Positions 1 to 64,000 of a stretch of DNA of 64,000 nt are shown piece after piece. Under the pieces are notes generated by a model. The model was not told where the DNA came from. It searched no databases and saw only the letters and a list, made by a program, of their open reading frames with translations. The stretch is from Candidatus Methylomirabilota bacterium. GTDB lineage: Bacteria; Methylomirabilota; Methylomirabilia; Rokubacteriales; CSP1-6. The stretch spans positions 1,995 to 65,994 of the forward strand of contig JBKPAK010000020.1 in NCBI GenBank assembly GCA_046726415.1, written 5' to 3'. Numbering within the stretch: position 1 is the first letter of the stretch; every line of letters begins with the position of its first letter. The translations under genes and the position numbers were made by a program.

Positions 1-1
1 C

Positions 2-1600
2 GCGGCGGCCCAGAAACCGACGCGGACGCCAATCCTCTCCGGGCCGTTCGCCAAGCTGGATATCAAGGACGCGCAGATCGAGCCCGCGCGGGGCAAGGCC
101 AAGGGTACATTGACCATCGCCCAGCACTTCGCCCTGGACCCCGGATGGCTCGATCCGCTGGAGCACTCGTATGCCCTCACGCAGCAGACGTATGACTACC
201 TGGTCCACGACGCCCTGATCAAGCCCATGCCGCAAGGCGAGGTTACCTACAGCCTGGCCGAGCAGGCGGAGGTGTCGGCGGATTTCCGGAGGGCCGCCTT
301 CCGGCTGCGCCCGGGGCTCAAGTTCCAGGATGGCCATCCGCTCACCACGGCCGACGTGAAGTGGACCTATGAGAACTACAAGGGTGCCTATACCAAGCTC
401 TTCCGCGACAAGCTCGAGAACATCCAGCTCGTTGACGACCGCACCATCGTCTTCCACTTTCGGGAGCCCTTCCTCGAGTTCCTGGACCTCTATAACGGCG
501 GGGTCAGCGGCATCGGGTGGATCGTTCCCCGGCACTACTACGAGAAGGTTGGCCGGGACGGGTTCAAGGCCAAGCCACTCGGCGCGGGTCCGTACAAGTT
601 CGTCAGCCAGGAGGCTGGCGTCCAGATGGTGTTCGAGGCTTGGGAGGAGTACTGGCGGCGCACCCCCGCGACCAAGACCATTGTTGTCAAGGGCATCAGT
701 CAGCTCGCGGCGCGGGTGGCGGGGCTGCAGACCGGCGAGCTGGACCTGGCCTTCGGTATGACGGGGAAGCTCCTGCCCCGGGTGATGGCGGACAAGTCCC
801 TCCGATGGGTCCCCAACTTCACGAGCGTCTGGTGGGTGATGTTCCCCGGGTATAACGAGCCCGACAGTCCCTTCCACGACAAGCGCGTCCGTCAGGCGGT
901 GAGCCTGGCCATCAACCGGCAGTTCCTGGCCAAGCAGGAATCGCAGGACATCGGCATCCCGTGGGGCAACTGGATCAGCCCGGAAAACCGCGACGCCCTG
1001 AAGGGAGATGGGAAGGATCTGCCGGTGCCGGAGTACAACCCAGAGAAGGCGAAACAGGTGCTGGCGCAAACCAAGTTCCCCAACGGCTTCGAGTTCGAGT
1101 GGTTCGTGCCCTTCGTTCCGTACCTAGACATGGGCGAGCGCATCGTCACCGACCTTCGCGCGGTCGGCATTCGCGGCAAGCTCCAGGCGGTGGAGGGGCC
1201 GGCCTTCCGAGCCAAGATCGGTCAGGGCCGCAAGGGATATCAGGGCAACCGGACCATCGTGCAGAACATCGACCCGAGGCCGGGCGGCGCCAAGGCGCCC
1301 ATCAGCGTGTACGCCGTCTGCGGGAGCCCTTCTTCCTTCGTGTGCGAGCCGCACATTGAGGAGCTGTGGACGAAGCACCAGGCGAGCATCAAGCCGGAGG
1401 AGCGGGACCGGCTGATCAAGCAGATCCAGCGGATCCTCATCGAGGAGTATTACTTCGTGCCCATCTACTGGAACCCCTTCGTGCCCGCGGTGGGTCCGCG
1501 AGTGCTCCCAGAGGGCAAGGGGTTCGAGCGCTACTGGGACACCCTGCACGCCCCCTATCCGTGGCCCTGGGAAGTCTGGGAAGTGAAGGCCGATCGCTGA
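2..1600 (+). CDS. ABC transporter substrate-binding protein, family 5 (peptide/nickel/opine type); 5'-partial
   Basis: The frame is open from base 2, with no stop before the TTG at 110 used by the ORF track, so the N-terminus and signal peptide lie upstream of the window. '..KGTLTIAQHFALDPGWLDP' looks like the start of a mature SBP_bac_5-type fold. Length is ~500 aa, and two permease and two ATPase genes follow directly. Confidence 0.85.
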   Translation, partial: AAAQKPTRTPILSGPFAKLDIKDAQIEPARGKAKGTLTIAQHFALDPGWLDPLEHSYALTQQTYDYLVHDALIKPMPQGEVTYSLAEQAEVSADFRRAAFRLRPGLKFQDGHPLTTADVKWTYENYKGAYTKLFRDKLENIQLVDDRTIVFHFREPFLEFLDLYNGGVSGIGWIVPRHYYEKVGRDGFKAKPLGAGPYKFVSQEAGVQMVFEAWEEYWRRTPATKTIVVKGISQLAARVAGLQTGELDLAFGMTGKLLPRVMADKSLRWVPNFTSVWWVMFPGYNEPDSPFHDKRVRQAVSLAINRQFLAKQESQDIGIPWGNWISPENRDALKGDGKDLPVPEYNPEKAKQVLAQTKFPNGFEFEWFVPFVPYLDMGERIVTDLRAVGIRGKLQAVEGPAFRAKIGQGRKGYQGNRTIVQNIDPRPGGAKAPISVYAVCGSPSSFVCEPHIEELWTKHQASIKPEERDRLIKQIQRILIEEYYFVPIYWNPFVPAVGPRVLPEGKGFERYWDTLHAPYPWPWEVWEVKADR

Positions 1601-1610
1601 CGGGGCCGCC

Positions 1611-2585
1611 GTGAGGAAGTACATCCTCGTCCGGGGCGCCTACAGCCTCATCACGCTCTGGCTCCTGGTCACCATCATCTTCGGACTGGTTCGGCTCACC
1701 GGAGACCCAGTCAAGATGAAGGGCGAGACGGGCGCGGATGCGGCTTACCTGCAAGCGCTGAGGAGCCGATGGGGTCTGGACCAGCCCCTCCCTCAGCAGT
1801 ACGCCAGCTTCATCGGGAATCTGCTGCGAGGAGACTTTGGACACTCCTTCGAGAAGTCGCTGCCCGTCCGGGACATCTACTTCGAGCGGTTGCCGAACTC
1901 GCTCAAGCTCGGGTTCGCGGCGTTCGTCATTTCCATCGTCCTGGGCGTGCCGCTCGGGATGCTGTCGGCGTTGAAGGTGAACAGCTGGTGGGACAACTTC
2001 GGCAAGATGTTCGCGCTGCTCGGGCTGTCCTTCCCGGGTTTTTTCGTTGGCCTGGTCCTGATCATCGTTTTCGGGATCGAGCTGGGCTGGCTTCCCGTCC
2101 TGGGTAAGGGCCGCAGCGCCTTCGCCTGGACAGCCCCGTCGACGTGGGTCTCCTTCTGGTTCACGGACTGGCGGTACCTGGCCATGCCCGCCTTTGCCCT
2201 GGGCTGGTATTTCTCCGGAGCGATGCTCCGGATCACCCGCTCCGGCATGCTAGACGTCCTGGGCAGCGACTACATCAAGCTCGTGCGCCTCAAAGGCGTG
2301 CCCGAGCTCATGGTGGTGGCCAAGCACGCGCTGAAGAACTCCATGATCCCCGTGCTGACCCTGGCGGGGTTGAACCTCCTGGTCATGGTGAACGTCGCCG
2401 TGGTGATCGAGGTCATCTTCAACTGGCCGGGGGTCGGCCAGTTGCTCTACGACGGGCTGAGCAACCGCGACTTCCCGATGGTGCAGGGCGTGGTGCTGAT
2501 GTCCGGGGTGATGATCGTGGTGCTGAACTTCGCCATCGACGTCCTTTACGGGTACGTCGATCCACGCATTCGGCTGTCGAGGTAG
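1611..2585 (+). CDS. ABC transporter permease (DppB/OppB-like)
   Basis: 324 aa with several hydrophobic TM stretches. The N-terminal 'YILVRGAYSLITLWLLVTIIF' and 'WGLDQPLPQQY' resemble DppB/OppB-type permeases. GTG start lies 10 nt after the SBP stop. Confidence 0.9.
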   Translation: MRKYILVRGAYSLITLWLLVTIIFGLVRLTGDPVKMKGETGADAAYLQALRSRWGLDQPLPQQYASFIGNLLRGDFGHSFEKSLPVRDIYFERLPNSLKLGFAAFVISIVLGVPLGMLSALKVNSWWDNFGKMFALLGLSFPGFFVGLVLIIVFGIELGWLPVLGKGRSAFAWTAPSTWVSFWFTDWRYLAMPAFALGWYFSGAMLRITRSGMLDVLGSDYIKLVRLKGVPELMVVAKHALKNSMIPVLTLAGLNLLVMVNVAVVIEVIFNWPGVGQLLYDGLSNRDFPMVQGVVLMSGVMIVVLNFAIDVLYGYVDPRIRLSR

Positions 2586-2603
2586 GGACGGGGGGCCGAC
2601 CGC

Positions 2604-3551
2604 ATGGCGACGATCTTGGAACGCGCGCCCTCGATCGACGCGGTTTCGCGGGCGGCCAGGCGCGGCTACAGCCTCGCGCTCGAGATCCCCTCTGTTCCTC
2701 TCGTGATGCTGGCCATCCTGGCTCTCGTCGCCATCTTCGCTCCCCTCCTCGCCCCGCATAGCAAGCTCGATCCGGTCCCGCCGACGCGCGAGCAGTGCCT
2801 GGCGCGATATAGCGCCCCCAGCTGCCCCTACCTCGACAACGTGCCTCCCTTCTGGTCGAGCGCGGGAAACCTCTCCACGCCCCTGGGCACCGACTTCCTG
2901 GGCCGGGACGTGCTGAGCCGGCTCATGTATGGGGCCCGCATCTCCCTCGTGGTGGCCCTGACCGGCACGCTGGTCGCCGGCGCCATCGGAACACTGCTCG
3001 GCGTCCTGGCCGGGTACATGGGGACGTGGTGGGACCAGATCATCATGCGGATTACCGACGCGTGGCTGACTCTGCCCTCCCTCGTCTTCGCGATCTTGTT
3101 GTCGAGCGTGCGCGGCCCCGGCCTGTGGAACATCGTCCTCATCTTGGCCCTGGTGTTCTGGAGCCGGTACGCGCGTGCGGCGCGGGGCGAGGTCCTCGCG
3201 CTGCGAGAGCGCGACTTCGTGAAGCTGGCGGAGATCAATGGCGTCCGGACGCTTCGGATCATTCGCCGGCACCTGCTTCCCAACGTCATGAACACGGTGA
3301 TGGTGGTGTTCAGTCTCCAAGTGGGGGTGGCCGTCATCATCGAGGCGTCCCTCAGCTTCCTGGGCGTCGGGGTTCCCCCGCCCGAACCGTCGTGGGGGCT
3401 CATGATGGCCCAGGAGCGCGAGAGCCTGATGGAAGGGAACGGGTGGCTGGCTGTCTTCCCCGGCATCTGCATCACCATGCTCGTGCTCTCCGCTAACATG
3501 CTGGGCGATTGGCTGCGCGTCCGCCTCGACCCCCGGCTGCGCAATCTATAG
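2604..3551 (+). CDS. ABC transporter permease (DppC/OppC-like)
   Basis: 315 aa. 'PLGTDFLGRDVLSRLMYGARISL' is the typical DppC/OppC motif. Multiple TM stretches, and operon context fits. Confidence 0.9.
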   Translation: MATILERAPSIDAVSRAARRGYSLALEIPSVPLVMLAILALVAIFAPLLAPHSKLDPVPPTREQCLARYSAPSCPYLDNVPPFWSSAGNLSTPLGTDFLGRDVLSRLMYGARISLVVALTGTLVAGAIGTLLGVLAGYMGTWWDQIIMRITDAWLTLPSLVFAILLSSVRGPGLWNIVLILALVFWSRYARAARGEVLALRERDFVKLAEINGVRTLRIIRRHLLPNVMNTVMVVFSLQVGVAVIIEASLSFLGVGVPPPEPSWGLMMAQERESLMEGNGWLAVFPGICITMLVLSANMLGDWLRVRLDPRLRNL

Positions 3552-3565
3552 GTTGCCCTCGCTTT

Positions 3566-4549
3566 GTGACTCCGCTGCTGCGGGTCGACGATCTGCGGGT
3601 CTTCTACTTCGGCTTCCGCGGCACCCGCGTGGTGAAGGCGGTGGACGGGATCAGCTTCAGCCTGCACGCCGGTGAGACACTCGGCCTGGTGGGAGAATCG
3701 GGCTGTGGCAAGACAACGACCTGCCACGCCATCGTGCGCTTGCTCTCTCCCAGCGGTCGCATCCTGGGCGGCCGCATCGTGCTGGAGGGCGAGGACCTTT
3801 TGACCAAGAGCCCGTCGGAGATGCGGGAAGTCCGTGGCCGGCGGATCGCCACGATCCTTCAGGATCCCATGGCCTCCCTGGACCCGCTCTTCTCGATCGA
3901 GAACCAGGTGGCCGAGCCGGCCTATTATCATCGATCGCTGCGTGGACAGAAGCTGCGCCAGCGGGTCCAGGAACTGCTTACCGCGGTGCGCATCCCCTCG
4001 CCGGAGCGGCGGATGAGGGAGTTCCCCCATCAGATGAGCGGCGGCATGCGCCAGCGCATCGTCGGCGCGATTGCCCAGGCGGGGGGGCCTCAAGTCATCA
4101 TTGCCGACGAGCCCACCACCAACCTGGACGTGACTATCCAGCTCCAGTACCTGAATCTGCTCAAGGACCTTCAGCGCGCCACCGGAGTGGCCCTCATCTT
4201 CATCACCCACAATCTCGGCATCGTGGCCAAGATGTGCGACACGGTGGCGGTGATGTATGCGGGCAAGATCGTCGAGATGCAATCGGTGCGCGGCCTCTTC
4301 TACACCCCTCGCCATCCCTACACGCGGGCGCTGCTGGACTCCATGCCGAAGCTGGGCGTCCGGGAGCCGCTCTACGTCATCCCCGGCCAGCCACCGGACC
4401 TCTCGCGTCTGCCCCCCGGCTGTAGCTTCCATCCGCGCTGCGCGAGGGCGATGGAGCGCTGCCGCGCCGAAGAACCACGCGAGGTCAACTTCGGCGACGG
4501 GGCGACCGCGAGGTGCTGGCTGGCCGCCGAAGAGGGCGGGCGTGGGTGA
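3566..4549 (+). CDS. ABC transporter ATP-binding protein (DppD/OppD-like)
   Basis: Walker A 'GESGCGKTT', signature 'MSGGMRQR', Walker B 'IIADEPTT', and an oligopeptide-type C-terminal extension ('HPYTRALL', 'GCSFHPRC'). I trimmed the start from 3509 to the in-frame GTG at 3566 ('VTPLLRVDDLRV') because the earlier part overlaps the permease. Confidence 0.9.
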   Translation: MTPLLRVDDLRVFYFGFRGTRVVKAVDGISFSLHAGETLGLVGESGCGKTTTCHAIVRLLSPSGRILGGRIVLEGEDLLTKSPSEMREVRGRRIATILQDPMASLDPLFSIENQVAEPAYYHRSLRGQKLRQRVQELLTAVRIPSPERRMREFPHQMSGGMRQRIVGAIAQAGGPQVIIADEPTTNLDVTIQLQYLNLLKDLQRATGVALIFITHNLGIVAKMCDTVAVMYAGKIVEMQSVRGLFYTPRHPYTRALLDSMPKLGVREPLYVIPGQPPDLSRLPPGCSFHPRCARAMERCRAEEPREVNFGDGATARCWLAAEEGGRG

Positions 4550-5507
4550 GCCCCTGCTCGAAGTCCGCGACCTCAGAAAGCACTTTCCCGTCGGAGGCTC
4601 CCTGCTCGCCGGTGTGCAGGGCTGGGTCAAGGCGGTCGATGGCATCAGCTTCGCCATTCACGGCGGCGAGACCCTCGGTCTGGTCGGGGAGTCCGGCTGC
4701 GGCAAGACGACCACCTCGAAGCTGATCCTGGCCGCCGAGAAGCCGACCAGCGGCGCCATCGAGTTCGAGGGGCGGAGTATCGCCAGCCTCCACGGCAAGG
4801 AGTTGATGGACTACCGACGCAAGGTGCAGGTCGTCTTCCAGGATCCGTTCAGCTCGCTCAGCCCTCGCATGCGGGTGGGGGAAATCATCGGGGAGCCCAT
4901 CGAGACCCACGAGCGTATCTCCCGGCGCGAGCTGCAGTCGCGCGTCCAACAGCTGTTGGAGCTGGTCGGGCTCCGACCCGACATGGCCCGGCTCTTTCCC
5001 CACGAGTTCAGCGGCGGGCAGCGCCAGCGACTGGCCATTGCTCGAGCCCTCTCCACCAACGCGCGACTCATCGTGCTCGACGAGCCGGTCTCGGCGCTCG
5101 ACGTCTCCATCCGCGCCCACATCATCAGCCTGCTGGAGGAAATCCAGGCCCGGCTCGGCGTGAGCTACCTGTTCATCGCGCACGATCTGGCCGCGGTCGC
5201 GCATCTGAGCCACCAGACGGCCGTGATGTACCTCGGCAAACTCGTCGAGGTCGCCGACAGTTTGCAGCTGTGCGCCACGCCGCTCCACCCCTACACCAAG
5301 GCGCTGTTCGCGGCCTCGCTTCCCTCCCACCCGGATGAGCCGCGAGAGGAGATCGTCCTGGCCGGCGAGGTCCCCAGCGCGCTCAACCCGCCGCGGGGCT
5401 GCCCCTTCCACCCTCGCTGTCCCTTTGTCATGCCGCGCTGTTCGGAGCAAGAGCCCCCGCTGGTCGAGCGGTCACCGGGCCGCTACGTCGCCTGTCATTT
5501 GTATTAG
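4542..5507 (+). CDS. ABC transporter ATP-binding protein (DppF/OppF-like)
   Basis: Walker A 'GESGCGKTT', '[15 protein letters not shown]', '[12 protein letters not shown]', 'HPYTKALF', 'GCPFHPRC'. I trimmed the start to the GTG at 4542 ('[15 protein letters not shown]'), which overlaps the stop of the preceding ATPase gene (4547-4549). Confidence 0.9.
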
Positions 5508-5700
5508 ACGGGGGGCCCCGAACAGGCCCCCCCAAGCCCCCCAACGCTCGGGGCGCCCCGGCGCAGCCGTGACGCCCCTCGATATCGCGCGGGGCTTGGG
5601 AGGCCAACCACGCGCCAGTCGAACGTCCCCGGGCGCCCCGGGGCAGCCGTGGCGCCCCTCGATACTGCGCCAGGTTGGGGCGGCCTGACCCTGGTCCCCA
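5508..5700 (+). repeat. Intergenic repeat element, copy 1: GC hairpin plus ~115-nt conserved tail with its distal part tandemly duplicated
   Basis: The hairpin GGGGGGCC(5510-5517)/GGCCCCCC(5525-5532) starts 3 nt after the TAG stop. It is followed by 'AAGCCCCCCAACGCTCGGGG'. Two 40-nt direct repeats follow at 5551-5590 and 5631-5670, identical at 36/40 positions by hand alignment. The whole element recurs inverted at 21701-21810. Confidence 0.7.
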
Positions 5701-5710
5701 AGTTCGCTCG

Positions 5711-6523
5711 TCAGACCCTCGCCCGCGGACTCTCCCGCAGGGCGCGCTCGAGCTGTTCGAGGCGCGCTCGGCAGTCCTCGATCGATCGCAGAAAACCGTG
5801 GTGTGGCCTGCCGCGGTCGGCCTCCGCCTGCTCCTCCAGCTTGACCGTCTCCAGGTTGTTGATGACGACGGCGATGAAGAGATTGACCACCACGAATACC
5901 CCGATGAACACGAAGCTCGCGCAGTAGATCCATGCCCAGGGATAGGACTCGAGGACACGGTCCTGGATCTCCACCCACCCCTCGAGCGTCAACATCTGGA
6001 ATAGGGTCAACAACGCCATCCCCAGGCGGCCCCAGCGCTCGGGGTCCTGGTCGCGGAACACCGCGACGCCCAGCACGCCGTGCACGTAGAGCAGCAGCCC
6101 CAGCATGATGATCACGTGCCCCATGGAGGGGATCGACCGCAGCATGGTGCTCACGACGAGCCGGAGCTCCGGGAAGACCGAGACCAGTCGCGTGACCCGC
6201 AGCAGTCGCGCGAGCCGCGCCACCATCGCGAAGGTCCCGGACTGAGGAAGGAGCGAGGCGGCCACCACGGCGAAGTCGAACACGTTCCAGCCGTCGGTGA
6301 AGAAGCGCAGGGGGCGCGGCCAGAAGGCCACGAGGCGAATCGCGATCTCGAGCACGAAGAAGGCCTGGATGGCTACGTCGAACCACCGGAACGAGGCCTG
6401 GTAGCGGTCGACCAGGTCGTCGTACGTCTCGAGCCCCACGACCATCGCGGTGAGGAGAATCACCACGAGCACGAAGTTCTGAAAGAGCGGACTCTCGGCA
6501 ATGCGACGGGCGAGTTGCGTCAC
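5711..6523 (-). CDS. Voltage-gated ion channel, bacterial NaChBac/BacNav family
   Basis: 270 aa with six hydrophobic segments. S4 carries Arg at every third residue ('ARLARLLRVTRLVS'). The pore 'LFQMLTLEGWVEI' matches the BacNav 'TLESW' filter except for Ser->Gly. The C-terminal tail is heptad-rich ('LETVKLEEQ...RARLEQLERALRE'). Confidence 0.8.
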   Translation of the reverse strand: MTQLARRIAESPLFQNFVLVVILLTAMVVGLETYDDLVDRYQASFRWFDVAIQAFFVLEIAIRLVAFWPRPLRFFTDGWNVFDFAVVAASLLPQSGTFAMVARLARLLRVTRLVSVFPELRLVVSTMLRSIPSMGHVIIMLGLLLYVHGVLGVAVFRDQDPERWGRLGMALLTLFQMLTLEGWVEIQDRVLESYPWAWIYCASFVFIGVFVVVNLFIAVVINNLETVKLEEQAEADRGRPHHGFLRSIEDCRARLEQLERALRESPRARV

Positions 6524-6576
6524 GAGGGCCTCCTGGGCGACCTGGGATCACTGCGCGATGCCGGGCGGCGCAACCG

Positions 6577-7557
6577 TCACGGGAAGGCGGGCATCACCTC
6601 GCGGGTGAAGAGATCCAGCGAGGCCCGCGCGGCCTCCCGCGGGATGCCAGGTGCCGAGATGCGGCCAATGAAGTGCGTGAGACCGAGGGCCGTCTGGAAG
6701 CGCTGCATCTGGCTGATGCATTCTGTCGGATCGCCCACGATGATGCGATCGTCGCTCAAGCGCTCGATGGTCAGTGGCCCGGCGGGACGCTTGACCACCG
6801 GGTGCGGCCACCGAAAGTAGGTCTCCTCGAAGGACCGGATGAACGCGGCCCCCGCGATGGCGCGCGCGCGTTGGGCGGTGTCGGCCACGAACACGTACCT
6901 CATCAACGCCATGGGGCCGGCCTGGGGATCCTTTCCCGCAACCTTTCGTGCCTCGCGATACAGCCCCGCACAGGCCACGAGCTCGTCGAGCTTGGCGGAG
7001 GGTCCGCCCAGCCACGCGTCACCCAGGCGACCGGCCCGCCGGATGGCCGATTCCACCCAGCCGGCGAACCAGATCGGTGGCCGAGGCTGTTGGAGAGGAC
7101 GCGGTGCCACGGTGGCATTCATCACCCGATAGTACCGGCCATTGTGGGTCACGTTCTCCTCGGACCAGAGCTGGTGGATCAGGGGGACGGCCTCGTCCAT
7201 TCGGCGGCCACGCTCCTTGATCGATACGCCGAACGCGGCGAACTCCTCTGGCGCATACCCGGCGCCCACCCCAAGGATCAGGCGGCCGCCGGAGATCACG
7301 TCCACCATCGCCGCTTCCTCGGCGACGGCCAGTGGGTGGTAGAGAGGGAGAAGGAGCACCGCGGTCCCTAGGCGGAGCCGACGCGTGCGGCTGGCGATGG
7401 CCGCCAACCCGATCAGCGGCGCGGGGTAGAGCGTGGCGCTGTTGTGATGCTCGCCCAGCCACACGGAATCGAACCCGGCGGCCTCGGCCCGTTCGCACTC
7501 CTGAATCGTCTCCTCGAAGTTGCGGCCCACCTGGAGCGGGCTCAGCCCGAGTTTCAT
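6577..7557 (-). CDS. LLM-class flavin/F420-dependent oxidoreductase (luciferase-like monooxygenase family)
   Basis: 'MKLGLSPLQ..AEAAGFDSVWLGEHH', 'LRLGTAVLLLPLYHPLAVAEEAAMVDVISGGRLILGVGAGY'. The start is set at the internal ATG (MKLGLS); the track ORF starts 10 codons upstream at 7587. Confidence 0.85.
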   Translation of the reverse strand: MKLGLSPLQVGRNFEETIQECERAEAAGFDSVWLGEHHNSATLYPAPLIGLAAIASRTRRLRLGTAVLLLPLYHPLAVAEEAAMVDVISGGRLILGVGAGYAPEEFAAFGVSIKERGRRMDEAVPLIHQLWSEENVTHNGRYYRVMNATVAPRPLQQPRPPIWFAGWVESAIRRAGRLGDAWLGGPSAKLDELVACAGLYREARKVAGKDPQAGPMALMRYVFVADTAQRARAIAGAAFIRSFEETYFRWPHPVVKRPAGPLTIERLSDDRIIVGDPTECISQMQRFQTALGLTHFIGRISAPGIPREAARASLDLFTREVMPAFP

Positions 7558-7930
7558 ATGAGGCCTCGTCTTCCGCCGGGCGATCACCTGACCGCGAGCC
7601 CGGCGCTTTGTCGATGTTGTCTTTCACCAACTTGCGCTATTGTTGCCGTCCCGATGATAGCGGATCGCGCGCGCTCGCCCTCGATGGCCGGTCAATGAGA
7701 TGCAAAGCCCGCCCAAGCCCGCGCCCATCGGTGGTCGTGTTTTCGCAGAAGCGTCCGATTCCCATACCATGGCCGCTCATTGATCGCATGGTGATGCCGA
7801 CCAGATTCTGGGCAGTCGGACCCCGGCGGGTGCCGTGATTCCAGCGGTGTCCCTGGCGACGGAAGCTCTCCGGCGTGTCACTAGCCGGTTGCCCGGACTC
7901 GGCGCCGGACTCCGCCGGGCGGCCGTGACA

Positions 7931-10231
7931 ATGTGGCGATGGAAATGGCGCGCCGTCGCCGGGGCGGGCCTGCTCGTGCTCGCGACCCTGACGACCTTGG
8001 GGGTCTGGGCGTGGCGAGTGGTCGAACGCATCGACTTGAGGTCCCTGGCCGCTCCTTCGTTGGTCTACGCGATGGGTCCGAGCTTGCGTCCCGGGCTTTC
8101 GACAACAGCGGCGGACCTGGCCGGCACCCTCGGTCGACTCGGGTACGCAGAGGTGAACAGCCAACCAGAACGTCCAGGCCAGTTCCGGCGTGAGACGGGC
8201 GCCTGGGAGATTTTCCTCCACGCTCGCGACGATCCCCAGGGACGGCGTCCGGCACAGCGCGTTCGCCTCGCGCTCGAGGCAGATCGCATCGGGGAAATAA
8301 TGAACTCCATCGACGGGACGCGGCTCGACAGCATCGAGCTGGAGCCCGAGCTCCTGGGCGATCTCGGCGAGATGGCCAACCGCGTGCGCCGACCCGCGGG
8401 CCTCGCGACCGTCCCCGCGCATCTCGTCGCCGCGGTCCTGGCCGCCGAGGATCGCCGGTTCTTCGAACACATGGGGCTGGACGTCAGGGCCGCCCTCCGC
8501 GCCTTCTGGGCGAACCTGCGTCACGGCAAGGTCGTCCAGGGCGGCAGCACCGTGACGCAGCAGCTCGTGAAGACCCTTGGTTTGAGCTCCCAGCGGTCGT
8601 GGGATGCCAAGCTGCGCAAGCAGGCGCTCGCCGTGGTGTTGGAGTGGCGCTTTGCCAAGACGGAAATCCTCGAAGCCTATCTCAATACCATCTACCTCGG
8701 CCGGGATGGCCCGGTGGCCCTCTATGGTGTGGACGCCGCCTCCCGTCGCTACTTCGGCAAGGGTGTCGAAGACGTCGACCTGGGAGAGGCGGCCACATTG
8801 GCCGGCATGATCCGCGCGCCGAACGAGCACTCCCCGATTCGCCACCCCGATCGCGCCCGCCAGGGTCGCGATGCCGTGCTCCTGCGCATGCGCGATCTGC
8901 GCGTCATCGATCAGGCGGCCTTCGTCCATGCCACGGAAAAAGAAGTGCGCGCGAGCCCGAACGTCTCGCGCCGACTGCTCGGCCCCCACTTCTTCGACTA
9001 CGTGTACTCCCAGCTCGAGCGAGCTCAGGAGCGACAGGGGGTTCGGCCCGGAGGGCTGCGTGTGTACACGAGCCTGGATCCGGTGTTGCAGCGCACCGCC
9101 GAGACCGTGCTCGTGGGAAGCCTCGAGCTCCTGGAAGCCCGGTTCCGACATCTGCGGCGCTCGAACGCTGACGAGCGGGTCCAGGGAGCGCTCATCGCCC
9201 TGGATCCGGTCACCGGCGAGATCCGGGCACTCGTGGGTGGCCGCGACTACGCGCTGAGCCAGTTCAATCGAGCGACGCACGCCCACCGTCCGCCGGGCTC
9301 GACCTTCAAGCCGTTCGTGTTTCTCGCCGCCCTGCGCGTCGGCGCGCACGGCGAACCACCCAGACTGACCGCGGCCACCGTGTTGGACAACCAAGGCGTG
9401 ACGGTCCAGGTGGGCGACGAAAGCTGGACGTCGCGAAAGGTTGGGCGCTCTTTCCTGGACCGGGCGACCGTGGGCCGGACCCTGGAGCTATCGCTGAACG
9501 CCCCGACGGTACAGGCCGCGGAGACAGTCGGCTTCGACGCGGTGATCCAGATGGCCCGCGACGTCGGCTTCACGAGCCCAATCGCGCGAATCCCGACGCT
9601 CGCGCTGGGGGGTTCGGAGGTCACCCCGCTCGAGCTCGTCGCGGCGTACGCCCCGCTCGCGAATGCGGGGCGGCGCGTGGACGTCGGTGCTATCCGCGCG
9701 ATCGCGGACAGCGACGGACGGGTCAGCAGGCCGCCTCGCCCGCGGAACGACCCGGCCGTCTCGGCCGAAGCGGCGTTTCTCGTGACCCATCTTCTGACTG
9801 GCGTGATCGAGCGCGGGACCGGCGCGATGGCCAGGGCGCTCGGGGTCGAGGGGACGGTGGCTGGGAAGACGGGGAGCACGAAGCGCGATGCCTGGTTCGT
9901 AGGCTACACGCCGCGCCTCGTCACCGTGGTGTGGGTGGGTTTCGACGGGCCGGATGAGCTACGGCTCTCCGGGGCCTGGGCCGCGCTGCCGATCTGGGCA
10001 AATTTCATGCGGACAGCGATGGCCGTCGTTCCCGGCGGGACATTCTCGGTGCCACCGTCGGTCGTGTTCCGCGACGTCGACGCGACGAACGGGAAACTGG
10101 CCACGCCTTTCTGCCCGATCGTTTTCAGTGAGGCTTTTCTCTCCTCGGCCGTCCCGACCGAGGTCTGTCTGGAGCATGGCCCCACTCTGAGCGGGGTTCC
10201 CGGGTGGCCGTCCGGATATGAGACCCGATGA
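7931..10231 (+). CDS. Class A penicillin-binding protein (bifunctional glycosyltransferase/transpeptidase, PBP1A family)
   Basis: GT51 motifs 'EDRRFFEHMGLD' and 'GGSTVTQQLVK'. Transpeptidase motifs 'STFK' (SxxK), 'SLN' (SxN) and 'KTGST' (KTG). An N-terminal TM anchor follows 'MWRWKWRAVAGAGLLVLATL'. ATG at 7931 is preferred over the upstream start at 7835. Confidence 0.9.
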   Translation: MWRWKWRAVAGAGLLVLATLTTLGVWAWRVVERIDLRSLAAPSLVYAMGPSLRPGLSTTAADLAGTLGRLGYAEVNSQPERPGQFRRETGAWEIFLHARDDPQGRRPAQRVRLALEADRIGEIMNSIDGTRLDSIELEPELLGDLGEMANRVRRPAGLATVPAHLVAAVLAAEDRRFFEHMGLDVRAALRAFWANLRHGKVVQGGSTVTQQLVKTLGLSSQRSWDAKLRKQALAVVLEWRFAKTEILEAYLNTIYLGRDGPVALYGVDAASRRYFGKGVEDVDLGEAATLAGMIRAPNEHSPIRHPDRARQGRDAVLLRMRDLRVIDQAAFVHATEKEVRASPNVSRRLLGPHFFDYVYSQLERAQERQGVRPGGLRVYTSLDPVLQRTAETVLVGSLELLEARFRHLRRSNADERVQGALIALDPVTGEIRALVGGRDYALSQFNRATHAHRPPGSTFKPFVFLAALRVGAHGEPPRLTAATVLDNQGVTVQVGDESWTSRKVGRSFLDRATVGRTLELSLNAPTVQAAETVGFDAVIQMARDVGFTSPIARIPTLALGGSEVTPLELVAAYAPLANAGRRVDVGAIRAIADSDGRVSRPPRPRNDPAVSAEAAFLVTHLLTGVIERGTGAMARALGVEGTVAGKTGSTKRDAWFVGYTPRLVTVVWVGFDGPDELRLSGAWAALPIWANFMRTAMAVVPGGTFSVPPSVVFRDVDATNGKLATPFCPIVFSEAFLSSAVPTEVCLEHGPTLSGVPGWPSGYETR

Positions 10232-10360
10232 CCACCGGGCCCGTCGCTCGCGCGCACGCTGTCGTCGCGCCCGCGCGCGCTCCACCGCGACCCGCATCGC
10301 GCAACGTGACGACCTAGCGCGGCAGCGCCCGAACAAATGTCGCCTAACGACCGCTGAATC

Positions 10361-10684
10361 ATGAGGTGCGCCATGACCGTCTCGAGCAAGAAGGTGAGAG
10401 CACTGCTGAAGATCGGACTGACCCTGACCATGCTGGTGGTGGTGATGCTAGCGACCGTCGGGGCCTGGGAAATCTACAAGGGAACCGTGACACTGGTCGG
10501 GAGCGCCCACGCCGATGGCGTCTTCGACCTCCTCAAATGCTACACTATCAAGGCTGTGCCGGGTCTGGGGAAGGCGCAGCAGAGCACGATCGTGCTCCTC
10601 GATGAATTGCATCCCAAGGGACAGCACGTGTTTGTTCTGTCCCCGCACTCCGTCTGCACGCCGGCCAGGAAGCTCCTGCAGTAA
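10361..10684 (+). CDS. Hypothetical small membrane-anchored/secreted protein
   Basis: 107-aa ORF with one N-terminal hydrophobic helix ('IGLTLTMLVVVMLATVGAW') and a TAA stop. Codon third positions are less GC-biased than in neighbouring genes. I recognised no family motif. Confidence 0.4.
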   Translation: MRCAMTVSSKKVRALLKIGLTLTMLVVVMLATVGAWEIYKGTVTLVGSAHADGVFDLLKCYTIKAVPGLGKAQQSTIVLLDELHPKGQHVFVLSPHSVCTPARKLLQ

Positions 10685-10696
10685 GCTTGCTCAGGA

Positions 10697-10738
10697 GCCG
10701 ACGTCCCGGCGGCCGACCCTGGCCGCGGGGACGTCGGC
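10697..10738. terminator. Long GC hairpin between convergent genes (candidate bidirectional terminator)
   Basis: GCCGACGTCCCGGCGGCC (10697-10714), loop GACCCT, then GGCCGCGGGGACGTCGGC (10721-10738): an 18-bp stem with one mismatch. It sits between the stops at 10684 (+) and 10781 (-). There is no clear U-tract. Confidence 0.45.
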
Positions 10739-10780
10739 CATCGGGGCATGCCGCTCGACCGCTCTCGGTGGCCCGGCGCC

Positions 10781-12040
10781 CTAGAACGAGGTGACGGTGA
10801 TGTGCCCGCCGGCCTCGACATACCACCGCTCGCTTGGAAACGAGTTGCCGTTCAAGGTCGCCGCCATCCAGTCGGCCATCAGGATGGGCGGAAAGGGTCC
10901 GAGATTCGCGGCCGGCACATTGCCGACCGAGTGTCGCGAATCCTGGTACACCACCAGGCGCTTGGGGCCACCCAGCGCTCGCATCAAGTCTTCCGTGTGC
11001 TCGAGCGGCGACAGCTCGTCAAACTCGCCCGCCACGCAAAGATAGGGCGCGCGGATTCGCTCGGCATGCCCCTCCCAGGTCATGCTCTGGCGGAACTCGT
11101 CGAACTTCGCCTCGTCGGTGATCCCGGACATGTACATGAAGCGCATCTTGAAGGTCGGCGAGGCCTCTTCGAAGATGGTGTGAAAGCCCGGCTCGTGACA
11201 CACCGCGGACACGGCGATCGCGCGCAGGCGTGGCTCGTGGGCGGCGGCGACGGTCGCGAAGAAGGAACCAAAGCTGTTGCCGCTCACGCCAATGCGGTCC
11301 GGATCGGTCTCCGATCGCGTTCCGAGCCAATCCACGATCGCCTTCCCGGTGTCGATCCAGGCCGCCATGCTGAAGTAGATGTCGAGGACCGGGCTCTCGT
11401 ACTGGCCAGGACCGTCGACGGCGAGGACGGCCATGCCTCGGGATAGCCAGCGGTCACCGTACAGGGCCACGCCCATCTCCTTGAAGCTATCCATGCCAGG
11501 GATTGAGACGACCACCGGGATACGCCCGTCGCGATAGCCCGGCGGCAGGTGAAACCAGGCGGGCAGCGCCTGTCCGCTGGGGAGGGGAATCCACGCCGGC
11601 TCCACGCGATGATCGGCCAGTGCGGCATACTTCGCGTAGCACTCGCGCTTCTTCCGGTTGTAAAAGCGGTTCTGCTCGTTGTTCTCGTCGATCGGCCACT
11701 GGGCCGCGGCCCAGTGAACGGCCGCCATGTAATAGTTCTCGCGCGCGGTGACCAGGTGGCGGCCCTGCTCGGCCGCAGCCGCCTTGCCCTCGCGGCGGCG
11801 GGCGACGGCCTCGAAGGCGGGGGAGGCGTCGGCCAGCTTGACAATGCGCTGGCGAAGGGCGGCAAAGTCGGCATTCGCTTCGGGACCGCAGGGCGCGGAC
11901 AAATAGATCGAGCGGGGCTGATCCCAGTCCATGCCGATCGAGCGGATGGTGTTGTCGAGCAGCCAGCGCTGCTCGGTCCACCGGCGGGTGACGGGCGCGC
12001 CATGCAAAAGTTGGCGGCGATCGCGAGAGGGCTTGGTCAT
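10781..12040 (-). CDS. Alpha/beta hydrolase (FrsA / dihydroxypseudooxynicotine-hydrolase-like)
   Basis: ~419 aa with nucleophile elbow 'GNSFGS' (GxSxG) and a C-terminal 'SRHSVGN'. The start is set at ATG 12040 ('MTKPSRD'), which is preceded by AGGAGG. The track ORF begins at 12103. Confidence 0.75.
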   Translation of the reverse strand: MTKPSRDRRQLLHGAPVTRRWTEQRWLLDNTIRSIGMDWDQPRSIYLSAPCGPEANADFAALRQRIVKLADASPAFEAVARRREGKAAAAEQGRHLVTARENYYMAAVHWAAAQWPIDENNEQNRFYNRKKRECYAKYAALADHRVEPAWIPLPSGQALPAWFHLPPGYRDGRIPVVVSIPGMDSFKEMGVALYGDRWLSRGMAVLAVDGPGQYESPVLDIYFSMAAWIDTGKAIVDWLGTRSETDPDRIGVSGNSFGSFFATVAAAHEPRLRAIAVSAVCHEPGFHTIFEEASPTFKMRFMYMSGITDEAKFDEFRQSMTWEGHAERIRAPYLCVAGEFDELSPLEHTEDLMRALGGPKRLVVYQDSRHSVGNVPAANLGPFPPILMADWMAATLNGNSFPSERWYVEAGGHITVTSF

Positions 12041-12221
12041 AGCGTTCCTCCTGCTGCTGAGATCGAGGCGAGCTGCGCGCCGGCCGTCCGTGTTCTCTGA
12101 CACCTTCTATAGCCCATCTCGGGGTGCCCCGGGGAGGAACGTCGTCTATACTGGCGCGTATCGGCGGGGCAGCATTCACCGGAGGGGCGGAGGCGCCACG
12201 GCGCCGGGAGGGACAGGACGC

Positions 12222-12707
12222 ATGATTCAGGCGCGCAAGCTCGGTCACGTCGTGCTGAAAGTTCGCGATGCCCGGAAGTCCAGGGAGTTTTACACTCGCG
12301 CGCTCGGGCTCAAGGTGGCCCACGAGGATCTTGAGCGTGGGACGGTGTTCCTGAGCTTTGGCGAGCAGCACCACGAACTTGCTCTCTTCCAGCTGGCCAC
12401 CGGCGAGGCACCGCAAGAGAAGCAGCCGGGGCTTCACCACGTGGCCTGGCAGCTCCGAAGTTTCGAGGAACTGCAGGCGGCGTACCGCGAATTGGGTCAG
12501 CTCGGGATCGCCGTCGAGTCCACCGTCGAACACAACGTGACGCGCAGCGTGTATTTCCCCGACCCCGATGGCAACCGAGTGGAGCTCTACTGCGACATGG
12601 TCGAGCACGGCTTCGAGGCCATGCGTGCCATCGGGCCCAGGAGGGCGCTGCTCGACATGGAGACGGGCGAGGTCGCCGCGGCCCACGAGTCGCGCGCCGA
12701 CCGGTGA
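12222..12707 (+). CDS. VOC family protein (glyoxalase / extradiol dioxygenase-like)
   Basis: 'LGHVVLKVRDARKSREFYTRALGLKV', 'HHVAWQL', 'YFPDPDGNRVELY'. The start is trimmed to ATG 12222; the track ORF extends upstream, antisense into the hydrolase gene. Confidence 0.8.
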   Translation: MIQARKLGHVVLKVRDARKSREFYTRALGLKVAHEDLERGTVFLSFGEQHHELALFQLATGEAPQEKQPGLHHVAWQLRSFEELQAAYRELGQLGIAVESTVEHNVTRSVYFPDPDGNRVELYCDMVEHGFEAMRAIGPRRALLDMETGEVAAAHESRADR

Positions 12708-12780
12708 CCAGCGCGTAGAGGCTCGGCGCAGGCCGCCGCCCGCGTCGAGCCGTCGCGAGCCTCGTCCCGCCACTCCTGCG

Positions 12781-13584
12781 TCAGGCGTGGGGGACCCACG
12801 GCCAGTACTTGGCGACCGCGCCGGCGTCGATGCGCAGATCGAAGCCGGTGATCATCTCGGCATCATCCGAGGCGAGAAAGGCTGCGGCGCGGGCGTAGTG
12901 GCGCGGGCTGGGCAGCTGCCCCATGGGCACCATCTTCTGAAAGTCCAGCATACTGCCGCGCGGCTCTGGCCGCGGTCGACCCCAGGCGGCACCCCGCTCG
13001 ACGCTCTCCTCGCGGTCGGTCGCCGTGGGCGTGAGGCTGTTGACGCGGATGCCGTGCTTGGCCAAGTCCATGGCCGCCGCCCGGGTGAAGTTGAGCAGGC
13101 CGCTCTTGCTCGTGCAATAGCCGATGTTCCCGGCCTGCCCCTGATGGCCGGCGGTGGAGACGATCACGATGATGCAGCCCCGGCGTCCTTGGGCGACCAT
13201 GAGCCGGGCCACGTGCTTCGTGCAGAGGAACGTGCCCGTGAGGTTGACGGCGAGCTGGCGGTTCCAGCGTTCGAGCGGCATGTCCAGCACACTCACCCCG
13301 CCGAGGATGCCCGCGTTGTTGACGAGGATGTCGACACCGCCGTATGTATCGCGGACCCGCGCCACCATCGCTTCCACCTGCGCTTCGTCCGTGACGTCGC
13401 AGGCGATACCGAGCGCGATGCCCCCTCGGCCCTTGATCCAGTCGGCGCACTGGTGCGCGTTCTCCGGCACCACGTCGGCGCACACGACTCGAACCCCCTC
13501 GTCGGCGAGCCCCTCGGCAATCCCGCCGCCGATGTTGGGACTGGTCCCCGTCACGATTGCGATCTTTCCTTCGAGTCGAGCCAT
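12781..13584 (-). CDS. SDR family oxidoreductase
   Basis: 'GKIAIVTGTSPNIGGG' (TGxxxxxG), 'NNAG', 'YCTSK' (YxxxK). The start is trimmed to ATG 13584 ('MARLEGK'); the 560-aa track ORF is a read-through artefact over the permease gene. Confidence 0.9.
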   Translation of the reverse strand: MARLEGKIAIVTGTSPNIGGGIAEGLADEGVRVVCADVVPENAHQCADWIKGRGGIALGIACDVTDEAQVEAMVARVRDTYGGVDILVNNAGILGGVSVLDMPLERWNRQLAVNLTGTFLCTKHVARLMVAQGRRGCIIVIVSTAGHQGQAGNIGYCTSKSGLLNFTRAAAMDLAKHGIRVNSLTPTATDREESVERGAAWGRPRPEPRGSMLDFQKMVPMGQLPSPRHYARAAAFLASDDAEMITGFDLRIDAGAVAKYWPWVPHA

Positions 13585-13673
13585 CGGCGTCCTCATCCAA
13601 GCGCCGGCGGAGCCGGCGCTGGCGCAGGGGACATTGCCACGCGAACGGGGAGGTTTGAAAGGGGCACCCGCGC

Positions 13674-15416
13674 TCAGCCTACGCTGCCCCGTATCCCCAG
13701 CATCCGCGCGAGCAGCGCACCGGCCAATGAGATCAGCATGATGATGCAGGCCACGACAACCGCCTCCTCGAACTTGCGCTGGGCGATGTAGTCGAGCTGC
13801 AGGATGGACAGCGGCCGATTGGCGCTGGTGGCCAGCAGGGCGAAGTTGCCGATGTTGCGCGCGGCCCCCACGAAGGTAATCATTCCCACCGCCATGAGCG
13901 TGGGGGCCATCAGCCGCAGCACGATGCGCCGGTAGGTGGCCCACCACGAGGCTCCCACGATGCGCGAGGCTTCTTCCAGCTCGCCCCCGAGTTGCATGAG
14001 CCCGCTCTTGATGATCTGCACCCCCAGCGGCATACCGGAAATCACTCCCGCGATGATCAGCAACGCGGTGGTGCCGTAGAGCGGCTTCAGGATCTCCACG
14101 CCCAGGAACAGCCACAAGAGCGCCAAACCCAGGATGATGCCCGGCACGGTGAAGGGCAGCCAAGAGATGAAGTCGAGCGCCCGCCGCCCGGCGTAGCGCG
14201 TCCGGACGGCGATGTAGGCGATGAGCGAATGCACGAAGATCGTCGCCACCGCTGTGCCGACGGCGAGGACCAGTGTGTTGTGGAGGGAGCGCAGGAACAG
14301 CTCGTCGGTCAGCACCGTCTTCCAGTTGGTCAGGGTCCAAGGATCGGCGATGTTGAAAAAGCCGAACAGCTTCATGAAGGTGCCGAGCAGGGCGAACAGT
14401 ACCGGCACCCCCAGCACGATCAGCACCAGGGCCAGCACCAGGCCGAGGGCCGGGCCGCGCCACCGACCGAGCTGGTGTGGCTGGTTCTGGAACTGCCCGG
14501 TGAGCGTGGTGTAGCGGCGCCCCCGCGTCAGCCCCTGCTGCATGAGCACGAGCGGCAGCATGGCGGCCAGGACCAGGACGGCCAGCGCGGTGGCCGCGTC
14601 ATAGCGGGGCACCCGGGTGACGATGAGGTCGTAGATCATCGTGCTGAACACAAAGAAGCGGAACGGCAGACCGAGCACCTGCTCCACCTCGAAGGTCTGC
14701 AGCGAGACCATGGTGCCGAGAAGCAACACGGAGAGGATGACCGGCGCCATCACGGGCAAGGTGATGCTGAGGGCCGTGCGCAGCGTGCTTGCCCCGGCCA
14801 CGCGCGAGGCTTCCTCGAAGGAGGCGTTCATGTTGCGAAAGGCCGGTGTCAAGAGAATGACCTTCACCGTCAGCGACCCGGTGACGAGATGGACCCAGAC
14901 GATGCCCCAGAACGAGTAGATGTTGAACGGGCCGGCCCCCACCAGCGGCAACGTGGCGAGCCACGTGTTGACCAGACCGTACTCGGGATCGAGGAGGAGG
15001 ATCCAGCTCAACGTGACGGTGAAGGTGGGCAGGAAGAAAGCTGCCCAGAAGGCGAACTCGATCCAGCCGCGGCCAGGGAGGTTGGTGCGGGCGAGCAGCC
15101 AGGCGATCAGCACGGCGAGCGGCAGCGACAAGAGCTGGCGGACGAACGTGACCGTAAGTGTATTGAGGAGCGCCGCGCGCAGTCCTGGCTCGCCGAGGGC
15201 GGCACGCCAGCCGTCCAGTCCGTACGCCGAGGGTTGTCCCGGGGCCGCCACTTGAAAGCTCTGGATCACCACGAGGAGCACGGGAAAGACGACGCAGAAC
15301 GCCACGACCGCGAGGACAACGGTGCAGAGCACGGCCTGCATCTCGATCCTGCGTGGGAGGGCAAAACGCGCGGGATGGACGACCTCCCGTTCAAGTGCCG
15401 ACCTCGCCGGCGTCAC
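13674..15416 (-). CDS. ABC transporter permease, fused two-domain type (FbpB/ThiP-like)
   Basis: 580 aa, ~12 hydrophobic segments, and two EAA-type loops ('FEEASRVAGASTLRTALSITLPVMAP' and 'LEEASRIVGASWWATYRRIVLRLMAP'). The start is uncertain: 15416, or the internal ATG at 15341. Confidence 0.85.
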   Translation of the reverse strand: MTPARSALEREVVHPARFALPRRIEMQAVLCTVVLAVVAFCVVFPVLLVVIQSFQVAAPGQPSAYGLDGWRAALGEPGLRAALLNTLTVTFVRQLLSLPLAVLIAWLLARTNLPGRGWIEFAFWAAFFLPTFTVTLSWILLLDPEYGLVNTWLATLPLVGAGPFNIYSFWGIVWVHLVTGSLTVKVILLTPAFRNMNASFEEASRVAGASTLRTALSITLPVMAPVILSVLLLGTMVSLQTFEVEQVLGLPFRFFVFSTMIYDLIVTRVPRYDAATALAVLVLAAMLPLVLMQQGLTRGRRYTTLTGQFQNQPHQLGRWRGPALGLVLALVLIVLGVPVLFALLGTFMKLFGFFNIADPWTLTNWKTVLTDELFLRSLHNTLVLAVGTAVATIFVHSLIAYIAVRTRYAGRRALDFISWLPFTVPGIILGLALLWLFLGVEILKPLYGTTALLIIAGVISGMPLGVQIIKSGLMQLGGELEEASRIVGASWWATYRRIVLRLMAPTLMAVGMITFVGAARNIGNFALLATSANRPLSILQLDYIAQRKFEEAVVVACIIMLISLAGALLARMLGIRGSVG

Positions 15417-15492
15417 GGCGTGGCCCCCTCATGGTGGAGGGGGCCTGGACCCCCTCCAAACCTCCCCATTCGCGCGAGGTGCCACACTGACC

Positions 15493-16632
15493 TCACGCCG
15501 GCCACACGCTCACCGTATCCGGCGGGAAGGCGAGCTGCAGGCGCTGACCCTCTCGCCAGTCGCGCGCACGGGGCAGGAGCAACAGGATGCTGTGTTCCCC
15601 TCCCACGGCCACGCGCGCCTCGTATCGGTCGCCCACGAAGAGGAGCGTCTCGATCACCCCGGTCAGCGCGTTCTCGGGTGACTCTCGACGGTCGCCCAGC
15701 GCCACCTCGATGTCTTCCGGCCGGATAGCGAGGTGTGCGTCCGCGCCCGGTGCAAGGGTGGCGCTCGGCGCCGCCCGGCCCACCAGGGTGCATCCGGCCA
15801 GCGCTCCATTCATCTCGACGGCGACGGTTTCCGGATGGCCCGAGGCGGGATGGCCGACGCGGCCGCGCAGGATCACCGTCTGGCCCACGAAGTCGCGGAT
15901 GAACGCGGACCCGGGCTGCTCGTACAGGCTGCGCGGCGGTCCGACCTGCTCGACGCGTCCGCGCTGCATCACCGCGATGCGATCCGAGAGGCTGAGCGCC
16001 TCAATCTGGTCGTGCGTGACGAAGAGGACGGTAATGCCGAGCCGTCGCTGGAGCAGCTTCAGCTCGACCCGCATCTGTTCCCGCAGCTTGGCGTCCAGGT
16101 TGCTGAACGGCTCGTCCAGCAACAGGAGATCGGGCTCGTACACCAGCGCGCGACACAGGGCCAGGCGCTGCATCTGACCGCCGCTGAGGAGCGTGGCCGC
16201 TCGTCTCTCCAGTCCGGTGAGTCCCACCAGGTCGAGCACGCGCGCCACCTTCTCGCGGATGACGGCGCGCGTCACGCCTCGGAGCTCGAGCGGGTAGGCG
16301 ACGTTCTCGAACACGGTCATGTGGGGCCAGATCGCATACGATTGGAACACCATGCCGAGGTTCCGCTTGTGCGGCGGCACGAACAGGCGCCGCGACGCCG
16401 ACGCCACGACGCGACCGCGCAGGGTGATCTCGCCAGCATCGGGATGCTCCAGGCCGGCGACGAGGCGCAAGGTGGTGGTCTTGCCACAGCCGCTGGGCCC
16501 GAGCAACGTGAACACCTCGCCCCGCCCGATCTCGAGCGAGGCCTGGTCGACAGCGGGCGCCTGACCGAACAGCTTGCATACGCGGTCGAGGGTGAGGACC
16601 GTACCGCCGGTACCGGGCTCCGTCGCCCCCAC
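15493..16632 (-). CDS. ABC transporter ATP-binding protein (PotA/FbpC-like, with C-terminal TOBE-like domain)
   Basis: Walker A 'GPSGCGKTT', 'LSGGQMQRLALCRAL', 'LLLLDEPFSNLD'. The start is trimmed to GTG 16632, 14 nt after the SBP stop; the track ORF reads through the SBP gene. Confidence 0.9.
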   Translation of the reverse strand: MGATEPGTGGTVLTLDRVCKLFGQAPAVDQASLEIGRGEVFTLLGPSGCGKTTTLRLVAGLEHPDAGEITLRGRVVASASRRLFVPPHKRNLGMVFQSYAIWPHMTVFENVAYPLELRGVTRAVIREKVARVLDLVGLTGLERRAATLLSGGQMQRLALCRALVYEPDLLLLDEPFSNLDAKLREQMRVELKLLQRRLGITVLFVTHDQIEALSLSDRIAVMQRGRVEQVGPPRSLYEQPGSAFIRDFVGQTVILRGRVGHPASGHPETVAVEMNGALAGCTLVGRAAPSATLAPGADAHLAIRPEDIEVALGDRRESPENALTGVIETLLFVGDRYEARVAVGGEHSILLLLPRARDWREGQRLQLAFPPDTVSVWPA

Positions 16633-16646
16633 CTTACGGCCTCGTC

Positions 16647-17753
16647 CTACTTGATCACCGCTTTGGCGATGTCCTGCGTCTTGACGACTTCCGGCAGGTT
16701 CTCCTCCGAGTCCACCTGGAAGAGCTTGGCGCCCCTCGGCACCACGAGCTGAGGGTTCCCCGGCTCGACGCCCACACGGCGGCTGTTCGTCTCGACGTCC
16801 TTTGCCCAGAGCACTTGGGCCTCCTTGGTGAGCAACCAGTTGATGAAAACTTTCGCCGCGTTCGGGTGCGGCGCCCGGTTGATCAGCCACAGGGTGGAAC
16901 TGAAGTTGACGGTGTCCATCTCGGGGAAGTGCAGGAGCTTGAGGTTCTTGCCGAGCCCCTGGCGCTGGAACTGGCCGAGGAGCAGGGGGTTGATGCCGAG
17001 ACCAAGGGGATAGCGCCCCCGGACCATGAACTCAGCCATCTGGCGGGTATCTCGGCTCAGTACCGGTTCCTGGTCCACGAACAGGCGCCTGATGATGTCG
17101 TCGCCGAGATTGAGGCGCGCGCTGGTCATCGGCCAGAAGGCGTCGCCCATCACGCGCACGTCCGGCAGCAACAGCTTGCCCTTCCACTTCGGGTTGAGCA
17201 GCTCGGTGAACCCCTTGATCTCTTCCTTGACCAGATCGGTGTTGACCGTGATGCCGCCCCCGCGATTCGCCACAAAGCCGTAGGTGAGCGCGCGGTCCTT
17301 CGCGAGAGAGAACCCTCGCTCGAACCCGCCCTCCCAGCCGGCGTCGTCTTTCGCCTCGGGCAAGACGATCGCCGGCCGAATGGGATCCCACACACCGGCC
17401 GGCCGCAGTACCTGAAAGGCCGTGCTGGTGGGGATCGTGGCCACGTCCCAGGTGTAGAGGCCGGCCTGACGCTCCTGGAGGATGCGCGGGGCAAAGTTCT
17501 GCGAGTGGAGCTGGGTGTGCTCCAGCTTGATCTCGGGATAGGCCTGGGTGAAGGCCTTGAGGGCGCGACCGAAGCCCTCGCCCGGAAAGGTGTTGACGAC
17601 GACCTTGCCTTCTTTCTTGGCCGCCGCCACCGCCTGCGCCCACTCGGGGGGCGTGGACGCCACGGCTACCGTGGGCGCGGCCATTGCGCCGGCCGCGCCT
17701 CCCAGCACCGCCGCTCGCAGCAGGTCGCGGCGGCTCATCCGCTCATCGGGCAT
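16647..17753 (-). CDS. ABC transporter substrate-binding protein (family 1, Fe3+/polyamine-like) with twin-arginine signal
   Basis: 'MPDERMSRRDLLRAAVLGGAAGAMAAPTVAVA' is Tat-type (RRDLL). The mature part is ~330 aa with periplasmic-binding-protein character. ATG 17753 is preceded by GGGAGG. Confidence 0.85.
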   Translation of the reverse strand: MPDERMSRRDLLRAAVLGGAAGAMAAPTVAVASTPPEWAQAVAAAKKEGKVVVNTFPGEGFGRALKAFTQAYPEIKLEHTQLHSQNFAPRILQERQAGLYTWDVATIPTSTAFQVLRPAGVWDPIRPAIVLPEAKDDAGWEGGFERGFSLAKDRALTYGFVANRGGGITVNTDLVKEEIKGFTELLNPKWKGKLLLPDVRVMGDAFWPMTSARLNLGDDIIRRLFVDQEPVLSRDTRQMAEFMVRGRYPLGLGINPLLLGQFQRQGLGKNLKLLHFPEMDTVNFSSTLWLINRAPHPNAAKVFINWLLTKEAQVLWAKDVETNSRRVGVEPGNPQLVVPRGAKLFQVDSEENLPEVVKTQDIAKAVIK

Positions 17754-17803
17754 GTCGGTGCCTCCCGTCGACACGGCGTTTGCGGTCGTCGGCGCGCCGG
17801 CGA

Positions 17804-19141
17804 TTACCGCGCCGCGGCTTTGGCCCGGGCCTGCTCCTGGAGGTACCGCACCGACACGCGACTGACGGGGACATCCTCGGGCGCCATCCCGTCGGGGTTG
17901 CGGTACTCGAACGGGGCGTGGCGGCCGCCGAAGTGCTTGCTCACCACCAAGCGCCGCCACTGGATCACTTCGGCATCAGTCCCCGACAGCTTCTCGGGCG
18001 TGTCGTAGCGCTGATTGAGCATCACGCGCTCGTCCTGGCGCGAGAAGTTGTACTCGATGATCCACCGGTGCATGGCCGCGTAGAGAAACCGTTGCCAGAC
18101 ACTCGCGAGCGCGCTCTGGGGTCGGAGGTAGTGGTAGTACCACACCCGCGTCAGGTTCTCCTCGACGGGCACGCACATGCGGGTGTAGAGATCGTAGGCG
18201 AACTCGGCGCGGAACATGCCAGGGAGGTGGTGGCCGCTGCACCACCGCGAGGATCGCGGGGGCGGGATGTTGCGCCGCGCCCGCTCCGCGAGCGGCCGGA
18301 GCAGCCAGGTCCAGGCGCGGCGATAGTTGGTCTTCGGCCACCGCCAGCCGTTGGCATACACGTCGTACGAGGGGTTCCGGCGCAGGTAGTTGCTCTCGGA
18401 GACATCGCCGCCGAAGCCGTTGCCCACGTAGATGGGGTGCTCGCCCTGGGCCCCGCGCGCGATGAAGCCGGTGCGGGCCACCACAAGGGCGTTGCGGTGC
18501 ACGTAGTTCACATGAGAATCCATCGAGTTCTCGAGGGCCACTTCCCAGTTGCACCGCCAGTACACCTGGCCGGTGAGGACGAGGGCGTCCGCGTCGAAGA
18601 ACTCCTCGGGAACGTCCTCCTCGATGGGCGCGGGCTCCTCGTCGCCGATCCAGACGAACACCAGACCCTTCAGGGTGCGCGTCGGGTAGACCTTCGCCTC
18701 GGTGCCCGGCTTGCCGCACACGCCCGAGTCCGGACCTTCGGAGAGGACGGCCACGTTCTTCCCGGACTCGTCGTACACCCAGCCGTGGTACGGGCAGGCC
18801 ACCGTTCCGCGGTAGTGACAATCGCCCTCGCTGAGGCGCGCTCCCCGATGCGGGCACACGTCTTGGATGGCCGCGACGTCGCCGTTGGCCCCGCGGAAGA
18901 AGCAGATGTCCTCTCCCAGCATGGAGACCTTCACCGGCTTGCGCGACCCCACCGTGCGGGCGTTCAGCGCGGGGTACCAGTAGTTGCGCAGACCGAGCTT
19001 GGGTATGAAATGCCGGATGTCCCCACTCAGCTTGGGGATGCCGCCGTTGACCGGCCGCGGAGGCTCTTGACCGGCCACGCGGACGCGCGGGGCTCGCAGG
19101 GAGTCGTGGTTCAGCACGCCGGTCTCCTCGTGGGCGCTCAC
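17804..19141 (-). CDS. Rieske [2Fe-2S] non-haem-iron oxygenase, alpha-type subunit
   Basis: Rieske motif 'CPHRGARL...CPYHGW'; candidate mononuclear-iron region 'ENSMDSHVNYVHRN'. The start is set to GTG 19141, which overlaps the upstream stop (GTGA). Confidence 0.85.
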   Translation of the reverse strand: MSAHEETGVLNHDSLRAPRVRVAGQEPPRPVNGGIPKLSGDIRHFIPKLGLRNYWYPALNARTVGSRKPVKVSMLGEDICFFRGANGDVAAIQDVCPHRGARLSEGDCHYRGTVACPYHGWVYDESGKNVAVLSEGPDSGVCGKPGTEAKVYPTRTLKGLVFVWIGDEEPAPIEEDVPEEFFDADALVLTGQVYWRCNWEVALENSMDSHVNYVHRNALVVARTGFIARGAQGEHPIYVGNGFGGDVSESNYLRRNPSYDVYANGWRWPKTNYRRAWTWLLRPLAERARRNIPPPRSSRWCSGHHLPGMFRAEFAYDLYTRMCVPVEENLTRVWYYHYLRPQSALASVWQRFLYAAMHRWIIEYNFSRQDERVMLNQRYDTPEKLSGTDAEVIQWRRLVVSKHFGGRHAPFEYRNPDGMAPEDVPVSRVSVRYLQEQARAKAAAR

Positions 19142-20190
19142 GGCCTGAAAACCGCGAAGCACTTGTTGGAGTTGAACGACCACGTCTCGATGAATTCACA
19201 CGCATCGGGGGTGCGACCCAGCTCTTCCATGGCGCCGGCGAGCATGTACCAGTTGAGCATCTCCTGCTGGCCTGAGGCCTCGATGGCGGCGAGCGGCGTG
19301 GCGCGCCAGGTCGCGTAGTCGCCGATCCGGAGCGCCTCGTAGAGCCGCCGGTCCGACTCGATGTCGGGGTAGAGCTGGTGGTTCTTGTCCGTGAGGAAGG
19401 CGTGCGACCAGCTCGACGACGCGATCAAAGCCGTGCGCCAGGGACTGTCGCGCATGGCCCGGACCGTCGCCGCCCCGACCTCCATGCACCGTTTCGGCGT
19501 GGGCGACGGCGGGTCCAGATCGGCCTCGGCGAGTGGACGGGAAAGACTACCGCGACCGCCTCGCTGGGAGATGACCCGCCGGCCGTAGCAGTTCACCTGG
19601 AAGGCAAGCACGGGGTAGGGAAACCCGACCCGGTCGTAGTCCAGGTACAGGATCGTGTTGAGGAAGGCGTGCGCCAGCCCGGTGTGATGCAATGGCTGGT
19701 AGGCGTATGCCATGTCGACGCCCGCCTCGAGCAGCTGCCGCGCGAGGTACTTCCCGGCTTCCCGGTGTCCGGCGATACGGAAGACTGTGTCTGGCCCTTC
19801 GCCCCAGATGTTGGCGGCGGCATCGCGCTGACGGTGCCGCGCCTCGATCCGGTCGTAGGCGAGGATGCAGAAGGGCGGGATGATGTCCTCCGTAAAGTTC
19901 TCGTGCTGATCGTCGCCCCAGATCACCACGACATCCGGGCGGAACTCGTCGAGGATCTTGCGGGCATCGCGGAAGTGGGAGACGAGACTCTGGCGATGCA
20001 CGGCGGCGGACGCGGTGCCGCCATCCTCCCCGTACTCGCGGCGCATGGGCTCCGGCCAATTGGCGGAGTCCCGGTAGCGCTCCGGCAGGCCCGGATCCCG
20101 GAGTACGGTGCGCAGGATGCCGGCCATGTCCGTGTCCGCTCCGATGAGCGGCGGATAGTGGGTGACGCCCAGTCCGAGGATTTCGCCCAT
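19138..20190 (-). CDS. Extradiol ring-cleavage dioxygenase, class III (LigB family)
   Basis: 'ILGLGVTHYPPL', 'VVVIWGDDQHENF' and 'SSSWSHAFL' resemble the LigB/gallate-dioxygenase-type His/Glu metal-site pattern. This is a family-level call made by eye only. Confidence 0.7.
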   Translation of the reverse strand: MGEILGLGVTHYPPLIGADTDMAGILRTVLRDPGLPERYRDSANWPEPMRREYGEDGGTASAAVHRQSLVSHFRDARKILDEFRPDVVVIWGDDQHENFTEDIIPPFCILAYDRIEARHRQRDAAANIWGEGPDTVFRIAGHREAGKYLARQLLEAGVDMAYAYQPLHHTGLAHAFLNTILYLDYDRVGFPYPVLAFQVNCYGRRVISQRGGRGSLSRPLAEADLDPPSPTPKRCMEVGAATVRAMRDSPWRTALIASSSWSHAFLTDKNHQLYPDIESDRRLYEALRIGDYATWRATPLAAIEASGQQEMLNWYMLAGAMEELGRTPDACEFIETWSFNSNKCFAVFRP

Positions 20191-20386
20191 GCTGAGTCCC
20201 TCCCTGCGCTCGCCAACGCGTTGCCGCCGCCCCGGTGAGTTGGCGGCAGGGCTCCGCGCAAGCGCTTGCTCGGACCATAGCCAGCCGAAGCCGAGTTGTC
20301 AAAGGTCAGGTTGGCGCGTGCTGGTTGGCTCGGGAAGGGTCTAGAATCCGGAGGGCGGACCTCGTCTTCGAACCCGGAGGGCATCC

Positions 20387-21622
20387 ATGGGAGCATATCG
20401 GCGCATCAACGTCGCCTCGGGCAGACCTCTGGAGAAGCTGGCGCACTACTCGCGGGCCCTGAGGGCCGGCGACACCGTTCTGCAGTCGGGCACGACAGCC
20501 ATCGATCGGCAGGGCAACGTCCACGGCGTTGGAGACGTGGCCAAGCAGGTCGACGCCATCATGCGCATCGCCGAGTGGAGCATGGGCAAAGCGGACGGTC
20601 GGCTCGCGGACGTCGTGAGGAGTCGCATCTACGTGACCGACATCTCCCTGGCCGACCAGGCGGCCCGCGCCCTGGCGAACTACTTCCGGGACGCGCGGCC
20701 GGTCTCCACCCTGGTGCAGGTGAACCGCCTGGCCCGGCCCGAGCAGCTCATCGAGATCGAGTTCGACGCCGTGGACGGCGCCGGGGGGAAGGCGCAGCGC
20801 ATCTCATCGGGACGGACCATCGAGGATGAGTATGCCTACTCCCGCGGGGTACGGGTGGGGGATCGCGTCTTCATCGCCGGCACCACCGCGCTGAGCCCGC
20901 GGGGCATCGTCGAAGGGCCCGGTGACATGTATCGGCAGACTCGCGCGACGATGGAAACGATCCTCTGGGCGCTGGCCCAGGCCGGCGGCACGCCCGGCGA
21001 TGTCGTCTATACGAAGACGTTCTTGACCGATCTCAGCAAGGCGCCCGACTACACCCGAGCCTGGCTGGAAGCGCTGGGCGACGTCCGCCCCACGTCGACG
21101 TTGCTCGGCATCCCTGGCCTGGTGCGCCCTGAGATGCTCATCGAGATCGAGGCGGAAGCGATCATCGGTGCTGGCGGGTCGCGTCGGGACATCTACACAG
21201 AGCGCCAGCGGGAGAAGCCGCGCGGCTACGCCCGCGCGGTAGAGGTCGGCGACCGAGTCTACGTGAGCGGCTGTACCTCGTTGAACCCGGCGGGGGAGGT
21301 CGAGGCCCCGGGCGACTGGGCAGCTCAATCCGATGCGGCCCACAGGGCCATCCAGTGGGCGCTGGCGCAGACCGGCGCCACGCTCGACGACGTGATCCGG
21401 CGGCGAACCTTCACCGTGGAAACCGCCGAAGTGAACCGACCCCACGGAGAAGGGCCGGCGTGGTTTGCCAGGAGCCATCCGGTGTCCCTTGGGTGTCGCA
21501 CCGCTGGCCTGGCCCGTCCGGAGCTCCTCGTCGAGGTCGAGGTCGCTGCCCTCAAAGGCGCCGGCGCCGGCATCGAATGGATCCCGCCCGACGACATTGA
21601 CCCGCTCGAGAGAATCACCTGA
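20387..21622 (+). CDS. Triple-domain RidA/YjgF/YER057c family protein (three tandem Rid domains in one chain)
   Basis: 411 aa split into three ~135-aa units. Each unit has a '..Y(S/A)R(A/G)(L/V)..GD.V...G' start and a '(R/H)P..(S/T)....L..PE.L(I/V)E(I/V)E..A..GAG' end. ATG is preceded by GGAGGG. Confidence 0.8.
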   Translation: MGAYRRINVASGRPLEKLAHYSRALRAGDTVLQSGTTAIDRQGNVHGVGDVAKQVDAIMRIAEWSMGKADGRLADVVRSRIYVTDISLADQAARALANYFRDARPVSTLVQVNRLARPEQLIEIEFDAVDGAGGKAQRISSGRTIEDEYAYSRGVRVGDRVFIAGTTALSPRGIVEGPGDMYRQTRATMETILWALAQAGGTPGDVVYTKTFLTDLSKAPDYTRAWLEALGDVRPTSTLLGIPGLVRPEMLIEIEAEAIIGAGGSRRDIYTERQREKPRGYARAVEVGDRVYVSGCTSLNPAGEVEAPGDWAAQSDAAHRAIQWALAQTGATLDDVIRRRTFTVETAEVNRPHGEGPAWFARSHPVSLGCRTAGLARPELLVEVEVAALKGAGAGIEWIPPDDIDPLERIT

Positions 21623-21700
21623 GCCGGACAGCGATCTCGAATGACGGACGATGAAGGACCTTCAGAACCCTGCGCAGCGTCGGAGGGATGAAGAGACGGT

Positions 21701-21810
21701 TCGAACGCGATCACGCACCTCCATACGCGGGGCAGAATCGAGGGGCGGCCCGGCTCCGCCGGGCTGGCCCGAGCGGTGGGGGGTTTGGGGGGCCCTTTCG
21801 GGGCCCCCCA
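21701..21810 (-). repeat. Intergenic repeat element, copy 2 (inverted relative to copy 1), including a GC hairpin
   Basis: The reverse complement reads 'TGGGGGGCCCCGAAAGGGCCCCCCAAACCCCCCACCGCTCGGGCCAGCCCGGCGGAGCCGGGCCGCCCCTCGATTCTGCC...TCGAA' and aligns with 5508-5625. The hairpin GGGGGGCCC(21787-21795)/GGGCCCCCC(21801-21809) begins 2 nt after the P450 TAA stop. Confidence 0.7.
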
Positions 21811-22998
21811 TTAAAAACAGACGGGCAGGGTGCTCAGTCCGCGCAAGGTCAGGCTTTCGCGGTACTCCGGCTTGTCGGTGGCCAGTGCGAGTTTCGGCAA
21901 CCGCCGCACGAGTGTGTTGAGCGCGATCTGACCCTCCAGGCGCGCGAGGGGCGCGCCCAGACAGAAGTGGATCCCCCACCCGAAGGCGATGTGGCGGTTG
22001 TCGGTGCGCGCGATGTCGAGGCGGTCGGGATCGGGAAACTGCGCGGGGTCGCGGTCGGCCGCGCCGATGAACGGCATCACCAGCTCGCCCTTGGCGATCG
22101 TCCGACCGGCGATCGCCACGTCCTCGCCAGAGACGCGCGCCGTGCGCTGCACCGGGCCGTCGTACCGGAAGAGCTCCTCCACCGCGCTGGCGATGAGCCC
22201 GGGGTCCTTGCGCAGCCGGCGGAGCTGGTCGCGATGGCGGAGCAGCGCCAGAGTCCCGTTGCCGATGAGATTCACGGTCGTCTCGTGCCCAGCCACGAGC
22301 AAGAGGATGCACGTGGCGAGCAACTCGTCCTCGCGGAGCCGGTCGCCGACCTCCTCGGCGGCGATGAGCCCCGAGAGGAGGTCGGCGCGCGGTGAAGCCC
22401 GCCGCTCGGCAATCAGCTCGCGGAAGTAAGCAGTGAGAGCGCTGCGAGCGGCGTCGCTCCGTCGCGCCACATCCGAGTCGGGCGGCAGCAGGATCGAGTC
22501 GAGTCCCCGCGCGATGTCGAGGCCCCACTGCTTGAAACGCTCGTGATCTTCGAAGGGGACGCCGAGCATTTCGCAGATGACGATCACGGGGAGGGGGTAG
22601 GCGAAGTCCTCGATCAGATCCATCGCGTTGGCCCCCGCGACGCGGTCGAGGAGGCTGTCGACGATCTTCTGAATGTGGGGTCGCAGCGCCTCCACGACGC
22701 GGGGAGTGAACGCCTTGCTGACGAGACTGCGCAGCCGCGTGTGGTCCGGCGGATCGCGGTCCAGCATCGACAGTGGCGCCGCCGGCGCGCGACCGAGGCG
22801 GGCGGCCACCACGGCAGCGATCGCCTCCTTGGCGAAGCGCGGATCGCGCAGCACTGCCACCACGTCCTCGTACCGCGTGAGGACCCAGAAACCGAGCGGA
22901 CTGTGATGAACAGGATCCTCGGCGCGCAGCCGATGGTAGGTCGGATAGGGATCCGCGACGAAAGCCGGATCCATCGGATTGAAAGCGACACGGCCCAT
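21811..22998 (-). CDS. Cytochrome P450
   Basis: Haem-binding loop 'FGWGIHFCLGAPLA' (FxxGxHxCxG), I-helix 'LLVAGHETT', K-helix 'EELFRY' (ExxR). ATG is preceded by GAGGAGG. Confidence 0.92.
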   Translation of the reverse strand: MGRVAFNPMDPAFVADPYPTYHRLRAEDPVHHSPLGFWVLTRYEDVVAVLRDPRFAKEAIAAVVAARLGRAPAAPLSMLDRDPPDHTRLRSLVSKAFTPRVVEALRPHIQKIVDSLLDRVAGANAMDLIEDFAYPLPVIVICEMLGVPFEDHERFKQWGLDIARGLDSILLPPDSDVARRSDAARSALTAYFRELIAERRASPRADLLSGLIAAEEVGDRLREDELLATCILLLVAGHETTVNLIGNGTLALLRHRDQLRRLRKDPGLIASAVEELFRYDGPVQRTARVSGEDVAIAGRTIAKGELVMPFIGAADRDPAQFPDPDRLDIARTDNRHIAFGWGIHFCLGAPLARLEGQIALNTLVRRLPKLALATDKPEYRESLTLRGLSTLPVCF

Positions 22999-23377
22999 CC
23001 ACCGGCCTCCTCGAGCACGTCGCTTCGCTCACTATACAGCGCGCCGGCGGGTGCCGTCGGTTTGCACTGGACGGACCGTCTTAACCGGTCTAGCGTACGG
23101 GGCGAGCAAACAAAGCGGCCTCATCGAGGCGATGGGGCACGACCACGGCAACGTGCACCAGGAAGTGTGAACGCAAGGGCGACCGGCTCGTCAACACGAC
23201 GATCAAGACCTATTCAGAACGTGAGCCAGTTCAGGACCTATGACGAAAAGTAGTTCCTCGCAGCGCCCGTCCACGCTCGCGACTATCCGCCGTTGAAGAG
23301 CTGAGGTCGAGCCCGGGCGGCGGCCTTGCCGCGGCAATCCTCGCCTGGGGGACGTCGGCCGGTGGCAGTCCAGCTCC

Positions 23378-23625
23378 CTTCTGGTGAGGGGAACCCTGCT
23401 CGGTCCCGTCGCCGGCGCCGCGCTGGTCGTCATCATGAAGAACGTGGCGAGCGCCTACATCGAGCGCTGGAACTTGTCCTCGGCGCCATCTTCATGGTCA
23501 TCGTGGTGTTCATGCCCGAAGGGCTCGTGCCGGGCACCGTGCGCCTCGCCCGCTGGGCGACGGCGGCGCTGCGGCCACGAATCACACCGCCCACGGAGCG
23601 GGCCAGAACCACACACGGAGCGTGA
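23378..23625 (+). pseudogene. Remnant of a LivM-like branched-chain amino-acid ABC permease (C-terminal ~80 codons, frameshifted)
   Basis: 'RGTLLGPVAGAALVVIMKNVASAYIERWNL' lies in one frame and continues as 'VLGAIFMVIVVFMPEGLVPG' in another frame after a 1-nt shift near 23470-23480. This resembles the conserved LivM C-terminus. No upstream part of the gene is present. Confidence 0.5.
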
Positions 23626-24331
23626 TGGTTGCCCGCGCGGCGACGGTGCCCTGGTACCCCGGGGGAAGCGGCAGGGGGATCAACGTCCACTCCTCCGGCC
23701 GTCCCAGACCGGGATCGGCCGACAGGATTGCCGCGTGCCCAGGGTCGACCGATACGACGAAGCTCGCCAGAGGAAGGGCCATGCCGTCGCCGGTGGCCTT
23801 GATCACCGCTTCCTTACGCGTCCAGCAGGTGAAGAAGGCGGCGCGAGCCAGGGGCGGTGGCACCGCGGCCAGGCTCCGGACCTCGTCCCTGGCGAAGAAT
23901 CGCGCCGCGATGTGCGCGTAGTCCACATCCTCGCGCATGTACTCGACGTCGATTCCGACTTCCTGGTCCAGCGTGACTGCGCAGACCATCAGGTCATTCG
24001 AGTGGGCGACATTGAAGCGAAGCCGCCCACGGCTGTCGTCGTCGAGCCGTGGCTTTCCGCCCGCCGCCACGCTGAAGCGGACACCCTCCGGAGACCGTCC
24101 GCACAGCGGACCGAGGAGTTGCCGCAGCCGGCCCCGCCCCACGACAAAGCGATCTCTGGCGCGCTCGGAGATGAGGCGGTCGGCACGGCCGCGCTCGTCC
24201 GGCGACAGGTACCCCCTCATTGCGTCGATCTCGTCACGCGAGAGGTCGAGCCGGCACAGCACGACATCGACGAAGGATGGGGCAACCCGGGGTCCGACCG
24301 CCCCCTCACGCTTCGGTCGTGGTGTCGTCAC
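23582..24331 (-). CDS. 4'-phosphopantetheinyl transferase, Sfp type (orphan copy)
   Basis: 'GGKPRL', 'FNVAHSNDL', 'GIDVEYM', 'FFTCWTRKEAVIKATG'. The start codon is uncertain (GTG 24331). Confidence 0.85.
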   Translation of the reverse strand: MTTPRPKREGAVGPRVAPSFVDVVLCRLDLSRDEIDAMRGYLSPDERGRADRLISERARDRFVVGRGRLRQLLGPLCGRSPEGVRFSVAAGGKPRLDDDSRGRLRFNVAHSNDLMVCAVTLDQEVGIDVEYMREDVDYAHIAARFFARDEVRSLAAVPPPLARAAFFTCWTRKEAVIKATGDGMALPLASFVVSVDPGHAAILSADPGLGRPEEWTLIPLPLPPGYQGTVAARATITLRVWFWPAPWAV

Positions 24332-24464
24332 ATGAGGTCACGGGCCTCACATTTCGCCGTCGCTCGCGCGGCGCCGCGTTCGGTTTGCTGTCAGGCGTCT
24401 CCCTGGCTGGTTTACCATGGCTTCCCAACAACCTGGAGCGCGCTCCACGCATGGGAGATTCGGC

Positions 24465-25598
24465 ATGAGTCGATCCCACGTCATCGTGCTTGGTGCCGGA
24501 GTCGTCGGCGCTAACGTCGCCTATCGCCTCGCGGCCGAGGGAGCGCGTGTCACCGTGGTGGACGCCGCGGCACCTGGCCGCGGAACCTCGGGGGCGAGCT
24601 TCGCCTGGGTCAACTCGTTCAACAAGGAGCCCCGCGCATACCACGAGCTCAACGTCGCCAGCCTGGACGAGTATCCGGCGCTGGCGGACGAGCTGGGGGG
24701 CGATTGGTTCAAGCGCGTCGGCAATCTCCACTGGGAGGAGGAGCCGGACGCGGTCGCTCGCCTGGGCCAGACGGTTGAGCGCCTGCGCGACTGGTCGTAT
24801 CCAGTCGAGCGGCTCACGCGCAAGGAGGCCCTCGCGCTCGAACCTGATCTCGTCATCGCGCCGCAGATCGACGATGTCGTATTCACGCCCGGGGAGGGCT
24901 ACGTGGAAGTCGTTCCGCTCGTCGCGGCCCTGATCGCAGGGGCTTGCCGCCTGGGCGCCTCGGTGCTTTCGGGACGTCGTGTCACCGCCATCGTTCGCGC
25001 GGGCCACCGCGTACGTGGGATCGAGATCGCGGGCGGCGAACGTCTCGAGGGCGACGTCGTGGTCGACTGTGCAGGCCCCGCCGCGGGGGAGATCGCACGG
25101 TACGCCGGCCTCGAGATTCCCGTGGGCGGCGAGCCAGGTCGGCTGGTGTACACGGCGCCCGTGGCCACGACCTTGCGCCGGGTCGTACACGCTCCCGGCG
25201 CGTACTTTCGCCCCGATGGGGCCGGGCGCATCGTGCTCGCCGAGAAGGTGCACGACGCCGTGGTGGAGGGAGCTCCGGCCGAGCCGATCTCCGGCTGGGG
25301 GCCGGCCGACTCGGTGGCCACCGCGGCCCGGCACCTTCCCCCTCTCGGAGTGGCCCGCGTCGAGGCAGTGCGCGTCGGGGTGCGCCCGATGCCGAAGGAT
25401 CGATTGCCGATCGTGGGCGCGGTGCCCGATCTGGAGGGCTTCTACGTCGTCGTGTCCCATAGCGGCGTGACCCTCGGACCGCTGTGGGGTCGAATCGCGG
25501 CGGCCGAGCTGATCCACGGCGCGGCCGACTTGCGCCTGGCCCTGTTCCGTCCCTCCCGATTCGCGGGCCACTCGAGCCAGACCAGCCAGCCGCGATGA
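24465..25598 (+). CDS. FAD-dependent oxidoreductase (DAO / glycine-D-amino-acid oxidase family)
   Basis: N-terminal 'HVIVLGAGVVGANVAYRLAAEGARVTVVD' (GxGxxG) with 'GTSGASFAWV'. Length is ~377 aa. The start is trimmed to ATG 24465. Confidence 0.85.
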   Translation: MSRSHVIVLGAGVVGANVAYRLAAEGARVTVVDAAAPGRGTSGASFAWVNSFNKEPRAYHELNVASLDEYPALADELGGDWFKRVGNLHWEEEPDAVARLGQTVERLRDWSYPVERLTRKEALALEPDLVIAPQIDDVVFTPGEGYVEVVPLVAALIAGACRLGASVLSGRRVTAIVRAGHRVRGIEIAGGERLEGDVVVDCAGPAAGEIARYAGLEIPVGGEPGRLVYTAPVATTLRRVVHAPGAYFRPDGAGRIVLAEKVHDAVVEGAPAEPISGWGPADSVATAARHLPPLGVARVEAVRVGVRPMPKDRLPIVGAVPDLEGFYVVVSHSGVTLGPLWGRIAAAELIHGAADLRLALFRPSRFAGHSSQTSQPR

Positions 25599-25602
25599 AC
25601 CG

Positions 25603-26919
25603 CTACTGGCGCAGCTCCCAGAGGGTGCCGTTGGGCGTGTCGTGCAACTCGATGCGCGCCGCCGCCAGCTGCGCGCGCAGCCGGTCGGCGAGCGCCCATG
25701 CGCGCTCGACGCGAAGTTCTGCCCTCAGCGCCAAGAGGTTCTCGACGAGGGGAGCGAGAAGCTCGCGGGGATCTCGGAGCCCTTCTCCCGCCGCTTCGCC
25801 GAGTCGATGAACCAGCGAGCGCAGGACGGCGCGCGCCTGGTCGGGGTCATCCGTCTGCAGGCTGTCCGTGGCCCACTCCTGTATCGTCCGGTCGAGGTGC
25901 AGGATGGCTTCGGCGGCCCCGGCCGCGGAGCGCCCGGCCAGCGCCGTCTCGAAGACCTGCTCCAGACGGGTGACCTCCGCGAGCAGGGGTGATCGCTTCG
26001 GACCGGAGGATGATGTCTCCGTGGGTGGCGAAGTCCCCTCTGGGGAAGAGCCGACTGAGGCGAGGGGGCGGTCGCTCGCCACCGTCTCCCCCCGGGCGGC
26101 GGCGAGCAATGCGTCCAGGCGCACGCGCTGGCCAGCGGGAAGTCGCCAGGAGGCCCCCTTCCGGCGCACGGTGACGGTGCCTCGCCCGGTGACGGTGGCC
26201 ATCCGCGCGTCGAGATCGATGATCAGCGCGGTGTGTTCGTCGATCCCCAGCACCCAGCCGTCGTCGGGCAGCATCGCCTCCATCGCCGCGAGGCGCCGCT
26301 CACCGAGATAGCAGAACCGCGTGTCGTGCGTACCCCCCTCGGCGTTGTCGAAATGGGGAATGACCGCGCATGGGCCGCCGAAGCCGCCGATCCGCCCCAG
26401 GAGATCGAGGCCCTCGAGCCAGTGGACGGCCTGGCCGACCTTGTAGACCTCGTAGACGGGCACGCTGAAGCGGCCGAGCGTGAGGGCCGCTGCGCTGGCG
26501 AACACGACGGCGCCGCCCTCGACGAGCTTGCTGGCGAGCGTCTCCGGCACCGGCGAGGTGCGCCAGACCGACAGCGCATACGAGGGACTGCCTGGCCCGG
26601 CGAAGATCAAGTCCGCCGTGCGAAGACGTGACAGGGCCGCCGCCTCGGCGAGCGGCGTGCGCTGCGCGGGATCCACGGCGAGCGGTCCCGGCAAGCCGGC
26701 GGCCTCGATCACCAGCTGCACGCGGTGGGCGAAGTACTCGATGGCCCGCTGCGTGATCTCGGCGGCGTTTTCCTGGAAGCCATACGGGGTGTCGAGCAGG
26801 ACGGCCCGCGGAGGCGTCTCGCCGAACCGCGCGACTACCTCGCGATGCGTCGTCACCATGGTGGGCGCCGTCTCGCCCGAACCCATGAGCGCCAGCAACC
26901 GCAGAGCCCGTGCGCTCAC
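25603..26919 (-). CDS. Fusion protein: peptidase S51/cyanophycinase-like N-terminal domain plus CysRS-C-terminal-like helical domain
   Basis: The N-terminus has 'LLALMGSGE...', 'LIFAGPGSPSY' and 'VVFASAAALTLG'. A Ser/Pro-rich linker follows. The C-terminus 'LRAELRVERAWALADRLRAQLAAARIELHDTPNGTLWE' resembles the extreme C-terminus of cysteinyl-tRNA synthetases. The GTG start overlaps the upstream stop (GTGA, 26916-26919). Confidence 0.6.
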   Translation of the reverse strand: MSARALRLLALMGSGETAPTMVTTHREVVARFGETPPRAVLLDTPYGFQENAAEITQRAIEYFAHRVQLVIEAAGLPGPLAVDPAQRTPLAEAAALSRLRTADLIFAGPGSPSYALSVWRTSPVPETLASKLVEGGAVVFASAAALTLGRFSVPVYEVYKVGQAVHWLEGLDLLGRIGGFGGPCAVIPHFDNAEGGTHDTRFCYLGERRLAAMEAMLPDDGWVLGIDEHTALIIDLDARMATVTGRGTVTVRRKGASWRLPAGQRVRLDALLAAARGETVASDRPLASVGSSPEGTSPPTETSSSGPKRSPLLAEVTRLEQVFETALAGRSAAGAAEAILHLDRTIQEWATDSLQTDDPDQARAVLRSLVHRLGEAAGEGLRDPRELLAPLVENLLALRAELRVERAWALADRLRAQLAAARIELHDTPNGTLWELRQ

Positions 26920-27860
26920 GCGAAGAACCCGTCGCCCACGGCGTCCGCGAGAACGCCCGCCACCTTCGCCGGGAACTGCAGGTGCAGGTCGTGATGCCCG
27001 GGCGCGAACCAGTGAGAGCGGATCTTCGCGCCCGCAGCGAGCGCAGCCGCCTCAGCCCGACGCTTGGCTGCGGTCCGCGCGGGGTCCCCCGTGTCGGCGA
27101 GGAGCAGCACGGTGGGAGTGGTCAGCGTCGAATAGCGGCTGGAGGGGCGGTGCTCCCAGAGCGATCGCAAGATCTCGAGGTGCCGGCCTCTCACCAGGCG
27201 AGGCTCGATGGTGCCGTCGGATCGAACGCGGAAGCAGTGCTCATAGGCCGCCAGGGCGCGATCGGAGAAATCCGGATTCGATTGCCGGAATCGGGCTCGA
27301 AGCTGGGCCATCGTGAGGTGGTCCAGCGACGGTGGGGTCAGCGCGGCCAGGCAGCCCGCCCACTCGGGAAACGACTCGGCCAGCTCGATGACTCCGCCGT
27401 CGACGCAGGCGATGCCGCGCACCGCGTCCGGTCGGCGCCAGGCCAGCTCCAGAACCACGTTGCCCCCCCAGGACTGCCCCGCGAGCACGGGTCGGTCCAG
27501 GTCCAGGACGCCGATCAGGGCCAGCAGGTCGGCCACCGCGGTGTCGAGATCGTAGCCGGTCTCGGGCGCGTCGGAGCGGCCGTGGCCCCGCTGGTCGAGC
27601 GCGACTACCGTGTGGCCCAGCGCGTGAAGGTGCTCGGCCACGCCGTCCCACAGCCGGAGGTTTGACGCGAGGCCGTGGACGAGGACGAAGGGGACAGCCC
27701 CGGGAATTCCGCGGCGCCACTCGACGTGAAGGGCGACGTCCGCCGCCACCGGCACACGATGGTCGAGCGCCCTCGCCGCGCGATCGGATCGTTGGCTCAT
27801 CGGTCTCCCGGGGTCATGAGCAGCCGTGGCCATCGTAGTCCAGCGCCTGCGCGGCCTCAA
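26916..27860 (-). CDS. Alpha/beta hydrolase
   Basis: 'FVLVHGLASNLRLWD', 'ALDQRGHGRSD', nucleophile elbow 'GQSWGG', C-terminal 'PGHHDLH'. The start is uncertain: 27860, 27833 or 27800. Confidence 0.85.
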   Translation of the reverse strand: MRPRRRWTTMATAAHDPGRPMSQRSDRAARALDHRVPVAADVALHVEWRRGIPGAVPFVLVHGLASNLRLWDGVAEHLHALGHTVVALDQRGHGRSDAPETGYDLDTAVADLLALIGVLDLDRPVLAGQSWGGNVVLELAWRRPDAVRGIACVDGGVIELAESFPEWAGCLAALTPPSLDHLTMAQLRARFRQSNPDFSDRALAAYEHCFRVRSDGTIEPRLVRGRHLEILRSLWEHRPSSRYSTLTTPTVLLLADTGDPARTAAKRRAEAAALAAGAKIRSHWFAPGHHDLHLQFPAKVAGVLADAVGDGFFA

Positions 27861-27940
27861 CCCACTCCCCTAGAATCGACGTGGAAGCGAAATTCGGGTC
27901 AGCGTCCGGTCCAGAGACGCGACCGCGGGGAGGGACGGCG

Positions 27941-28327
27941 ATGGCGAGCGGAGCGATCACGGGGCTGGCCGGCGTCCTCATCTGGACAGAGGCTGGTCGT
28001 TTGGGTGAGATGGCGCGGTTCTACTGCGACACATTGGGGCTCACGCCGCGGTCGATGCGAGAGGACTTCGTCAACTTCGATTGGAACGGCGTGCGGCTCA
28101 GCATCGGTGTCCACGACCGCCTCCAGGGCGCTGCGCGGGATCCGCTGCGCATCATGATCAATCTGGCTGTCGTGGACATTCGCGCGGTCTACGCGCGGCT
28201 GAGGGCGGCCGGCGTACCCTTCAGCCGTGTGCCGGAGCAGGAGGACTGGGGAGGGTGGGTGGCCAGCTTCGCCGATCCCGATGGGAACACCCTGCAGCTC
28301 ATGCAACTGCCTCCGGGGCCGCCCTGA
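27941..28327 (+). CDS. VOC family protein (glyoxalase/bleomycin-resistance fold)
   Basis: 'LAGVLIWT..FYCDTLGL', 'FADPDGNTLQLMQ'. ATG 27941 is preceded by GGAGGG. Confidence 0.8.
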   Translation: MASGAITGLAGVLIWTEAGRLGEMARFYCDTLGLTPRSMREDFVNFDWNGVRLSIGVHDRLQGAARDPLRIMINLAVVDIRAVYARLRAAGVPFSRVPEQEDWGGWVASFADPDGNTLQLMQLPPGPP

Positions 28328-28428
28328 GGGGCCTGTCGGCGCGTCCCCCGTGCGGGCGGCAGTCCGGATAACGGCGCACAGGCCGGTCCCGTGGCTGTCG
28401 GTCGACGCGTCATCCAAGGTCGGCCGCG

Positions 28429-29187
28429 TCAGTGGGGATGGCGGTGCTGAAGGATGTGCGGTCGCTCGAGCCCGTGCGCCAGCATCAGCGGCTCGTCGGC
28501 CAGAAGCTCAATGGGCGGGCCGGCCGCGACCACTTTCCCCCCATCTAGCACGACCGCGCGCGAGCACATCTCGGCGACCAGCTCGAGATCATGCGTGGCG
28601 ATGATCTTCGTCGCAGGGATACCTCGCAAGAGGGCCTTCAGCTCCCGCCGGCCGCGGGGATCCAGATCGCTGGTCGGCTCGTCGAGCACGAGGATGCGCG
28701 GCGCGCAGGCCAGCACGCCAGCCAGGCAGACGCGCCGCTTCTCGCCACCGCTCAGGTGATGGGGAGACCGGTTCTCGAACCCGGTCAGGCCAACCCGGGC
28801 CAGCGCGTCGGCCACCGCACGCTGCACCTCGGCCCGACCGAGCCCAAACTGCTCGGGACCGAACGCGACATCTTCGAATACGGTGGGGCAGAAGAGTTGG
28901 TCGTCTGCATCCTGGAAGAGCAGACCGACCGTCCGCCGGATCGAGGGGAGCGTGGCGGACGTGACGGGCTGGCCGAAGATGAAGACGGCGGATGCGGGCG
29001 AGCTCCCGCGTCCGCCCTCCGGGAGGATCCCGTTGAGGTGCAGCAGCAAGGTCGACTTGCCGGCGCCGTTGGGTCCGATGATGCCGACGCACTCGCCCTC
29101 CTCGACCTGGAGGTCGAGCCCCCGCAGCGCTTCCGCGCCGTCGGGATAGCTGAAGCGCAAATCTCTGATCTCGAGCGCAAGCGTCAC
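28429..29187 (-). CDS. cbiO: ECF-type cobalt/nickel transporter ATPase (CbiO/NikO)
   Basis: Walker A 'GPNGAGKST', 'LSGGEKRRV', 'LVLDEPTSDLD'. GTG 29187 overlaps the cbiQ stop (GTGA). The track ORF reads through upstream genes. Confidence 0.9.
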   Translation of the reverse strand: MTLALEIRDLRFSYPDGAEALRGLDLQVEEGECVGIIGPNGAGKSTLLLHLNGILPEGGRGSSPASAVFIFGQPVTSATLPSIRRTVGLLFQDADDQLFCPTVFEDVAFGPEQFGLGRAEVQRAVADALARVGLTGFENRSPHHLSGGEKRRVCLAGVLACAPRILVLDEPTSDLDPRGRRELKALLRGIPATKIIATHDLELVAEMCSRAVVLDGGKVVAAGPPIELLADEPLMLAHGLERPHILQHRHPH

Positions 29188-29795
29188 TTCCAACCCCGGG
29201 CCGCCATGGCGGCGTAGATCCGCTCGGCGCGTTCGGTCGATCGCACGAACAGCTGTCCGATCACGGTGGCCAGGATACGCCACGTCCACCAGCGCCCGGG
29301 GCGAAACGTGCGACTCGCGCGGGCGCGCCGCATGCGTTGCGCCTCGTCGGTCAGCACGAACAGGTACCGGTACATCAGGGCCAGCGTGCTGACGAGAAGA
29401 GCGGGCATCCGGCCGCGCCGCATCACGCCGAGCAGCGCCGAGAACGACGTGGTGTTGGACAGGAGGATCATGACGAGGAGGCAGAGTGACGTCTTCGCGA
29501 GCAAGGTCGCGAAGATCGCGCCTCCGTCCGGCTGGAAGATCGCCAGGCCGGCGGTGCCGAGGGCAAGCGGCTCGAGCGCGATGAGGCGCCACAGAATGAA
29601 GCGAATGGGGATGTGGCTGACGGCGGCCACTCCGGCCATGAGCACCCCGACCGCGAGAAACGCGTCCCAGCGTCCACGAGGAAGGGTCGCAATGACGAGG
29701 ACCACGGTCAGGGCGGCCAGGAGCTTGAACCATGCGGGCAGCCGATGCACGGGGCTGTCGAGGCGGCTGTAGCGATCGATGAAGTCGGGACGCAT
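29184..29795 (-). CDS. cbiQ: ECF transporter transmembrane (T) component CbiQ/NikQ
   Basis: 203 aa and hydrophobic, with 'MRPDFIDRYS..SPVHRL' and 'EAQRMRRARASR'. It sits between the M and O components. The start is trimmed to ATG 29795. Confidence 0.85.
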   Translation of the reverse strand: MRPDFIDRYSRLDSPVHRLPAWFKLLAALTVVLVIATLPRGRWDAFLAVGVLMAGVAAVSHIPIRFILWRLIALEPLALGTAGLAIFQPDGGAIFATLLAKTSLCLLVMILLSNTTSFSALLGVMRRGRMPALLVSTLALMYRYLFVLTDEAQRMRRARASRTFRPGRWWTWRILATVIGQLFVRSTERAERIYAAMAARGWK

Positions 29796-29800
29796 TGGGA

Positions 29801-30769
29801 TTAGCGCGACGGGGGATCCGGTCCTCTGCCCTGACGCTTCCTGGCGACGACAAGCCGGGCCACCCCGAGTGCCAGCAGGAACACAAGACCGGTGCCCAGG
29901 GCGCCGGCCACGGCGGTGGCCCAGGCCGCCGAGCTGATGCCGCGCACGGCATAGTCGATCAGTGGCGATGGCACCAGCGGCGTATCCGCAGCGCGCTCCT
30001 GGAAGCCCAGCTGCGCGGCGACCTTCTCGAGACCGTCGGGCCACTCTGATGCCAGCGGCGAGGCGAACAGGGCAATCCCCAGTGAAATCAGCAATCCGAA
30101 GGCGAGCACCTCGGTGGCCGCGCGGGCGGTGCCTCCCAGGGCCCTTTCGCGGAGGATCTCGGGCCGCGCCCGTCGAATCGCGAGCAAGACCATCGTGGTG
30201 ATCAGTGCCTCGCCCACCCCAATGAGCATGTGTACGCCGGTCATAGCCAGCAGGGCGACCCGCCATGGCACGACACCCGACACACTGAGCTCTCCGGCGG
30301 TGACGATCGCCGCCATCACGGTGGCACACCACGCCGCGACCGCGGCGGCCACGAGCTGGCCCCGGTCGCCCCGGAGCAGGCGGTGAATCGCGCAATAGAC
30401 ATAGAAGCTGCCGACCGCGCTGACTATCGCCATGTTGAAGACGTTCGCCCCGAGCGCCAGCAGGCCGCCGTCGGCGAAGATCAAACACTGCACGATGAGC
30501 ACGGCGGTCATGACGAGGGCGGCGCCACTCGGGCCGAGCAACACGGCCGCCAGCGTCCCGCCAATGAGATGCCCCGACGTCCCTCCGGCCACCGGGAAGT
30601 TCACCATCTGCGCGGCAAAGATGAAGGCGGCGGTCAGTCCCAGGAGCGGAACGCGCCGCGGCGGCAGGTGCGCCTGGGCCTGCTTCACTGCGATGGCGAC
30701 ACCGGTCGCGGCGAGGACACCCGTCGCGACGAGCGTCTTGGCGTCGAGAAATCCGTCGGGAATGTGCAG
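29801..30769 (-). CDS. cbiM: ECF transporter substrate-capture component CbiM/NikM fused to a PDGLE (CbiN/NikN-like) domain; apparent CTG start
   Basis: 'AAFIFAAQMVNFPVAGGTSGHLIGG' forms the core and the C-terminus carries 'WPDGLEKV'. The conserved N-terminus 'HIPDGFLD' lies in frame 27 codons upstream of the track start. It is preceded only by CTG (30767-30769), with GGAG 7 nt upstream. Confidence 0.8.
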   Translation of the reverse strand: MHIPDGFLDAKTLVATGVLAATGVAIAVKQAQAHLPPRRVPLLGLTAAFIFAAQMVNFPVAGGTSGHLIGGTLAAVLLGPSGAALVMTAVLIVQCLIFADGGLLALGANVFNMAIVSAVGSFYVYCAIHRLLRGDRGQLVAAAVAAWCATVMAAIVTAGELSVSGVVPWRVALLAMTGVHMLIGVGEALITTMVLLAIRRARPEILRERALGGTARAATEVLAFGLLISLGIALFASPLASEWPDGLEKVAAQLGFQERAADTPLVPSPLIDYAVRGISSAAWATAVAGALGTGLVFLLALGVARLVVARKRQGRGPDPPSR

Positions 30770-30794
30770 GACTGGCTCCGAGCCTACGACGACG

Positions 30795-31775
30795 TCAGAG
30801 CGTCGCTCGACACGAGGTGGCCTCGCGCAGGCGGTCCAACACGGCCAGCAGGGCGACCGCGTCCGCGAGCGTTCGCCTGGGCCTCGCTGCGCCTCGTACG
30901 ATGGCGTGGAAGTGCTCGATCATCGCCCGATACGGATCACTGCCGCCGGTGACGATTTCCTCCAGGCGGCCGTCGCGATGGCGAAGGACAAATGTGACAT
31001 CCTGGGGGCCGGGAGTGTGGGCGCGGTCGATAATCACCGCGGTCTCAGTCCCGACGATCTCTAGGAACTGCCGCTCCGGGGCCTCGAACGAGCACTCGAT
31101 GGCTGCCGTGAACCCCTCGCCAAAGTCTAGCCAGCCAGAGAACGATGAGTCCACCCCGGCCGCGGTGCTCACGGCTCCGGCTTCCACGCGCACCGGCGGG
31201 CGGCCGGCCACGGCCAGCAGTGGCGCCACGCAGTAGATCCCGACATCGAGCAGGGCACCGCCGCCCAACTCCGGGCGCCAGCGGTGATCGTCCTGGCGGC
31301 CGAGAACCCCCGTGAAGGCGGCCCGGGCGAAACGAAGGGCGCCAAGCCGGCCGGATCGCACCAGCGCGGCGACCGCGTCCGTGCGGGGGTGGAACGGCGT
31401 CATGTACGCTTCGAACAGCAGCACCCCCGCCGCAGCACAGGCGGCGACCATCGCCTCCGCGTCGGCGGCCGACGGGGCCAGCGGCTTCTCGCAGAGGACG
31501 TGCTTTCCGGCCGCGGCGGCACGCTCGGTCCACTCCCGGTGGAGGCCGTTGGGCAGAGGAAGGTAGATCGCCTCGACCTCAGGATCCTCCAGCAACGCCG
31601 CGTACGAGCGGTAGACGCGCCGGGCACCGCTGCCGTTGCCGACGCCGCCGCTCTCACTAGCCACGGCCACGAGCCGCGCGCTGGGGCTCGCGGCAATCGC
31701 CGGCAGCACCGCCAGCCGGGCCACCCGCGCGGTCGCCGCGAGCACGCCCCAGCCGAGCGGCTTCCCGTCGCCCAC
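30795..31775 (-). CDS. Gfo/Idh/MocA family oxidoreductase
   Basis: N-terminal Rossmann region 'LGWGVLAATARVA...LVAVAS', 'AIYLPLPNGLH' and 'GKHVLCEKPLA' (EKP motif). 326 aa. Confidence 0.85.
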   Translation of the reverse strand: MGDGKPLGWGVLAATARVARLAVLPAIAASPSARLVAVASESGGVGNGSGARRVYRSYAALLEDPEVEAIYLPLPNGLHREWTERAAAAGKHVLCEKPLAPSAADAEAMVAACAAAGVLLFEAYMTPFHPRTDAVAALVRSGRLGALRFARAAFTGVLGRQDDHRWRPELGGGALLDVGIYCVAPLLAVAGRPPVRVEAGAVSTAAGVDSSFSGWLDFGEGFTAAIECSFEAPERQFLEIVGTETAVIIDRAHTPGPQDVTFVLRHRDGRLEEIVTGGSDPYRAMIEHFHAIVRGAARPRRTLADAVALLAVLDRLREATSCRATL

Positions 31776-31776
31776 C

Positions 31777-33465
31777 TCACGCGCCCCCGGCGTCGATCAT
31801 GACCATCGCGCCGCCTTGATCAGTGGATCGACGGGCCGCTTCGAGGACGGCGATGACCTGCCGCACCGAGGCCGGCGTGACGGCGAGCGGCTCACCGAGA
31901 TGCAGGTGATCCGCGAGATTCCGGTGGAAGGCGAACGGCTGCTCGGGGGCGGGGGGCAAGCGCGTCTCGCTGATTCCGTAACCACTTTCGTAGCGAGCCA
32001 GCAAGAGGTCGGCCGGCGCCTCGGCGTGATGGATCTGCTGGGCGACGTACCCGCGACCGGGCTCGATGCGCTCGAGCCTCACCACGCGGTAATGACCGAC
32101 CAGCGTACCGGCAGTTCCCTGGACCCAGAACTTGGGACGTCGGACCGCGGCAACATCACTCTGGAAGAACTCGGCTTCCCGGCCGTCGCGCCAGGTCATG
32201 CGCACGCGAAGCTGGTCGAGATTTGTGACGTCGTGCCAGACGCGCTTGTGGCCGTGGGCCTGCACGACATGCGGGCTCTCGCCGAGAAGCTGCAGGATCC
32301 AGTCGATGTGATGCGATCCCCAGTCGTACACGGCGCCGCCGGACAGCGTGCTATCGGAATGCCACGTGCGGCAGGGATGCGCGTAGCCACCCACGAAGGT
32401 CTCGATGTTGAAGAGCGCGCCGAGGACGCCGGCGTTGACTGCCCGCCGCACGGCCACGAAGTCGGGATCCCAGCGCCGATTCTGGTGGACGGTGAGCACG
32501 CGATGGTTCCGAGCCGCGGCGGCCATGACCTGATCGGCCTCGGCGAGGGTGAGGCAGAGGGGTTTCTCGCAGGCCACGTGCTTGCCGGCTCGCAGGAGGG
32601 CGAGGGTCAACGCCACATGCTGAGCGGGTGGCGTCGCCACGAAGGCCACTTCGACATCATCGTCGCTCAGGAACTCGTCGATCGATGCATAGGCGCGCAC
32701 GCCGGGAAAGTCCGCCTCGGCGGTCTTGCGCCGGTCGACGCTGGGATCGGCGACGGCCACGAGCTGGAGGCCGTCGGTGCTGGTCACGCCGAGACCATGG
32801 TGGTAGCCCATGCCGCCCAGCGGGCCGTAGCCGACCACGCCGACCCCGATCATCCGTCCACAGCAGCTGAGGTCCGGGCGCAGTGCCCGCGCGAGCAACT
32901 GGGCGACATCGGGGATTAGCAGCGCATCGTCGGCGTTCCCGAAACCGCACGCCACCACCCGGCCCACCCCGACCGTACTCTCCACGACGGCGGCGAGGTC
33001 GCGCAGGGCCACGCTCACGTCCACGATGATCTTGGCGTCGGCGAGCGGAACGAGGGGGACGAAGCGATCGACCACAGTGAACTCACGGGCCACGCGGGCG
33101 GTGATGTGAGAGTGCGCGGAGGTCAGCCGGGCTAAGTATTCACCTGCTGGTGGCTCCGGGCCGGCGATCACCCCGAGCAGGTCGGCCCAGAAGCCGCTGC
33201 TCTCGGCCGGCGCGGCGCCGATCGCTACCAGCGCCGCGCCGCGCTCAATGGCCGCGCGAAGCGCGCCGAGCGTCTCCAGGGACTGTGCCGGCTGGGGGCC
33301 ATCGACGAGGAACGCGTCGAACTCCCCGGGGTCCGGCCGCGTGTCGTCCGGTGAGACGAAGAGGAGGTCGGTCGGCCCCTGAGCCAGGGCCTGGAGGGCG
33401 TCTCGGCGGCGGTCGGTGAGACGCGCGGACAGGACGAGGACGCGCATCGGGCCCAACGGTATCAC
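31777..33465 (-). CDS. Gfo/Idh/MocA family oxidoreductase with ~210-aa N-terminal extension of uncertain fold
   Basis: The C-terminal ~350 aa carry 'IGVGVVGYGPLGG', 'AFVATPPAQH' and 'GKHVACEKPLC'. The N-terminal part ('MRVLVLS...ALVAIGAAP...VVACGFG') may be a ThuA/class-I-GATase-like flavodoxin fold, which is tentative. The start is 33465 or 33447. Confidence 0.75.
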   Translation of the reverse strand: MIPLGPMRVLVLSARLTDRRRDALQALAQGPTDLLFVSPDDTRPDPGEFDAFLVDGPQPAQSLETLGALRAAIERGAALVAIGAAPAESSGFWADLLGVIAGPEPPAGEYLARLTSAHSHITARVAREFTVVDRFVPLVPLADAKIIVDVSVALRDLAAVVESTVGVGRVVACGFGNADDALLIPDVAQLLARALRPDLSCCGRMIGVGVVGYGPLGGMGYHHGLGVTSTDGLQLVAVADPSVDRRKTAEADFPGVRAYASIDEFLSDDDVEVAFVATPPAQHVALTLALLRAGKHVACEKPLCLTLAEADQVMAAAARNHRVLTVHQNRRWDPDFVAVRRAVNAGVLGALFNIETFVGGYAHPCRTWHSDSTLSGGAVYDWGSHHIDWILQLLGESPHVVQAHGHKRVWHDVTNLDQLRVRMTWRDGREAEFFQSDVAAVRRPKFWVQGTAGTLVGHYRVVRLERIEPGRGYVAQQIHHAEAPADLLLARYESGYGISETRLPPAPEQPFAFHRNLADHLHLGEPLAVTPASVRQVIAVLEAARRSTDQGGAMVMIDAGGA

Positions 33466-33613
33466 GATCGAGCATTTTCAGCTTGCCATGACGGCGGGCG
33501 GGTGGTGCGATGACTGGCCTCGGATCCGAGCGTCTGGCTATCGTGCAGACGTGGGACGTCCGCGGGGCGGGGGTCCCGCCGTCCAGGTCGAGCCGGTGAA
33601 CAGGAGGACCGCG

Positions 33614-34978
33614 ATGCTCTCCAGAGAAGACAACGACCTGCTCTGTCGCGTCGGACCCGGCACTCCGATGGGCGCCTTGCTGCGCCAGTACTGGATTCCC
33701 GCCCTCATGTCCACCGAGTTACCGGCCTCGGATGGCCCGCCGGTGCGCGTGCGGCTCCTCGGCGAGAACCTGATCGCCTTTCGCGTCACCTCGGGCAAGG
33801 TCGGGCTGATCCAGAATCACTGCCCGCATCGCGGGGCGTCCCTGTTCTTCGGCCGCAACGAGGAGGACGGCCTGCGCTGTGCGTATCACGGCTGGAAGTA
33901 CGACTGCGAAGGCGTCTGCGTCGACATGCCCAACGAGCCGCCGGAGAGCACCTTCAAGGCGAAGATCCGGGCCACGGCCTACCCATGCCTCGAGCGGAAC
34001 GACATCATCTGGACCTACATGGGGCCACGCCCGACACCACCGCCGCTGCCCGACATCGAACCGAACATGCTGCCGCCGGGGGAATACACCATCCAGAAAG
34101 TCCTGCGGGAGTGCAACTGGTTCCAGGGACTCGAGGGCGACGTCGATACGAGCCACCTGGGGTTCCTCCACCTCGGCGCCGTCAGGCCCGAGGACACGAC
34201 ACCGGGGACATTCGATTACTACAACGTCGCCGACCGCGCGCCGAAGTACGAGGTGGTCGACGCGGAGTTCGGCACCTCGTACGGGGCCTACCGCCCGGCC
34301 GAGGCGGATACGTACTACTGGCGCATCGCCCACTTCCTGTTCCCGTTCTTCACGATGATCCCTACCGGCATTCTCGGCGTGCAGATCCTCGTCCGCGCCT
34401 GGGTGCCCATCGATGACGAGCACCTGATGTTCTGGAGCATCGGGGCACCGCGCTCGCGCGAGGGCCGAGCGGCCACCGGCGGCGCCAACGCCCTCGCCCC
34501 CGGCGGCCGGCCGGTGGCCGCCGCCGGCTCCAGAGCGGGAGGCTTCGAGTTCCTGGCGGACACCACGGACTGGCTCGGCAAGTTCCGCCTCACCCAGAAC
34601 AAAGACAACGACTACCTCATCGACCGCGAGGCCCAGCGCACCGAGAGCTTCACCGGCATCGCCGGGATCCATCAGCAAGACCAGGCTGTCACCGAGAGCA
34701 TGGGGCCGACCATCGACCGGACACAGGAGCACCTGGGGACCTCGGACGCGATGGTCATCCGGACGCGACGCCGGGTCATCAGCGCCGCCAGGGCGCTTCG
34801 CGATCGCGGCGTGGTGCCGCCCGGGGTCGACAACCCGGAGATCTATCGCTGCCGTTCAGGCGGCGTGATTCTCCCCCGCCATGCCAACTGGCTCGAGGCC
34901 ACGCGGGAATTGCGCCGGGCCTTCGCCGAGCCCACACTCGCCGCGCTCGCCGCGCTGGCGACCGACACCGGCCGATGA
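33614..34978 (+). CDS. Rieske [2Fe-2S] oxygenase, phthalate-dioxygenase-like family
   Basis: 'CPHRGASLFFG...CAYHGWKY'; iron site region 'NWFQGLEGDVDTSHLGFLH'. ATG 33614 is preceded by AGGAGG; the track ORF starts earlier at 33416. Confidence 0.85.
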   Translation: MLSREDNDLLCRVGPGTPMGALLRQYWIPALMSTELPASDGPPVRVRLLGENLIAFRVTSGKVGLIQNHCPHRGASLFFGRNEEDGLRCAYHGWKYDCEGVCVDMPNEPPESTFKAKIRATAYPCLERNDIIWTYMGPRPTPPPLPDIEPNMLPPGEYTIQKVLRECNWFQGLEGDVDTSHLGFLHLGAVRPEDTTPGTFDYYNVADRAPKYEVVDAEFGTSYGAYRPAEADTYYWRIAHFLFPFFTMIPTGILGVQILVRAWVPIDDEHLMFWSIGAPRSREGRAATGGANALAPGGRPVAAAGSRAGGFEFLADTTDWLGKFRLTQNKDNDYLIDREAQRTESFTGIAGIHQQDQAVTESMGPTIDRTQEHLGTSDAMVIRTRRRVISAARALRDRGVVPPGVDNPEIYRCRSGGVILPRHANWLEATRELRRAFAEPTLAALAALATDTGR

Positions 34979-35074
34979 CCGGCGCCGACCGCCGAGGGAA
35001 TTGACCATGACGGCGACCGGCTCCGAGCGCCGAGCCCTTCGAGGGCAACGCGGCCCCAAGGCCTGGATTCCCCG

Positions 35075-36106
35075 TCAAGCCAGCCGAGGGCCTCCCAGGC
35101 GGGCGAGGCGCGCTCGCCACCGGGGCAGAGCTTCGCGATTGCGGACATAGAGAGGCTCTTCGCCCCGAAGCGCCCGGGCGACGTTCTCCACCGCCGCGCC
35201 TGGCAGTCCCGCGTAGAGCTCCTCGGAATGCGCCACATTGTGGGCGGTCGCGATCACGCGGGGATGGGTGCGCAGCGGGTGCCCCGGAGGGCACGGCTCC
35301 TCTCGCCAGACGTCCAGAGCCGCGCCCCCGAGATGGCCGTCCAGGGCTGCGATCAGTGCATCTTCGTCCACCACCCCGCCGCGGCTGGTGTTGATGAGAT
35401 AGGCCCCGGGCTTCATGAGCGCGAACTCTTTGTCGCCGAGGAGGTGTCTGGTCTCGCGCGTCAGCACCACCTGGATCGATACCACGTCGGCCGTGCGCAG
35501 CAACGTCTCCAGATCCACCAGCTCCACGCCCAGCTCCGCCGCGACGTCCTTTGACACGTACGGGTCGGTGGCCGTGATCCGGCATTCCCAGCCGGCGAGG
35601 CGGCGGACGACCGCCTGGCCCACGTTCCCCAATCCGATCATCCCAATGGTGCGGTGCCGGACCATGTGGCCTGTCTGGGCCACCCGGTAGCCTCCCTCGC
35701 GCATGGCGGCCCACTTCTGCGGAAGCCGTTTGACGAGGGCGGCCGCCAGCATCACGACCGCCTCCGCCACGCCGAGATAGTTCTCGGGAGTGGCTCCGAA
35801 GGCGATGACGATGCCGAGCTCCGTGGCTGCGTCCACGTCGATGTTCTCGGTGCCGATGATCGTGCTGCACCCGACCGTGAGCCGCGGGGTCGCTTGCAGC
35901 AGCTCCCTCGGGTACCGCTCGCGGATACCGGCGATGAACCCGTCGGCATCGCTGAAGTACTCCTCGATTTCGGTTCGGCTGAAGATATGCACCGCTCCGG
36001 GAAGCGACACGGGGCCGAGGACCGGCGCACAGCCGGCGGCCGTGAGTCCTCCCACGACGTCTTCGACCCTTGCCAGTTGACGAGACACCACGACCTTGGG
36101 CGCCAT
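35075..36106 (-). CDS. D-isomer-specific 2-hydroxyacid dehydrogenase family protein
   Basis: 'IGMIGLGNVGQAVVRRL' (GxGxxG), 'INTSRGGVVDEDAL', 'ALDVWREEP', 'TAHNVAHS'. ATG 36106 is preceded by GGAGG. Confidence 0.85.
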   Translation of the reverse strand: MAPKVVVSRQLARVEDVVGGLTAAGCAPVLGPVSLPGAVHIFSRTEIEEYFSDADGFIAGIRERYPRELLQATPRLTVGCSTIIGTENIDVDAATELGIVIAFGATPENYLGVAEAVVMLAAALVKRLPQKWAAMREGGYRVAQTGHMVRHRTIGMIGLGNVGQAVVRRLAGWECRITATDPYVSKDVAAELGVELVDLETLLRTADVVSIQVVLTRETRHLLGDKEFALMKPGAYLINTSRGGVVDEDALIAALDGHLGGAALDVWREEPCPPGHPLRTHPRVIATAHNVAHSEELYAGLPGAAVENVARALRGEEPLYVRNREALPRWRARLARLGGPRLA

Positions 36107-36209
36107 CTCGTTCCTCCGCTTGAAAGCAGGCGCCAGTAAGTATACTTTCCGCAAGCCAGCTGCCTGTCTCCCCGGAAAGGCGCCGCGCACTAGCACCAAG
36201 GAGGGCGTT

Positions 36210-37265
36210 ATGCGGGACGGCATCTTCATCGTCGACGGCGACGGCCATGTCATGGACCGGCCGCACCGGTGCTATCAGAAGTACCTCCCCGAGCAGTACC
36301 GACATCGGTCGGCGTTCTTTCCCGGCCCCTACTGGGACCGCCGGCAGGCTCCCAATGGCGAGCTGGGCCGCGACCCCGACACGCCAAGCGAAATGATGGC
36401 CGACATGGATCAGGAGGGCATCGATCTCGCGATCCTGTACCCGACGACGGCGCTCGGGATCGGGCAAATCCGCGAAGTGGACTATCAGACTGCGCTCTGC
36501 CGCAGCTACAACAACTTCATCGCGGATTGGTGCCGCGCCGACCCCCAGCGTCTGAAGGCTGTTGCTCTCGTGCCCTATCTCGACCCTCCCGAGGCCGCCC
36601 GCGAGCTGGACCGGGCGGTATCCCATCTCGGCCTGGTCGGCGTCATGGTTCCGACGTTCATTCCGGGCCGGAACGCCGCCGATCCTTTTTTGTGGCCCAT
36701 CTACGAAGAGGCCGAGCGGCTCGGCGTGCCGGTGGCCATGCACGCCACGGGCAGCGAGACCGGGGATCTCTACCGTTTCAGCAACTTCCTGGCTGTGCAC
36801 ACGTGGACCCACGCCCCTGAGCAGATGATCTCCGTGATTAGCTGCGTCTACGGCGGGATCTTCGAAAAGTTCCAGCGGCTCCGGGTGGGCTTCATGGAGT
36901 CCGGCGCGGGCTGGGTGCCGTTCTTCATGGAGCACCTGGACGGCGAGTTCGAAAAGCGCCCTTGGGATGCGCCCCTGTGCAAGGCGAAGCCCAGCGAGTA
37001 CATGACGTGCGGCCGCGCGTATTTCGCCTGCGAGCCCGAGGAGAAGACGATCCCCTACGTCGTCCAGTGGGTCGGTGAGGACAACATCCTGTATGCGTCC
37101 GACTATCCGCACTGGGACAGCGAGTGGCCTCACACGGTTGACGAGCTGCTCAAACGGGGCGATCTCGGCCGGGGCCTGAAGGCGAAGATCCTCGGCCAGA
37201 ACGCGCTGGCATTCTACGGTTTGAAGGCGGCGGTGGCGGCGCGGTTGCCCACCGCACGAATCTGA
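36210..37265 (+). CDS. Amidohydrolase family protein (amidohydrolase_2 / ACMSD-like)
   Basis: 'IVDGDGHVMD', 'GVPVAMHATG', 'LYASDYPHWD'. ATG 36210 is preceded by AAGGAGGG. Confidence 0.85.
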   Translation: MRDGIFIVDGDGHVMDRPHRCYQKYLPEQYRHRSAFFPGPYWDRRQAPNGELGRDPDTPSEMMADMDQEGIDLAILYPTTALGIGQIREVDYQTALCRSYNNFIADWCRADPQRLKAVALVPYLDPPEAARELDRAVSHLGLVGVMVPTFIPGRNAADPFLWPIYEEAERLGVPVAMHATGSETGDLYRFSNFLAVHTWTHAPEQMISVISCVYGGIFEKFQRLRVGFMESGAGWVPFFMEHLDGEFEKRPWDAPLCKAKPSEYMTCGRAYFACEPEEKTIPYVVQWVGEDNILYASDYPHWDSEWPHTVDELLKRGDLGRGLKAKILGQNALAFYGLKAAVAARLPTARI

Positions 37266-37291
37266 ATCCACTCAGCCGAGACGGCGGGCCC

Positions 37292-39094
37292 ATGAACCCG
37301 CGAACCGAGGACGAACCCATGGCGACGCACCTCGAGACGCTCGACACCGCAACGGGACAACGCCGGGAGTACGGCATGCAGGCCCACCAGGCCGCCGAGG
37401 CCCTGATGGCCTCCATGCAGCTGAATGGCATCGAACGGCTGTGGTTCGTCTCCGGCACCGAGCTCGCCTTCTTTCAGGAGAGCGCCATCAAGCACCGGGC
37501 CCTCGGAAAGCCCACTCCGCAGCTCATGACGATGACTCACGAGAACGCCGCGTTGGCCGCCGCTTGCGGAGAGACCGTGATGACCCGCCGGCCCTCGGCC
37601 ACCGCCTTTCACGTCGAGTGCGGCCTGATCAACGCGGGTGGTGCGTTGCACAACGCCGATCGCGGCCGCTATCCGGTGCTGATAATGTCGGGTTACCCGC
37701 CCTCGTCCGAGGCGCGCAAGGTGCCGGGCGGGCGAAACAGCTACATCCAGTGGTATCAGCAGATTCGCGATCAGGGCGAGTTGCTTCGCCAGTACGTGCG
37801 CTGGGATCACAAGTTGGCGACCTACGACAACGCCGGGCTGGTGATCAGCCGCGCCGTGCAGGTGATGACCAGCGAGCCGCGAGGACCGGCCTACCTGGCG
37901 GTGCCCCGCGAGTCCGCCATGGCGCCCATCGAGGCGGCTCGGTTTCCCCTGGCCGAGCACCTGCGTCCGGCCGGTACGCCGGCGGCCGACCCCGCCGAGC
38001 TGCGCCAGGCCGCTCAGTGGCTGCTCGCGGCGGAGAACCCGCTCATCTGCGTCTCGCGCAACGGCGACAACGCCACCGCCGTCGCGGCGCTCCAGGAGCT
38101 CGCCGAAACGCTCGGCGCCCGTGTGATGGCCGATTCCTTTCGGATGAATCTCCCGGATCGCCATCCACTGCAGCGCGGGGCGCCTGGCATCGCCCCGACG
38201 CCGCCGGACACCGATTGTCTGCTCGCCGTCGAGACGGTGGTGCCCTGGCAGCCGTGGGCGTTCGATCCCGACGGGGTGAAGCGCGTTATCCGCCTCGCCA
38301 TCGACCCGATCGAGCGCATGACGCCGATCTATGAGTTCCCCTCTGACCTGTCGATCACCGCCGATCCCGCCAAGGCGATTCCCGCGCTCCTGGAGGAGCT
38401 GCGCTCGCAGATGACGCCGGAGCACCAGCGCCGCTGTCGGGCTCGGCTGGACCGCTATCAGACGGAGGGCCGGCAGCGGTTCGAGGCCGTGCTCAACACC
38501 GCGAACGCGGACCAGGCCCGGGGGGTGATCTCTCCATTGTGGCTCAGCTATCAGATCGGCCAGACGCTCGACCCCGAGACCATCATCGCGCACGAGCTGG
38601 TCGAATCGTCGATGTTCAACCGCTCACGCCCGGGAACCCTGGTGGGCACCGGTGGCTCGAGCATCGGGTGGGCCGCACCCGCGGCCGTCGGCGTCAAGGT
38701 CGCCGCGGGGGATCGCCCGGTGGTGGCCTGCATCGGGGACGGGTCGTGGATGTTCGGCAATCCGCAGGTGACGGTCTGGGCCTCGGCGTTTCACCGGGCG
38801 CCCGTGCTGTTCATCGTGTGGAACAACCGCGGTTATCGCACCGGAACGGCCGAGGTGCTGCGAACCTACCCAGAAGGCTACGCGGCGAAGGCCCGCGATC
38901 TCACGGGAGGCTGGTTCGACCCCTGCCCGAACTACTCGGGCGAGGCGGCGGCGAGCGGGGCTCACGGCGAGAAGGTCACCGATCCCAACGAGGTCGGCCC
39001 GGCCATTCGACGTGCCCTCACGGCCATCGAGCGCGACGGGGCTCCCGCCGTTCTCGACATGTGGATGCCCAAACTCGTGACCGGTGACGTGTAG
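37292..39094 (+). CDS. Thiamine-diphosphate-dependent enzyme (acetolactate-synthase-like fold)
   Basis: ~600 aa with a three-domain layout. The ThDP motif is 'IGDGSWMFGNPQ...WNNRGY' (GDG...NN). The start is 37292 or ATG 37319. Confidence 0.85.
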   Translation: MNPRTEDEPMATHLETLDTATGQRREYGMQAHQAAEALMASMQLNGIERLWFVSGTELAFFQESAIKHRALGKPTPQLMTMTHENAALAAACGETVMTRRPSATAFHVECGLINAGGALHNADRGRYPVLIMSGYPPSSEARKVPGGRNSYIQWYQQIRDQGELLRQYVRWDHKLATYDNAGLVISRAVQVMTSEPRGPAYLAVPRESAMAPIEAARFPLAEHLRPAGTPAADPAELRQAAQWLLAAENPLICVSRNGDNATAVAALQELAETLGARVMADSFRMNLPDRHPLQRGAPGIAPTPPDTDCLLAVETVVPWQPWAFDPDGVKRVIRLAIDPIERMTPIYEFPSDLSITADPAKAIPALLEELRSQMTPEHQRRCRARLDRYQTEGRQRFEAVLNTANADQARGVISPLWLSYQIGQTLDPETIIAHELVESSMFNRSRPGTLVGTGGSSIGWAAPAAVGVKVAAGDRPVVACIGDGSWMFGNPQVTVWASAFHRAPVLFIVWNNRGYRTGTAEVLRTYPEGYAAKARDLTGGWFDPCPNYSGEAAASGAHGEKVTDPNEVGPAIRRALTAIERDGAPAVLDMWMPKLVTGDV

Positions 39095-39277
39095 ACATGC
39101 CCCATCAGCCGCATCCTCAAGATCTGCCAGGACCACAACGTCCCGTGCGGCCATCCGCACCCCGACGCCCGCAACATCGAGCGCTTGATCGCGAGCGGCT
39201 ACCGCTTCCTCATGCCCAGCGCGCCGCGCTCGTTCGCCGTGCTCGAGCAGGGCCGCAAGCTCGCGGGCCGCAGTTGA
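39095..39277 (+). pseudogene. C-terminal fragment resembling an HpcH/HpaI aldolase / citrate-lyase-beta family protein
   Basis: The frame continuing directly after the TAG of the ThDP gene reads 'TCPISRILKICQDHNVPCGHPHPDARNIERLIASGYRFLMPSAPRSFAVLEQGRKLAGRS*'. Its pattern is like the last ~55 aa of HpaI-type aldolases. There is no start codon and no N-terminal part. Confidence 0.4.
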
Positions 39278-39290
39278 GATGGGGCGCGAC

Positions 39291-40448
39291 ATGACACTGC
39301 GATTCGGGGTCTTCGATCACATCGAGCCGGTGCCGGGGCTGCGACTCGATCAGATCTATCGCGAGCGGTTGCAGCAGATCGAACGTTTGGACGCGGCGGG
39401 GTTCTATGCCTATCACCTGGCCGAGCACCACACCCCGGCCATCCACAGCCTGGCCCCGTCGCAGAACGTCTTCCTGGGCAGCGTGGCCCAGCGCACCCGG
39501 CGCCTGCGATTCGGTCCGTGCGTGTATGTGCTGCCCCTGCATCATCCGCTCCGCCTGATCGAAGAGATCAGCATGCTCGACAATCTGAGCGACGGGCGCC
39601 TGGAGATCGGAGTCGGCCGCGGCGGTGTCATGGAAGCCTATTTCTGGGGTCAGGAGGCCGACTCCGAGACGAACTATGCGCGGTATCTGGAGACCCTGGC
39701 CATCGTGCGGGAAGGGCTCAGTCACGACCAGCTCACCTATGCCGGCCGCTTCCATAGCTTCGACCACCTCCCCATGTACTTGCGCCCGCTGCAGAGGCCA
39801 TATCCGCCACTCTGGTACATGCGCAACCCGGTCACCGCGGCCATGGAGGGCATGCACACCATTCTCGTCGGCTCGCTCGAGACCCTGGTGGCGGCGGTTC
39901 CGCGCTACCGGAGGGCCTGGGACGAGCATCAGGGGGCCGGTGCGTTGACCGTCCAGGGCGACGAACCGATGATCGGGCTCGTGGTCCACCTCGTCGTGGC
40001 GGAGAGGGATGAAGAAGCGATCGAGATCGCCAGACCGGCGTGGGAGAAGTACCGCTGGAACCTCGCCGCTCCGCGCCGTCTGGAAGCGGAGAAGCGCGGC
40101 CTGACCCAGTTCATGCAGAGCAAGGACGGCTCCTTCGGCTTCGTCGGAGAGCGCCCGTCCGGATTGCCGACCCGGGAAACGCGGCGGGACATCGACGCCG
40201 AGCTCGAGCGCTTCGACCAGCAGAAGCACCGCGACCATCCCAACCGCTTGGGGGGCGTAGCCCTAGCCGGCTCCCCGCGGGCCGTGCAAGAGTACATGGA
40301 CGAGTAACTGGCCACCGGGGCCAATTACTTCGTCTGCTCCTTCCAATGGGGCGATCTCACCCACGATCAGGCCATGCGATCGATCGAACTCTTCGCCACC
40401 GAGGTGATGCCCCGTTACCTGACGGCTGCTCCCGTGGCACATGGGTAG
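39291..40448 (+). pseudogene. LLM-class flavin-dependent oxidoreductase interrupted by an in-frame TAA (40305-40307)
   Basis: 'MTLRFGVFDH..YHLAEHH..LEIGVGRGG' runs to '..AVQEYMDE*'. The same frame then continues 'LATGANYFVCSFQWGDLTHDQAMRSIELFATEVMPRYL' to the TAG at 40446-40448, which is the conserved LLM C-terminus. Confidence 0.7.
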
Positions 40449-40579
40449 CGGCGAGCGGAGGGCGATTGCCTGGAGGAGGAATGGGCGATGAGCGACCCGA
40501 AACTCTGCGTCCGGTAGACCGCCGGGAGGTGAACGGTCGGCCGCACGGGACGTCGCCGGGACGCTCATCGGGTCGCCGT

Positions 40580-40608
40580 TTGTCCGATGCAGCGCATTGC
40601 ACTATGAT
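40580..40608 (+). promoter_or_regulatory. Candidate sigma70-type promoter for the CoA-transferase gene
   Basis: TTGTCC (40580-40585), a 17-nt spacer, then TATGAT (40603-40608), ~43 nt upstream of ATG 40651. AT-rich hexamers are rare in this GC-rich DNA. There is no experimental support. Confidence 0.3.
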
Positions 40609-40650
40609 CCCCCCGGCTGTCTCACTCCCTCTCATCGGAGACTAACGACG

Positions 40651-41838
40651 ATGGCGGACAACGGATCACTGCCCCTGGGACGCTTCTCGGTGCTCGATCT
40701 CACGCGGGCGCGGGCGGGCCCCACGTGTGTGCGGCAGCTCGTGGACTGGGGCGCCAGGGCGATCAAAATCGAGATGCCGGGCGGTCGCTCGGGCGATGGG
40801 ATGGGCGGCAACCGCCGCGGGTTCGACTTCCAGAACCTGCACCGCAACAAGCGGGCCATGACCTTGAACCTCCGAGAGCCCGATGGGGTGGCCATCTTCA
40901 GGCGGTTGGCGCGGGATGCTGACATCGTCGTGGAGAACTACCGGCCGGACGTCAAGCGGCGTCTGGGCATCGATTACGAGACCCTCCGCCAGATTAATCC
41001 GCGCCTGATCTACGGCAGCATCTCCGGATTCGGCCAGAGCGGGCCCTATCGCGATCGGCCAGGGGTCGATCAGATCGCCCAGGGGATGGGCGGTCTGATG
41101 TCCATCACCGGCATTCCGGGGCAGGGACCGGTGCGGGTGGGCATTCCCATCGCCGACCTGTGCTCGGGGATCTTCCTCGCCCAAGGGATTCTCGTGGCGC
41201 TCATCGAACGGGAGCGCACGGGCGAAGGAAAATGGGTGCATACCTCGCTGCTCGAAGCGATGCTGTCCATGCTCGATTTTCAGGCGTCGCGCTGGTTGAT
41301 GTCCGGAGAGATTCCTCCCCAGGCGGGGAACAACCACCCGACGGGGATCCCCACCGGCGTGTTCGAGACGAAGGACGGTCACATCAACATCGCCGCCGCC
41401 GGCGATGAGATTTACGAGCGGTTCTGCCAGGCCATCGAGAGGCCGGATCTGCGGACCAACCCTCAGTTTGCCACCTCGCGGGCGCGCTCCACCAATCGCG
41501 ATCTGCTGATGGATGTCCTGATACCCGTCACCCGGCAGAAGTCCAGCGCCGAATGGGTGAAGATCCTGAACGACGCGGGCGTGCCCTGTGGGCCGATCTA
41601 TCGGATCGACGAGTCCTTTGCCGATCCCCAGGTGCGATATCTGGAAATGGCGCAACCGGTGCACTCGCCGGCCCTTGGGGATCTCACCATCTTGGGACAT
41701 CCCGTCTCCCACGGCGACAAGCGCCTGCCCATCCGGGCCTCGGCGCCCGAACTGGGGCAGGACAACGAGGAGATCCTCACCTCCCTCGGCTACACCAAGG
41801 CGCAGATCGCGGATCTGACGGAGCGCGGGATCATCTGA
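40651..41838 (+). CDS. CoA transferase, family III (CaiB/BaiF)
   Basis: 'FSVLDLTRARAGPTCVRQLVDWGA', 'NKRAMTLNL', 'DIVVENYRPDV', 'GIPIADLCSG'. The start is trimmed to ATG 40651. Confidence 0.9.
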   Translation: MADNGSLPLGRFSVLDLTRARAGPTCVRQLVDWGARAIKIEMPGGRSGDGMGGNRRGFDFQNLHRNKRAMTLNLREPDGVAIFRRLARDADIVVENYRPDVKRRLGIDYETLRQINPRLIYGSISGFGQSGPYRDRPGVDQIAQGMGGLMSITGIPGQGPVRVGIPIADLCSGIFLAQGILVALIERERTGEGKWVHTSLLEAMLSMLDFQASRWLMSGEIPPQAGNNHPTGIPTGVFETKDGHINIAAAGDEIYERFCQAIERPDLRTNPQFATSRARSTNRDLLMDVLIPVTRQKSSAEWVKILNDAGVPCGPIYRIDESFADPQVRYLEMAQPVHSPALGDLTILGHPVSHGDKRLPIRASAPELGQDNEEILTSLGYTKAQIADLTERGII

Positions 41839-42996
41839 TGAAGATCACTGCCCTCGAGACGTACTTCCTCTCGGCGCCCTTGCCGCAGCCCGTCCGCACG
41901 TCGACCCATACGATCAGCCGGGTCAGCGAGGTCATCGTCAAGCTCGCGACGGATGCTGGCCCCGTGGGGATCGGCGAGGCGCACGGGCCCTTCCTGTTCC
42001 AGGGCGCCGAGGGTCTGCGCACCGTGAACGACATTCTGAAGGCGATCACGCCGCTCGTCGTCGGAGGAGATCCCTTCGACGTCGAGCGGATCTGGCAGGA
42101 TGTATTCGCGCTGACGTACCGCACGGTGCGGGGGATCCCCGCGCTGGCCCGGCAGCAGCGTCCGCTGGTGACCGCCCTGAGCGCTATTGACATCGCGCTG
42201 TGGGACCTCATGGGGAAGGCGATCGGGCGACCAGTCTACGCCCTGCTGGGCGGGGCACTCCGCCGGCGCGTGCCCGCGTATGTGACGGGCTTTTACTACC
42301 GGGACGGCGAACGGCCGGACGACCTCGTGCGTGAGGCGGCGCCATGTACATGGAGCAGGGCTATCGCACGGTGAAGGTCAAAGTCGGCGGATTGACGCCG
42401 GAGGCGGATGCCGAGCGCGTGGGCCTGATCCGGAGGGCCGTGGGCAAGGGCGTGGCGATCATGCTCGATGCGAACCAGGGCTGGGATTACCCGACCGCGG
42501 TGCGCGCCGCCCAGTTGTGCGCCCCTCACGACATCTTCTGGCTGGAAGATCCCATGCCGTGGTACGACGAGCCGCCACACGCTGCAGAAGCTGAAGGCGG
42601 CGGTCAGCATCCCAATCGCGGCCGGCGAGACGGAGGCGAGCCCCTTCGGTCTGCGCACGATGGTCGCCGAGGGGTTGGTCGATTACCTGATCATCGACTC
42701 GACGTGGGCCGGGGGGGCTGACGACCTGGCGGAAGGCTGCGGTGGTCGCCGAGCTGTATCAGGTGCCTCTGGCCGCACATCACGATCCGCAGATCCACGT
42801 CCATGCAGTGGCGGCGAGTCCGACCGGATTCATCCTGGAGTCGTTCGCCGACCCCACCCGCGATCCGCTGTGGTTCGAGCTGTTTCGCGAGCGGCCGCCC
42901 ATCATCGATGGCTCCATGGCGCTTCCCGAGGCGCCCGGACTCGGGCTCGAGTTGCGCGACGAGACGCTGGAGAAATACGGTGTGAAGCTCGGCTGA
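41838..42996 (+). pseudogene. Enolase-superfamily (mandelate racemase / muconate lactonizing enzyme) gene disrupted by three frameshifts
   Basis: Homologous segments lie in three frames. 'MKITALETYF...DDLVREAA' shifts near 42340 to 'MYMEQGYRTVKVKVGG...MLDANQGW...FWLEDPMPWYDE'. That shifts near 42575 to 'HTLQKLKAAVSIPIAAGETE...IIDSTWAGG'. A shift in the G7 run at 42711-42717 then leads to 'LTTWRKAAVVAELYQVPLAAHH...GVKLG*'. ATG overlaps the CoA-transferase stop (TGATG). Confidence 0.75.
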
Positions 42997-43058
42997 CGGT
43001 CAGGGCCGGTGAAGCGAACGGTGAGCCGGGTGGCCGCCGGTGTGATCGAGGCCGCGGC

Positions 43059-44063
43059 TCACCGCTGGCGCACCGAGCAGGTCGGGGCCAGAGCGCGGTC
43101 GAGACACTGCCGAAGCCGGGCCCCCGTGACCGCGGCGTACGGCTCCTGGAGCATGATATCGGCTCGGCAGCTAGGTGACGCGGGGTGCACTTCGAGACCC
43201 GACCCGGCGAACGCCTCCCACTCCAGAGACCGGTCGTCGGCCAGGCTTACCTCGTCGGTGCTCGGCAGGAAGAGCGTGATCCGACCGGGGTAGACCCGCG
43301 GCAGGTACCGCCTGGCGGCCGCGGCGGTCGCCTGTTCCACGCGCAGCCGGTACACGCGCTCGGCACTCCCGCGCTCGATGCTTCGCCGCGCGACGAGATC
43401 TCCCACCTTGGTCCGCACGTATCCGGCGCGCTCGCCGCGCCCCAAGGTCATCAGGATCCGCCCGTGCCTCCTCAGCCGCTCCAACGCCAGTCGGACTTCT
43501 ACGCGGCTCCGATGGCGCCATCCCAGTGCCGTCGGAGAGGGCGTGGCGAATAGGGCGAGCAAGGCAACCTCGTGCGCCTGAGCTCGGAGCTGCTGAGCCA
43601 TCTCGAAAGCCACCACCCCGCCCAGGCAATAGCCGCCGAGCGCGTAGGGCCCTTCCGGCTGGAGGCCTCGCATCTCTGCCACAAAGTAGGCGGCAAGATC
43701 CTCGATCCGCTCGAGCGGAAGGCGCGTCCCGTCGAGCCCCGGTGGCCGCAAGGCGTAGAACGGCTGGTCGGTTCCCAGGTGACTGGCCAGGCGGACGTAG
43801 CAGAAGACGTCTCCATTGTGCCCGGGCACGGCGACCAGGCGGGGGCGGGAGCCGGCAGCCTGCATGGGAACCACCGCCGAGCTCTTCGACCATTCCTCAG
43901 CCGCCTGGAGAAACGCCACGATTTCGGGCTTGCGCAGGCCGAGCTCCTCGCGAAGCGCGAGGGTGAGGCCCCCCTGGGGTGCGTTACAGCGCAGGCGATC
44001 CCCTTCCACCCAGACCCGGATATCCCGGCTGCGCAGTTGGGAGAGGAACTCGGCCGTTGTCAC
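43059..44063 (-). CDS. Stand-alone thioesterase with N-terminal TubC-like NRPS docking domain; Cys in the nucleophile elbow
   Basis: aa 1-55 'VTTAEFLSQLRSRDIRVWVEGDRLRCNAPQGGLTLALREELGLRKPEIVAFLQ' is TubC_N-like. The alpha/beta-hydrolase core carries 'YALGGYCLGGVVAFEMAQQL'. The Cys146 codon TGC is at 43626-43628. GTG 44063 overlaps the NRPS stop (GTGA). Confidence 0.85.
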   Translation of the reverse strand: MTTAEFLSQLRSRDIRVWVEGDRLRCNAPQGGLTLALREELGLRKPEIVAFLQAAEEWSKSSAVVPMQAAGSRPRLVAVPGHNGDVFCYVRLASHLGTDQPFYALRPPGLDGTRLPLERIEDLAAYFVAEMRGLQPEGPYALGGYCLGGVVAFEMAQQLRAQAHEVALLALFATPSPTALGWRHRSRVEVRLALERLRRHGRILMTLGRGERAGYVRTKVGDLVARRSIERGSAERVYRLRVEQATAAAARRYLPRVYPGRITLFLPSTDEVSLADDRSLEWEAFAGSGLEVHPASPSCRADIMLQEPYAAVTGARLRQCLDRALAPTCSVRQR

Positions 44064-47000
44064 AGCTCGATCTCGTCTCGAGCCCCGATTGGTGCGGAGT
44101 GCTCTTTTCCCGAGGCCCACGTGAGGGTGTCCACGACCTCGGCCAGCCCGGCTACCGTGGGGGCGATGAAGAGGCTGCGCAGCGGCAGCTCCACGGCGAA
44201 TTGCTCGCGAGCGCGCGCGATCAGGCGGGCCGCCAGGAGTGAATGGCCGCCCAGGTCGAAGAAGTTATCGTGGATATCGACGCGATCCTGCTGCAGGACG
44301 TCGGCCCAGATGGCAGCCAGTGCCTTCTCGGTGTCGGAGCGAGGTGAAGCAGTCGGCCGATCGGCTCTCCCAGACTCGTCCCGGGCGGGAAGAGCCCGAC
44401 GGTCGACCTTGCCGTTGGGGGCTAACGGCAGCGCGTCCAGGACGACGAAGGCCGAAGGGATCATGTACTCGGGAAGCCGTCGGCGGAGGTGAACCCGAAG
44501 CTCGGTCTCGCTGAGGTCTGCTCCGGCTACGGCGGAGGTCACGTAGGCCAACAGCCGCTTGAGCTCAGGCGCGTCCTCCCGCAGCACGACCACACTCTCG
44601 CGAACGCCGGGACACCGGGCCAGGGCGTTCTCGACCTCGCCGAGCTCGATGCGGAAACCCCGGAGCTTGACCTGATGGTCGAGGCGGCCCAGGTAGTCGA
44701 GGGTGCCATCGGCCCGGTAGCGGGCGAGGTCACCGGTCTTGTAGAGGCGGGCGTTTGGATCGGCGCTGAACGGATGTCGGATGAACTTCTGGGCGGTGAG
44801 ATCGGGGAGGTGCAGATAGCCGTGGGCCAGGCCGCATCCTCCGATGTGCAGCTCGCCGGGAACGCCGACAGGTACGGGCTGCAAGTGGGGGTCGAGGAGG
44901 TAGATCTCGGTATTGGCGATGGGACGGCCGATGGGGACGGGATCGTCGGTGCCCGAGACGCGATGCAAGGTAGACCAGATGGTGGTCTCCGTGGGGCCGT
45001 AGAGATTCCAGACACTGACGCCGCGGCGGCAGAGCGCGGTGGCCAGGTCGGTCGAGAGGGCCTCGCCGCCGCAGAGGATCGCGAGGCCCGGCGTACCGGG
45101 CCAGCTAGCTTCCAGCATCAGACGCCACGTGGCCGGAGTGGCCTGCATGATCGTGACCTGGTGACGCGCGAGCAGGCCGACCAGCTGAGCTCCGTCGCTG
45201 GTGGTGTCGCGGCGGGCGATGATGACGCGAGCGCCCACGAGGAGCGGCAGGAACAGTTCCAATCCGGCGATGTCGAAGGACAGGGTGGTTACGGCCAGGA
45301 GGCAGTCGTGGGCGGTGACACCCGGCGTCCGGAGCATGCTGGCGAGGAAGTTGACCAAGGCCCGGTGCGGGACCTGGACACCCTTGGGCTGGCCGCTGGA
45401 GCCTGAGGTGTAGATGACGTAGGCAACGTCGTCAGCCGTAACCCCGCTGACGGGAGGGGCCTCGGGCTCGAGACTGATCAGATCCCAGTCGGCGTCCAGA
45501 TAGACCGTTTGGGCGTCGTGGTTGTCCAGCGTGTCCTCGAGCGCGCGCTGGGTGACAAGGATAGGGGCCTGGGCGTCGGCGAGCATGAAGGCCAAGCGCT
45601 CGGGGGGGTAGGTGGGATCCAGGGGCACATACGCTCCGCCCGCCTTGAGGATGCCCAGCACGCCGACGAGCATGTCGAGGGAACGCTCGACGCACAGGCC
45701 GACGCGGCAGTTGGGGCCGACGCCGCGACCGCGCAGGTGATGAGAGAGCTGGTTGGCGCGGCGGTGGAGCTCGCGGTAGGTGAGAGCGGCATCCTCGAAG
45801 ACAGCGGCGATCGCGTCGGGAGAGCACTCGGCCTGAGCCTCGAGGAGATCGGGCAGGGTGGCCTGCTGGGGATGGGCCGCTCCGGTGGCGTTCCAGTCGA
45901 CGAGGAGCTGCCGGCGCTCGTCGTCAGTGAGAAGCGGTAAGGCAGACAGGCGCTCGGTGGGACTGGCCACGATGCCTTCGAGCAGGACTCGGAAGTGGCC
46001 GGCGAGACGCGCGATGGTGGGGGGGTCGAACAGATCGGTGTTGTACTGCAGCGCGCCGCGCAGGCCCTCGCTGCTCTCGCGCAGGAACAGGGTCAGGTCG
46101 AACTCGGAGGCACCCGTTTCGGTGTCGATCGGCCTCGCGGTCAGACCCGGGAGGGCGAGGGCGATGGGAGCGGTGTTCTCCAGCACGAACATCACCTGGG
46201 CGAGCGGGGCGTGGCCGAGGCTCCGCTCGGGACGCAAGTCCTCCACGAGTTTCTCGAAGGGAAGATCCTGGTGGTCGTACGCGTCGAGGGTGACGCGGCG
46301 GACGCGGCCGAGCAGATCGCGGAAGGAGGGGTCGTCAGCTGCGGAGGTCCGGAGGGCCAGCGTATTGACGAAGACGCCTATGAGTGGCTCAAGGTCGGGT
46401 CGGGACCGCCCGGCAATCGGCGACGCCACGACGATGTCGCTCTGCCCGCTGAGGCGATGCACCAGGGTCTGGACGGCGGCGAGGAGGCACATAAAGAGGG
46501 TGACGTCCTCGCGGCGGCTCAGGGCAAGCAAGTCCGCGGTCAGCGCCGCGGGCAGGGCGAAGTAATGGTGGGCGCCGCGATAGCTCTGCACCGCGGGCCG
46601 GGGCCGATCCGTAGGGAGCTCGAGAAGCGGAGGAACGCCGGCGAGCTGCTGGATCCAGTAGGCCCGCTGGGCGGTCACCGCCGGTCCTTCGAGCATCTGG
46701 CGCTGCCAGAGGGCGAAGTCGGCGTACTGGATGGGCAGGGCCGGCAGAGGAGACGGCCGGCCGTGGGTGAAGGCTTCGTAGAGGGCAGCGAGTTCCTGGA
46801 AGAGCACGCCGAGAGACCAGCCGTCGGAGGCGATGTGATGGCTGACCAGGAGGAGGACGCACTCGTCGGCCGCCAGCCGAACCACGGCCGCCCGCAGCAG
46901 CAGATCGCGGGTGAGGTCGAAGGGGCGGCCAGCTTCCTGTCTGAGTAGCCGCCCTAGTTCGGTCTCGCGGGGAGCCGCAGGCCAGGCGCGCAAGTCGACG

Positions 47001-50000
47001 ACGGTTACGTCGGCTGGCCGAGACCCGGCGATGATTTGGACGGGGCTGCCGCGCTGAAAGGCGAAGGTCGTGCGCAGGGCCTCATGGCGCGCGACGAGCA
47101 AGTCCAGACTCTGCTGCAGGGCCGGGAGATCGAGGGCGCCCCCGAGGCGAACAGCGGAGGCGATGTTGTGGAGCGGGCTGTCGGGGGTGAGCTGGTTGAG
47201 GAACCACAGGCGCTGCTGAGCGAAGGAGAGCGGGCAGGGACCCGTATCGAGACGGCGCGGAATTGCCCCATTCTCTGCGCGCGGGGCGAGGTCGCTCGGC
47301 CGGCCGAAGGCAGCGCGGCCTGCGTCGATCAGCGTGGCCAGCTGCGCCACGCTGGGCGACTCGAACAGGGCGCGGAGGGACACGTCGGCGCCGAAGGAAT
47401 CCCGCAGTCGAGCCACCATCCGCATGCCGAGCAAGGAGTGGCCGCCCAGGTCGAAGAAGTTGTCATGGACGCCGACCTCGGGGAGGTCGAGCAGATCGCA
47501 CCAGATCTGAGCGATGAATCGTTCGGTCGCCGTGGTTGGCGGTGCGAGCCGCGGCACTGGAGCCCCGTCCGCAATGGCATCGGGCAACGCAGAGCGATCG
47601 ACTTTCCCGGAGGGCGTGAGCGGCAAGGTTGGGAGGGGCACGAAGACGGAGGGGATCATATAGTGCGGCAGCTTCTGCCCAAGGTAGGCGCGGAGGTCGG
47701 CCGCGGAGGGTTCAGCCCCGCCGCGGCCGACCACGTAGGCCACCAGGCGCTGGTCACCGGAGTGGCTCTCGCGGACGACCACGACTGCGTGGCCCACGAG
47801 CGGGTGCTGCCCCAGAACCGTTTCGATTTCCCCGAGCTCGATGCGGAAGCCCCGAATCTTGACCTGGTGGTCGAGACGGCCGAGGAAGTCGAGCTGTCCG
47901 TCGCTGCGGTAGCGGACGAGGTCTCCCGTCCGATAGAGGCGCGCGCCCGGGCGGCCGGCGAACGGATCCGCCACGAATCGCTCGGCGCTCAGGTCCGGTC
48001 GACCTCGGTAGCCGCGCGCCACCCCCGCGCCGCCGATGTACAGTTCGCCGGGCACGCCCACGGGCCGCGGTTGACCTCGCGGGTCGAGGACGTACACGCG
48101 GGTGTTGGCGAGCGGCCGTCCGATGGAAACGGCGCCGTCCCCGGGCGTCACTCGATGCGCGGTGGACCAGATCGTCGTCTCCGTTGGCCCGTACAGATTC
48201 CAGACCTCGCTGGCGCGGGAGAGGAGCTCCGCGGCCAAGCCGCGCGCGAGCGCTTCGCCCCCACACAGCGCCTTGAACGGCCGGCGGCCTTCCCAGCCGG
48301 CCTCGAGCAGGAGCCGCCACGTGGCAGGCGTCGCCTGCATCACCGTCGTTCCCGATCGCGTGATCCACTGCGCGAGCTGCCGGCCGTCCGCCGCCGCGTC
48401 CTGGCTGACCACCTCGACCTTGGCGCCGACGACGAGCGGCAGGATCAGCTCCAGCACCGCGATGTCGAATGAGATGGTGGTGACGGACAGCATCTGGTCC
48501 GATGGCGTCAGAGTCAGGATCTCCTGCATCGCGCCGAGAAAGTTCGCCACGGCTCGGTGAGGGATCTCCACGCCCTTGGGGCGCCCCGTCGAGCCCGAGG
48601 TGTAGATCGCGTAGGCCAGCGACTCCGGGTCGATCGGTCCCGAGGGGGGCCCGGCGCTGCGGTCAGAGAGTTCCGCACAGTCCGAATCCACATAGACGAC
48701 GGTGGTTGTCCCGGCCGGGACGCGATCGCGGAGCGAGGTCCGCGTCAGAAGAACGACCGCTTGGGAGTCCTCTAACATGAAGCCGAGCCGCTCGGTGGGG
48801 AACGTCGGATCGAGGGGCACATACGCCCCCCCCGCCTTGAGAACGGCCAGGAGCGCCACGACGAGATCTGCGGACCGCTCGAGACAGAGGCCGACCAGGA
48901 CGTCCGGCCCGACGCCGAGTTCACGAAGGCGATGCGCGAGGCGGTTGGCGCGGTGATTGAGCTGCTGGTACGTCACAGTTTCCCCGCCGCACACCACGGC
49001 CACGGCCTCCGGAGTCCGGCCCGCCTGGGCGTCGAAGAGAAGCGGCACGGTCGTGGCCGGATAGTCCCGCTCAGTGGCGTTCCACCGCCCTAAGATCTGA
49101 CCGCGATCCTCCGCTGACAGTACGCTGACGAACCCGATGTTCTGCTGCGGATCGGCGGCCAGCCCCTCCAGAACCGCCTGGTAGGAGCGAAGCCACTGCC
49201 GGATGGTATCGGACTCGAAGAGATCGATGTTGTAGTACCAATCCACCACCAGGTTCCCCGCGGACTGCGCGATGTTCACGTCCACGTCGAAGTTGATCGC
49301 GCGCCGAGGCGGGATGACGAGCTCGGCCTCGAGACCGGCGAACTTCGGCGCCACCGCGGGGGGGTCGAGATTGAAGATCACCGATGTGAGCGGCAGTCGG
49401 CTCCGATCGCGAGGGAGGCGGAGCTTCTCGAGCAGGCTGCCATAGGTGTAGCGCCGGTGATCGTGGACGTCGAAAACGATGGTCTTCAGCGAACTCAAAT
49501 AGTCCGCGAATGGCATGTCAGGCTCGAGGCGGCTCCGCACCGGCAAGAGGCTTGCGCAGTGTCCCACCACGTCGTTGGCGCCTTCTGCCGTCTGCCCTGC
49601 CACCACGATGCCGACGACGATGTCCTCGTGCCCGGTCAGCCGATGGAGCACCACCTTCAGTCCGGCCAGGAGCGCGGTGAAGAGCGTGCTGCCGCGCGAC
49701 GCGCCCAGGTGTCGCAGCGCACGGCCGAGCGCCGCCGGCAACGTGAGGCGTTCTCGGCCCGCCCGGTACGTCTTCACAGCGGGTCGCGGCCGGTCGGCCG
49801 GCAGCTCGAGGACGGGCACAGGGGCCGCGAACTGCTCGAGCCAGTACTGCTCGGTCGCTGTCCGGGCCGCGGTGCCCTCGAGCTCGCGCTCCTCGCGAGC
49901 ATAATCGGCGAACTGCCTGGCCGGACCCAACGGGGCGGTCCGACCCTGGCGGACGGCTGAATAGAGAGTCCCGATCTCCTCGAGCAAGATTCCGAGCGAC

Positions 50001-50503
50001 CATCCGTCCACCGCGATGTGGTGCACGGATACGAGGAGGACGTGGTGCTCCTCGCCGAGCCTCGCGATGCGGGCGCGCAGCACGGGGCCCCGACCGAGGT
50101 CGAATGGGTCCCACACGTCCTGCCGCGCGAGTTCGTCGAGCAGCCCCTCTCGTTGCGCGGGCGGTCGCGCCGACAGGTCGTCCAGGGGCACATCCACCGG
50201 CATGAACGCCTCCAGGATGCACTCCTTTCCATCCGCGCTGAATCGGCTGCGCAGGGCGTCATGTCGCGCAACGAGCTGCTGGATCGCCTCCCGGAGCGCG
50301 CTCACCTGACACGGCCCGCGGAGGTGTACGGCCACCGCGTCGGCGAACGCCCGCGATCCGTCCTCGCCCATCTGGGTGGCCAGCCAGATCTCCCGCTGCG
50401 CCTCGGTCATCGGCAAGGTGGTCGGGGCGGATTGCTCCTGTCTGAACGGATCGAAGTCGACCGGCGTCAACGTGAGGGAAGAGAGACGCGGCTCGGTGGT
50501 CAT
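44060..50503 (-). CDS. NRPS, two modules: C-A(Gly)-T-C-A(Gly)-T
   Basis: 2147 aa from ATG 50503. Approximate domains: C 49139-50416 (HHIAVDG); A 47549-49066; T 47318-47536 (GGHSL); C 45959-47242 (HHIASDG); A 44384-45886; T 44129-44341 (GGHSL). A-core motifs are 'YTSGS(T/S)G.PKG', 'NLYGPTE', 'GELxIGG', 'YxTGD', 'GRxDxQVKxRGFRIELGE' and 'GKVDR'. The first 184 codons of the track ORF are read-through over the PKS gene. Confidence 0.95.
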   Translation of the reverse strand: MTTEPRLSSLTLTPVDFDPFRQEQSAPTTLPMTEAQREIWLATQMGEDGSRAFADAVAVHLRGPCQVSALREAIQQLVARHDALRSRFSADGKECILEAFMPVDVPLDDLSARPPAQREGLLDELARQDVWDPFDLGRGPVLRARIARLGEEHHVLLVSVHHIAVDGWSLGILLEEIGTLYSAVRQGRTAPLGPARQFADYAREERELEGTAARTATEQYWLEQFAAPVPVLELPADRPRPAVKTYRAGRERLTLPAALGRALRHLGASRGSTLFTALLAGLKVVLHRLTGHEDIVVGIVVAGQTAEGANDVVGHCASLLPVRSRLEPDMPFADYLSSLKTIVFDVHDHRRYTYGSLLEKLRLPRDRSRLPLTSVIFNLDPPAVAPKFAGLEAELVIPPRRAINFDVDVNIAQSAGNLVVDWYYNIDLFESDTIRQWLRSYQAVLEGLAADPQQNIGFVSVLSAEDRGQILGRWNATERDYPATTVPLLFDAQAGRTPEAVAVVCGGETVTYQQLNHRANRLAHRLRELGVGPDVLVGLCLERSADLVVALLAVLKAGGAYVPLDPTFPTERLGFMLEDSQAVVLLTRTSLRDRVPAGTTTVVYVDSDCAELSDRSAGPPSGPIDPESLAYAIYTSGSTGRPKGVEIPHRAVANFLGAMQEILTLTPSDQMLSVTTISFDIAVLELILPLVVGAKVEVVSQDAAADGRQLAQWITRSGTTVMQATPATWRLLLEAGWEGRRPFKALCGGEALARGLAAELLSRASEVWNLYGPTETTIWSTAHRVTPGDGAVSIGRPLANTRVYVLDPRGQPRPVGVPGELYIGGAGVARGYRGRPDLSAERFVADPFAGRPGARLYRTGDLVRYRSDGQLDFLGRLDHQVKIRGFRIELGEIETVLGQHPLVGHAVVVVRESHSGDQRLVAYVVGRGGAEPSAADLRAYLGQKLPHYMIPSVFVPLPTLPLTPSGKVDRSALPDAIADGAPVPRLAPPTTATERFIAQIWCDLLDLPEVGVHDNFFDLGGHSLLGMRMVARLRDSFGADVSLRALFESPSVAQLATLIDAGRAAFGRPSDLAPRAENGAIPRRLDTGPCPLSFAQQRLWFLNQLTPDSPLHNIASAVRLGGALDLPALQQSLDLLVARHEALRTTFAFQRGSPVQIIAGSRPADVTVVDLRAWPAAPRETELGRLLRQEAGRPFDLTRDLLLRAAVVRLAADECVLLLVSHHIASDGWSLGVLFQELAALYEAFTHGRPSPLPALPIQYADFALWQRQMLEGPAVTAQRAYWIQQLAGVPPLLELPTDRPRPAVQSYRGAHHYFALPAALTADLLALSRREDVTLFMCLLAAVQTLVHRLSGQSDIVVASPIAGRSRPDLEPLIGVFVNTLALRTSAADDPSFRDLLGRVRRVTLDAYDHQDLPFEKLVEDLRPERSLGHAPLAQVMFVLENTAPIALALPGLTARPIDTETGASEFDLTLFLRESSEGLRGALQYNTDLFDPPTIARLAGHFRVLLEGIVASPTERLSALPLLTDDERRQLLVDWNATGAAHPQQATLPDLLEAQAECSPDAIAAVFEDAALTYRELHRRANQLSHHLRGRGVGPNCRVGLCVERSLDMLVGVLGILKAGGAYVPLDPTYPPERLAFMLADAQAPILVTQRALEDTLDNHDAQTVYLDADWDLISLEPEAPPVSGVTADDVAYVIYTSGSSGQPKGVQVPHRALVNFLASMLRTPGVTAHDCLLAVTTLSFDIAGLELFLPLLVGARVIIARRDTTSDGAQLVGLLARHQVTIMQATPATWRLMLEASWPGTPGLAILCGGEALSTDLATALCRRGVSVWNLYGPTETTIWSTLHRVSGTDDPVPIGRPIANTEIYLLDPHLQPVPVGVPGELHIGGCGLAHGYLHLPDLTAQKFIRHPFSADPNARLYKTGDLARYRADGTLDYLGRLDHQVKLRGFRIELGEVENALARCPGVRESVVVLREDAPELKRLLAYVTSAVAGADLSETELRVHLRRRLPEYMIPSAFVVLDALPLAPNGKVDRRALPARDESGRADRPTASPRSDTEKALAAIWADVLQQDRVDIHDNFFDLGGHSLLAARLIARAREQFAVELPLRSLFIAPTVAGLAEVVDTLTWASGKEHSAPIGARDEIEL

Positions 50504-53500
50504 CGCCTCTCGCCCACCTCTAGGTACTTGCCGGGCCGATCGGGGTCGGGGATGAACCAGGCCTCGCGCCCACTCGGGTCCCGCCCCCTTCGCGCCCCGG
50601 GCAGCGGTGGGGTGGCCGGCCCAGTGCTGGGTAGCAGACCGACCTCCTGCATCTCCGCCACCGTCTCGGCGAACGCCTGGACCACGCGATCGATGTCCTC
50701 GTCCGAGTGCGCCGTACTCAAGAAGGCCGGTCGCCCTTCCCAGACGTGGAGGCCTTTGGCCCGGAGCCACGCGAAGACCACCGGGGCGAACGGATAGTCG
50801 GGCGGCAAGCCTATGCAGAAGAAGGAGCTGAAATGCGTGAGGCGGATCGGGGCCTGCGCCCGCGCGACGACGGCCCTCAGCGCCTCGACCAAGCGCGTCG
50901 TCCGCTCGTTGAGCCGCCGCTGTAGCTCTGGCCCCTCTTCCTCGAGGTGGATCAGGCAGGCCCGGGCGGCGGCCAGGGCCAACGGGTGGCGCACGAAGGT
51001 CCCGGCGAAGAAGGTGACACCGATCTCTGGAAAGGTAAGATCGCCATACTGCCACATGCCCCCGTCGAGAGCGTCCATGAACTCGCGCCGGCCGGTCACG
51101 ATCCCGATCGGTAAGCCTCCGCCGATGACCTTGCCGTAGGTGGCGAGGTCCCCCTGAATGCCGAGCATGGCTTGGACGCCTCCAGGGTGGGCGCGGAAGC
51201 CGGTGACCACCTCGTCACAGATGAGAGCCGTGCCCGAACTGGCGGTGAGCTCGCGGAGCTCGCGCAGGAACTCCCAGGGCTGGAGGTCGGGCCTCCGGCT
51301 CTGCACTGGCTCGACGAGCACCGCGGCCAGCTCGCCCGCCTGAGCCCGCAGCAGGTCGAGGGAGGCCGACTGACCGTACTCGAGGACGATGACATTGTCC
51401 GCCATCCCAGCGGGGATGCCCGGGGCGATCGGGCGCGAACGCAGTACCCCATCGCTCAGGGTGGGGCGCACGAGCACTTCGTCGAACACGCCGTGGTAGG
51501 CGCCGGCGAACATGGCGATCCGGTCGCGCCCGGTCACCGTGCGAGCCAGCCGGATGGCCGCCATCACCGCCTCAGAACCCGTGTTGCAGAAGGCCGCGCG
51601 GTCCATCCCGGTGAACGCGCAAAGTCGCCGGGCCACCTCGCCGGCCAGCGGTGATTGGGGACCGATCTCAAATCCCAGCCGCAGCTGGGCCTCAACGGCC
51701 GCGGTCACGAACGGCGGGGCGTGGCCGAAGAGGACCATTCCGAAGCCGTTGGTCAAGTCGACGTACTCGTTCCCATCCACGTCCCACAGCTTCGAGCCGG
51801 CGGATCGGACGGTGACGATCGGGTAGACCGCTTCCTTCCAAGGCAGACGGAAGCCCGCCACCGAACGCGGATCGGCCAGGTGGCGACGGTGCTGTTCAGC
51901 CAGGCGCTTGGAGCCCTGGGTGCGCGCCGTGTAGCGGGTGATGAAGGCCTCCAGGCTTCTCTGCTGGGACGGTGTGAGGCCGCCACCCGTGCCCTTGTCG
52001 ATCGGCCGGTAGGGCCCGAAGGCCCGGGACTCTTGACTCGCGGAGTCGGCCAAGGCGGCTTGGTAGGCCGGGCTCACGGGCACGCCGTCAGGCGGCCGCT
52101 CTGGGGTTGCGCGGGCGCCTCCGCCGGCGGATGCCGCAGGGGCGCCACTGCGCAGGAGGTCGAGCTGTCTGGACATCAGCTCGAGCTGCTGGGCGACCAG
52201 CCATTCCACGGAACCGACGGCGGCGTCGGGTTTCTCGCGCCGCGGAACCTCGAAGCGAGAGCCATCCTCCTGGCTTTCCGGCCGGACAGCCGACCCTCGA
52301 GGTACAACCTCGCTCGACTCGGTCGTAGACGAGACGGGGACACGGACGGAGGGGGCCGGCGACGGGTTGGGCGGCAAGGTGCGATCCAACCAATCCGCCA
52401 ACGCTCCGGGCGACGCGAGATCCTCGAGGAGCTGTCGGAAGCTGATCTTCACGCCGAAGGCCTTCTGTATCGCCGCGCTGGCCTGAGTGAGGCTAAGGGA
52501 GTCCAGGCCGGCCTCCACAAACGGGGTGTCGTGGTCCAGCGCCGCGGCGTCGATGCCGGAAAGCTCCGCGAACAGAGCTCGCACGCGGCCCAGTAGGATA
52601 GCGTGCCGACCTGGCGTCGGGGTGACCTCGACAGGAGTGTCTGCCATGCTCTCCTCGCTCCGACTGTCGTCCGCGGCGGCCGTCGGAATCCCCGCCATCC
52701 CGACCGCCGTCACGGTTTCCGGCGACGCCTCCGGCGCTCGTTCGGCGCTGGTGGGCGGGTCGATCCAGAACCTCTGCCGCTCGAACGGATAGGTCGGCAG
52801 CGGCAGGCGACGGCGCCGCTGCCCGTCGTGGACCGCCGCCCAGTCGATGTCGGCTCCGGCGATCCAAAGACGTCCCAGGGCATCGAGAATCGATTCGATG
52901 TCAGGGCCCGCATTCTCGTCGAGCGGCAGCGAAGCGATCACTGTCTGGCCTGCGGACCGATCGGTGTGCTGTCGAGCCAGCGCGGTGAGGCTCCGGCCCG
53001 GGCCGACCTCGAGGAGCAGTTGGCTGCCTTCGCGCACGAGCAGAGCCACGCCGTCGGCGAATCGGACAGGTTGCCGGAGCTGTCGCGCCCAGTACGCTGC
53101 GTCCATTGCCTCTGCGGCGGTGATCCACTGCCCGGTCACGCCGGACACCCACGGCACCTGTGGAGGCTTGAGGCGGACACCTCGCATGACCGCCTCGAAT
53201 GGCTTGAGGACGGAGTCCATCATGGAAGAGTGGAAGGCGTGCGAGGTCGGAAGCCGGCGGAAGGCGACGCCGCGTGCGCCGAGTTCCGCCTCAAGAGCCT
53301 GAACCGCCTCCGCGTTCCCCGCCACGACCGTGACCGCGGGGCCGTTAAGCGCGGCCACCGATAGGGTGCCAGACAGAAGCGGCTCGACTTCAACCGCGGG
53401 GAGTCGCACGGCGAGCATCACGCCGCCCGGCATGCTCTGCATGAGCCTCGCCCGCTCGGCGACCACCCGCAGGGCATCCTCACGCGAGAGGACGCCGGCC

Positions 53501-55422
53501 AGGCACGCCGCCACGTATTCGCCGAGGCTGTGGCCAATCATCGCCTGGGGCTTCACCCCCCAGCGCATCCAGAGGTCGGCCAGCGCATACTCGATGGCGA
53601 ACAGGGCGGGCTGGGTGACGCGCGTTTCCTCGAGGAGGGCCGCGGCCGCCGCGGCGCCAGTGGCATCCGGATAGAGCACCGTTCGTAGGTCCAGCTCCAG
53701 CTCCGGCTGCAGAGTCTCCGCGCATTCGTCGACGGCGGTCCGAAAGGCCGCCTCGCCCTGGTAGAGTCCCCGCGCCATGTTCACCCGCTGCGCGCCCTGC
53801 CCGGGGAACAGGAAGACCACGGGCGCCGCGCGGGCATCGCACTGGGTGCTCACCAGGTGCTCGGCCTCCGGCCGGCGTAGCGAGGTGATGGCCTCGGCAC
53901 CATCACGGCACACCAGCATCCGCCGATGGGCGAATCGCCGGCGGCCGGCCTGGAGCGTGAAGGCCACATCGGCGAGGTCGAGTCCCGGCGACGTCTCCAG
54001 GCACCGGGCGAGGCTGGCCGTGGCCTGTTCGAGGGCAGAGGCCGTCCTTGCCGAGATCACCAGCAACTGCTCGCGCCGGGCCGGCGCCGGACCCGGCGGT
54101 GTTGGCGCCTCTTCCAAGACCACGTGAGCGTTGGTGCCGCCCACGCCGAAAGAGCTCACCCCGGCTCGGCGCGGCGTCCCGCCCGGCGGCCAGTCAACCA
54201 GCCTCGTGGCAACGTAGAACGGGCTGTTCTCCAATTCGAGCTTCGGATTCGGCGCTGTGAAGTGCAGACTGGGGGGAATCTTTCGATGCCGCAGGGCCAT
54301 CGCGGCCTTGATCAGGCCGACGATCCCCGCCGCCGCGTCCAAATGCCCGATGTTCGTCTTCACCGACCCGACGGCGCAGAAGCGAGTCGCGGAAGTACCG
54401 GCCCGGAAGGCCTGGGTGAGCGCGGCGATCTCTACCGGGTCCCCAAGGGGGGTCGCGGTGCCGTGCGCCTCGACCAGGGAGATGGTTTCCGGCTCCACGC
54501 CAGCGAGAGACTGGGCCAGAGCGATGCACTCGGCCTGGCCATCCACGCTGGGCGCCGTGAAGCTCACCTTGGTGGCGCCATCGTTGTTGAGCGCCGCCCC
54601 CTTGATTACCGCGTAGACGTTGTCGCCGTCGGCCAGTGCGTCGGCCAGGCGCTTGAGCACGACGATGCCGACCCCATTGCTGAATACGGTGCCCGCGGCC
54701 TCGACGTCGAAGGCCCGGCAGTGGCCGTCAGGGGACGTGATGGCGCCTTCCTGATAGAGATATCCGCGTTGCTGGGGGAAGGTGATGGACACGCCGCCGG
54801 CTAGCGCCGTGTCGCACTGATAGTCGATCAGGGCCTGCACGGCCTGACAGACAGCCACCAGCGAGGTCGAGCAGGCGGTGTAGACGCTCACGCAGGGCCC
54901 GCGCAGATCCAGCTTGTAGGCGACCCGGGTGGCCAGGTAGTCCTTTTCATTGCCCATCATGACAAGCAGACCGCCCGCCCGCTGGATCGCGACCGGATTG
55001 GGATACAAGTTCTCCAGGAAGTAGGTGTTGTTGCTCATCCCAGCCCAGACGCCGATCGCACCCCGGTACATCCTCGGGTCATAGCCCGCATCCTCGAGCG
55101 CGGTCCAAGCCGTTTCCAGGAACACCCGCTGCTGAGGATCCATGACGGCCGCCTCGGTGGGGTTGATGCCGAAAAACGCGGCATCGAACAGCTCGGCGCC
55201 GGGCAGGACACCCCGCGCCGGCACGTAATTCGGGTCCTTCCTCATACCGGGTGATTCGGCCCGACAGGGCTCTAGCTCGTCGGTCGCGAAGCGAGAAATC
55301 GACTCGACTCCGCCCTCAATGTTCCGCCAGAATTCCCCCACGTCCCGGGCACCGGGGAAGCGTCCGGCCATCCCGATGATGGCCACGCCGTCCATGGGAT
55401 CTCCGTGATCCGAGTGCGCCAT
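50500..55422 (-). CDS. Type I PKS module fused to a class III (PLP) aminotransferase: KS-AT-ACP-AMT
   Basis: 1640 aa. KS 54112-55392 ('YTACSTSLVA', 'EAHGTATPLGDP', 'KTNIGHLDAAAG'). AT 52933-53823 ('FPGQGAQ', 'GHSLGEY', 'SHAFHS', the malonyl-type HAFH). ACP 52387-52620 ('GLDSLSL'). AMT 50653-52020 ('DLTNGFGMVLFGH', 'NTGSEAVMAAIRLAR', 'LICDEVVTGFR', 'YGKVIGGGLP'). I recognised no KR, DH, ER or MT motifs. Confidence 0.95.
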   Translation of the reverse strand: MAHSDHGDPMDGVAIIGMAGRFPGARDVGEFWRNIEGGVESISRFATDELEPCRAESPGMRKDPNYVPARGVLPGAELFDAAFFGINPTEAAVMDPQQRVFLETAWTALEDAGYDPRMYRGAIGVWAGMSNNTYFLENLYPNPVAIQRAGGLLVMMGNEKDYLATRVAYKLDLRGPCVSVYTACSTSLVAVCQAVQALIDYQCDTALAGGVSITFPQQRGYLYQEGAITSPDGHCRAFDVEAAGTVFSNGVGIVVLKRLADALADGDNVYAVIKGAALNNDGATKVSFTAPSVDGQAECIALAQSLAGVEPETISLVEAHGTATPLGDPVEIAALTQAFRAGTSATRFCAVGSVKTNIGHLDAAAGIVGLIKAAMALRHRKIPPSLHFTAPNPKLELENSPFYVATRLVDWPPGGTPRRAGVSSFGVGGTNAHVVLEEAPTPPGPAPARREQLLVISARTASALEQATASLARCLETSPGLDLADVAFTLQAGRRRFAHRRMLVCRDGAEAITSLRRPEAEHLVSTQCDARAAPVVFLFPGQGAQRVNMARGLYQGEAAFRTAVDECAETLQPELELDLRTVLYPDATGAAAAAALLEETRVTQPALFAIEYALADLWMRWGVKPQAMIGHSLGEYVAACLAGVLSREDALRVVAERARLMQSMPGGVMLAVRLPAVEVEPLLSGTLSVAALNGPAVTVVAGNAEAVQALEAELGARGVAFRRLPTSHAFHSSMMDSVLKPFEAVMRGVRLKPPQVPWVSGVTGQWITAAEAMDAAYWARQLRQPVRFADGVALLVREGSQLLLEVGPGRSLTALARQHTDRSAGQTVIASLPLDENAGPDIESILDALGRLWIAGADIDWAAVHDGQRRRRLPLPTYPFERQRFWIDPPTSAERAPEASPETVTAVGMAGIPTAAADDSRSEESMADTPVEVTPTPGRHAILLGRVRALFAELSGIDAAALDHDTPFVEAGLDSLSLTQASAAIQKAFGVKISFRQLLEDLASPGALADWLDRTLPPNPSPAPSVRVPVSSTTESSEVVPRGSAVRPESQEDGSRFEVPRREKPDAAVGSVEWLVAQQLELMSRQLDLLRSGAPAASAGGGARATPERPPDGVPVSPAYQAALADSASQESRAFGPYRPIDKGTGGGLTPSQQRSLEAFITRYTARTQGSKRLAEQHRRHLADPRSVAGFRLPWKEAVYPIVTVRSAGSKLWDVDGNEYVDLTNGFGMVLFGHAPPFVTAAVEAQLRLGFEIGPQSPLAGEVARRLCAFTGMDRAAFCNTGSEAVMAAIRLARTVTGRDRIAMFAGAYHGVFDEVLVRPTLSDGVLRSRPIAPGIPAGMADNVIVLEYGQSASLDLLRAQAGELAAVLVEPVQSRRPDLQPWEFLRELRELTASSGTALICDEVVTGFRAHPGGVQAMLGIQGDLATYGKVIGGGLPIGIVTGRREFMDALDGGMWQYGDLTFPEIGVTFFAGTFVRHPLALAAARACLIHLEEEGPELQRRLNERTTRLVEALRAVVARAQAPIRLTHFSSFFCIGLPPDYPFAPVVFAWLRAKGLHVWEGRPAFLSTAHSDEDIDRVVQAFAETVAEMQEVGLLPSTGPATPPLPGARRGRDPSGREAWFIPDPDRPGKYLEVGERR

Positions 55423-55423
55423 G

Positions 55424-58400
55424 CTACGGGTTCCGGCCGATCCTTCGCGGTCGGGATTGCGCGTCCCGCTGGCGCCGAGCCCGATCTCGAACGTGGCTCA
55501 GGCAAGATGCCTCGTTCGGCTGGTGGCTGAGGTAGCCGGCCAGCGCACTGACGGTGGGGTATTGGAGCAGCGCCACGATGGGAAGGTTCAGGCCCAGCCG
55601 GGCCTGGAGCCGGGTGTGGGTCTCGACGAGCAGAATAGAGTGCCCGCCGAGATCGAAAAAGTTATCGTCGAGCCCGACCCGCTCTACTTCGAACAGCTCC
55701 TGCCAGATCGCGGCGATGGCCTGCTCGAGCCGCGTGCGCGGGGCGAGATACGCCGCGCCCTCCTTCGAGCGGTGATCGAGCCCCGCGACCGCCAGCTGCC
55801 CGTCTGGAGGTGGAGGCAGCACCGCCAGGATGTCGGCGATCGTCCGTCGCGTGGCGGTAGTCATGGCCTCGAGGACCGCGGCCAAAGCGGCGAGCGAGCG
55901 GCGGATCGCCGCGCCGTCGAACTGGTTGCGGCGGTAGATCATCTTCAGCCGGAGCTCAGGAGCCGGCGTCACCACCAGAGTCAACGGATAGTTGGTCGCC
56001 TCCGGCATCGAGACCGGAGCGATCTCGACGGTTGGTCCCAGCCGGCGCGCCTCCTGGCTGACGGCGTAGTTCTGGAAGACGAGCAGACTGTCGAACAGGC
56101 GAAGCCGCCACGGAATGCCCGTCCAGGCCTGAATCTCGAGCGGGGAGACGTACTGGTGGAGCACGGCATCGGCCTGCTTGTCCTGTGCCTCGGCGAGCCA
56201 GACCGGTACAGACATCTCCGGCCTGACCTGGAGCCGGATGGGGAGATTGCTCACGAAGGTCCCCACCATCGATTCGATACCGGCCACCTTAGGTGGTCGC
56301 CCGGAGAACGTGACCCCGAAGACCACGTCGGCCTGGCCACTGCGATGGCTCAGGAGTAAGCCCCATGCCCCTTGGACGAGCATGCTCAAGGTGAGGTGAT
56401 AGCTCCGCGCAAACGAACGGAGGGCCGCCCCAGTCCGCTCTGACAGCCTCACCTCTTCCTCGGCGTGCGACTGCCCTGCGCCCTCTGAGCGTCCCGCCGG
56501 CGCAGGCGGCAAGCCGAGCGGGGTGGGCGCGGTGAAGCCCGCGAGCCAGCGCCGCCAGAAGGCCTCGGTCTCCGTACTGTTCCGACCTTCCAGCCAGCCG
56601 ATGTAGTCGCGGTACGCGTGGGGGGGCGCGAGTCTGGCATCTCGGCCCGCGCGGAGGGCTTCGTAGCACTCCGACAGCTCGGAGAAGATTAGGGGCCACG
56701 ACCAGCCGTCGACGTGGAGGTGATGGGTGGTCCAGAGAAGGTGGAACGTTTCGTCGGCCAACCGGAGGAGCGTCACGCGCGTGAGTGGAGCCCGCGACAG
56801 GTCGAAGCCCTGAGCGGCGTCCGACTCCACGAGTTCGGCCAGTCGCGTGCTCTGGTCGGTGGCGGAGAGAGCACTCCAGTCGTGCTCGCTCCACGGCAGC
56901 GCCACGCGGCGGACGACGACCTGCAACTCCCGCTGGCCGTCGGAGACGAAGGCGGTGCGGAGAATCGAGTGCCGATTGACGACCAGTTCCCACGCGCGCC
57001 GCAGCGCCGGCGCGTCCACCGAGCCGTGCAGGCGGTACTGCCACTGCTCCAGCCCGGAGCCGGCGGCCTCCATCGAGTGAAACAGGCGCTGCATGGGAGA
57101 CAACGCGTATATGTCTTCCACCTCCTCGAGGTCGCAGGGAAGCCGGTCGAGAAGAGCCAGGTCGAACGCCGCCGGCGCGACGTGGGCCGGCCGTGCGTCA
57201 GTTGCCCCTCGCGTCTCACAGGCCAGGAGCACTTCGCGCACAGCCTCGACGAAGCTCTGGGCCAATCGCTCCACCGTCTGCCGGCGGTGGATGTTTTCGC
57301 TGTACGTCCACCGCATCTGGAGCCGTCCGTGAATGACCAGGGCCAAGAGGTCGATCAGGTGCCGCCGCGGAGCTCGTGGGCTGTGCCAGGGGCCGGCGGG
57401 TTCCGCGGCGAAGCGGAAGAGGCCGGAGCCGGCCAGAACCTGGTCGAACTGACCGAGGTAGTTGAACAGCACCGCGGGCTGGGGATGGTCGCCGAGGAGG
57501 GTGGCGGTGGTCGGATCGCCGAGGTAGCGAAGGACGCCGTAGCCAATGCCTCGGCCCGGGACCTGCCGCAGTTGCTCCTTCACCGCGTGGAGCACGTCGG
57601 CGAGGGGACCACGCGGGGGCTCGAGCCGCAGCGGGAAAATGCTGGTGAACCAACCCACGGTCCGCGAGAGATCCACATCGTCGAAGATCGCCTCCCGACC
57701 GTGGCCCTCGACATCCACGCAGAGGGACCCGCCCTTCGTCCATCCGGTGAGGCACCGCGCCAGCGCCGCCAACAAGACGTCGTCGACCTGCGCGCGGAAT
57801 ACTTGGGGCACCCGCTGCAGTAGCGCACGTGTCTCCTCGATCCCGATGGACCACGTCACGGTTCGAGCGGACATCTCGGTGTTGGCACCGCCCTCGAAGT
57901 CGACAGGGAGGCGGGCGGAGTCCACGTTCGCGGTGGCCAGCCAATGACTGAGCTGATTCCGGCAGGCTGGCCACTGCGCGTACTCAATGAGCCGCTGCGC
58001 CCAACGCCGATACGACGTCGTCCGGGCGGGCAGCCGCACCGTGTCGCCCCCATGCAGTGCTCGGTAGAGCGTGTCCACATCCCCCAAGAGGATTCGCCAG
58101 GACACCCCATCGATCACCAAATGATGGGCGATGACAAGGAGCCGGCCCGGGCGCCGGGGGCCGAGTCCGAAGTGGGCTATTCGCAGGAGTGGGCCATCGG
58201 CGATGTCGAGAGTGCGCTGGAGCTCAGTCGCCTTCGCTTCGATGGCGGCTGGCAATTCGGCGTCTGGCCGTCCAGAGAGGTCTATCTCCGCGACAGAGAT
58301 GGTCCCGCCATCGTTGCTATAGCGCTGCTCCCAGCCGTGGGCGCCGCGCCGGAACCGCAGCCGGAATGAGTCGTGGTGATCGACGACGTGCTGGCTTGCC

Positions 58401-61400
58401 GCTTCCAGAGCCTGTACATCCACGTCGGTCGGCACCTCGAACAGGAAGGCTTGGTTCCAGTGATCAGGCTCCGGTAGTTCCTGCTCGAAGAACCAGCGCT
58501 GGATCGGAGTGAGGGGAACGCACCCCTCCGCTCGATGGCCGTCGTCCTGCGGCGTCGCGACTGCCGTCACCGCAGCCAGCTCGGCGATCGTCGAGTGCTG
58601 GAACAGCTCCCGAGGCGTGAACGATAGACCAGCCTGACGGGCGCGCGCGATGATCTGGATCGCGAGAATCGAGTCCCCGCCCAGCTCGAAGAAGCTGTCG
58701 TGGACGCCAACCCGCTCGAGCCCGAGCACGGCGGCCCAGATGCCGCTCAGGGTCTCCTCGATGGCCGTCCGGGGAGCCACGTAGCCCCCACGCACGTCGG
58801 GACGCGTCTGATCGAGTGCGGGCAACGCCTTTCGGTCCACCTTCCCGTGGCCGGTTAGCGGGAGCCCGTCGAGCCGCACGAACGCGGCGGGCACCATGTA
58901 GTCGGGAAGCTTGGCCCGCAGGAAGCCGCGTATCTCGTCGGCCATGAGCGGCGCGTCGCGGTCAGCGACGTAGTACGCCACCAGCCTCTTGTCGCCCGGG
59001 ATGTCCTCACGGACGATGACCACCGACTCCCGCACCGCCGAGTGCTGGGCCAGCGCCGATTCGATCTCCCCCAACTCGATCCGGAAGCCCCGAATCTTCA
59101 CTTGGTCGTCGATTCGGCCGAGGTACTCGAGATCCCCATTGGGCAGCCGCCGTGCCAAGTCCCCCGAACGGTAGAGCCGCGCGCCCGGAGCGGCAGTGAA
59201 CGGGTCGGCGATGAATCGCTCGGCGGTGAGCTCGGGCCGGTTCAGGTAGCCACGCCCCACGCCGGCACCACCTATATAGATCTCCCCGGCCACTCCGATC
59301 GGGACGGGACGGAGCCAGCGATCCAGAACATAGACCTGGAGGTCTGGGATCGAACGGCCGATGACGCTGCCGCTGCCGGAAAGGACGTCGTTGAGCGCGA
59401 TCGGACGGTAGGTGACATGCACGGTGGTCTCGGTAATGCCGTACATGTTGATGAGCCGAGGCGGCCGATCTCCAAACCGCTCGAACCAGGGCCGCAGCGC
59501 TTGCAGGTCCAGCGCCTCGCCGCCGAAGATAACGTACCGAAGGGCGAGCCCACGCGACTCGCCCTCCAGTATCACCTGCATCAGCTGTCGAAATGCCGAC
59601 GGCGTCTGGTTCAACACCGTCACCTGCTCCCGGTACAACAGCTCGGCGAACGCCTCCGGCGAGCGACTCACCCAGTAGGGCACCAGCACGAGCCGGCCTC
59701 CGTACAAGAGCGCGCCCCACAGCTCCCACACGGAAAAGTCGAACGCGTACGAGTGGAACAGGGTCCATGCGTCCGCGGGGCCGAAGCGGAACCACGGGTC
59801 GGTGGCGTCCATGAGCCGGACGACGTTCCGATGGGTGATGAGGACGCCCTTGGGACGCCCGGTGGACCCTGACGTGTAGATGACGTAGGCCAGGCTGTCG
59901 GCCGTAGCGCCGCCGGAGACATTGTCTTCGGCTGCGCCGCCGTCAGCTGCCTCTTCGCCCGAATCGCCCTCGAGCAGGACCATCCGAGCTCGATGCGGGG
60001 GCAGTGCGGAGGCCAGTTCGCCCTGGGTCAGCAGAACGGCGACTTCGGAATCCTCCAGCATGAAGGCGAGGCGATCCTTGGGGTACCGGGGATCGAGTGG
60101 GAGATAGGCGCCCCCCGCCTTCAGGATGGCGATGATCGCCATGACCATGTCCACGGATCGCTCGACGAAGAGCCCGACCAAAACCTCCGGCCCCACGGAG
60201 AGCTCCCGCAGGCGGCGAGCCAGCCGGTTTGCGCCGCGGTTCAGCTGTCGGTAGGTCAGCGCCCGCCCATCATGGATCACCGCCACCGCGTCCGGCGTTC
60301 GCGCAACCTGCCGCTCGAATCGCTGGTGAATGCACAAGCCGTTGGCGGGGCCGATGGGGAGTGGGTTCGGGCTAGGCACCAGCTCGGCGCGCTCTGTCGC
60401 GGTGAGATACGGCACCGCCCGCAGCGGTTGGTCTGCGGCAGTGATCATCCCCTCGAGAAGGAGGCCGACATGATCCAGCATCCGCGCCGCGGTGTCGTCG
60501 TCGAATCGCCGGCGGTCGTACTCCAGGCGAAGGAGCAGCTCGGCGTCCGCATAGGCAATGAAGGTGAGCGGGTAGTTCGTCTGCCCGAGGTAGCGAAAGC
60601 GCCGGCCGGTCCACTCTCCTCCCTGCGCGCGCAACGCGGTGTTCAGGAGGTAGCGCTCGTAGACCACGAGACTCTCGAAGAGCGGCGTACCGCGCGGCAC
60701 GTCGCTCCAGTCCTGGATCTTGACCAGCGGTGTGTGCTCGTGCGCGCGCAGGGCCACCCCTTGGCGGCGAAGCTCTCGCAGCCAGGGCACGAGCGGCGCG
60801 TCGGATTTCACGCGAACCCGAACGGGCAGGGTATTGATGAACAGCCCCACCATGTCGTCGGCACCCTCGAGGGACGAGCGCCGACAAGCCCGGGTGGCCC
60901 CAAAAACGATGTCGTCCTCGCCGCTGTAGATGTGAAGCAAGAGCGCCCAGGCGCCTTGCAGCAGGGTGTTGACCGTGAGCTCATGCTTCTCGGCGAAGTC
61001 CCGGAGCCCGGCGGTGACGTCGGCGGCCACTCGTGCCTCGTGGGCGCCGTGAGTTCCCTGCGCGGCAGGTGCCGTGCGCGGGTTTTGCCCCACTCGCAGC
61101 GGCGTCGGTGTCGTGAAGCCTTTGAGCAGGCGCCGCCAGTACTCTTCCGCGCGGGCGGGATCCTGTCCATGCAGCCACTCGATGTAGTCGCCGTACGGCC
61201 GCGGCAGGGGAAGGTCGAGCTCCCGCCCGTCGCGGATCGCCTCGTAATAGGCGAAGACCTCCCGGAGCACGAGCGGGAAGGAGCGCCCGTCGAGCACGGC
61301 GTGGTGGAACGTCCACAACAACCGGGCCACTCGGCCGGGTAGCCAGACCAGGGTCAGGCGCATCAGCGGCGCCTGGCTCACGTCGAAGCCTCGCCGGCGA

Positions 61401-61753
61401 TCGGCCTCGAGCAGAGTTGACCACCGCGCCTGGCAATCCCCAGCGTGGATCGTGGACCAGTCCAGCTCGGCCACGGGGATTTCCACCGAGCGGTAGACCT
61501 CCTGCACCGACTGCGCGACCCCGTCGACGCGGAACCGCGTCCGCAAAATCGGGTGTCGGGCGACGACTCGCTGCCAGGCGGTGAAGAGGGCCGGCGCGTT
61601 CAGCACCTCGTCCAGATCGCAGATGATCTGCTCGATGTCGACGCCGGACGCATCGGACGAAAGACTGTGGAAGAGCATCCCGTGCTGAAGGGGCGAGAGC
61701 TCGTAGGAGGCTTCAACGGCTCGGTGGAGGCCCAACGGTGTCATGGGACACAT
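55424..61753 (-). CDS. NRPS: C-A(Thr)-T-E-C-T (terminal C-T has no A domain)
   Basis: 2109 aa. C 60419-61711 ('LSPLQHGMLFHS', 'HHAVLDG'). A 58829-60346 ('YTSGSTGRPKG', 'NMYGITE', 'YRSGD', 'GKVDR'). T 58574-58786 ('GGDSI'). E 57224-58522 ('PLTPIQRWFFE', 'HHLVIDGVSWR', 'EGHGRE', 'FNYLGQ'). C 55829-57121 ('LSPMQRLFHS', 'HHLHVDGWS'). T 55529-55747 ('FFDLGGHSI'). The alternative ATG at 61744 overlaps the PPTase stop (ATGA). Confidence 0.95.
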   Translation of the reverse strand: MCPMTPLGLHRAVEASYELSPLQHGMLFHSLSSDASGVDIEQIICDLDEVLNAPALFTAWQRVVARHPILRTRFRVDGVAQSVQEVYRSVEIPVAELDWSTIHAGDCQARWSTLLEADRRRGFDVSQAPLMRLTLVWLPGRVARLLWTFHHAVLDGRSFPLVLREVFAYYEAIRDGRELDLPLPRPYGDYIEWLHGQDPARAEEYWRRLLKGFTTPTPLRVGQNPRTAPAAQGTHGAHEARVAADVTAGLRDFAEKHELTVNTLLQGAWALLLHIYSGEDDIVFGATRACRRSSLEGADDMVGLFINTLPVRVRVKSDAPLVPWLRELRRQGVALRAHEHTPLVKIQDWSDVPRGTPLFESLVVYERYLLNTALRAQGGEWTGRRFRYLGQTNYPLTFIAYADAELLLRLEYDRRRFDDDTAARMLDHVGLLLEGMITAADQPLRAVPYLTATERAELVPSPNPLPIGPANGLCIHQRFERQVARTPDAVAVIHDGRALTYRQLNRGANRLARRLRELSVGPEVLVGLFVERSVDMVMAIIAILKAGGAYLPLDPRYPKDRLAFMLEDSEVAVLLTQGELASALPPHRARMVLLEGDSGEEAADGGAAEDNVSGGATADSLAYVIYTSGSTGRPKGVLITHRNVVRLMDATDPWFRFGPADAWTLFHSYAFDFSVWELWGALLYGGRLVLVPYWVSRSPEAFAELLYREQVTVLNQTPSAFRQLMQVILEGESRGLALRYVIFGGEALDLQALRPWFERFGDRPPRLINMYGITETTVHVTYRPIALNDVLSGSGSVIGRSIPDLQVYVLDRWLRPVPIGVAGEIYIGGAGVGRGYLNRPELTAERFIADPFTAAPGARLYRSGDLARRLPNGDLEYLGRIDDQVKIRGFRIELGEIESALAQHSAVRESVVIVREDIPGDKRLVAYYVADRDAPLMADEIRGFLRAKLPDYMVPAAFVRLDGLPLTGHGKVDRKALPALDQTRPDVRGGYVAPRTAIEETLSGIWAAVLGLERVGVHDSFFELGGDSILAIQIIARARQAGLSFTPRELFQHSTIAELAAVTAVATPQDDGHRAEGCVPLTPIQRWFFEQELPEPDHWNQAFLFEVPTDVDVQALEAASQHVVDHHDSFRLRFRRGAHGWEQRYSNDGGTISVAEIDLSGRPDAELPAAIEAKATELQRTLDIADGPLLRIAHFGLGPRRPGRLLVIAHHLVIDGVSWRILLGDVDTLYRALHGGDTVRLPARTTSYRRWAQRLIEYAQWPACRNQLSHWLATANVDSARLPVDFEGGANTEMSARTVTWSIGIEETRALLQRVPQVFRAQVDDVLLAALARCLTGWTKGGSLCVDVEGHGREAIFDDVDLSRTVGWFTSIFPLRLEPPRGPLADVLHAVKEQLRQVPGRGIGYGVLRYLGDPTTATLLGDHPQPAVLFNYLGQFDQVLAGSGLFRFAAEPAGPWHSPRAPRRHLIDLLALVIHGRLQMRWTYSENIHRRQTVERLAQSFVEAVREVLLACETRGATDARPAHVAPAAFDLALLDRLPCDLEEVEDIYALSPMQRLFHSMEAAGSGLEQWQYRLHGSVDAPALRRAWELVVNRHSILRTAFVSDGQRELQVVVRRVALPWSEHDWSALSATDQSTRLAELVESDAAQGFDLSRAPLTRVTLLRLADETFHLLWTTHHLHVDGWSWPLIFSELSECYEALRAGRDARLAPPHAYRDYIGWLEGRNSTETEAFWRRWLAGFTAPTPLGLPPAPAGRSEGAGQSHAEEEVRLSERTGAALRSFARSYHLTLSMLVQGAWGLLLSHRSGQADVVFGVTFSGRPPKVAGIESMVGTFVSNLPIRLQVRPEMSVPVWLAEAQDKQADAVLHQYVSPLEIQAWTGIPWRLRLFDSLLVFQNYAVSQEARRLGPTVEIAPVSMPEATNYPLTLVVTPAPELRLKMIYRRNQFDGAAIRRSLAALAAVLEAMTTATRRTIADILAVLPPPPDGQLAVAGLDHRSKEGAAYLAPRTRLEQAIAAIWQELFEVERVGLDDNFFDLGGHSILLVETHTRLQARLGLNLPIVALLQYPTVSALAGYLSHQPNEASCLSHVRDRARRQRDAQSRPRRIGRNP

Positions 61754-62571
61754 GAGTCAACCCCAGGACCTTCGTGGAGCCGCCTCTTGTGGCCCACCCA
61801 TGCCCCGCACACCAGACGTTCGATAGCGCCCTCGACGGCAATCGCCGCGACATGGCTCCGATCGATCGGCACCTCATGAAGGCTGAAGTGCTCGCTCTCG
61901 CCCGGACTGTTCTCGATGCGCAGCAATCGAGCCGGCTCCCCGGGCGCAAAGGCCACGTCAAAGTTCGCGAGAGGGTAGGAGAGCCCCTGCCCGAGGGCCT
62001 TGACGATTGCCTCCTTCCGCGTCCAGCAGCGAAAGAACGCGGAGAGCTGCTCGTCAGGTCGCAGCGACCGGAGCACTTGACGCTCCTGGGCCGAGAAGAC
62101 GCTGGCGGCTAGCTCGTCGAGGTCCTCTACCGCTCGGATCAGCTCGATATCGACGCCGATCTCTCGGTCGCGCGTCAGTGCGCACAGGGCAAGCCCATGT
62201 GAATGGGACAGGTTGAAGCGGAGCCCGTCCCCGCCCGCATCCCCGGATAGGGAGGGCTTGCCATGAGCGCTGTACTCGAACTCGAGCCGATCCGGGTCGA
62301 CGCCACAGTAGCCGGCCAAGACCTCCCGCAGGAAGCCGCGGCCGACCACAAACCGCTTCCGGTCCCGCTCGAAGTGAAACCTCGCCGCCCGTGCCGCCTC
62401 ATCCGCGGACAGCGCGCTGGCGAGCCGCCGAACCTCGGGCGCGAGCTGATCCAGATCCGCCACCCACACATGGATTTCGCCTCCGGGCAGCGGGACGCTG
62501 GCTGCCGGAGTCGGCAAGCATAGGGATCGAGGACCCGCTTGGACGTTGGACTCGAAGTGCACCACCGTCAC
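61741..62571 (-). CDS. 4'-phosphopantetheinyl transferase, Sfp type (first gene of the NRPS/PKS operon)
   Basis: 'EIHVWVADL', 'HGKPSL', 'FNLSHSHGL', 'GVDIELI', 'FFRCWTRKEAIVKALG'. The start is uncertain (GTG 62571 or a downstream TTG/GTG). Confidence 0.85.
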   Translation of the reverse strand: MTVVHFESNVQAGPRSLCLPTPAASVPLPGGEIHVWVADLDQLAPEVRRLASALSADEAARAARFHFERDRKRFVVGRGFLREVLAGYCGVDPDRLEFEYSAHGKPSLSGDAGGDGLRFNLSHSHGLALCALTRDREIGVDIELIRAVEDLDELAASVFSAQERQVLRSLRPDEQLSAFFRCWTRKEAIVKALGQGLSYPLANFDVAFAPGEPARLLRIENSPGESEHFSLHEVPIDRSHVAAIAVEGAIERLVCGAWVGHKRRLHEGPGVDSCVP

Positions 62572-63189
62572 GCCGGGCGATGGCTTGTTTCGGCGCCTCG
62601 GGCGAGTGGCCCGGGCGGCCCCTCGTGCAGCCGGGCCTCGGCCCCGCGCATATCCGAGGCGTCTTGCTCCATGGGCGGCTTCTTAGCAATTTCGCGGCCG
62701 AATCTGGCCCGGCGGTGTCGGAGGGATTTCGACACTGCCTGCCCGCAGCGCCATGCCAACGTTGCGTCCTACCCCGGGCTGGATCGGCGCTTGTTACCTC
62801 AGTTTCTTGGCCCTCCCGACGGGGGAGGAGCCGGTAATGGCATCGACCTGAAGACAATGGGCCGGTGCGCACGTTGTAGATATGACAATGACGAGATTTC
62901 CGGCGGCGGCGCCGGACTTTCCGGGCCGGAACCCGCGCTGCCGACGGGACGTCACATCGGGACCGATTCGCGCTTGCAGGGAGCCTATTGCGCGCCTACG
63001 CCGTGAAGCGCGCGATGGGCAGGGCGCGCTCGCTCGTGGCGCCGACCGGCGGTCGAGCACGCTCTCGCGGGCCCGCCGCTTGCTGGATTTGGAAGTACAT
63101 GCGGATAAAGGCAAATCGGAAAGCAGCTTCCGAAGGGGAGAAGGCGGCGACGCCGCCCTCTCTCTGGCTGAGAACAGGAGGAACTTGAG

Positions 63190-64000
63190 ATGCTGACACA
63201 GTATCGCGTGGCCTGGGCTCTGATGGCCGTGGCCGTTCTCCTCGGAACGGCCGGATGTGCAACGACGGCAACGACAGCACGTACCACCGGAGAGTACGTC
63301 GACGATGCCAGGATCGCCGGCGATGTCCGCACGAAGCTCCTGGCGGATCCGACCCTGAACGGGTCGAGTATCGCCGTCACGAGCTCGGACGGAGTCGTCT
63401 ATTTGAGCGGTACGGCCCCGTCGTCCAATAGCCAGACGCGGGCCACTCAGCTGGCGAGGGAGGTCGCCGGCGTTCGCAGTGTCGTGAACAACATGGTCGT
63501 CGCCACTTCGCCACCCGCGGTGGCGACGGCGACGGCGGCACCGCCCCCGAAAGCGGTGGTGGCCCCTCCGGTCAATATCGTTACCGGTCAACCGGCGATC
63601 GACGCCACCGGCGTCGTCGCTCAGTACGACCCGCAGACCGGGATCATCATTTTTCAGGATGGCCGAATGGTCAGGGTGACGACCGAGTCCGCCGTAGGCG
63701 CGCCGGCCAGCGTCGTGGCCTTGCAGCCCGGCACCCAGGTCATGCTGCGCAATGTGCAGCCGGTCGGGTATCAGCCGACCATGGTGCCCGCGCCCGGCTC
63801 ATGGCGAATGGCCACGGTGAGCCACGTGGATACAACGAACTCGTTGATCTTCCTCACCGACGGTAGCGTCGTCCACGCGGGACCTTCGACGGTGCTTCGC
63901 TCCGGCACGCAGCCGATCACGCTCGCCCAGCTCCAACCCGGCTCTCAGATCGCGATCAGCGTGCCCGCGACCGTCGCCGCGACGCCGGCTCCAATGACGG
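63190..64000 (+). CDS. BON-domain lipoprotein; 3'-partial
   Basis: ATG 63190 is preceded by AGGAGG. The signal peptide has lipobox 'LLGTAGC'. The BON-like segment is 'DDARIAGDVRTKLLADPTLNGSSIAVTSSDGVVYLSGTAPSSNSQTRATQLAREVAGVRSVVNNMVV'. By hand translation the frame stays open to the end of the window. This ORF is absent from the supplied track because it has no stop. Confidence 0.8.
   Translation, partial: MLTQYRVAWALMAVAVLLGTAGCATTATTARTTGEYVDDARIAGDVRTKLLADPTLNGSSIAVTSSDGVVYLSGTAPSSNSQTRATQLAREVAGVRSVVNNMVVATSPPAVATATAAPPPKAVVAPPVNIVTGQPAIDATGVVAQYDPQTGIIIFQDGRMVRVTTESAVGAPASVVALQPGTQVMLRNVQPVGYQPTMVPAPGSWRMATVSHVDTTNSLIFLTDGSVVHAGPSTVLRSGTQPITLAQLQPGSQIAISVPATVAATPAPMT

Follow-up and report, generated by a model that had tools for sequence, protein, structure and literature searches.

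What is made by five closely packed genes at 43059-62571 in a Candidatus Methylomirabilota bacterium (contig JBKPAK010000020.1)? An earlier note on the 64,000-nucleotide stretch analysed here (the window) had called them an orphan hybrid operon. Our results establish that these five minus-strand genes form a genuine, uninterrupted hybrid peptide-polyketide operon, and sequence comparison indicates that it is a member of an uncharacterised gene-cluster family spread among uncultured soil bacteria. With modest confidence, we read it as a functional, self-priming hybrid NRPS-PKS line of that horizontally spread family, which would act by the steps proposed below. The product would most likely be a small peptide, D-Thr-(Thr?)-beta-amino-Gly-Gly, which may carry an N-acyl group and probably leaves the line by cyclisation.

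Operon layout and flanks

ORF calling placed the five genes where the earlier note had put them, and the ORF list and Pfam matches (E-values down to 1e-234) yield the gene order Sfp-type PPTase, NRPS-1, PKS, NRPS-2 and docking-domain TE. Pfam and motif reading together returned the same domain string, C-A(Thr)-T-E-C-T / KS-AT(malonyl)-ACP-AMT / C-A(Gly)-T-C-A(Gly)-T / dock-TE(Cys), including its three A-domain specificities, malonyl AT and Cys TE.

The four junctions claimed previously (ATGA, 1 nt, ATGA, GTGA) were all matched on direct reading of the sequence, and the genes are translationally coupled. The PPTase TGA (61743-61741) overlaps the NRPS-1 ATG at 61744, a further in-frame ATG lying at 61753; the NRPS-1 TAG (55426-55424) is followed after 1 nt by the PKS ATG at 55422; the PKS TGA overlaps the NRPS-2 ATG at 50503, and the NRPS-2 TGA overlaps the TE GTG at 44063. 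The second gap may be 28 nt rather than 1, because the PKS has an alternative start in the same frame at 55395, where the Shine-Dalgarno sequence (GGAG, 6-nt spacer) is better than that of 55422; the gene caller for the database proteins chose this start, giving 1631 aa.

The absence of KR, DH, ER and MT domains from the operon was borne out by the Pfam scan, as was that of an MbtH-like gene by a regex scan of all frames across the window. Pfam revealed no transporter, regulator or acyl-activating gene in the operon, an absence that counts against our preferred reading. The flanks are also as described: downstream lies a pseudogene of the mandelate-racemase family, broken by three in-frame stops and loss of frame, and upstream a non-coding stretch (previously put at ~620 bp) runs up to a divergently oriented gene for an OsmY/BON-like lipoprotein.

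62572..63189, no strand: divergent intergenic region of 618 bp upstream of the operon, the presumed promoter region

This region contains no match to the sigma-70 consensus or to Rfam.

Domains of the assembly line

61741..62571, minus: Sfp/HetI-type 4'-phosphopantetheinyl transferase, first operon gene (Pfam ACPS 2.2e-19, AASDHPPT_N 3.5e-12)
55424..61753, minus: NRPS-1, 2106-2109 aa, C1-A(Thr)-T1-E-C2-T2 (Pfam, motifs)
60380..61720, minus: C1, N-terminal condensation domain, HHAVLDG intact, DCL-like clade (PDB match, genomic context)
58841..60319, minus: A domain, code DFWNIGMVHK (Thr), read directly
58571..58753, minus: T1 carrier, LGGDSI (Pfam, motif)
57164..58516, minus: E (epimerisation) domain, all seven core motifs E1-E7
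55826..57121, minus: C2, DCL-type condensation domain, HHLHVDGWSW (genomic context, PDB match)
55520..55720, minus: T2 carrier, LGGHSI, lacking a dedicated A domain; passes the chain on to the KS (Pfam, motif)

The PPTase carries the motifs GVDIE and WTRKEAIVKALG and scores 223.7 bits against a HetI-like NCBIfam model, under the 370-bit cut-off. NRPS-1 contains three Pfam Condensation matches (one being the E domain), one AMP-binding and two PP-binding matches, and its relatives are of equal length at 55-58% identity. Within the family the Thr code is identical or changed by one residue at position 278 (S or C, 3/10 loci). The LGGDSI form of T1 is usual ahead of E domains, and the motifs read in the E domain include PIQRWFFE, HHLVIDGVSW, EGHGRE, RTVGWFT and FNYLGQ.

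Typing of the C domains, which the earlier note had proposed, was carried out by PDB match and by genomic context, for which the 40 closest C domains from the fetched loci were taken. E domains precede 30 of the 40 neighbours of C1 and 37 of the 40 of C2. In the PDB, both match the first McyB C domain best (1.1e-106 and 3.6e-99, respectively), LCL-type domains matching C1 at ~1e-20. Both NRPS-1 C domains thus belong to a clade normally located after E domains, and C1, whose motif WTFHHALLDGRSF is kept throughout the family, falls outside any recognised starter clade, a grouping that counts against our preferred reading.

No AMP-binding match was found by Pfam between C2 and T2. Modules of the C-T type without an A domain occur in SyrE module 9, HMWP2 and the thalassospiramide synthetases, where loading takes place in trans or through the A domain of a neighbouring module. 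The C2-T2 end of NRPS-1 resembles these; in contrast to them, neither the operon nor its surroundings contain an A-T protein for loading in trans or a shuttle acyltransferase.

50500..55422, minus: PKS, 1631-1640 aa, KS-AT(malonyl)-ACP-AMT (Pfam, motifs)
44060..50503, minus: NRPS-2, 2147 aa, C(post-AMT type)-A(Gly)-T-C(LCL)-A(Gly)-T (Pfam, codes, genomic context)
44579..48106, minus: codon-usage island in NRPS-2, aa about 800-1975, approximately one module long; probable inserted module

The PKS (Pfam ketoacyl-synt, Acyl_transf_1, PP-binding and Aminotran_3) retains the KS Cys/His/His, an AT with the malonyl signature GHSLG and HAFH, an ACP with DSL and an AMT with its lysine in YGKVIGGG. Residues 1149-1601 (window 50620-51978) form the AMT region, whose match to the MycA AMT domain (PDB 6KFM) has an E-value of 2.6e-141, and the AMT domains of the family group together in a neighbour-joining tree. 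NRPS-2 has two Condensation, two AMP-binding and two PP-binding matches, with the Gly code DILQLGLIWK in both A domains. Its first C domain is of the post-AMT type (31/40 neighbours follow an AMT domain) and its second of the LCL type (35/40 follow a T domain); the C-domain types fit their places in the assembly line. Mean C3-G3 is 0.277 within the NRPS-2 island (22 windows), as compared with 0.005 in the first 800 aa of NRPS-2 and 0.073 +/- 0.097 in the other genes of the window. Since relatives have a single module at this position, the second Gly module is probably a recombinational insertion.

43905..44063, minus: TubC_N-type (beta-hairpin) docking domain at the TE N-terminus (Pfam TubC_N 2.2e-18)
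43059..43877, minus: thioesterase, nucleophile Cys146 in GYCLGG (Pfam Thioesterase, motif, AlphaFold2 model)

The last gene thus joins TubC_N, which in the PDB matches the AerJ and TubC docking domains, to a thioesterase whose AlphaFold2 model adopts the TE fold (pLDDT 93.6). The Cys nucleophile noted earlier stands and is conserved in the family, but the change is more than a Ser-to-Cys swap: the canonical Asp position is occupied by Ala173 and the canonical His position by Arg300/Ala301, and profile-profile alignment and alignment to AB3403 agree that neither column is conserved. Two of the three usual catalytic residues are therefore missing. The conserved residues are H82-N-G-D85, H200 and D277, of which D277 is invariant among the five closest family members and lies in the loop after beta7, known as position II (PMC11298585). 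The GHNGD motif belongs to a configuration common to about 60 relatives, is seen only with a Cys nucleophile and is strongly anticorrelated with the canonical Asp (6 vs 61) and canonical His (13 vs 54). Should the absent His and Asp have no substitutes, the activity of the TE could be low, which counts against our preferred reading.

AB3403 (Acinetobacter baumannii C-A(Gly)-T-TE, PDB 4ZXH) is the best match to the TE by sequence and the fourth by structure, and shares the Cys nucleophile, which is rare in solved NRPS TEs (PMC11298585). However, AB3403 keeps an Asp after beta6 and a His after beta8, where the aligned family consensus has Gly/Ala and Asp/Gly, and has GGST at the site of the family HNGD. 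The Cys-thioesterases of beta-lactone and beta-lactam formation, ObiF and SulM, resemble the window TE in the Cys nucleophile, in lacking an Asp at position I and in the small size of the product, and the family Asp at position II adds to the likeness; both retain the canonical His, however. SulM has Gln-Cys-Asn where the window TE has Tyr-Cys-Leu, and ObiF matches the TE profile weakly (1.9e-9) in its N-terminal part. Unlike theirs, the last residue here would be Gly, which is incapable of beta-lactone or beta-lactam formation.

The adjoining pseudogene, the module without an A domain, the incomplete TE triad and the lack of a recognisable promoter, regulator or transporter might together suggest a decaying or silent relic. 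We consider this very improbable: the 19.5 kb contain no frameshift or stop inside genes, and the four large genes keep coding-type GC3 (0.81-0.84). Degenerate key motifs, which the earlier note had said would refute its own account of the operon, are confined to the canonical Asp and His of the TE, all other catalytic motifs being intact. Relatives in several phyla share both the A-less module and the TE configuration, so that these are better seen as family traits than as decay.

A recurrent family and its nearest characterised systems

The suggested search for synteny in related genomes recovered the core C-A(Thr)-T-E-C-T / KS-AT-ACP-AMT / C-A-T / dock-TE(Cys) in at least 12 loci in MAGs from at least five phyla, at 40-70% identity. 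It is present in L001, L161, L201, L196, L038, L049, L006, L241/242 and L243; L200 and L240 are cut within NRPS-1. Copies of the operon that are 99% identical occur on independent metagenome contigs. The architecture, described earlier as unfamiliar, is shown by these comparisons to recur as a family in soil metagenomes. It has no characterised match in the sources covered: no NCBIfam equivalog model reached its cut-off for the operon proteins, no pathway of this architecture was found in the literature, and NCBIfam equivalogs, PDB and literature yielded no characterised family member. Within these sources the orphan status holds. The characterised relatives found there match at the domain level only: the AMT domain of MycA and, in its N-terminal half, the TE of AB3403.

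MycA/ItuA (mycosubtilin/iturin) and the cyanobacterial puwainaphycin-type FAAL-PKS-NRPS lipopeptide clusters share the KS-AT-ACP-AMT module, which converts a beta-keto thioester to a beta-amine, and the dedicated post-AMT C-domain clade that comes next. In those systems a fatty acyl-AMP ligase with its ACP primes the KS, whereas here the peptidyl carrier of C-A(Thr)-T-E-C-T does so; two Gly only follow, as opposed to a heptapeptide or longer, and the TE has a Cys and lacks the canonical His or Asp. Against the Bacillus loci, overall identity comes to about 39%. Most metagenomic stand-alone KS-AT-ACP-AMT proteins are preceded by an A-T pair, 21-52% identical to the window Thr A domain, which we take to be a FAAL-ACP pair. 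McyE/NdaF (microcystin/nodularin) also place an AMT domain inside a PKS module followed by NRPS domains, and the McyB match of C1 and C2 adds to the likeness. In contrast to these, the operon lacks a C-methyltransferase domain and upstream PKS modules, and its AMT-bearing PKS is a separate protein.

Gene neighbourhoods raise the possibility that the family makes no diffusible antibiotic but a building block for the cell surface or one associated with polysaccharide, the window copy having moved from its usual polysaccharide locus. A Polysacc_synt_3 flippase adjoins L161, L006 and L243, GT2 genes lie near L006 and L196, Wzy_C near L196, a polysaccharide deacetylase near L200, and asparagine synthase and an epimerase near L241. 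We regard this as quite improbable, since the association holds in about half of the examined loci (a raw count), such genes were not found near the operon in the window, and MOP-family flippases can also export small molecules. Several relatives are accompanied by a JmjC/cupin hydroxylase and a Cys-rich protein; as both are missing in the window, its operon may be a trimmed version, a further point against our preferred reading.

Proposed product and assembly

In the preferred reading, the PPTase would convert the six carrier domains to the holo form, and the sole NRPS-1 A domain would activate Thr, as its specificity code shows. The intact and conserved C1 would probably N-acylate Thr on T1 with a donor supplied in trans. 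After epimerisation to D-Thr, the DCL-type C2 would couple it to an aminoacyl unit on T2, which, having no A domain of its own, would most simply receive a second Thr from the NRPS-1 A domain.

Relatives bear on these first steps. The same machinery could follow other chemistry, C1 being vestigial or using a donor other than a fatty acyl group, and T2 being charged in trans, for instance with Gly through an A domain of NRPS-2 or by one encoded elsewhere. The outcome would be a peptide without an acyl group, linear or cyclised head to tail, such as D-Thr-Gly(extended, aminated)-Gly-Gly. Consistent with this are the clustering of C1 with post-E DCL domains and no obvious starter type, the absence of an acyl-activating gene from the operon and from the surroundings of relatives, and the lack of a cognate A domain for T2. 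We nevertheless hold it to be rather unlikely. Members from different phyla, 40-53% identical overall, keep the C1 HHxxxDG motif together with its flanks, a conservation that speaks for function; L006 and L049 have a full upstream module at the position of C1, implying that the Thr amine normally bears something; and in L044, a short member of the family (C1-A(Thr)-T / KS-AT-ACP-AMT / C-A(Gly)-T-TE(Cys)), the carrier feeding the KS, a T2-like one, is directly served by the Thr A domain, which makes loading of T2 by that domain the simplest course.

Continuing with the acylated, Thr-loaded line that we prefer, the KS would extend the T2-bound chain by one malonyl unit, and the MycA-like AMT would turn the beta-keto group into a beta-amine, producing a 3,4-diamino-5-hydroxyhexanoyl-type unit. 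The post-AMT-clade C domain would then attach Gly and the LCL-type C domain the second Gly. Finally, the free-standing TE would dock to the acidic C-terminal tail of NRPS-2 and accept the chain on Cys146. As neither a canonical His nor a canonical Asp is there to activate water, the chain would more probably be freed by attack from within, through the amine that the AMT installs or a hydroxyl of Thr, than by hydrolysis.

Layout and domain content of the operon

Five long minus-strand ORFs occupy 43059-62571 of the window (G+C approximately 68%), and the four large ones display a coding-type GC3 of 0.81-0.84. Their positions and Pfam domains are as follows.

61741-62571, minus strand, gene 1 (PPTase): ACPS and AASDHPPT_N
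55424-61753, minus strand, gene 2 (NRPS-1): three Condensation-family stretches, one AMP-binding/AMP-binding_C pair and two PP-binding domains
50500-55422, minus strand, gene 3 (PKS): ketoacyl-synt N and C, Acyl_transf_1, PP-binding and Aminotran_3 (5.3e-48)
44060-50503, minus strand, gene 4 (NRPS-2): two Condensation, two AMP-binding and two PP-binding domains
43059-44063, minus strand, gene 5 (docking thioesterase, TE): TubC_N and Thioesterase

Pfam domains, gene junctions and core motifs together describe a modular hybrid NRPS-type I PKS system, with C/A/T and KS/AT/ACP domains, collinear co-transcribed genes and a release enzyme. The domain string and gene order that an earlier note had read from the DNA are borne out by the Pfam domains and by the core motifs of the translations. 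So is its statement that the operon contains no KR, DH, ER or methyltransferase domain, as no such family was matched by Pfam, and a regex scan of all window frames for an MbtH-like motif likewise returned nothing, in agreement with the same note.

The translations provide the A-domain codes DFWNIGMVHK, DILQLGLIWK and DILQLGLIWK, which under the Stachelhaus code specify Thr and, twice, Gly, as previously assigned. The Cys and both His residues of the KS are retained; the AT combines GHSLG with HAFH, a signature of the malonyl specificity proposed earlier, the ACP contains DSL and the AMT contains the lysine of YGKVIGGG; the AMT of MycA (PDB 6KFM) matches PKS residues 1149-1601 at 2.6e-141. In NRPS-1, the middle Condensation-family stretch carries all seven E-domain motifs. 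T1 is of the GGDSI form usual ahead of E domains, while T2 reads GGHSI. The predicted Cys nucleophile of the TE is present in GYCLGG. The sequence thereby establishes that Thr is activated once and Gly twice, that the E domain is intact, that extension uses malonyl and that the aminotransferase is MycA-like; it likewise shows a docking Cys-TE and, from the neighbour analysis described below, DCL, post-AMT and LCL C domains in their expected places.

The overlapping junctions ATGA (61744-61741), ATGA (50503-50500) and GTGA (44063-44060) were reproduced on the sequence. Between NRPS-1 and the PKS, the reported TAG-1 nt-ATG arrangement is present at 55426-55420, but the gap may be 28 nt rather than 1 nt: of two in-frame PKS ATGs, 55422 and 55395, the latter has the better Shine-Dalgarno sequence (GGAG, with a 6-nt spacer) and is where database copies of the protein (1631 aa) begin.

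The non-coding flank, put earlier at about 620 bp, comprises 618 gene-free bp upstream of the PPTase, and the flank described as decayed corresponds to a pseudogene whose 3' end overlaps that of the TE gene by ~120 nt.

63190-64000, running off the window end, plus strand, OsmY/BON-like lipoprotein gene, divergent to the operon and beyond the 618-bp gap, with an AGGAGG site, a signal peptide and a lipobox-like LLGTAGC
~41838-43178, plus strand, mandelate racemase/enolase-superfamily pseudogene that twice loses its reading frame and contains three in-frame stops

No further NRPS gene was found upstream of the PPTase in the window, and so the operon begins at the PPTase. Rfam gave no match to the upstream region, for which promoter and terminator scans were uninformative.

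The remainder of the window encodes transporters, aromatic-catabolism-type oxygenases and a second Sfp-type PPTase (23582-24331, minus strand, ~20 kb off the operon). The neighbours of this second PPTase, at 21811-22998 (minus), 24417-25598 (plus), 25603-26919 (minus) and 26916-27860 (minus), encode a cytochrome P450, a DAO-family FAD oxidoreductase, a 438-aa protein without a Pfam match and an alpha/beta hydrolase; the region may be another small biosynthetic locus. Aromatic- or organic-acid-catabolism-type gene clusters at 17804-20190 and 33416-41838 lie on the operon flanks and include Rieske oxygenases, a LigB-like dioxygenase, amidohydrolase_2, a TPP enzyme, a luciferase-like monooxygenase and a family III CoA-transferase, none with an obvious relation to the assembly line. 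A PBP encoded in the window is 99% identical to proteins from metagenomes, and the only relatives of it that bear a name, at 61% and 53% identity, belong to Candidatus Rokubacteria; the host is uncultured. Among GTDB species representatives, queries with the PKS, NRPS-1 and a PBP recovered no close relative, with 38% identity for the best PBP match.

Known systems and a recurrent family of loci

Orphan NRPS-PKS clusters are common, and it is in itself no surprise for a MAG to contain an uncharacterised operon of this kind; by itself the operon is a modest, though real and tractable, lead. The iturin/mycosubtilin systems (MycA/ItuA) share with it the KS-AT-ACP-AMT organization, a MycA-like aminotransferase with a similar AMT step, and the clade of C domains that accept beta-aminoacyl-ACP donors directly after the AMT. 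However, these systems prime the KS by means of a fatty acyl-AMP ligase or acyl ligase with an ACP, whereas here the KS is preceded by C-A(Thr)-T-E-C-T, NRPS-1 has a single AMP-binding domain, and the window is devoid of FAAL genes. As this defining priming step is absent, the cluster does not belong to the MycA/ItuA family. Nor is it McyE-like: McyE/NdaF have a C-methyltransferase in the AMT-bearing module and preceding PKS modules, and neither a methyltransferase family (Pfam) nor another KS was found in the window.

None of the five operon proteins matched an NCBIfam equivalog at cut-off, and literature searches (AMT domain, KS-AT-ACP-AMT, Acidobacteria, Rokubacteria) recovered no matching pathway. 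The claim that no characterised pathway has this architecture agrees with both searches, and the orphan status of the cluster is retained provisionally. Its architecture is nevertheless that of a recurrent family and not of a singleton. Stand-alone KS-AT-ACP-AMT proteins of ~1600-1660 aa and 55-60% identity are abundant in soil metagenomes. In most of the loci fetched, an A-T pair 21-52% identical to the window Thr A domain precedes the KS-AT-ACP-AMT protein, a pair that we presume to be FAAL-ACP, following iturin/puwainaphycin logic. A subset has the arrangement of the window, C-A(Thr)-T-E-C-T / KS-AT-ACP-AMT / C-A-T / dock-TE.

Loci of the family (handles denote fetched MAG or metagenome contigs)
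L001, Acidobacteriaceae: window-type arrangement
L161, Mycobacteriaceae MAG: window-type arrangement
L201, Terriglobia: window-type arrangement, also with a PPTase in front
L196, Gemmatimonadaceae: window-type arrangement
L038, Chthoniobacteraceae: window-type arrangement
L049: window-type arrangement
L006, Alphaproteobacteria: window-type arrangement with an extra upstream module
L241/L242: window-type arrangement
L243: window-type arrangement, PKS fused to NRPS-2 and TE
L200 and L240: contigs cut inside NRPS-1
L044, uncultured delta proteobacterium MAG, 6892-18798: C1-A(Thr)-T / KS-AT-ACP-AMT / C-A(Gly)-T-TE(Cys)

Full-length relatives of NRPS-1 are 55-58% identical to it. The Thr code of the first A domain occurs in all family loci, with a one-residue variant at position 278 (S/C) in three of ten, while the A domain after the AMT varies between Thr-, Ser- and Gly-type codes. 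The short variant L044 lacks T1-E-C2, and its TE has the Cys nucleophile together with the canonical PGDH histidine motif. The AMT domains of the family group together in a neighbour-joining tree, which is crude and without support values. The family spans Acidobacteriota, Verrucomicrobiota, Gemmatimonadota, Proteobacteria and an actinobacterial MAG; with this compact, self-priming 19.5-kb operon as its representative, solving one product would annotate many clusters in hard-to-culture lineages.

Several loci (L001, L201, L200 and L006) also encode a JmjC/Cupin_8-type protein, and most of these a conserved Cys-rich protein of ~330 aa, without a Pfam match, adjoining NRPS-1 (L001:1698-3701, L201:7249-9203, L200:1556-2524, L006:332-1300 and 18081-19001); searching the window by tblastn gave no match to either gene. 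By raw count, roughly half of the loci in the family adjoin polysaccharide genes: Polysacc_synt_3 flippase, GT2, Wzy_C, polysaccharide deacetylase and asparagine synthase with epimerase (L161:24979-26232, L006:19173-21793, L196:6458-9356, L200:349-1347, L241:3773-9628, L243:25390-26354). These neighbours hint at a link between the family and the cell surface.

Condensation domains, the second Gly module and the proposed product

To type the C domains, 496 such domains from the fetched loci were labelled by the domain preceding them, and the 40 nearest neighbours of each query were examined. C1 and C2 alike match post-E C domains, among them the first C domain of McyB, at E 1e-99 to 1e-106, and LCL-type domains far more weakly (~1e-20). 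For C2, 37 of the 40 neighbours follow an E domain which, with the McyB-type match, identifies it as the proper DCL partner of the E domain. The first C domain of NRPS-2 falls in a dedicated post-AMT clade, given that 31 of its 40 neighbours come directly after an AMT domain; for the second, 35 of 40 follow a T domain.

C1 is, by sequence, a DCL-clade domain at an N-terminus. It is the first domain of the first NRPS, the next gene upstream being divergent, and has an intact HHxxxDG motif (HHAVLDG, residue 150), as a starter C domain in lipoinitiation would. Among the C domains of the fetched loci, its nearest neighbours outside the family are post-E domains (30/40), and its best PDB match is a DCL domain, the first C domain of McyB. 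Its motif WTFHHALLDGRSF is kept across the family, and a full module takes its position in L006 and L049; together these observations suggest that the Thr amine normally carries something attached.

NRPS-2 of the relatives has one module, whereas that of the window has two. Plus-strand GC skew rises, up to 0.12-0.17, only at 44-48 kb, owing to third-codon-position usage in a stretch about one module long (module spacing 1064 aa) that ends inside the two Gly A domains.

44579-48106, minus strand, codon-usage island with C over G at third positions, NRPS-2 residues ~800-1975

Mean C3-G3 is 0.277 in the island (22 windows of 100 codons), compared with 0.005 in the first 800 residues of NRPS-2 and 0.073 +/- 0.097 in all other window genes; only 1.5% of single background windows reach 0.277. 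A second Gly module might also have arisen by recent tandem duplication, but the two modules have a DNA identity of 64-67% in their conserved cores, which rules this out. The island is, in our reading, a single module probably inserted by recombination and derived from a donor whose codon usage differs. As such, it would be a natural, datable one-module insertion with breakpoints inside A domains, and would bear on the rules of NRPS engineering. This insertion and the TE configuration are the most informative parts of the system.

In the proposed assembly, C1 would N-acylate Thr and T2 would be loaded by the same Thr A domain, a step for which the arrangement of L044 provides the one line of support. 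Priming of T2 by a FAAL acting in trans would instead lead to an iturin-like beta-amino fatty acid; this alternative was discarded, since FAALs are absent from both the window and the family loci, and since C2, as a DCL domain, is placed to condense a D-Thr donor onto T2. With T2 loaded by Thr, the predicted colinear product is (acyl?)-D-Thr-Thr-derived 3,4-diamino-5-hydroxyhexanoyl-Gly-Gly, probably cyclised. Since the TE is without the canonical general base, chain release would presumably proceed by way of an internal nucleophile.

Active site of the docking thioesterase

The best PDB sequence match of the TE is AB3403, whose Cys nucleophile is shared by few other NRPS TEs of known structure (PMC11298585), although a single-sequence query aligned the N-terminal half only. 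An AlphaFold2 model built on a 47-sequence alignment (pLDDT 93.6) adopts the fold of a TE and positions Cys146 behind strand 140-145; in Foldseek it scores best against NRPS/PKS TEs. The alpha/beta-hydrolase fold and the GxS/CxG nucleophile elbow after beta5 (GYCLGG) are accordingly present in the model. By alignment, both the His of the post-beta8 loop (GxH) and the Asp after beta6 (position I) of the canonical triad are absent. Profile-profile alignment (hhalign) of the five closest family TEs with 25 canonical TEs of the fetched loci placed the invariant catalytic His of the latter on Ala301 of the window TE, in a column that varies within the family (Ala, Met, Gly), and the canonical Asp on Gly/Ala (Ala173 in the window). 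When the 47-sequence family profile was compared with AB3403/7CRN, their His corresponded to Asp/Gly in the loop GPdGCdGD of the family, and the Asp of AB3403 to Gly.

An exhaustive search found 1391 TE representatives at E <= 1e-30, and 134 of the best 150 were analysed. Half of these (67/134) have a His at the H82 position in a PGHNGD loop, which follows the strand that ordinarily provides the oxyanion hole. Every one of these 67 GHNGD-type TEs has the Cys nucleophile; 61 have Gly or Ala in place of an acidic residue at Asp position I, and 54 lack a His in the post-beta8 loop. H82 never occurs in the Ser-type TEs among the 134, and the residue associations have Fisher p values of 1e-18 and 3e-8, uncorrected for relatedness. 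Asp277, after beta7, is invariant in the five closest members and present in 66 of the 134 relatives. The TE sits in a large subfamily in which the Cys nucleophile has been kept and the losses of the canonical Asp and His are correlated.

The Cys nucleophile is shared with the ObiF/SulM TEs, which have an Asp in the loop after beta7 (position II), retain the canonical His and act on substrates with a C-terminal beta-hydroxy or beta-amino residue (PMC11298585). [quoted passage not shown] Beta-lactone or beta-lactam release of the ObiF/SulM type is rejected for this window on these same grounds, and the triad, as judged by alignment, is neither AB3403-like nor ObiF/SulM-like. Our literature search for TEs without a catalytic His found none. 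Should TEs of this kind be active, chain release can dispense with the textbook triad, and the subfamily provides a new marker for genome mining.

A more far-reaching interpretation, which we consider improbable as a whole but worth stating, is that the family makes widespread, unstudied small D-Thr/3,4-diamino-acid peptides in uncultured soil phyla, and that its stand-alone docking TE has been re-wired (Cys146, His relocated to the oxyanion loop GHNGD, no canonical His/Asp) so as to favour amine- or hydroxyl-driven cyclisation over hydrolysis. If true, it would represent both a new catalytic configuration of assembly-line release enzymes and a new scaffold class.

The GHNGD subfamily is not confined to AMT systems, as one member follows a KR-containing PKS and another an AMT / C-A-T arrangement. 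In the fetched locus L244:1-11050 (GCA_040960625.1), a GHNGD docking Cys-TE 52% identical to that of the window ends a different assembly line, consisting of two NRPSs and a KR-containing PKS without an AMT, and is followed by a radical SAM gene; the subfamily is thus common to several cluster types.

Follow-up and report, generated by a model that had tools for sequence, protein, structure and literature searches.

The last gene of the operon described here probably encodes a docked, trans-acting, Cys-dependent release thioesterase (TE) that lacks the canonical Asp and His. The gene (43059..44063, minus strand, in a window comprising the whole 64,000-nucleotide stretch of DNA analysed) is a discrete open reading frame whose translation gives 334 aa plus a stop, with a GC3 of 0.82. 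It starts with a GTG (44063-44061) that overlaps the TGA stop of the preceding gene, NRPS-2 (44062-44060), and the GTGA coupling reported in a preliminary description of this DNA is indeed found at 44060-44063. The same description had placed the gene at these coordinates, and it is read on the minus strand. The N-terminus was aligned with 120 homologues, all of which open with M/V-x-x-x-E-F-L. The N-terminal part of the protein is a TubC-type beta-hairpin docking domain (residues 1-58; 43890..44063, minus strand), matched by Pfam TubC_N PF18563 over residues 5-53 (E=2e-18), in agreement with the earlier proposal of such a domain of ~55 aa. The remainder is a thioesterase domain (residues 64-334, type-I-like over 64-325; 43062..43874, minus strand) with the type I TE fold, an alpha/beta hydrolase in which a lid of three long helices (177-252) is inserted between beta6 and beta7. 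Pfam Thioesterase PF00975 is matched over residues 75-188 (E=1.3e-26), but this match covers only profile positions 2-115 of 226, and the C-terminal half of the thioesterase is therefore atypical. NCBIfam offers no specific family, only partial matches to Pks13 and EntF models that fall far under their cut-offs. The AF2 model of the thioesterase domain has a pLDDT of 93, with a dip in the linker to the docking domain, and Foldseek gives a probability of 1.0 to Sky-TE, AB3403, GbnD6-TE, Pks13-TE, EntF, NocB-TE and Vlm2. The nearest solved relative is AB3403 (4.5e-29), with Sky-TE at 1e-26.

The operon lies entirely on the minus strand and begins with a phosphopantetheinyl transferase (61741..62571; Pfam ACPS and AASDHPPT_N) that overlaps the start of NRPS-1 (55424..61753), a C-A-T-(E-like C)-C-T protein with a Thr-like A-domain code. 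It continues with a PKS of KS-AT-ACP-aminotransferase organisation (50500..55422; Pfam ketoacyl-synt, Acyl_transf_1, PP-binding and Aminotran_3) and with NRPS-2 (44060..50503; 2147 aa), a C-A(Gly)-T-C-A(Gly)-T protein whose ATG overlaps the PKS stop (ATGA); the domains of both NRPSs were read from Pfam and core motifs. By the same means, no TE, reductase or terminal C domain was found in NRPS-2, which ends, as previously claimed, in a T domain and a short tail without a cis TE. Judging from gene order, the last gene, placed behind a terminal module that ends in T, would provide the sole release function and terminate the chain in trans. All related loci inspected show the same succession of T domain, docking domain and TE, the genes mostly overlapping by 4 bp (ATGA or GTGA), and neither in the window nor in ~80 related loci was another release domain found in the terminal module.

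This arrangement bears on the possibility that the protein is a type II editing TE, which would clear stalled or mis-acylated carriers while the chain is released otherwise. The protein is discrete, as are the type II TEs RifR, RedJ, SrfD and YbtT, and shares their Pfam family, PF00975, which spans both TE types. However, these enzymes have no docking domain, possess a Ser-His-Asp triad and operate alongside a cis release domain, whereas here the terminal module is without one. Type II matches (SrfD 1.6e-8, RedJ 1e-4) are far below those to AB3403 and Sky-TE, and the identical domain type, with its GHNGD and GYCAG motifs, is also found as a cis-fused terminal TE at C-A-T-TE ends, for example in P0182 and P0218. 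The docking domain, moreover, is predicted to target the tail of the last carrier only, and the corresponding motif was not found on the C-termini of the other subunits within the window. An editing role is in our opinion very unlikely, and the original designation as a discrete, type-I-like chain-release TE is retained.

The docking domain has PDB matches in the docking domains of AerJ, TubC and EpoB, and its AF2 secondary structure is alpha-beta-beta-alpha-alpha (H3-12, E16-20, E23-27, H35-43, H45-58). The beta2 strand contains R23-L24-R25, of which R25 is invariant and R23 is present in 104/121 relatives. On the opposite side of the gene junction, NRPS-2 stops 60 residues past the Ser of its last carrier domain with the tail ...WASGKEHSAPIGARDEIEL. 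Within its C-terminal segment ASGKEHSAPIGARDEIEL (44063..44116, minus strand), the last six residues, R-D-E-I-E-L, placed 18 aa past the T domain, form a predicted short linear docking motif; the tail peptide SAPIGARDEIEL, which ends in GARDEIEL, is the predicted partner of residues 1-58. A consensus tail R-E-E-I-E-L is carried by the upstream carrier proteins of ~60 related loci, and the logo from 60 of them gives R at -6 (50/60), E at -4 (60/60), I/V/F at -3, E at -2 (43/60) and L/I/V at -1. Conservation of this charged and hydrophobic tail motif goes together with that of the docking domain, in which it would face the beta2 residues R23 and R25. A mutual-information analysis of the two partners reflected mainly column entropy and phylogeny and was uninformative. 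The R-E-E-I-E-L tail and the docking domain fit the rules published for beta-hairpin recognition, namely strand addition next to beta2 and two salt bridges (PMC6195595; PMC9113145). We therefore propose, from sequence, that the docking domain would bind the C-terminal five or six residues of NRPS-2 (R-D-E-I-E-L) by strand addition at beta2, with the two tail glutamates paired to Arg23 and Arg25, keeping the TE beside the final carrier domain.

Comparable pairs are known for TubC, EpoB, the Kj12 rhabdopeptide NRPS and enacyloxin Bamb_5915, in which the partner is likewise a short post-carrier tail where charged and hydrophobic residues alternate, and in Bamb_5915 the docked enzyme is also a chain-release catalyst. 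The present protein differs from the known hairpin pairs in that the docked catalyst is a thioesterase, and in that two tail Glu would face two Arg, whereas known pairs have one salt pair of each polarity. Beta-hairpin docking domains fused N-terminally to TE domains have already been catalogued (Kosol et al, 2019, as reported in PMC9113145), but we found no characterised docking-domain-TE fusion in the literature.

The nucleophile elbow G144-Y-C146-L-G-G149 (43617..43634, minus strand) conforms to G-x-S/C-x-G through G144-Y-C146-L-G148. The GGYCLGG reading and the TGC codon of Cys146 (43626-43628, where the plus strand reads 'gca') were both confirmed. Cys occupies this position in 121/121 aligned close relatives and is kept in P0001, a metagenome protein of independent origin with 98% identity, so that a sequencing error can be excluded. 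The assumption that Cys TEs are rare did not hold for environmental genomes, since members of just this Cys clade occur in 506 species-level genomes, from uncultured soil bacteria.

The positions normally occupied by the other two triad members are filled differently. The canonical Asp site after beta6 (position I) is Ala173 (43545..43547, minus strand), which lies in 'LALFATPSP' and is aligned to the Asp in 'MIDTRAP' of AB3403; among 121 relatives this position is Gly in 82, Glu in 15, Ala in 9, Asp in 9 and Thr in 6. The canonical His site is located in the loop after beta8 (residues 295-308, ASPSCRADIMLQEP; 43140..43181, minus strand), where 'CRADIML' stands in place of G-x-H-x-x-M-L and Ala301 is found opposite the His of 'CSHPHMM' / 'RCSHPHMM' in Sky-TE and of 'PGDHSSIMY' in AB3403. 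Across the family, the residues at position 301 include Gly (72), Ser (10), Ala (7) and His (1), and only 15/121 relatives have a His anywhere in positions 300-303; the neighbouring Cys299 is conserved in 109/121. The residues of the loop after beta7, the other usual location of the Asp, are all non-conserved. The suspicion that Asp and His are absent from the type I positions is thus substantiated, and it extends to a family-wide pattern; with both residues missing from their usual places, standard triad chemistry is impossible. Elsewhere in the C-terminal half, a search for conserved Asp or His residues gave none that is invariant, although H200 (97/121), Y215, R239, Y253 and W282 stand out. 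W282 and Y253 are common to canonical TEs, and H200 was rejected as a catalytic His, since it lies in the lid and is not invariant. The protein itself departs from near-invariant family positions at G295-P296, which is A-S here, at P75 (R) and at F77 (V).

It was proposed earlier that a triad of Cys146, Asp270 and a C-terminal His, designated His303, might be spaced like that of a type II TE, on the pattern of RifR, ObiF and SulM. There is no His at 303, which is an Ile; the closest one, His293, sits at the end of beta8. The post-beta7 loop does hold Asp270 and Glu271, some acidic residue occurs at 267-272 in 87/121 relatives, and the Gly that the family has at position I is also found in ObiF1 (Gly1173). 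Conservation among the relatives nevertheless contradicts this triad: position 270 is Glu in 34, Asp in 17 and Ala in 12 of the 121, the loop is without an acid in 30/121, and position 293 is Tyr in 47, His in 25 and Phe in 10. His293 is furthermore situated inside a strand, eight residues N-terminal of the canonical His position, and ObiF1 (5e-6) and RifR (0.019) match weakly. We regard such a triad as extremely improbable.

Comparison with characterised Cys TEs helps to situate the protein. The TE of AB3403, a C-A-T-TE protein of Acinetobacter baumannii (PDB 4ZXH/4ZXI), also has a Cys nucleophile (GGWCFGG) and shares the type I TE fold, the helix A F-C-Y motif and a Trp that corresponds to W282. 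It is, however, cis-fused and retains the Asp after beta6 ('MID') and the His after beta8 ('GDH') (PMC11298585), both missing here. The TEs of ObiF1 and SulM likewise use Cys, in SulM within a Q-C-N elbow as opposed to Y-C-L, but they retain the canonical His and an Asp after beta7 (position II) (PMC11298585), of which the present protein has no conserved equivalents. Their substrates end in a beta-hydroxy or beta-amino residue, whereas this line ends in Gly. Of the features associated with strained-ring formation, the Cys is therefore present, while the position II Asp, the canonical His and a beta-OH or beta-NH2 substrate are not. The analogy with ObiF and SulM suggested at the outset is weak, given the Gly codes of NRPS-2 and a match to ObiF1 of 5e-6 against 4.5e-29 for AB3403.

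The only invariant polar candidates are found in the loop G81-H82-N83-G84-D85 after beta3 (43809..43823, minus strand; codons GGG CAC AAT GGA GAC), in which H82 and D85 are present in 121/121 relatives and N83 in 120/121. In the alignments, H82 falls on the Ala of 'HPAGG' in Sky-TE and on the Ile of 'PIGGS' in AB3403, at the oxyanion-hole position, and D85 takes the place of the Ser or Gly located ahead of helix A in canonical TEs. From the fold, the conservation and the gene context we infer a catalytic mechanism, a role for His82 and a mode of release. Our favoured sub-hypothesis, which remains tentative, is that His82, possibly oriented by Asp85, serves as the partner of a thiolate-imidazolium pair and as the base. 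The structural reading of the same residues is that His82 could be the shifted structural His of the common 'HPxGG' motif and that Asp85 could merely cap the following helix. It can be envisaged, although we would hold it less firmly than a base role for His82, that the clade abandoned the Ser/Cys-His-Asp geometry shared by alpha/beta hydrolases, moving its catalytic His from the post-beta8 position to the oxyanion loop, and that a Cys146-His82 pair favours aminolysis by PKS-installed beta-amines, giving small or medium lactams, over hydrolysis. If true, this would be, to our knowledge, the first case of a catalytic His being relocated in an alpha/beta-hydrolase thioesterase.

It is also possible, at no more than modest probability, that the docked release enzyme uses no general base of its own. 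In that case, the helix dipole and the oxyanion hole alone would stabilise the Cys146 thiolate, His82 and Asp85 would be structural (oxyanion loop, helix cap), the substrate amine or hydroxyl would resolve the thioester unaided, and the loss of the water-activating His would suppress hydrolysis. Consistent with this, the exchange from a thioester to a thiol is nearly neutral in energy (ObiF discussion, PMC6668435), and D85 corresponds to a Ser or Gly before helix A in canonical TEs. Both sites are devoid of His in a separate 'DSG' group of Cys-TEs (C-A-T-TE proteins of ~1390 aa), and Cys-TEs may therefore work His-free. The canonical His is lost only alongside a Cys nucleophile (all 186/186 GHNGD-type sequences have Cys), and the Ser-type relatives keep the beta8-loop His, both those with the canonical HxxGG loop (15/15) and the one without it (1/1). 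P0007 carries GHNGD together with canonical Glu173/His301, so that GHNGD predates the loss of the canonical His. On the other hand, H82 remains invariant in 121/121 relatives while its neighbours vary in more distant ones (GHSGD, GHKGD, GHNGY, GHSGA). The clade members without H82 (P0172, P0192, P0211 and P0227), moreover, have all regained a beta8-loop His (4/4, against 26/186 of the H82-bearing members; hypergeometric 5e-4, uncorrected for phylogeny), which suggests that one His is required.

The proposed release step depends on the chain delivered to Cys146. Specificity codes were extracted by alignment to GrsA, a procedure that reproduced 9/10 known GrsA code residues (all but Lys517) with a reference sequence that we assume to be correct. 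Both A domains of NRPS-2 give DILQLGLIW, which denotes glycine, and the C-terminal residue is consequently without a beta-OH or beta-NH2. The partial code of the NRPS-1 A domain, read from 'FDFSVWE' and 'NMYGITE', presumably fits the Thr code DFWNIGMVHK. The PKS module would put a beta-amino group two residues ahead of the chain end. According to the model favoured here, the Gly-Gly-ended peptidyl chain would leave the phosphopantetheine thiol and be loaded onto Cys146 by transthioesterification, and the PKS-installed beta-amino group would then attack, releasing a small lactam of ten ring atoms. In iturin/mycosubtilin and microcystin, a PKS-aminotransferase beta-amine is the nucleophile in TE-catalysed ring closure, and the in-chain beta-amino acid is built, as here, by a KS-AT-ACP with a C-terminal class III aminotransferase. 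By this analogy, the beta-amino group is most likely the releasing nucleophile in the operon, with hydrolysis to a linear acid as the alternative mode. The iturin and microcystin TEs are nonetheless cis Ser-His-Asp enzymes that form large rings, as opposed to the 10 atoms that any such ring would have here. A KS-AT-ACP-aminotransferase lies one or two modules ahead of the TE in 13 related loci, and in ten related loci one residue follows the beta-amino acid, compared with two Gly here, so that a ring there would have 7 atoms. The TE family also terminates lines ending in Asp, Asn, Gln and Thr (the last in only 6/51 related loci) as well as PKS modules, and beta-amine release therefore cannot be general.

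A Cys-bound chain could also be handed to an external acceptor such as a sugar, an amine or a lipid, in the manner of the Pks13 TE, which transfers its acyl chain to trehalose. Pks13-TE is among the fold and profile matches, stronger nucleophiles would be favoured by a Cys enzyme that lacks the water-activating His, and glycosyltransferase or polysaccharide genes lie downstream in some loci. Yet the TE has no conserved neighbour related to an acceptor: the downstream genes were different in every locus inspected, and those of the window converge from the opposite strand. We judge an acyltransferase function to be unlikely.

Beyond this operon, the clade is found in hundreds of genomes of Acidobacteriota, Gemmatimonadota, Verrucomicrobiota, Binatia and Burkholderiales, and the closest relatives, at about 50% identity, come from Binatia and 'Deltaproteobacteria' MAGs. 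Docking-domain-TE fusions are already known, as are Cys-TEs. Searches of the full-text literature for His-less Cys thioesterases, GxCxG TEs and trans-acting docked TEs returned no description of the clade, and what looks new is a large soil clade with an invariant Cys and neither the canonical His nor the canonical Asp. Release enzymes set the form of the product, whether linear acid, macrocycle or strained ring, and they are common tools for making cyclic peptides. The clade poses the mechanistic question of how such an enzyme functions without a triad, and it may supply a practical part, a trans TE that could be aimed at any carrier protein by an appended ...REEIEL. Its release chemistry, once solved, would aid product prediction for many orphan gene clusters.

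The gene at 43059-44063 (-) encodes a 334-aa thioesterase (TE), with a GTG start at 44063, a stop codon at 43059-43061 and a coding-like third-position GC of 0.82 in a window of 68% GC. Its start overlaps the TGA of the upstream synthetase gene NRPS-2 (...GAG CTG TGA / GTG ACA...). NRPS-2 (44060-50503 (-), C-A-T-C-A-T, 2147 aa) terminates 60 residues past its last carrier-domain Ser, in the sequence ...TLTWASGKEHSAPIGARDEIEL, and a domain and motif scan of it found neither a thioesterase nor a reductase or a terminal condensation domain. Further upstream on the same strand lie a PKS module, KS-AT-ACP-aminotransferase (50500-55422), the synthetase NRPS-1, C-A-T-(E-like)-C-T (55424-61753), and a phosphopantetheinyl transferase (61741-62571), all of these genes overlapping or nearly abutting one another. 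Since the downstream genes are convergent with TE on the opposite strand, TE is the last gene of the operon. The end of a mandelate racemase/muconate-lactonizing-enzyme gene (41553-42996 (+)) lies 62 bp from its stop codon; this gene is apparently broken across three reading frames (MR_MLE_N within 41553-42374, MR_MLE_C pieces in 42468-43178 and 42742-42996) and is either a pseudogene or a carrier of assembly frameshifts. Upstream of the phosphopantetheinyl transferase, an ORF at 62794-63591 (-) has no Pfam match and a low third-position GC (0.66), and is overlapped by a coding-like ORF on the + strand (63172-64000, 0.80). Between 44001 and 48000, a stretch that takes in two-thirds of the NRPS-2 gene from its 3' end, GC skew reaches +0.14 to +0.15; elsewhere in the window it ranges from -0.07 to +0.05.

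The TE product combines a docking domain (TubC_N, PF18563, residues 5-53, E=2e-18) with a Thioesterase domain (PF00975, residues 75-188, E=1.3e-26), the latter profile being matched in its first half only. The nucleophile elbow reads G-G-Y-C-L-G-G, and Cys146 is encoded by TGC at 43626-43628. Since 121/121 aligned relatives share the Cys, as does a protein of 98% identity encoded in an independent metagenome, a sequencing error at this codon is ruled out. The gene, docking domain, elbow and codon of the preliminary description, made from the sequence alone, are thereby confirmed. The AlphaFold2 model computed from 31 homologues (pLDDT 93, pTM 0.85) was matched by Foldseek, with a probability of 1.0, to the type I thioesterases skyllamycin TE, AB3403, GbnD6 TE, Pks13 TE, EntF and NocB TE.

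The canonical catalytic partners of such a Cys are absent. In profile alignments to solved structures, Ala173 aligns with the Asp of AB3403 'MID' after beta6 (position I), and Ala301 with the catalytic His of skyllamycin TE 'CSHPHMM', at most one residue from the AB3403 His ('GDH'). AB3403, the closest solved relative, keeps both Asp and His, whereas TE is without either. Among the 121 relatives, position 173 is Gly in 82, Glu in 15, Ala in 9, Asp in 9 and Thr in 6; position 301 is Gly in 72, Ser in 10, Ala in 7 and His in a single one, and any His within the beta8 loop (positions 300-303) is found in 15. An alternative triad, Cys146/Asp270/His303, had been suggested. Residue 303 is in fact Ile, the closest His being His293, and neither this position (Tyr 47, His 25, Phe 10) nor position 270 (Glu 34, Asp 17, Ala 12) is conserved in these relatives, which leads us to reject the triad; the loop after beta7 (267-272) has no conserved acid and is acid-less in 30/121.

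The invariant residues are instead G81, H82, G84, D85, C88, C146, G148, G149, Y253 and W282, with N83 in 120/121, and C299, G295-P296 and M304-L305 nearly so. Canonical relatives also have C88, W282 and an aromatic residue at 253, so the polar feature that sets the family apart is the GHNGD loop (G81-D85, after beta3). In the profile alignments, His82 falls on the Ala of 'HPAGG' and on the Ile of AB3403 'PIGGS', a position whose backbone NH forms the oxyanion hole in the surfactin TE structure, so that the His82 side chain would adjoin the nucleophile. The nucleophile is Cys in 186/186 GHNGD-type sequences, and Ser or Cys in relatives with the canonical beta8-loop His; a His in the beta8 loop is also present in only 26 of the 186. 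Such a His is present in all four clade members devoid of His82 (P0172, P0192, P0211 and P0227; hypergeometric probability ~5e-4, shared ancestry left uncorrected). These counts suggest that a His is required in one of the two loops, no matter which. We tentatively propose that His82 acts as the base, at somewhat less than an even chance. Two observations run against the one-His pattern: the relative P0007 has GHNGD together with canonical Glu173/His301, and the Cys-TEs of the 'DSG' group lack a His at both sites. A base-free mechanism is an alternative that we regard as only somewhat less likely. P0007 (locus L001, 10001-11005), which is 52% identical to TE and has Glu at position I, the beta8 His in 'CDHATML' and GHNGD, indicates that the motif predates the loss of the canonical residues and may be an evolutionary intermediate. 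The 'DSG' proteins (P0219, P0221, P0223, P0233, P0238, P0244, P0252 and P0256) form a separate C-A-T-TE group, mostly of ~1390 aa, with a Cys elbow G-A/V/T-C-M-G-G, Glu at position I (I-E-T-W) and 'D-S-G' at the catalytic-His site. Nearly all are devoid of His in the oxyanion and beta8 loops (P0256 has one just before D-S-G), and they apparently represent a second His-less Cys-TE lineage.

We read TE as a chain-release enzyme. An editing role, as in type II thioesterases, is ruled against by the position of the gene, always directly after the terminal NRPS or PKS module in the related loci examined, by the existence of the same catalytic subtype cis-fused at the end of C-A-T-TE proteins (e.g. 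P0182), and by the far weaker profile alignments to type II enzymes (SrfD 1.6e-8, RedJ 1e-4 vs AB3403 4.5e-29). Related Cys-TE-like domains (HGAGGGMF/GGYCFGG/G-A-H-E, Asn at position I) also occur mid-synthetase, not C-terminally, in five proteins of 2700-4500 aa (P0185, P0188, P0193, P0210 and P0216; in P0188 at about residues 1070-1360 or about 2100-2385).

The predicted upstream partner ends in a recurrent motif. In some 60 related loci with readable upstream genes, the carrier domain is followed by a short C-terminal tail with Arg at -6 (50/60), Glu (38/60) or Val (19/60) at -5, Glu at -4 (60/60), Ile (41/60), Val (9/60) or Phe (6/60) at -3, Glu at -2 (43/60) and Leu (35/60), Ile (14/60) or Val (9/60) at -1, and in nearly all the TE start and upstream stop overlap by 4 bp. 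The NRPS-2 tail is R-D-E-I-E-L, and no such motif ends the other subunits in the window. In the solved rhabdopeptide complex, beta2 of the docking domain gains a neighbouring strand formed by the five terminal residues of the tail, which is held in place by a pair of salt bridges and by hydrophobic side chains that are buried (PMC6195595; review PMC9113145). The corresponding beta2 of TE is R23-L24-R25, of which R25 is invariant in a 31-sequence alignment and present in 116/121 of the larger one, and R23 in 104/121; both would be well placed to pair with two tail Glu residues.

Both NRPS-2 A domains have the code DILQLGLIW, a glycine code, which predicts a chain ending in -Gly-Gly, with neither a beta-hydroxyl nor a beta-amino group. 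Codes were read off an alignment with GrsA; as a check, this recovered 9/10 known GrsA code residues, Lys517 being the exception. Such a terminus excludes a beta-lactone or beta-lactam at the C-terminal residue, as formed by ObiF and SulM; these enzymes, moreover, keep the His and have the Asp after beta7, whereas TE has neither feature. The preliminary description was essentially correct as a description, while its mechanistic guess, an alternative triad and a strained-ring analogy, is not supported. Predictions for the terminal residue in 51 related loci gave Gly in about 25, Asp in 8, Thr in 6, Asn in about 6 and Gln in 4, and a Gly-like code without Asp235 occurs in 6; a PKS module is the terminus in seven loci. 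These varied ends point to the TE family as a general terminator. The six Gly-like codes (L006, L008, L019, L026, L028 and L032; G-[IV]-L-Q-x-G-M-[IV]-W) have Gly in place of Asp235, the residue binding the alpha-amino group, which suggests a substrate other than an alpha-amino acid.

In iturin and microcystin biosynthesis, the amine from a KS-AT-ACP-aminotransferase module is the ring-closing nucleophile. Such a module precedes TE, at a distance of one or two modules, in 13 related loci, ten of which share the unusual order C-T-KS-AT-AMT-C-A-T-docking-TE. By analogy, closure via the PKS-made amine would yield a ring of 10 atoms here and one of 7 atoms in one-module relatives. The case for this amine as the releasing nucleophile is suggestive, hydrolysis or closure via another nucleophile being the alternative. 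The A-less C-T module, here the C-terminal part of NRPS-1 (55424-57000 (-)), immediately before the PKS module, is also found in L012, L015, L029, L042, L043, L046, L048, L050 and L071. This order recurs in metagenome-assembled genomes assigned to Terriglobia/Acidobacteriota, Vicinamibacterales, Betaproteobacteria and Actinomycetota, which suggests that these orphan gene clusters form a conserved family.

At the level of the family, 606 relatives were recovered by a word-indexed search; the best 120 are ~330 aa, nearly all of TubC_N + TE architecture and, save the 98% match, 41-53% identical to TE. Among 1.84 billion cluster representatives, a profile search matched 50,328, of which 11,789 fell below 1e-30. 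When one genome per species was scanned with a pattern, 506 loci with a GHNGDVFC-type TE were located; the best 80 are all in metagenome-assembled genomes, for the most part from soil (among them Binatia, Acidobacteriota/Terriglobia, Gemmatimonadota, Verrucomicrobiota, Burkholderiales/Rhodocyclaceae, Armatimonadota and Eisenbacteria), and none of these 80 bears a functional name. Cys-TEs are already established in ObiF, SulM and the uncharacterised AB3403 (PMC11298585; PMC6668435), and beta-hairpin docking domains N-terminal to TE domains were included in a survey of >1400 docking pairs (Kosol et al. 2019, as summarised in PMC9113145). In literature searches directed at such enzymes, no TE clade was found described that combines an invariant Cys and a GHNGD loop with the loss of the canonical Asp and His. 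What looks new is the Cys-invariant GHNGD clade, Cys-TEs and docking-domain-TE fusions being already known. TE belongs to this clade, a large and uncharacterised group of probable release thioesterases that would depend on the Cys, are predicted to be tethered through a docking domain and have a non-canonical active site.

Follow-up and report, generated by a model that had tools for sequence, protein, structure and literature searches.

A stand-alone KS-AT-ACP-AMT protein in a Methylomirabilota NRPS-PKS-NRPS cluster, predicted to form a 3,4-diamino-type unit within a peptide

Introduction

In the biosynthesis of microcystin and nodularin, the Adda-forming proteins McyE and NdaF contain a KS-AT-ACP-AMT module that lies before NRPS modules and installs a β-amino group on a β-keto thioester. 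The protein analysed here, P1, resembles McyE and NdaF in this module layout and differs from them in the substrate, which is a polyketide chain from a PKS ACP in those systems and, by prediction, a peptide in the case of P1. The second system that resembles this locus is that of yersiniabactin, in which HMWP2, reportedly with the layout ArCP-Cy-A-PCP-Cy-PCP, feeds the KS of HMWP1, and a single A domain is said to serve two carriers ahead of that KS. In layout, HMWP2 and the NRPS that precedes P1 (P2) share one A domain, two carriers, a second module devoid of an A domain, and a KS located on the next protein. However, HMWP2 contains Cy domains that make thiazolines from Cys, whereas P2 combines an E domain with ordinary DCL-type C domains and uses Thr or Ser; furthermore, the PKS of HMWP1 contains MT and KR, in place of which P1 has an AMT.

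Also among the closest known systems are MycA and ItuA (mycosubtilin and iturin; PDB 6KFM, 6KFR, 6KFU), which have the same module make-up as P1, without reductive domains, and similarly pass the β-aminoacyl-ACP to a condensation domain. The KS of MycA receives a fatty acid loaded via an acyl ligase and ACP, and the MycA AMT is joined to the following C domain in one protein; P1, in contrast, comes after an NRPS carrier and forms a protein of its own that ends in a docking tail. The AMT of MycA has been functionally characterised, with Gln as the amine donor (PMC3870968). Modules of this type located behind NRPS parts were catalogued by Milano et al. in 2013, namely, A-CP-KS-AT-CP-PLP1 in Pedobacter heparinus, C-A(Gly)-CP-KS-AT-CP-PLP1-C-A-CP in Salinisphaera, and a stand-alone KS-AT-CP-PLP1 in a predicted Nrp-Nrp-Mal-Gly cluster of Thiocapsa marina 5811, which matches our locus by its published domain string (PMC3870968). 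Thus, an A or C-A unit with a carrier before KS-AT-ACP-AMT is not a unique layout; these entries are domain strings of a database survey that notes no product, mechanism, A-less module or Cys thioesterase. Apart from these similar layouts, the literature that we searched contained no module or product of this kind, and no report of a β,γ-diamino building block for a characterised NRPS or PKS.

Results

A five-gene cluster with translationally coupled genes

The window, that is, the entire stretch of 64,000 nucleotides analysed here, contains a cluster of five genes spanning about 19.5 kb on the minus strand (Table 1), in the order PPTase, C-A(Thr)-T-E-C-T (P2), KS-AT-ACP-AMT (P1), C-A(Gly)-T-C-A(Gly)-T (P3), and a thioesterase (TE) with a docking domain. 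We consider it likely, judging from the domain content and gene order, that P1, the product of the third gene in a co-translated set of five, functions in a collinear NRPS-PKS-NRPS line that would produce a γ-acylamino-β-amino (3,4-diamino-type) unit. All four gene junctions are translationally coupled, with three overlaps and one gap: the 3' end of the PPTase gene overlaps the start codon of P2, P2 and P1 are 1 nt apart, the ATG of P3 overlaps the stop codon of P1 (TGATG), and the GTG start of the TE gene overlaps the stop codon of P3 (GTGA). A longer ORF, 44060-51055, overlaps P1, which could be taken for a frameshift; we rejected this explanation, the longer ORF being an in-frame artefact and the true start of P3 the ATG at 50500.

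In many relatives, too, a PPTase gene accompanies the cluster; the protein encoded here matches the HetI-like NCBIfam model at 224 bits, below the curated cutoff, and none of the five proteins matched a named NCBIfam equivalog above the cutoff. Scans for Rfam families, promoters and terminators yielded no matches. The common accessory genes of related loci, which encode a JmjC/Cupin_8 protein, a 340-aa protein of unknown function and a glycosyltransferase, are absent from the window. The PBP1A encoded in the window has no match exceeding 38% identity among the species representatives of GTDB. The Pfam matches of P1 have E-values far beyond chance.

Table 1. Genes and domains of the cluster, with the supporting evidence
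Feature	Position (nt)	Strand	Evidence
PPTase, Sfp/HetI-type 4'-phosphopantetheinyl transferase, first gene of the operon	61741..62571	-	Pfam ACPS + AASDHPPT_N
P2, NRPS C-A(Thr)-T-E-C-T, 2109 aa	55424..61753	-	Pfam: 3 Condensation, 1 AMP-binding, 2 PP-binding
P2 C1	60389-61717	-	
P2 A, Thr-specific	58829-60319	-	Stachelhaus code DFWNIGMVHK = Thr
P2 T1	58571-58753	-	
P2 E	57149-58531	-	E1-E7 motifs read in translation
P2 C2	55826-57121	-	
P2 T2	55529-55729	-	carrier motif FFDLGGHSIL
P2 basic C-terminal tail	55427-55528	-	RDRARRQRDA...R, conserved in relatives
P1, stand-alone PKS module KS-AT-ACP-AMT, 1640 aa	50500..55422	-	Pfam, motifs, PDB 6KFM, Foldseek
P1 KS	54259-55392	-	Pfam ketoacyl-synt N + C, residues 11-388, E 2e-69 + 5e-42
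P1 KS-AT linker	53872-54252	-	Pfam, residues 391-517
P1 AT, malonyl-type	52873-53817	-	Pfam Acyl_transf_1, residues 536-850, E 2e-54
P1 ACP	52387-52587	-	Pfam PP-binding, residues 946-1012, E 2e-15
P1 AMT, MycA-type PLP aminotransferase	50620-51978	-	Pfam Aminotran_3, residues 1200-1564, E 5e-48
P1 C-terminal docking tail, conserved	50503-50619	-	comparison with relatives
P3, NRPS C-A(Gly)-T-C-A(Gly)-T, 2146 aa	44060..50500	-	Pfam
TE, discrete releasing thioesterase with N-terminal TubC-type docking domain	43059..44063	-	Pfam TubC_N + Thioesterase

P1 is a complete PKS module with a MycA-type aminotransferase

A preliminary description of this DNA had placed a KS-AT-ACP-aminotransferase module at 50653-55392. 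This module is real and corresponds approximately to residues 11-1590 of the P1 ORF; that description mentioned neither the strand nor the fact that the module is a separate protein. Its reading of the individual domains holds throughout. The KS has an intact Cys-His-His set (Cys184 in TACSTSL, nt 54859-54879; His320 in EAHGT; His360 in NIGH), the AT contains GHSLG (Ser632) and the malonyl-type HAFH (residues 728-731, nt 53230-53241), and the ACP contains GLDSL (Ser975). The class III PLP aminotransferase follows with the motifs TGSEA, YHG, DEVVTGFR (Asp1403) and YGKVIGGG (Lys1431, nt 51115-51138), and no KR, DH or ER was found by Pfam search and motif reading of the whole protein. An 85-aa linker connects the AT with the ACP, and about 120 aa of low-complexity sequence with one conserved helix separate the ACP from the AMT; the placement of the AMT directly after the ACP of a KS-AT-ACP module lacking KR, DH and ER is characteristic of MycA-type modules. 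The C-terminal tail (GARxGRDxxGxxAWFxPDPxRPGKYL) is present, among the relatives compared, only where the AMT ends the protein, and is absent from AMT-C fusions.

By alignment, the AMT is closely homologous to the aminotransferase domain of MycA, the structure of which has been solved: 453 residues align with the crystal structure 6KFM (E 1e-142, ~50% identity), and the score against MycA is 479 bits compared with at most 188 bits against free-standing GSA aminomutases. The preliminary description had named structural modelling of the AMT and a proper alignment of its PLP-binding residues as checks. In the AlphaFold model, the best structural matches are 6KFU and 6KFM (TM 0.75-0.84), with Foldseek E-values of 2e-41 to MycA versus 7e-29 to GSA aminomutases. 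All PLP-binding residues expected of a fold-type I, class III enzyme are present, namely, the Schiff-base Lys1431, which aligns in register with that of 6KFM, the pyridine-nitrogen Asp1403, and the phosphate-binding TGSEA, and seven family members share the Lys, Asp, GSEA and YHG motifs without change.

Two related loci, L120 and L125, have no AMT but otherwise retain the cluster, including the Cys-TE. Thus, the predicted amine is not essential to every family member, and one could ask whether the AMT of P1 is silent or catalyses a reaction other than β-keto transamination, so that the product would keep a β-keto (Ibu-like) unit. We regard such an outcome as highly improbable, given that the PLP-binding residues are invariant across phyla at an overall identity of just 63-68%, that the large majority of loci have kept the AMT, and that the MycA domain, to which it is about 50% identical, is functionally characterised (PMC3870968).

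A family of related loci fixes the order of action

We identified about 130 related loci with this layout, all in metagenomic contigs or MAGs and representing at least 12 phyla or classes; the cluster is widespread in uncultured soil bacteria. The layout, with an NRPS carrier immediately upstream of the KS, was scored as present in 106 loci, drawn from metagenomes and about 50 MAGs. Thr is the predicted substrate of the first A domain in 53 of the 57 metagenome loci scored, and Ser in the remaining four, whereas the specificity of the downstream A domain differs between loci (Thr, Ser, Ala, Gly). A protein search for relatives of C2-T2 detected no cultured source, the matches being limited to proteins of less than 1000 aa; the genome scan was run with C2 only, given that the C2-T2 alignment yielded generic motifs and, mostly, ordinary NRPSs.

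Some relatives have fused versions, with either KS-AT-ACP-AMT-C-A-T-TE or FkbH-T-C-A-T-E-C-T in a single ORF. Because of these fused variants, the first NRPS can be placed at the start of the line and the TE at its end, so that the order NRPS, PKS-AMT, NRPS, TE is fixed by the relatives.

The KS and its donor

The KS of P1 is fed by an NRPS-type carrier, T2, at the C-terminus of P2. The earlier reading that the donor is an NRPS carrier stands in this respect, T2 carrying the GGHS motif; what it had missed is that T2 belongs to a C-T module without an A domain. In pairwise comparisons, the KS shares 61-72% identity with KSs that likewise follow C-T modules. With KSs located in the same ORF as a preceding amino-acid-specific A-T didomain, whose code (of the Val, Pro or Thr type) has the D235/K517 anchors typical of amino-acid A domains, it shares 53-66%. 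The identity to acyl-ligase-primed KSs, such as those in Bacillus loci with an iturin-like layout, is 35-46% (46% to those of Bacillus L058/L060). In the PDB ranking, the best solved relative is 8XJY/8XJZ, which was crystallised with a chain annotated 'Peptide synthetase'. Both the identities and this ranking suggest an affinity with KSs that accept aminoacyl or peptidyl chains. A KSQ-type or non-elongating KS, which would contradict chain extension, is ruled out by the intact Cys-His-His set; KS0 domains lack the catalytic His (NaPDoS2, PMC9582728).

The MycA-type trait of fatty acyl priming through an acyl ligase and ACP is not found in this locus, where an NRPS C-T lies upstream of the KS. 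To our knowledge, though, all characterised AMT modules act on fatty acyl or polyketide chains, and this speaks for a non-collinear, iturin-like arrangement in which primary metabolism would supply a fatty acyl starter for the KS, and the resulting β-amino fatty acid would pass through P3 and then P2. C1, at the N-terminus of P2, would thereby gain a donor, for which no module is found in the window, and terminal C-T-TE modules without an A domain do occur in a sister group. Nevertheless, the KS is far closer to carrier- and amino-acid-primed KSs (53-72%) than to acyl-ligase-primed ones, the KS-AT-ACP-AMT-C-A-T-TE fusion puts the TE after a P3-type module, as does the position of the TE gene, with its docking domain and GTGA overlap, directly after P3, and the FkbH-T-C relatives make P2 the initiator. 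This is the least probable of the alternatives that we weighed.

An NRPS module without an A domain

Because the donor carrier of the KS belongs to a module (C2-T2) that lacks an A domain, the residue that the KS extends is not encoded next to T2. By analogy with HMWP2, we presume that the Thr-specific A domain of P2 charges T2 in addition to T1. The FkbH-T-C-A-T-E-C-T relatives mirror the carrier-first layout of HMWP2, and this precedent for charging in cis fits the T-C-A-T-E-C-T portion of that subfamily. Alternatively, T2 could be charged in trans by the Gly-specific A domains of P3 or by an A domain encoded elsewhere; the PKS chemistry would be unchanged and the extended residue would be Gly or another amino acid, giving, for example, a 3,4-diaminobutanoyl unit. 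The lack of a cognate A domain for T2, the recurrence of C-T modules without an A domain in the wider family, including the terminal C-T-TE, and the free-standing A(Gly)-T upstream in locus L153 are all compatible with trans charging. Yet no conserved stand-alone A domain accompanies the approximately 130 loci, and C2-T2 is conserved whereas the downstream A domain is not, so we consider charging in trans unlikely.

The same lack of an A domain could mean that C2-T2 is a relay or is skipped, such that T2 bears no amino acid of its own and the KS extends (acyl-)D-Thr; a vicinal diamine would still form, from the first Thr. In loci L383, L391 and L160, C-A-T-E-C-T feeds other NRPS modules or a TE directly, which agrees with a relay. 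However, the HHxxxDG of C2 is intact, and C2, which comes after an E domain, is of the normal DCL type; T2 keeps the 'APRT...IW' lead-in that usually follows an A domain, and C domains are not known to transfer a chain onto an empty carrier thiol. We deem this reading very unlikely and retain charging of T2 by the A(Thr) domain of P2.

Both C domains of P2 are DCL-like and 40% identical to each other; they contain HHxxxDG, and with their best matches of the DCL type (McyB, SrfA-C, TycB), they are not Cy heterocyclisation domains. For C1, the PDB matches are McyB at 5.5e-106 and SrfA-C and TycB at ~1e-56 to 1e-59. Membership of C1 in the classical starter C family of lipoinitiation was rejected, the solved starter C 7C1H matching at just ~1e-8. 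C1 could still function in acylation, although its DCL-like character and the lack of a donor module in the window make N-acylation by this domain uncertain.

Chain extension and release

The preferred scheme, in which the 3,4-diamino-type residue proposed in the preliminary description is still the best reading at the level of sequence, would run as follows. C1, for which the window contains no donor module, may transfer an acyl group to the N-terminus; E would make D-(allo)Thr, and C2 would form X-D-Thr-Thr-S-T2. The basic tail of P2 would then dock on P1, where the KS is expected to take the peptidyl chain and condense it with malonyl-ACP into a γ-(acylamino)-β-keto thioester. The AMT would convert the β-keto group into a β-amine, probably with Gln as the donor, as in MycA, giving a 3,4-diamino-type unit, which would be a 3-amino-4-acylamino-5-hydroxyhexanoyl unit if T2 carries Thr. 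Through its C-terminal tail, P1 presumably docks on P3, which would add Gly-Gly. Both A domains of P3 have the code DILQLGLIWK (Gly), which we read directly from the motifs, the MAFFT-based extraction having a gap at position 299 for the first of them; the C-domain motifs, HHIAVDG and HHIASDG, are intact.

The TE has Cys in place of Ser in its nucleophile motif, GGYCLGG. Of the 43 TE stretches scored among loci with this layout, 38 contain GxCxGG. Thioesterases with a Cys nucleophile are known from ObiF and SulM, which release β-lactone and β-lactam products, respectively (PMC6668435, PMC11298585). The TE of the window shares with them this Cys and GxCxG. In contrast, it is a discrete protein with a docking domain and has Tyr-Cys-Leu instead of the SulM-specific Gln-Cys-Asn motif (PMC11298585). 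Furthermore, the predicted chain ends in Gly-Gly and, therefore, unlike in ObiF and SulM, offers no β-nucleophile in its terminal residue; a β-hydroxy or β-amino C-terminal residue, as is typical of ObiF and SulM, would be present in relatives whose chain ends in Thr or Ser. Release would occur by hydrolysis, or by cyclisation via the β-amine or a Thr hydroxyl.

Discussion

AMT domains are known for placing β-amino groups on the lipid or polyketide tails of lipopeptides and microcystins; in the locus described here, the AMT would act in the middle of a peptide and, if the proposed scheme is true, a vicinal diamine is written into the peptide backbone. Three unusual features come together, namely, a module without an A domain before the KS, a mid-chain AMT, and a Cys thioesterase. 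The locus is a test case for the handling of peptidyl substrates by a KS and an AMT, which would be useful for engineering amine-containing hybrid peptides.

At the level of the family, we tentatively suggest, as one possibility, that this family of clusters, encountered in uncultured bacteria from 12 or more phyla or classes, makes a new class of short peptides with a backbone β,γ-diamino acid (vicinal diamine) derived from Thr, malonate and the transaminase. The conserved Cys-TE might then use the new β-amine to close a small diaza-ring, with 7 members in the common one-module version and 10 in the present case; alternatively, the diamine might become an imidazoline or a metal ligand. The cluster is compact, so that it could be expressed as one piece, and conserved across many soil phyla, and it is a well-defined target for genome mining.

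Organization of the operon

The biosynthetic genes lie on the minus strand of a window with 64-71% G+C, in which real genes were picked out by codon-position G+C. Five of them form one operon whose stops and starts overlap or abut, encoding a phosphopantetheinyl transferase (PPTase), the non-ribosomal peptide synthetase (NRPS) P2, the polyketide synthase (PKS) protein P1, a second NRPS, P3, and a thioesterase (TE). The ATG of P3 and the stop codon of P1 have an A in common (TGATG), and the GTG start of the TE overlaps the stop of P3 (GTGA). A longer ORF shares 555 nt with the end of P1, but this part is just an in-frame extension ahead of P3, whose true start is the ATG at 50500. Past the TE, the opposite strand carries catabolic-looking genes for a CoA-transferase, a luciferase-like oxygenase, a TPP enzyme and an amidohydrolase, which probably have no connection to the cluster.

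Elsewhere in the window, a second, Sfp-type PPTase lies within the region 21811-27860, where no carrier protein was seen. When 185,579 species-representative genomes were searched, no relative of the PBP1A exceeded 38% identity, so that the source lineage seems to be poorly sampled.

Features of the operon and of other parts of the window
Feature	Position	Strand	Remarks
PPTase	61741-62571	-	first operon gene
P2, NRPS	55424-61753	-	Pfam: 3 condensation-type domains, 1 A domain, 2 carriers
C1 of P2	60389-61717	-	
C2-T2 of P2	55529-57121	-	module 2
Tail after T2	55427-55528	-	basic, RDRARRQRDA...R
P1, PKS module	50500-55422	-	Pfam: KS 11-388, AT 536-850, ACP 946-1012, Aminotran_3 1200-1564
Tail after AMT	50503-50619	-	GARxGRDxxGxxAWFxPDPxRPGKYL
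P3, NRPS	44060-50500	-	Pfam: 2 C, 2 A, 2 T
Rejected longer ORF	44060-51055	-	overlap with P1 50500-51055
TE	43059-44063	-	TubC-type N-terminal docking domain (Pfam)
α/β hydrolase	26916-27860	-	beside second Sfp-type PPTase
ORF without Pfam match	25603-26919	-	beside second Sfp-type PPTase
DAO-type FAD oxidoreductase	24417-25598	+	beside second Sfp-type PPTase
Second Sfp-type PPTase	23582-24331	-	
P450	21811-22998	-	beside second Sfp-type PPTase
PBP1A	7835-10231	+	

The KS-AT-ACP-AMT module

The preliminary description had placed a KS-AT-ACP-aminotransferase module at 50653-55392, which corresponds to residues 11 to ~1590 of the P1 ORF. The module exists as claimed, on the minus strand, with every cited motif: KS residues Cys184, His320 and His360 are intact, the AT contains GHSLG and HAFH, the ACP GLDSL, and the terminal PLP aminotransferase domain (AMT) TGSEA, YHG, DEVVTGFR and YGKVIGGG (Lys1431). 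No reductive domains were detected in P1 by Pfam.

The AMT of MycA moves the amine from Gln onto the ACP-bound β-keto thioester (PMC3870968). The P1 AMT aligns with the MycA AMT crystal structures (6KFM, 6KFR, 6KFU) over 453 residues (E 1e-142), and the lysine of YGKVIGGG lies opposite that of MycA YGKIIGGG; the PLP-binding residues are retained and are unchanged in 7 family members, each just 63-68% identical to the window sequence. An AlphaFold2 model of the domain (mean pLDDT 74.7) best matches 6KFU and 6KFM (TM 0.75-0.84, 50% identity), followed by GSA aminomutases.

The best solved match of the P1 KS-AT is 8XJY/8XJZ/8XJU, at 826 bits compared with ~500-560 bits for DEBS KS-ATs; this entry includes a 'Peptide synthetase' chain and is presumably ClbI with ClbH. 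We compared the window KS with 136 KS domains from the gathered loci, each labelled by its upstream neighbour. By pairwise identity, rather than by a curated tree, it is nearer to carrier-fed KSs (53-72%) than to acyl-ligase-linked ones (35-46%, including Bacillus loci of iturin-like layout). Identity is 61-72% with KSs fed by C-T modules and 53-66% with those joined in a single ORF to a preceding A-T didomain that has the amino-acid anchors D235/K517 (for example, codes DALWLGGTFK, Val-type; DVQFIAHVVK, Pro-type; and DFWNIGMVHK, Thr); with 8XJY it is 55%. These comparisons support an elongating KS that would take carrier-bound aminoacyl or peptidyl chains. Judged by sequence, P1 thus corresponds to a MycA-type AMT module in every feature except priming: when P1 was tested for priming with a fatty acyl group via a ligase/ACP, no such arrangement was found.

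The upstream NRPS and the order of action

As had been proposed, the donor upstream of the KS is an NRPS carrier, T2, the last carrier of P2, with the peptidyl-carrier signature FFDLGGHSIL. The domain order of P2 is C-A-T-E-C-T, the middle condensation-type domain having the full epimerase motif set (PIQxWF, HHLVIDGVSW, EGHGRE, RTVGWFT, FNYLGQ). Its sole A domain has the Thr code DFWNIGMVHK; both P3 A domains have the Gly code DILQLGLIWK, read from motifs, MAFFT extraction of the first leaving one position gapped. C1 and C2 are 40% identical, and both best match DCL-type C domains (McyB 8HLK, PvdL, SrfA-C, TycB). C1 was rejected as a classical starter C domain, the solved starter 7C1H scoring just ~1e-8. 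Because the PPTase gene abuts, there is no loading module ahead of C1 in the window; in this position some relatives have FkbH-T (for example, loci L117, L135 and L154), and L153 has an A(Gly)-T that stands free.

Only ~30 residues separate C2 from T2, and an A domain is absent from module 2 here and in every related locus of the same layout. This arrangement recalls HMWP2 of yersiniabactin, in which one A domain and two carriers precede a KS, and, by analogy, A(Thr) would charge both the first carrier, T1, and T2. Loading of T2 in trans, which would also accommodate an A-less module, is unlikely, and a role of T2 as a mere relay is more doubtful still. Under either alternative the unit would differ yet still be a 3,4-diamino-type residue, so the central prediction of the preliminary description survives the main uncertainty.

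Many relatives encode KS-AT-ACP-AMT-C-A-T-TE in one ORF, and one subfamily opens with an FkbH-T-C-A-T-E-C-T protein (its FkbH domain reaches 291 bits, the cutoff being 147); hence the line begins with the first NRPS, and the TE comes after the module behind the AMT. As the middle part has the KS at its N-terminus, T2 would be the only possible feeder of this KS. The basic tail after T2 is conserved; the tail after the AMT, predicted as short β-strands, is present only in proteins that stop after the AMT, AMT-C fusions lacking it. Both C-terminal tails are probably docking elements. An iturin-like, non-collinear line started by the KS is highly improbable, given that the order in the fused relatives and the docking tails speak against it.

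Proposed pathway and release

From the directly observed domains, motifs, specificities, order and conservation, we infer the following chemical steps. With Thr on both carriers, E and C2 would yield X-D-Thr-Thr-S-T2, X being the N-terminal group (a glyceryl unit in relatives with FkbH, Gly in L153). Elongation of this chain by the KS with the malonyl-type AT would lead to a γ-acylamino-β-keto thioester, from which the AMT would produce the β-amine; P3 would add Gly-Gly, and the TE would release the chain. Sequence and comparative genomics support this 3,4-diamino-type reading of P1.

The TE nucleophile is Cys rather than Ser (GGYCLGG), and so it is in 38 of 43 TE stretches that were scored from same-layout loci, fused or discrete; sister-group TEs mostly have Ser. 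The Cys thioesterases ObiF and SulM form a β-lactone and a β-lactam, respectively (PMC6668435, PMC11298585). The window TE shares their Cys nucleophile but lacks the Gln-Cys-Asn motif of SulM, and the chain is predicted to end in Gly-Gly, so the exact ObiF/SulM chemistry is not expected. A β-lactone could arise in relatives whose chain ends in Thr or Ser, and a putative ring closure through the β-amine is possible.

The cluster family

P1 has a counterpart of 99% identity in a JGI metagenome. Full-length homologues that likewise stand alone number >100 at 55-60% identity, and every named one comes from a metagenome-assembled genome (MAG; Binatia, Gemmatimonadales, Dormibacteria, Angelobacter, Burkholderiaceae, Rhodanobacteraceae). 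Context look-ups and three collection scans yielded 106 scored loci with the layout C-A-T-E-C-T / KS-AT-ACP-AMT / C-A-T / TE, often with a PPTase. Among them are ~50 GTDB species representatives, all MAGs, from Gemmatimonadota, Gamma-, Beta- and Alphaproteobacteria, Acidobacteriota, Actinomycetota, Verrucomicrobiota, Chloroflexota, Myxococcota, Nitrospirota, Methylomirabilota, Planctomycetota and Aminicenantes. Scoring of 57 metagenome loci assigned the first A domain to Thr in 53 and to Ser in 4; the post-AMT A domain varies (Thr ~13, Ser ~9, Gly ~8, Ala-type ~5-7). The AMT is missing in L120 (11924-19108) and L125 (8710-13482), which have KS-AT-ACP-C-A-T-TE, and in L383 and L391 C-A-T-E-C-T leads straight into NRPS modules, with no PKS at all. 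Accessory genes (for example, L147:2210-3169, L348:1624-2643, L135:2-2101) include a JmjC/Cupin_8 oxygenase beside 42 of the 106 loci, a 340-aa protein without Pfam or NCBIfam match beside 23, and a glycosyltransferase recurring in the FkbH subfamily; none of the three is present in the window.

In a sister group, an amino-acid A-T precedes KS-AT-ACP-AMT, usually fused, and a one-module NRPS follows, with or without a TE. The hosts are cultured Pedobacter, Mucilaginibacter, Spirosoma, Winogradskyella and Variovorax, and Nostoc and Lautropia MAGs. A compact version, A(Pro-like or Val)-T-KS-AT-ACP-AMT (L012, L015 and L082 from Pedobacter; L016 and L027 from Variovorax; L022, L043, L054), continues as C-A-T-TE in Bacteroidota and as C-A(Gly)-T-C-T in Variovorax; a PPTase usually accompanies it. 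No product of this version was found; from its layout, the starter would be a free 3,4-diamino acid.

The layouts catalogued by Milano et al. 2013 (PMC3870968) include A-CP-KS-AT-CP-PLP1 in Pedobacter heparinus, C-A(Gly)-CP-KS-AT-CP-PLP1-C-A-CP in Salinisphaera and, for Thiocapsa marina, a KS-AT-CP-PLP1 that stands alone in a cluster predicted as Nrp-Nrp-Mal-Gly; the architecture has thus been seen before, without product or mechanism. Searches of open-access text turned up neither a characterised compound nor an enzyme study for such a module, and the P1 cluster belongs to a widespread, so far orphan cluster family.
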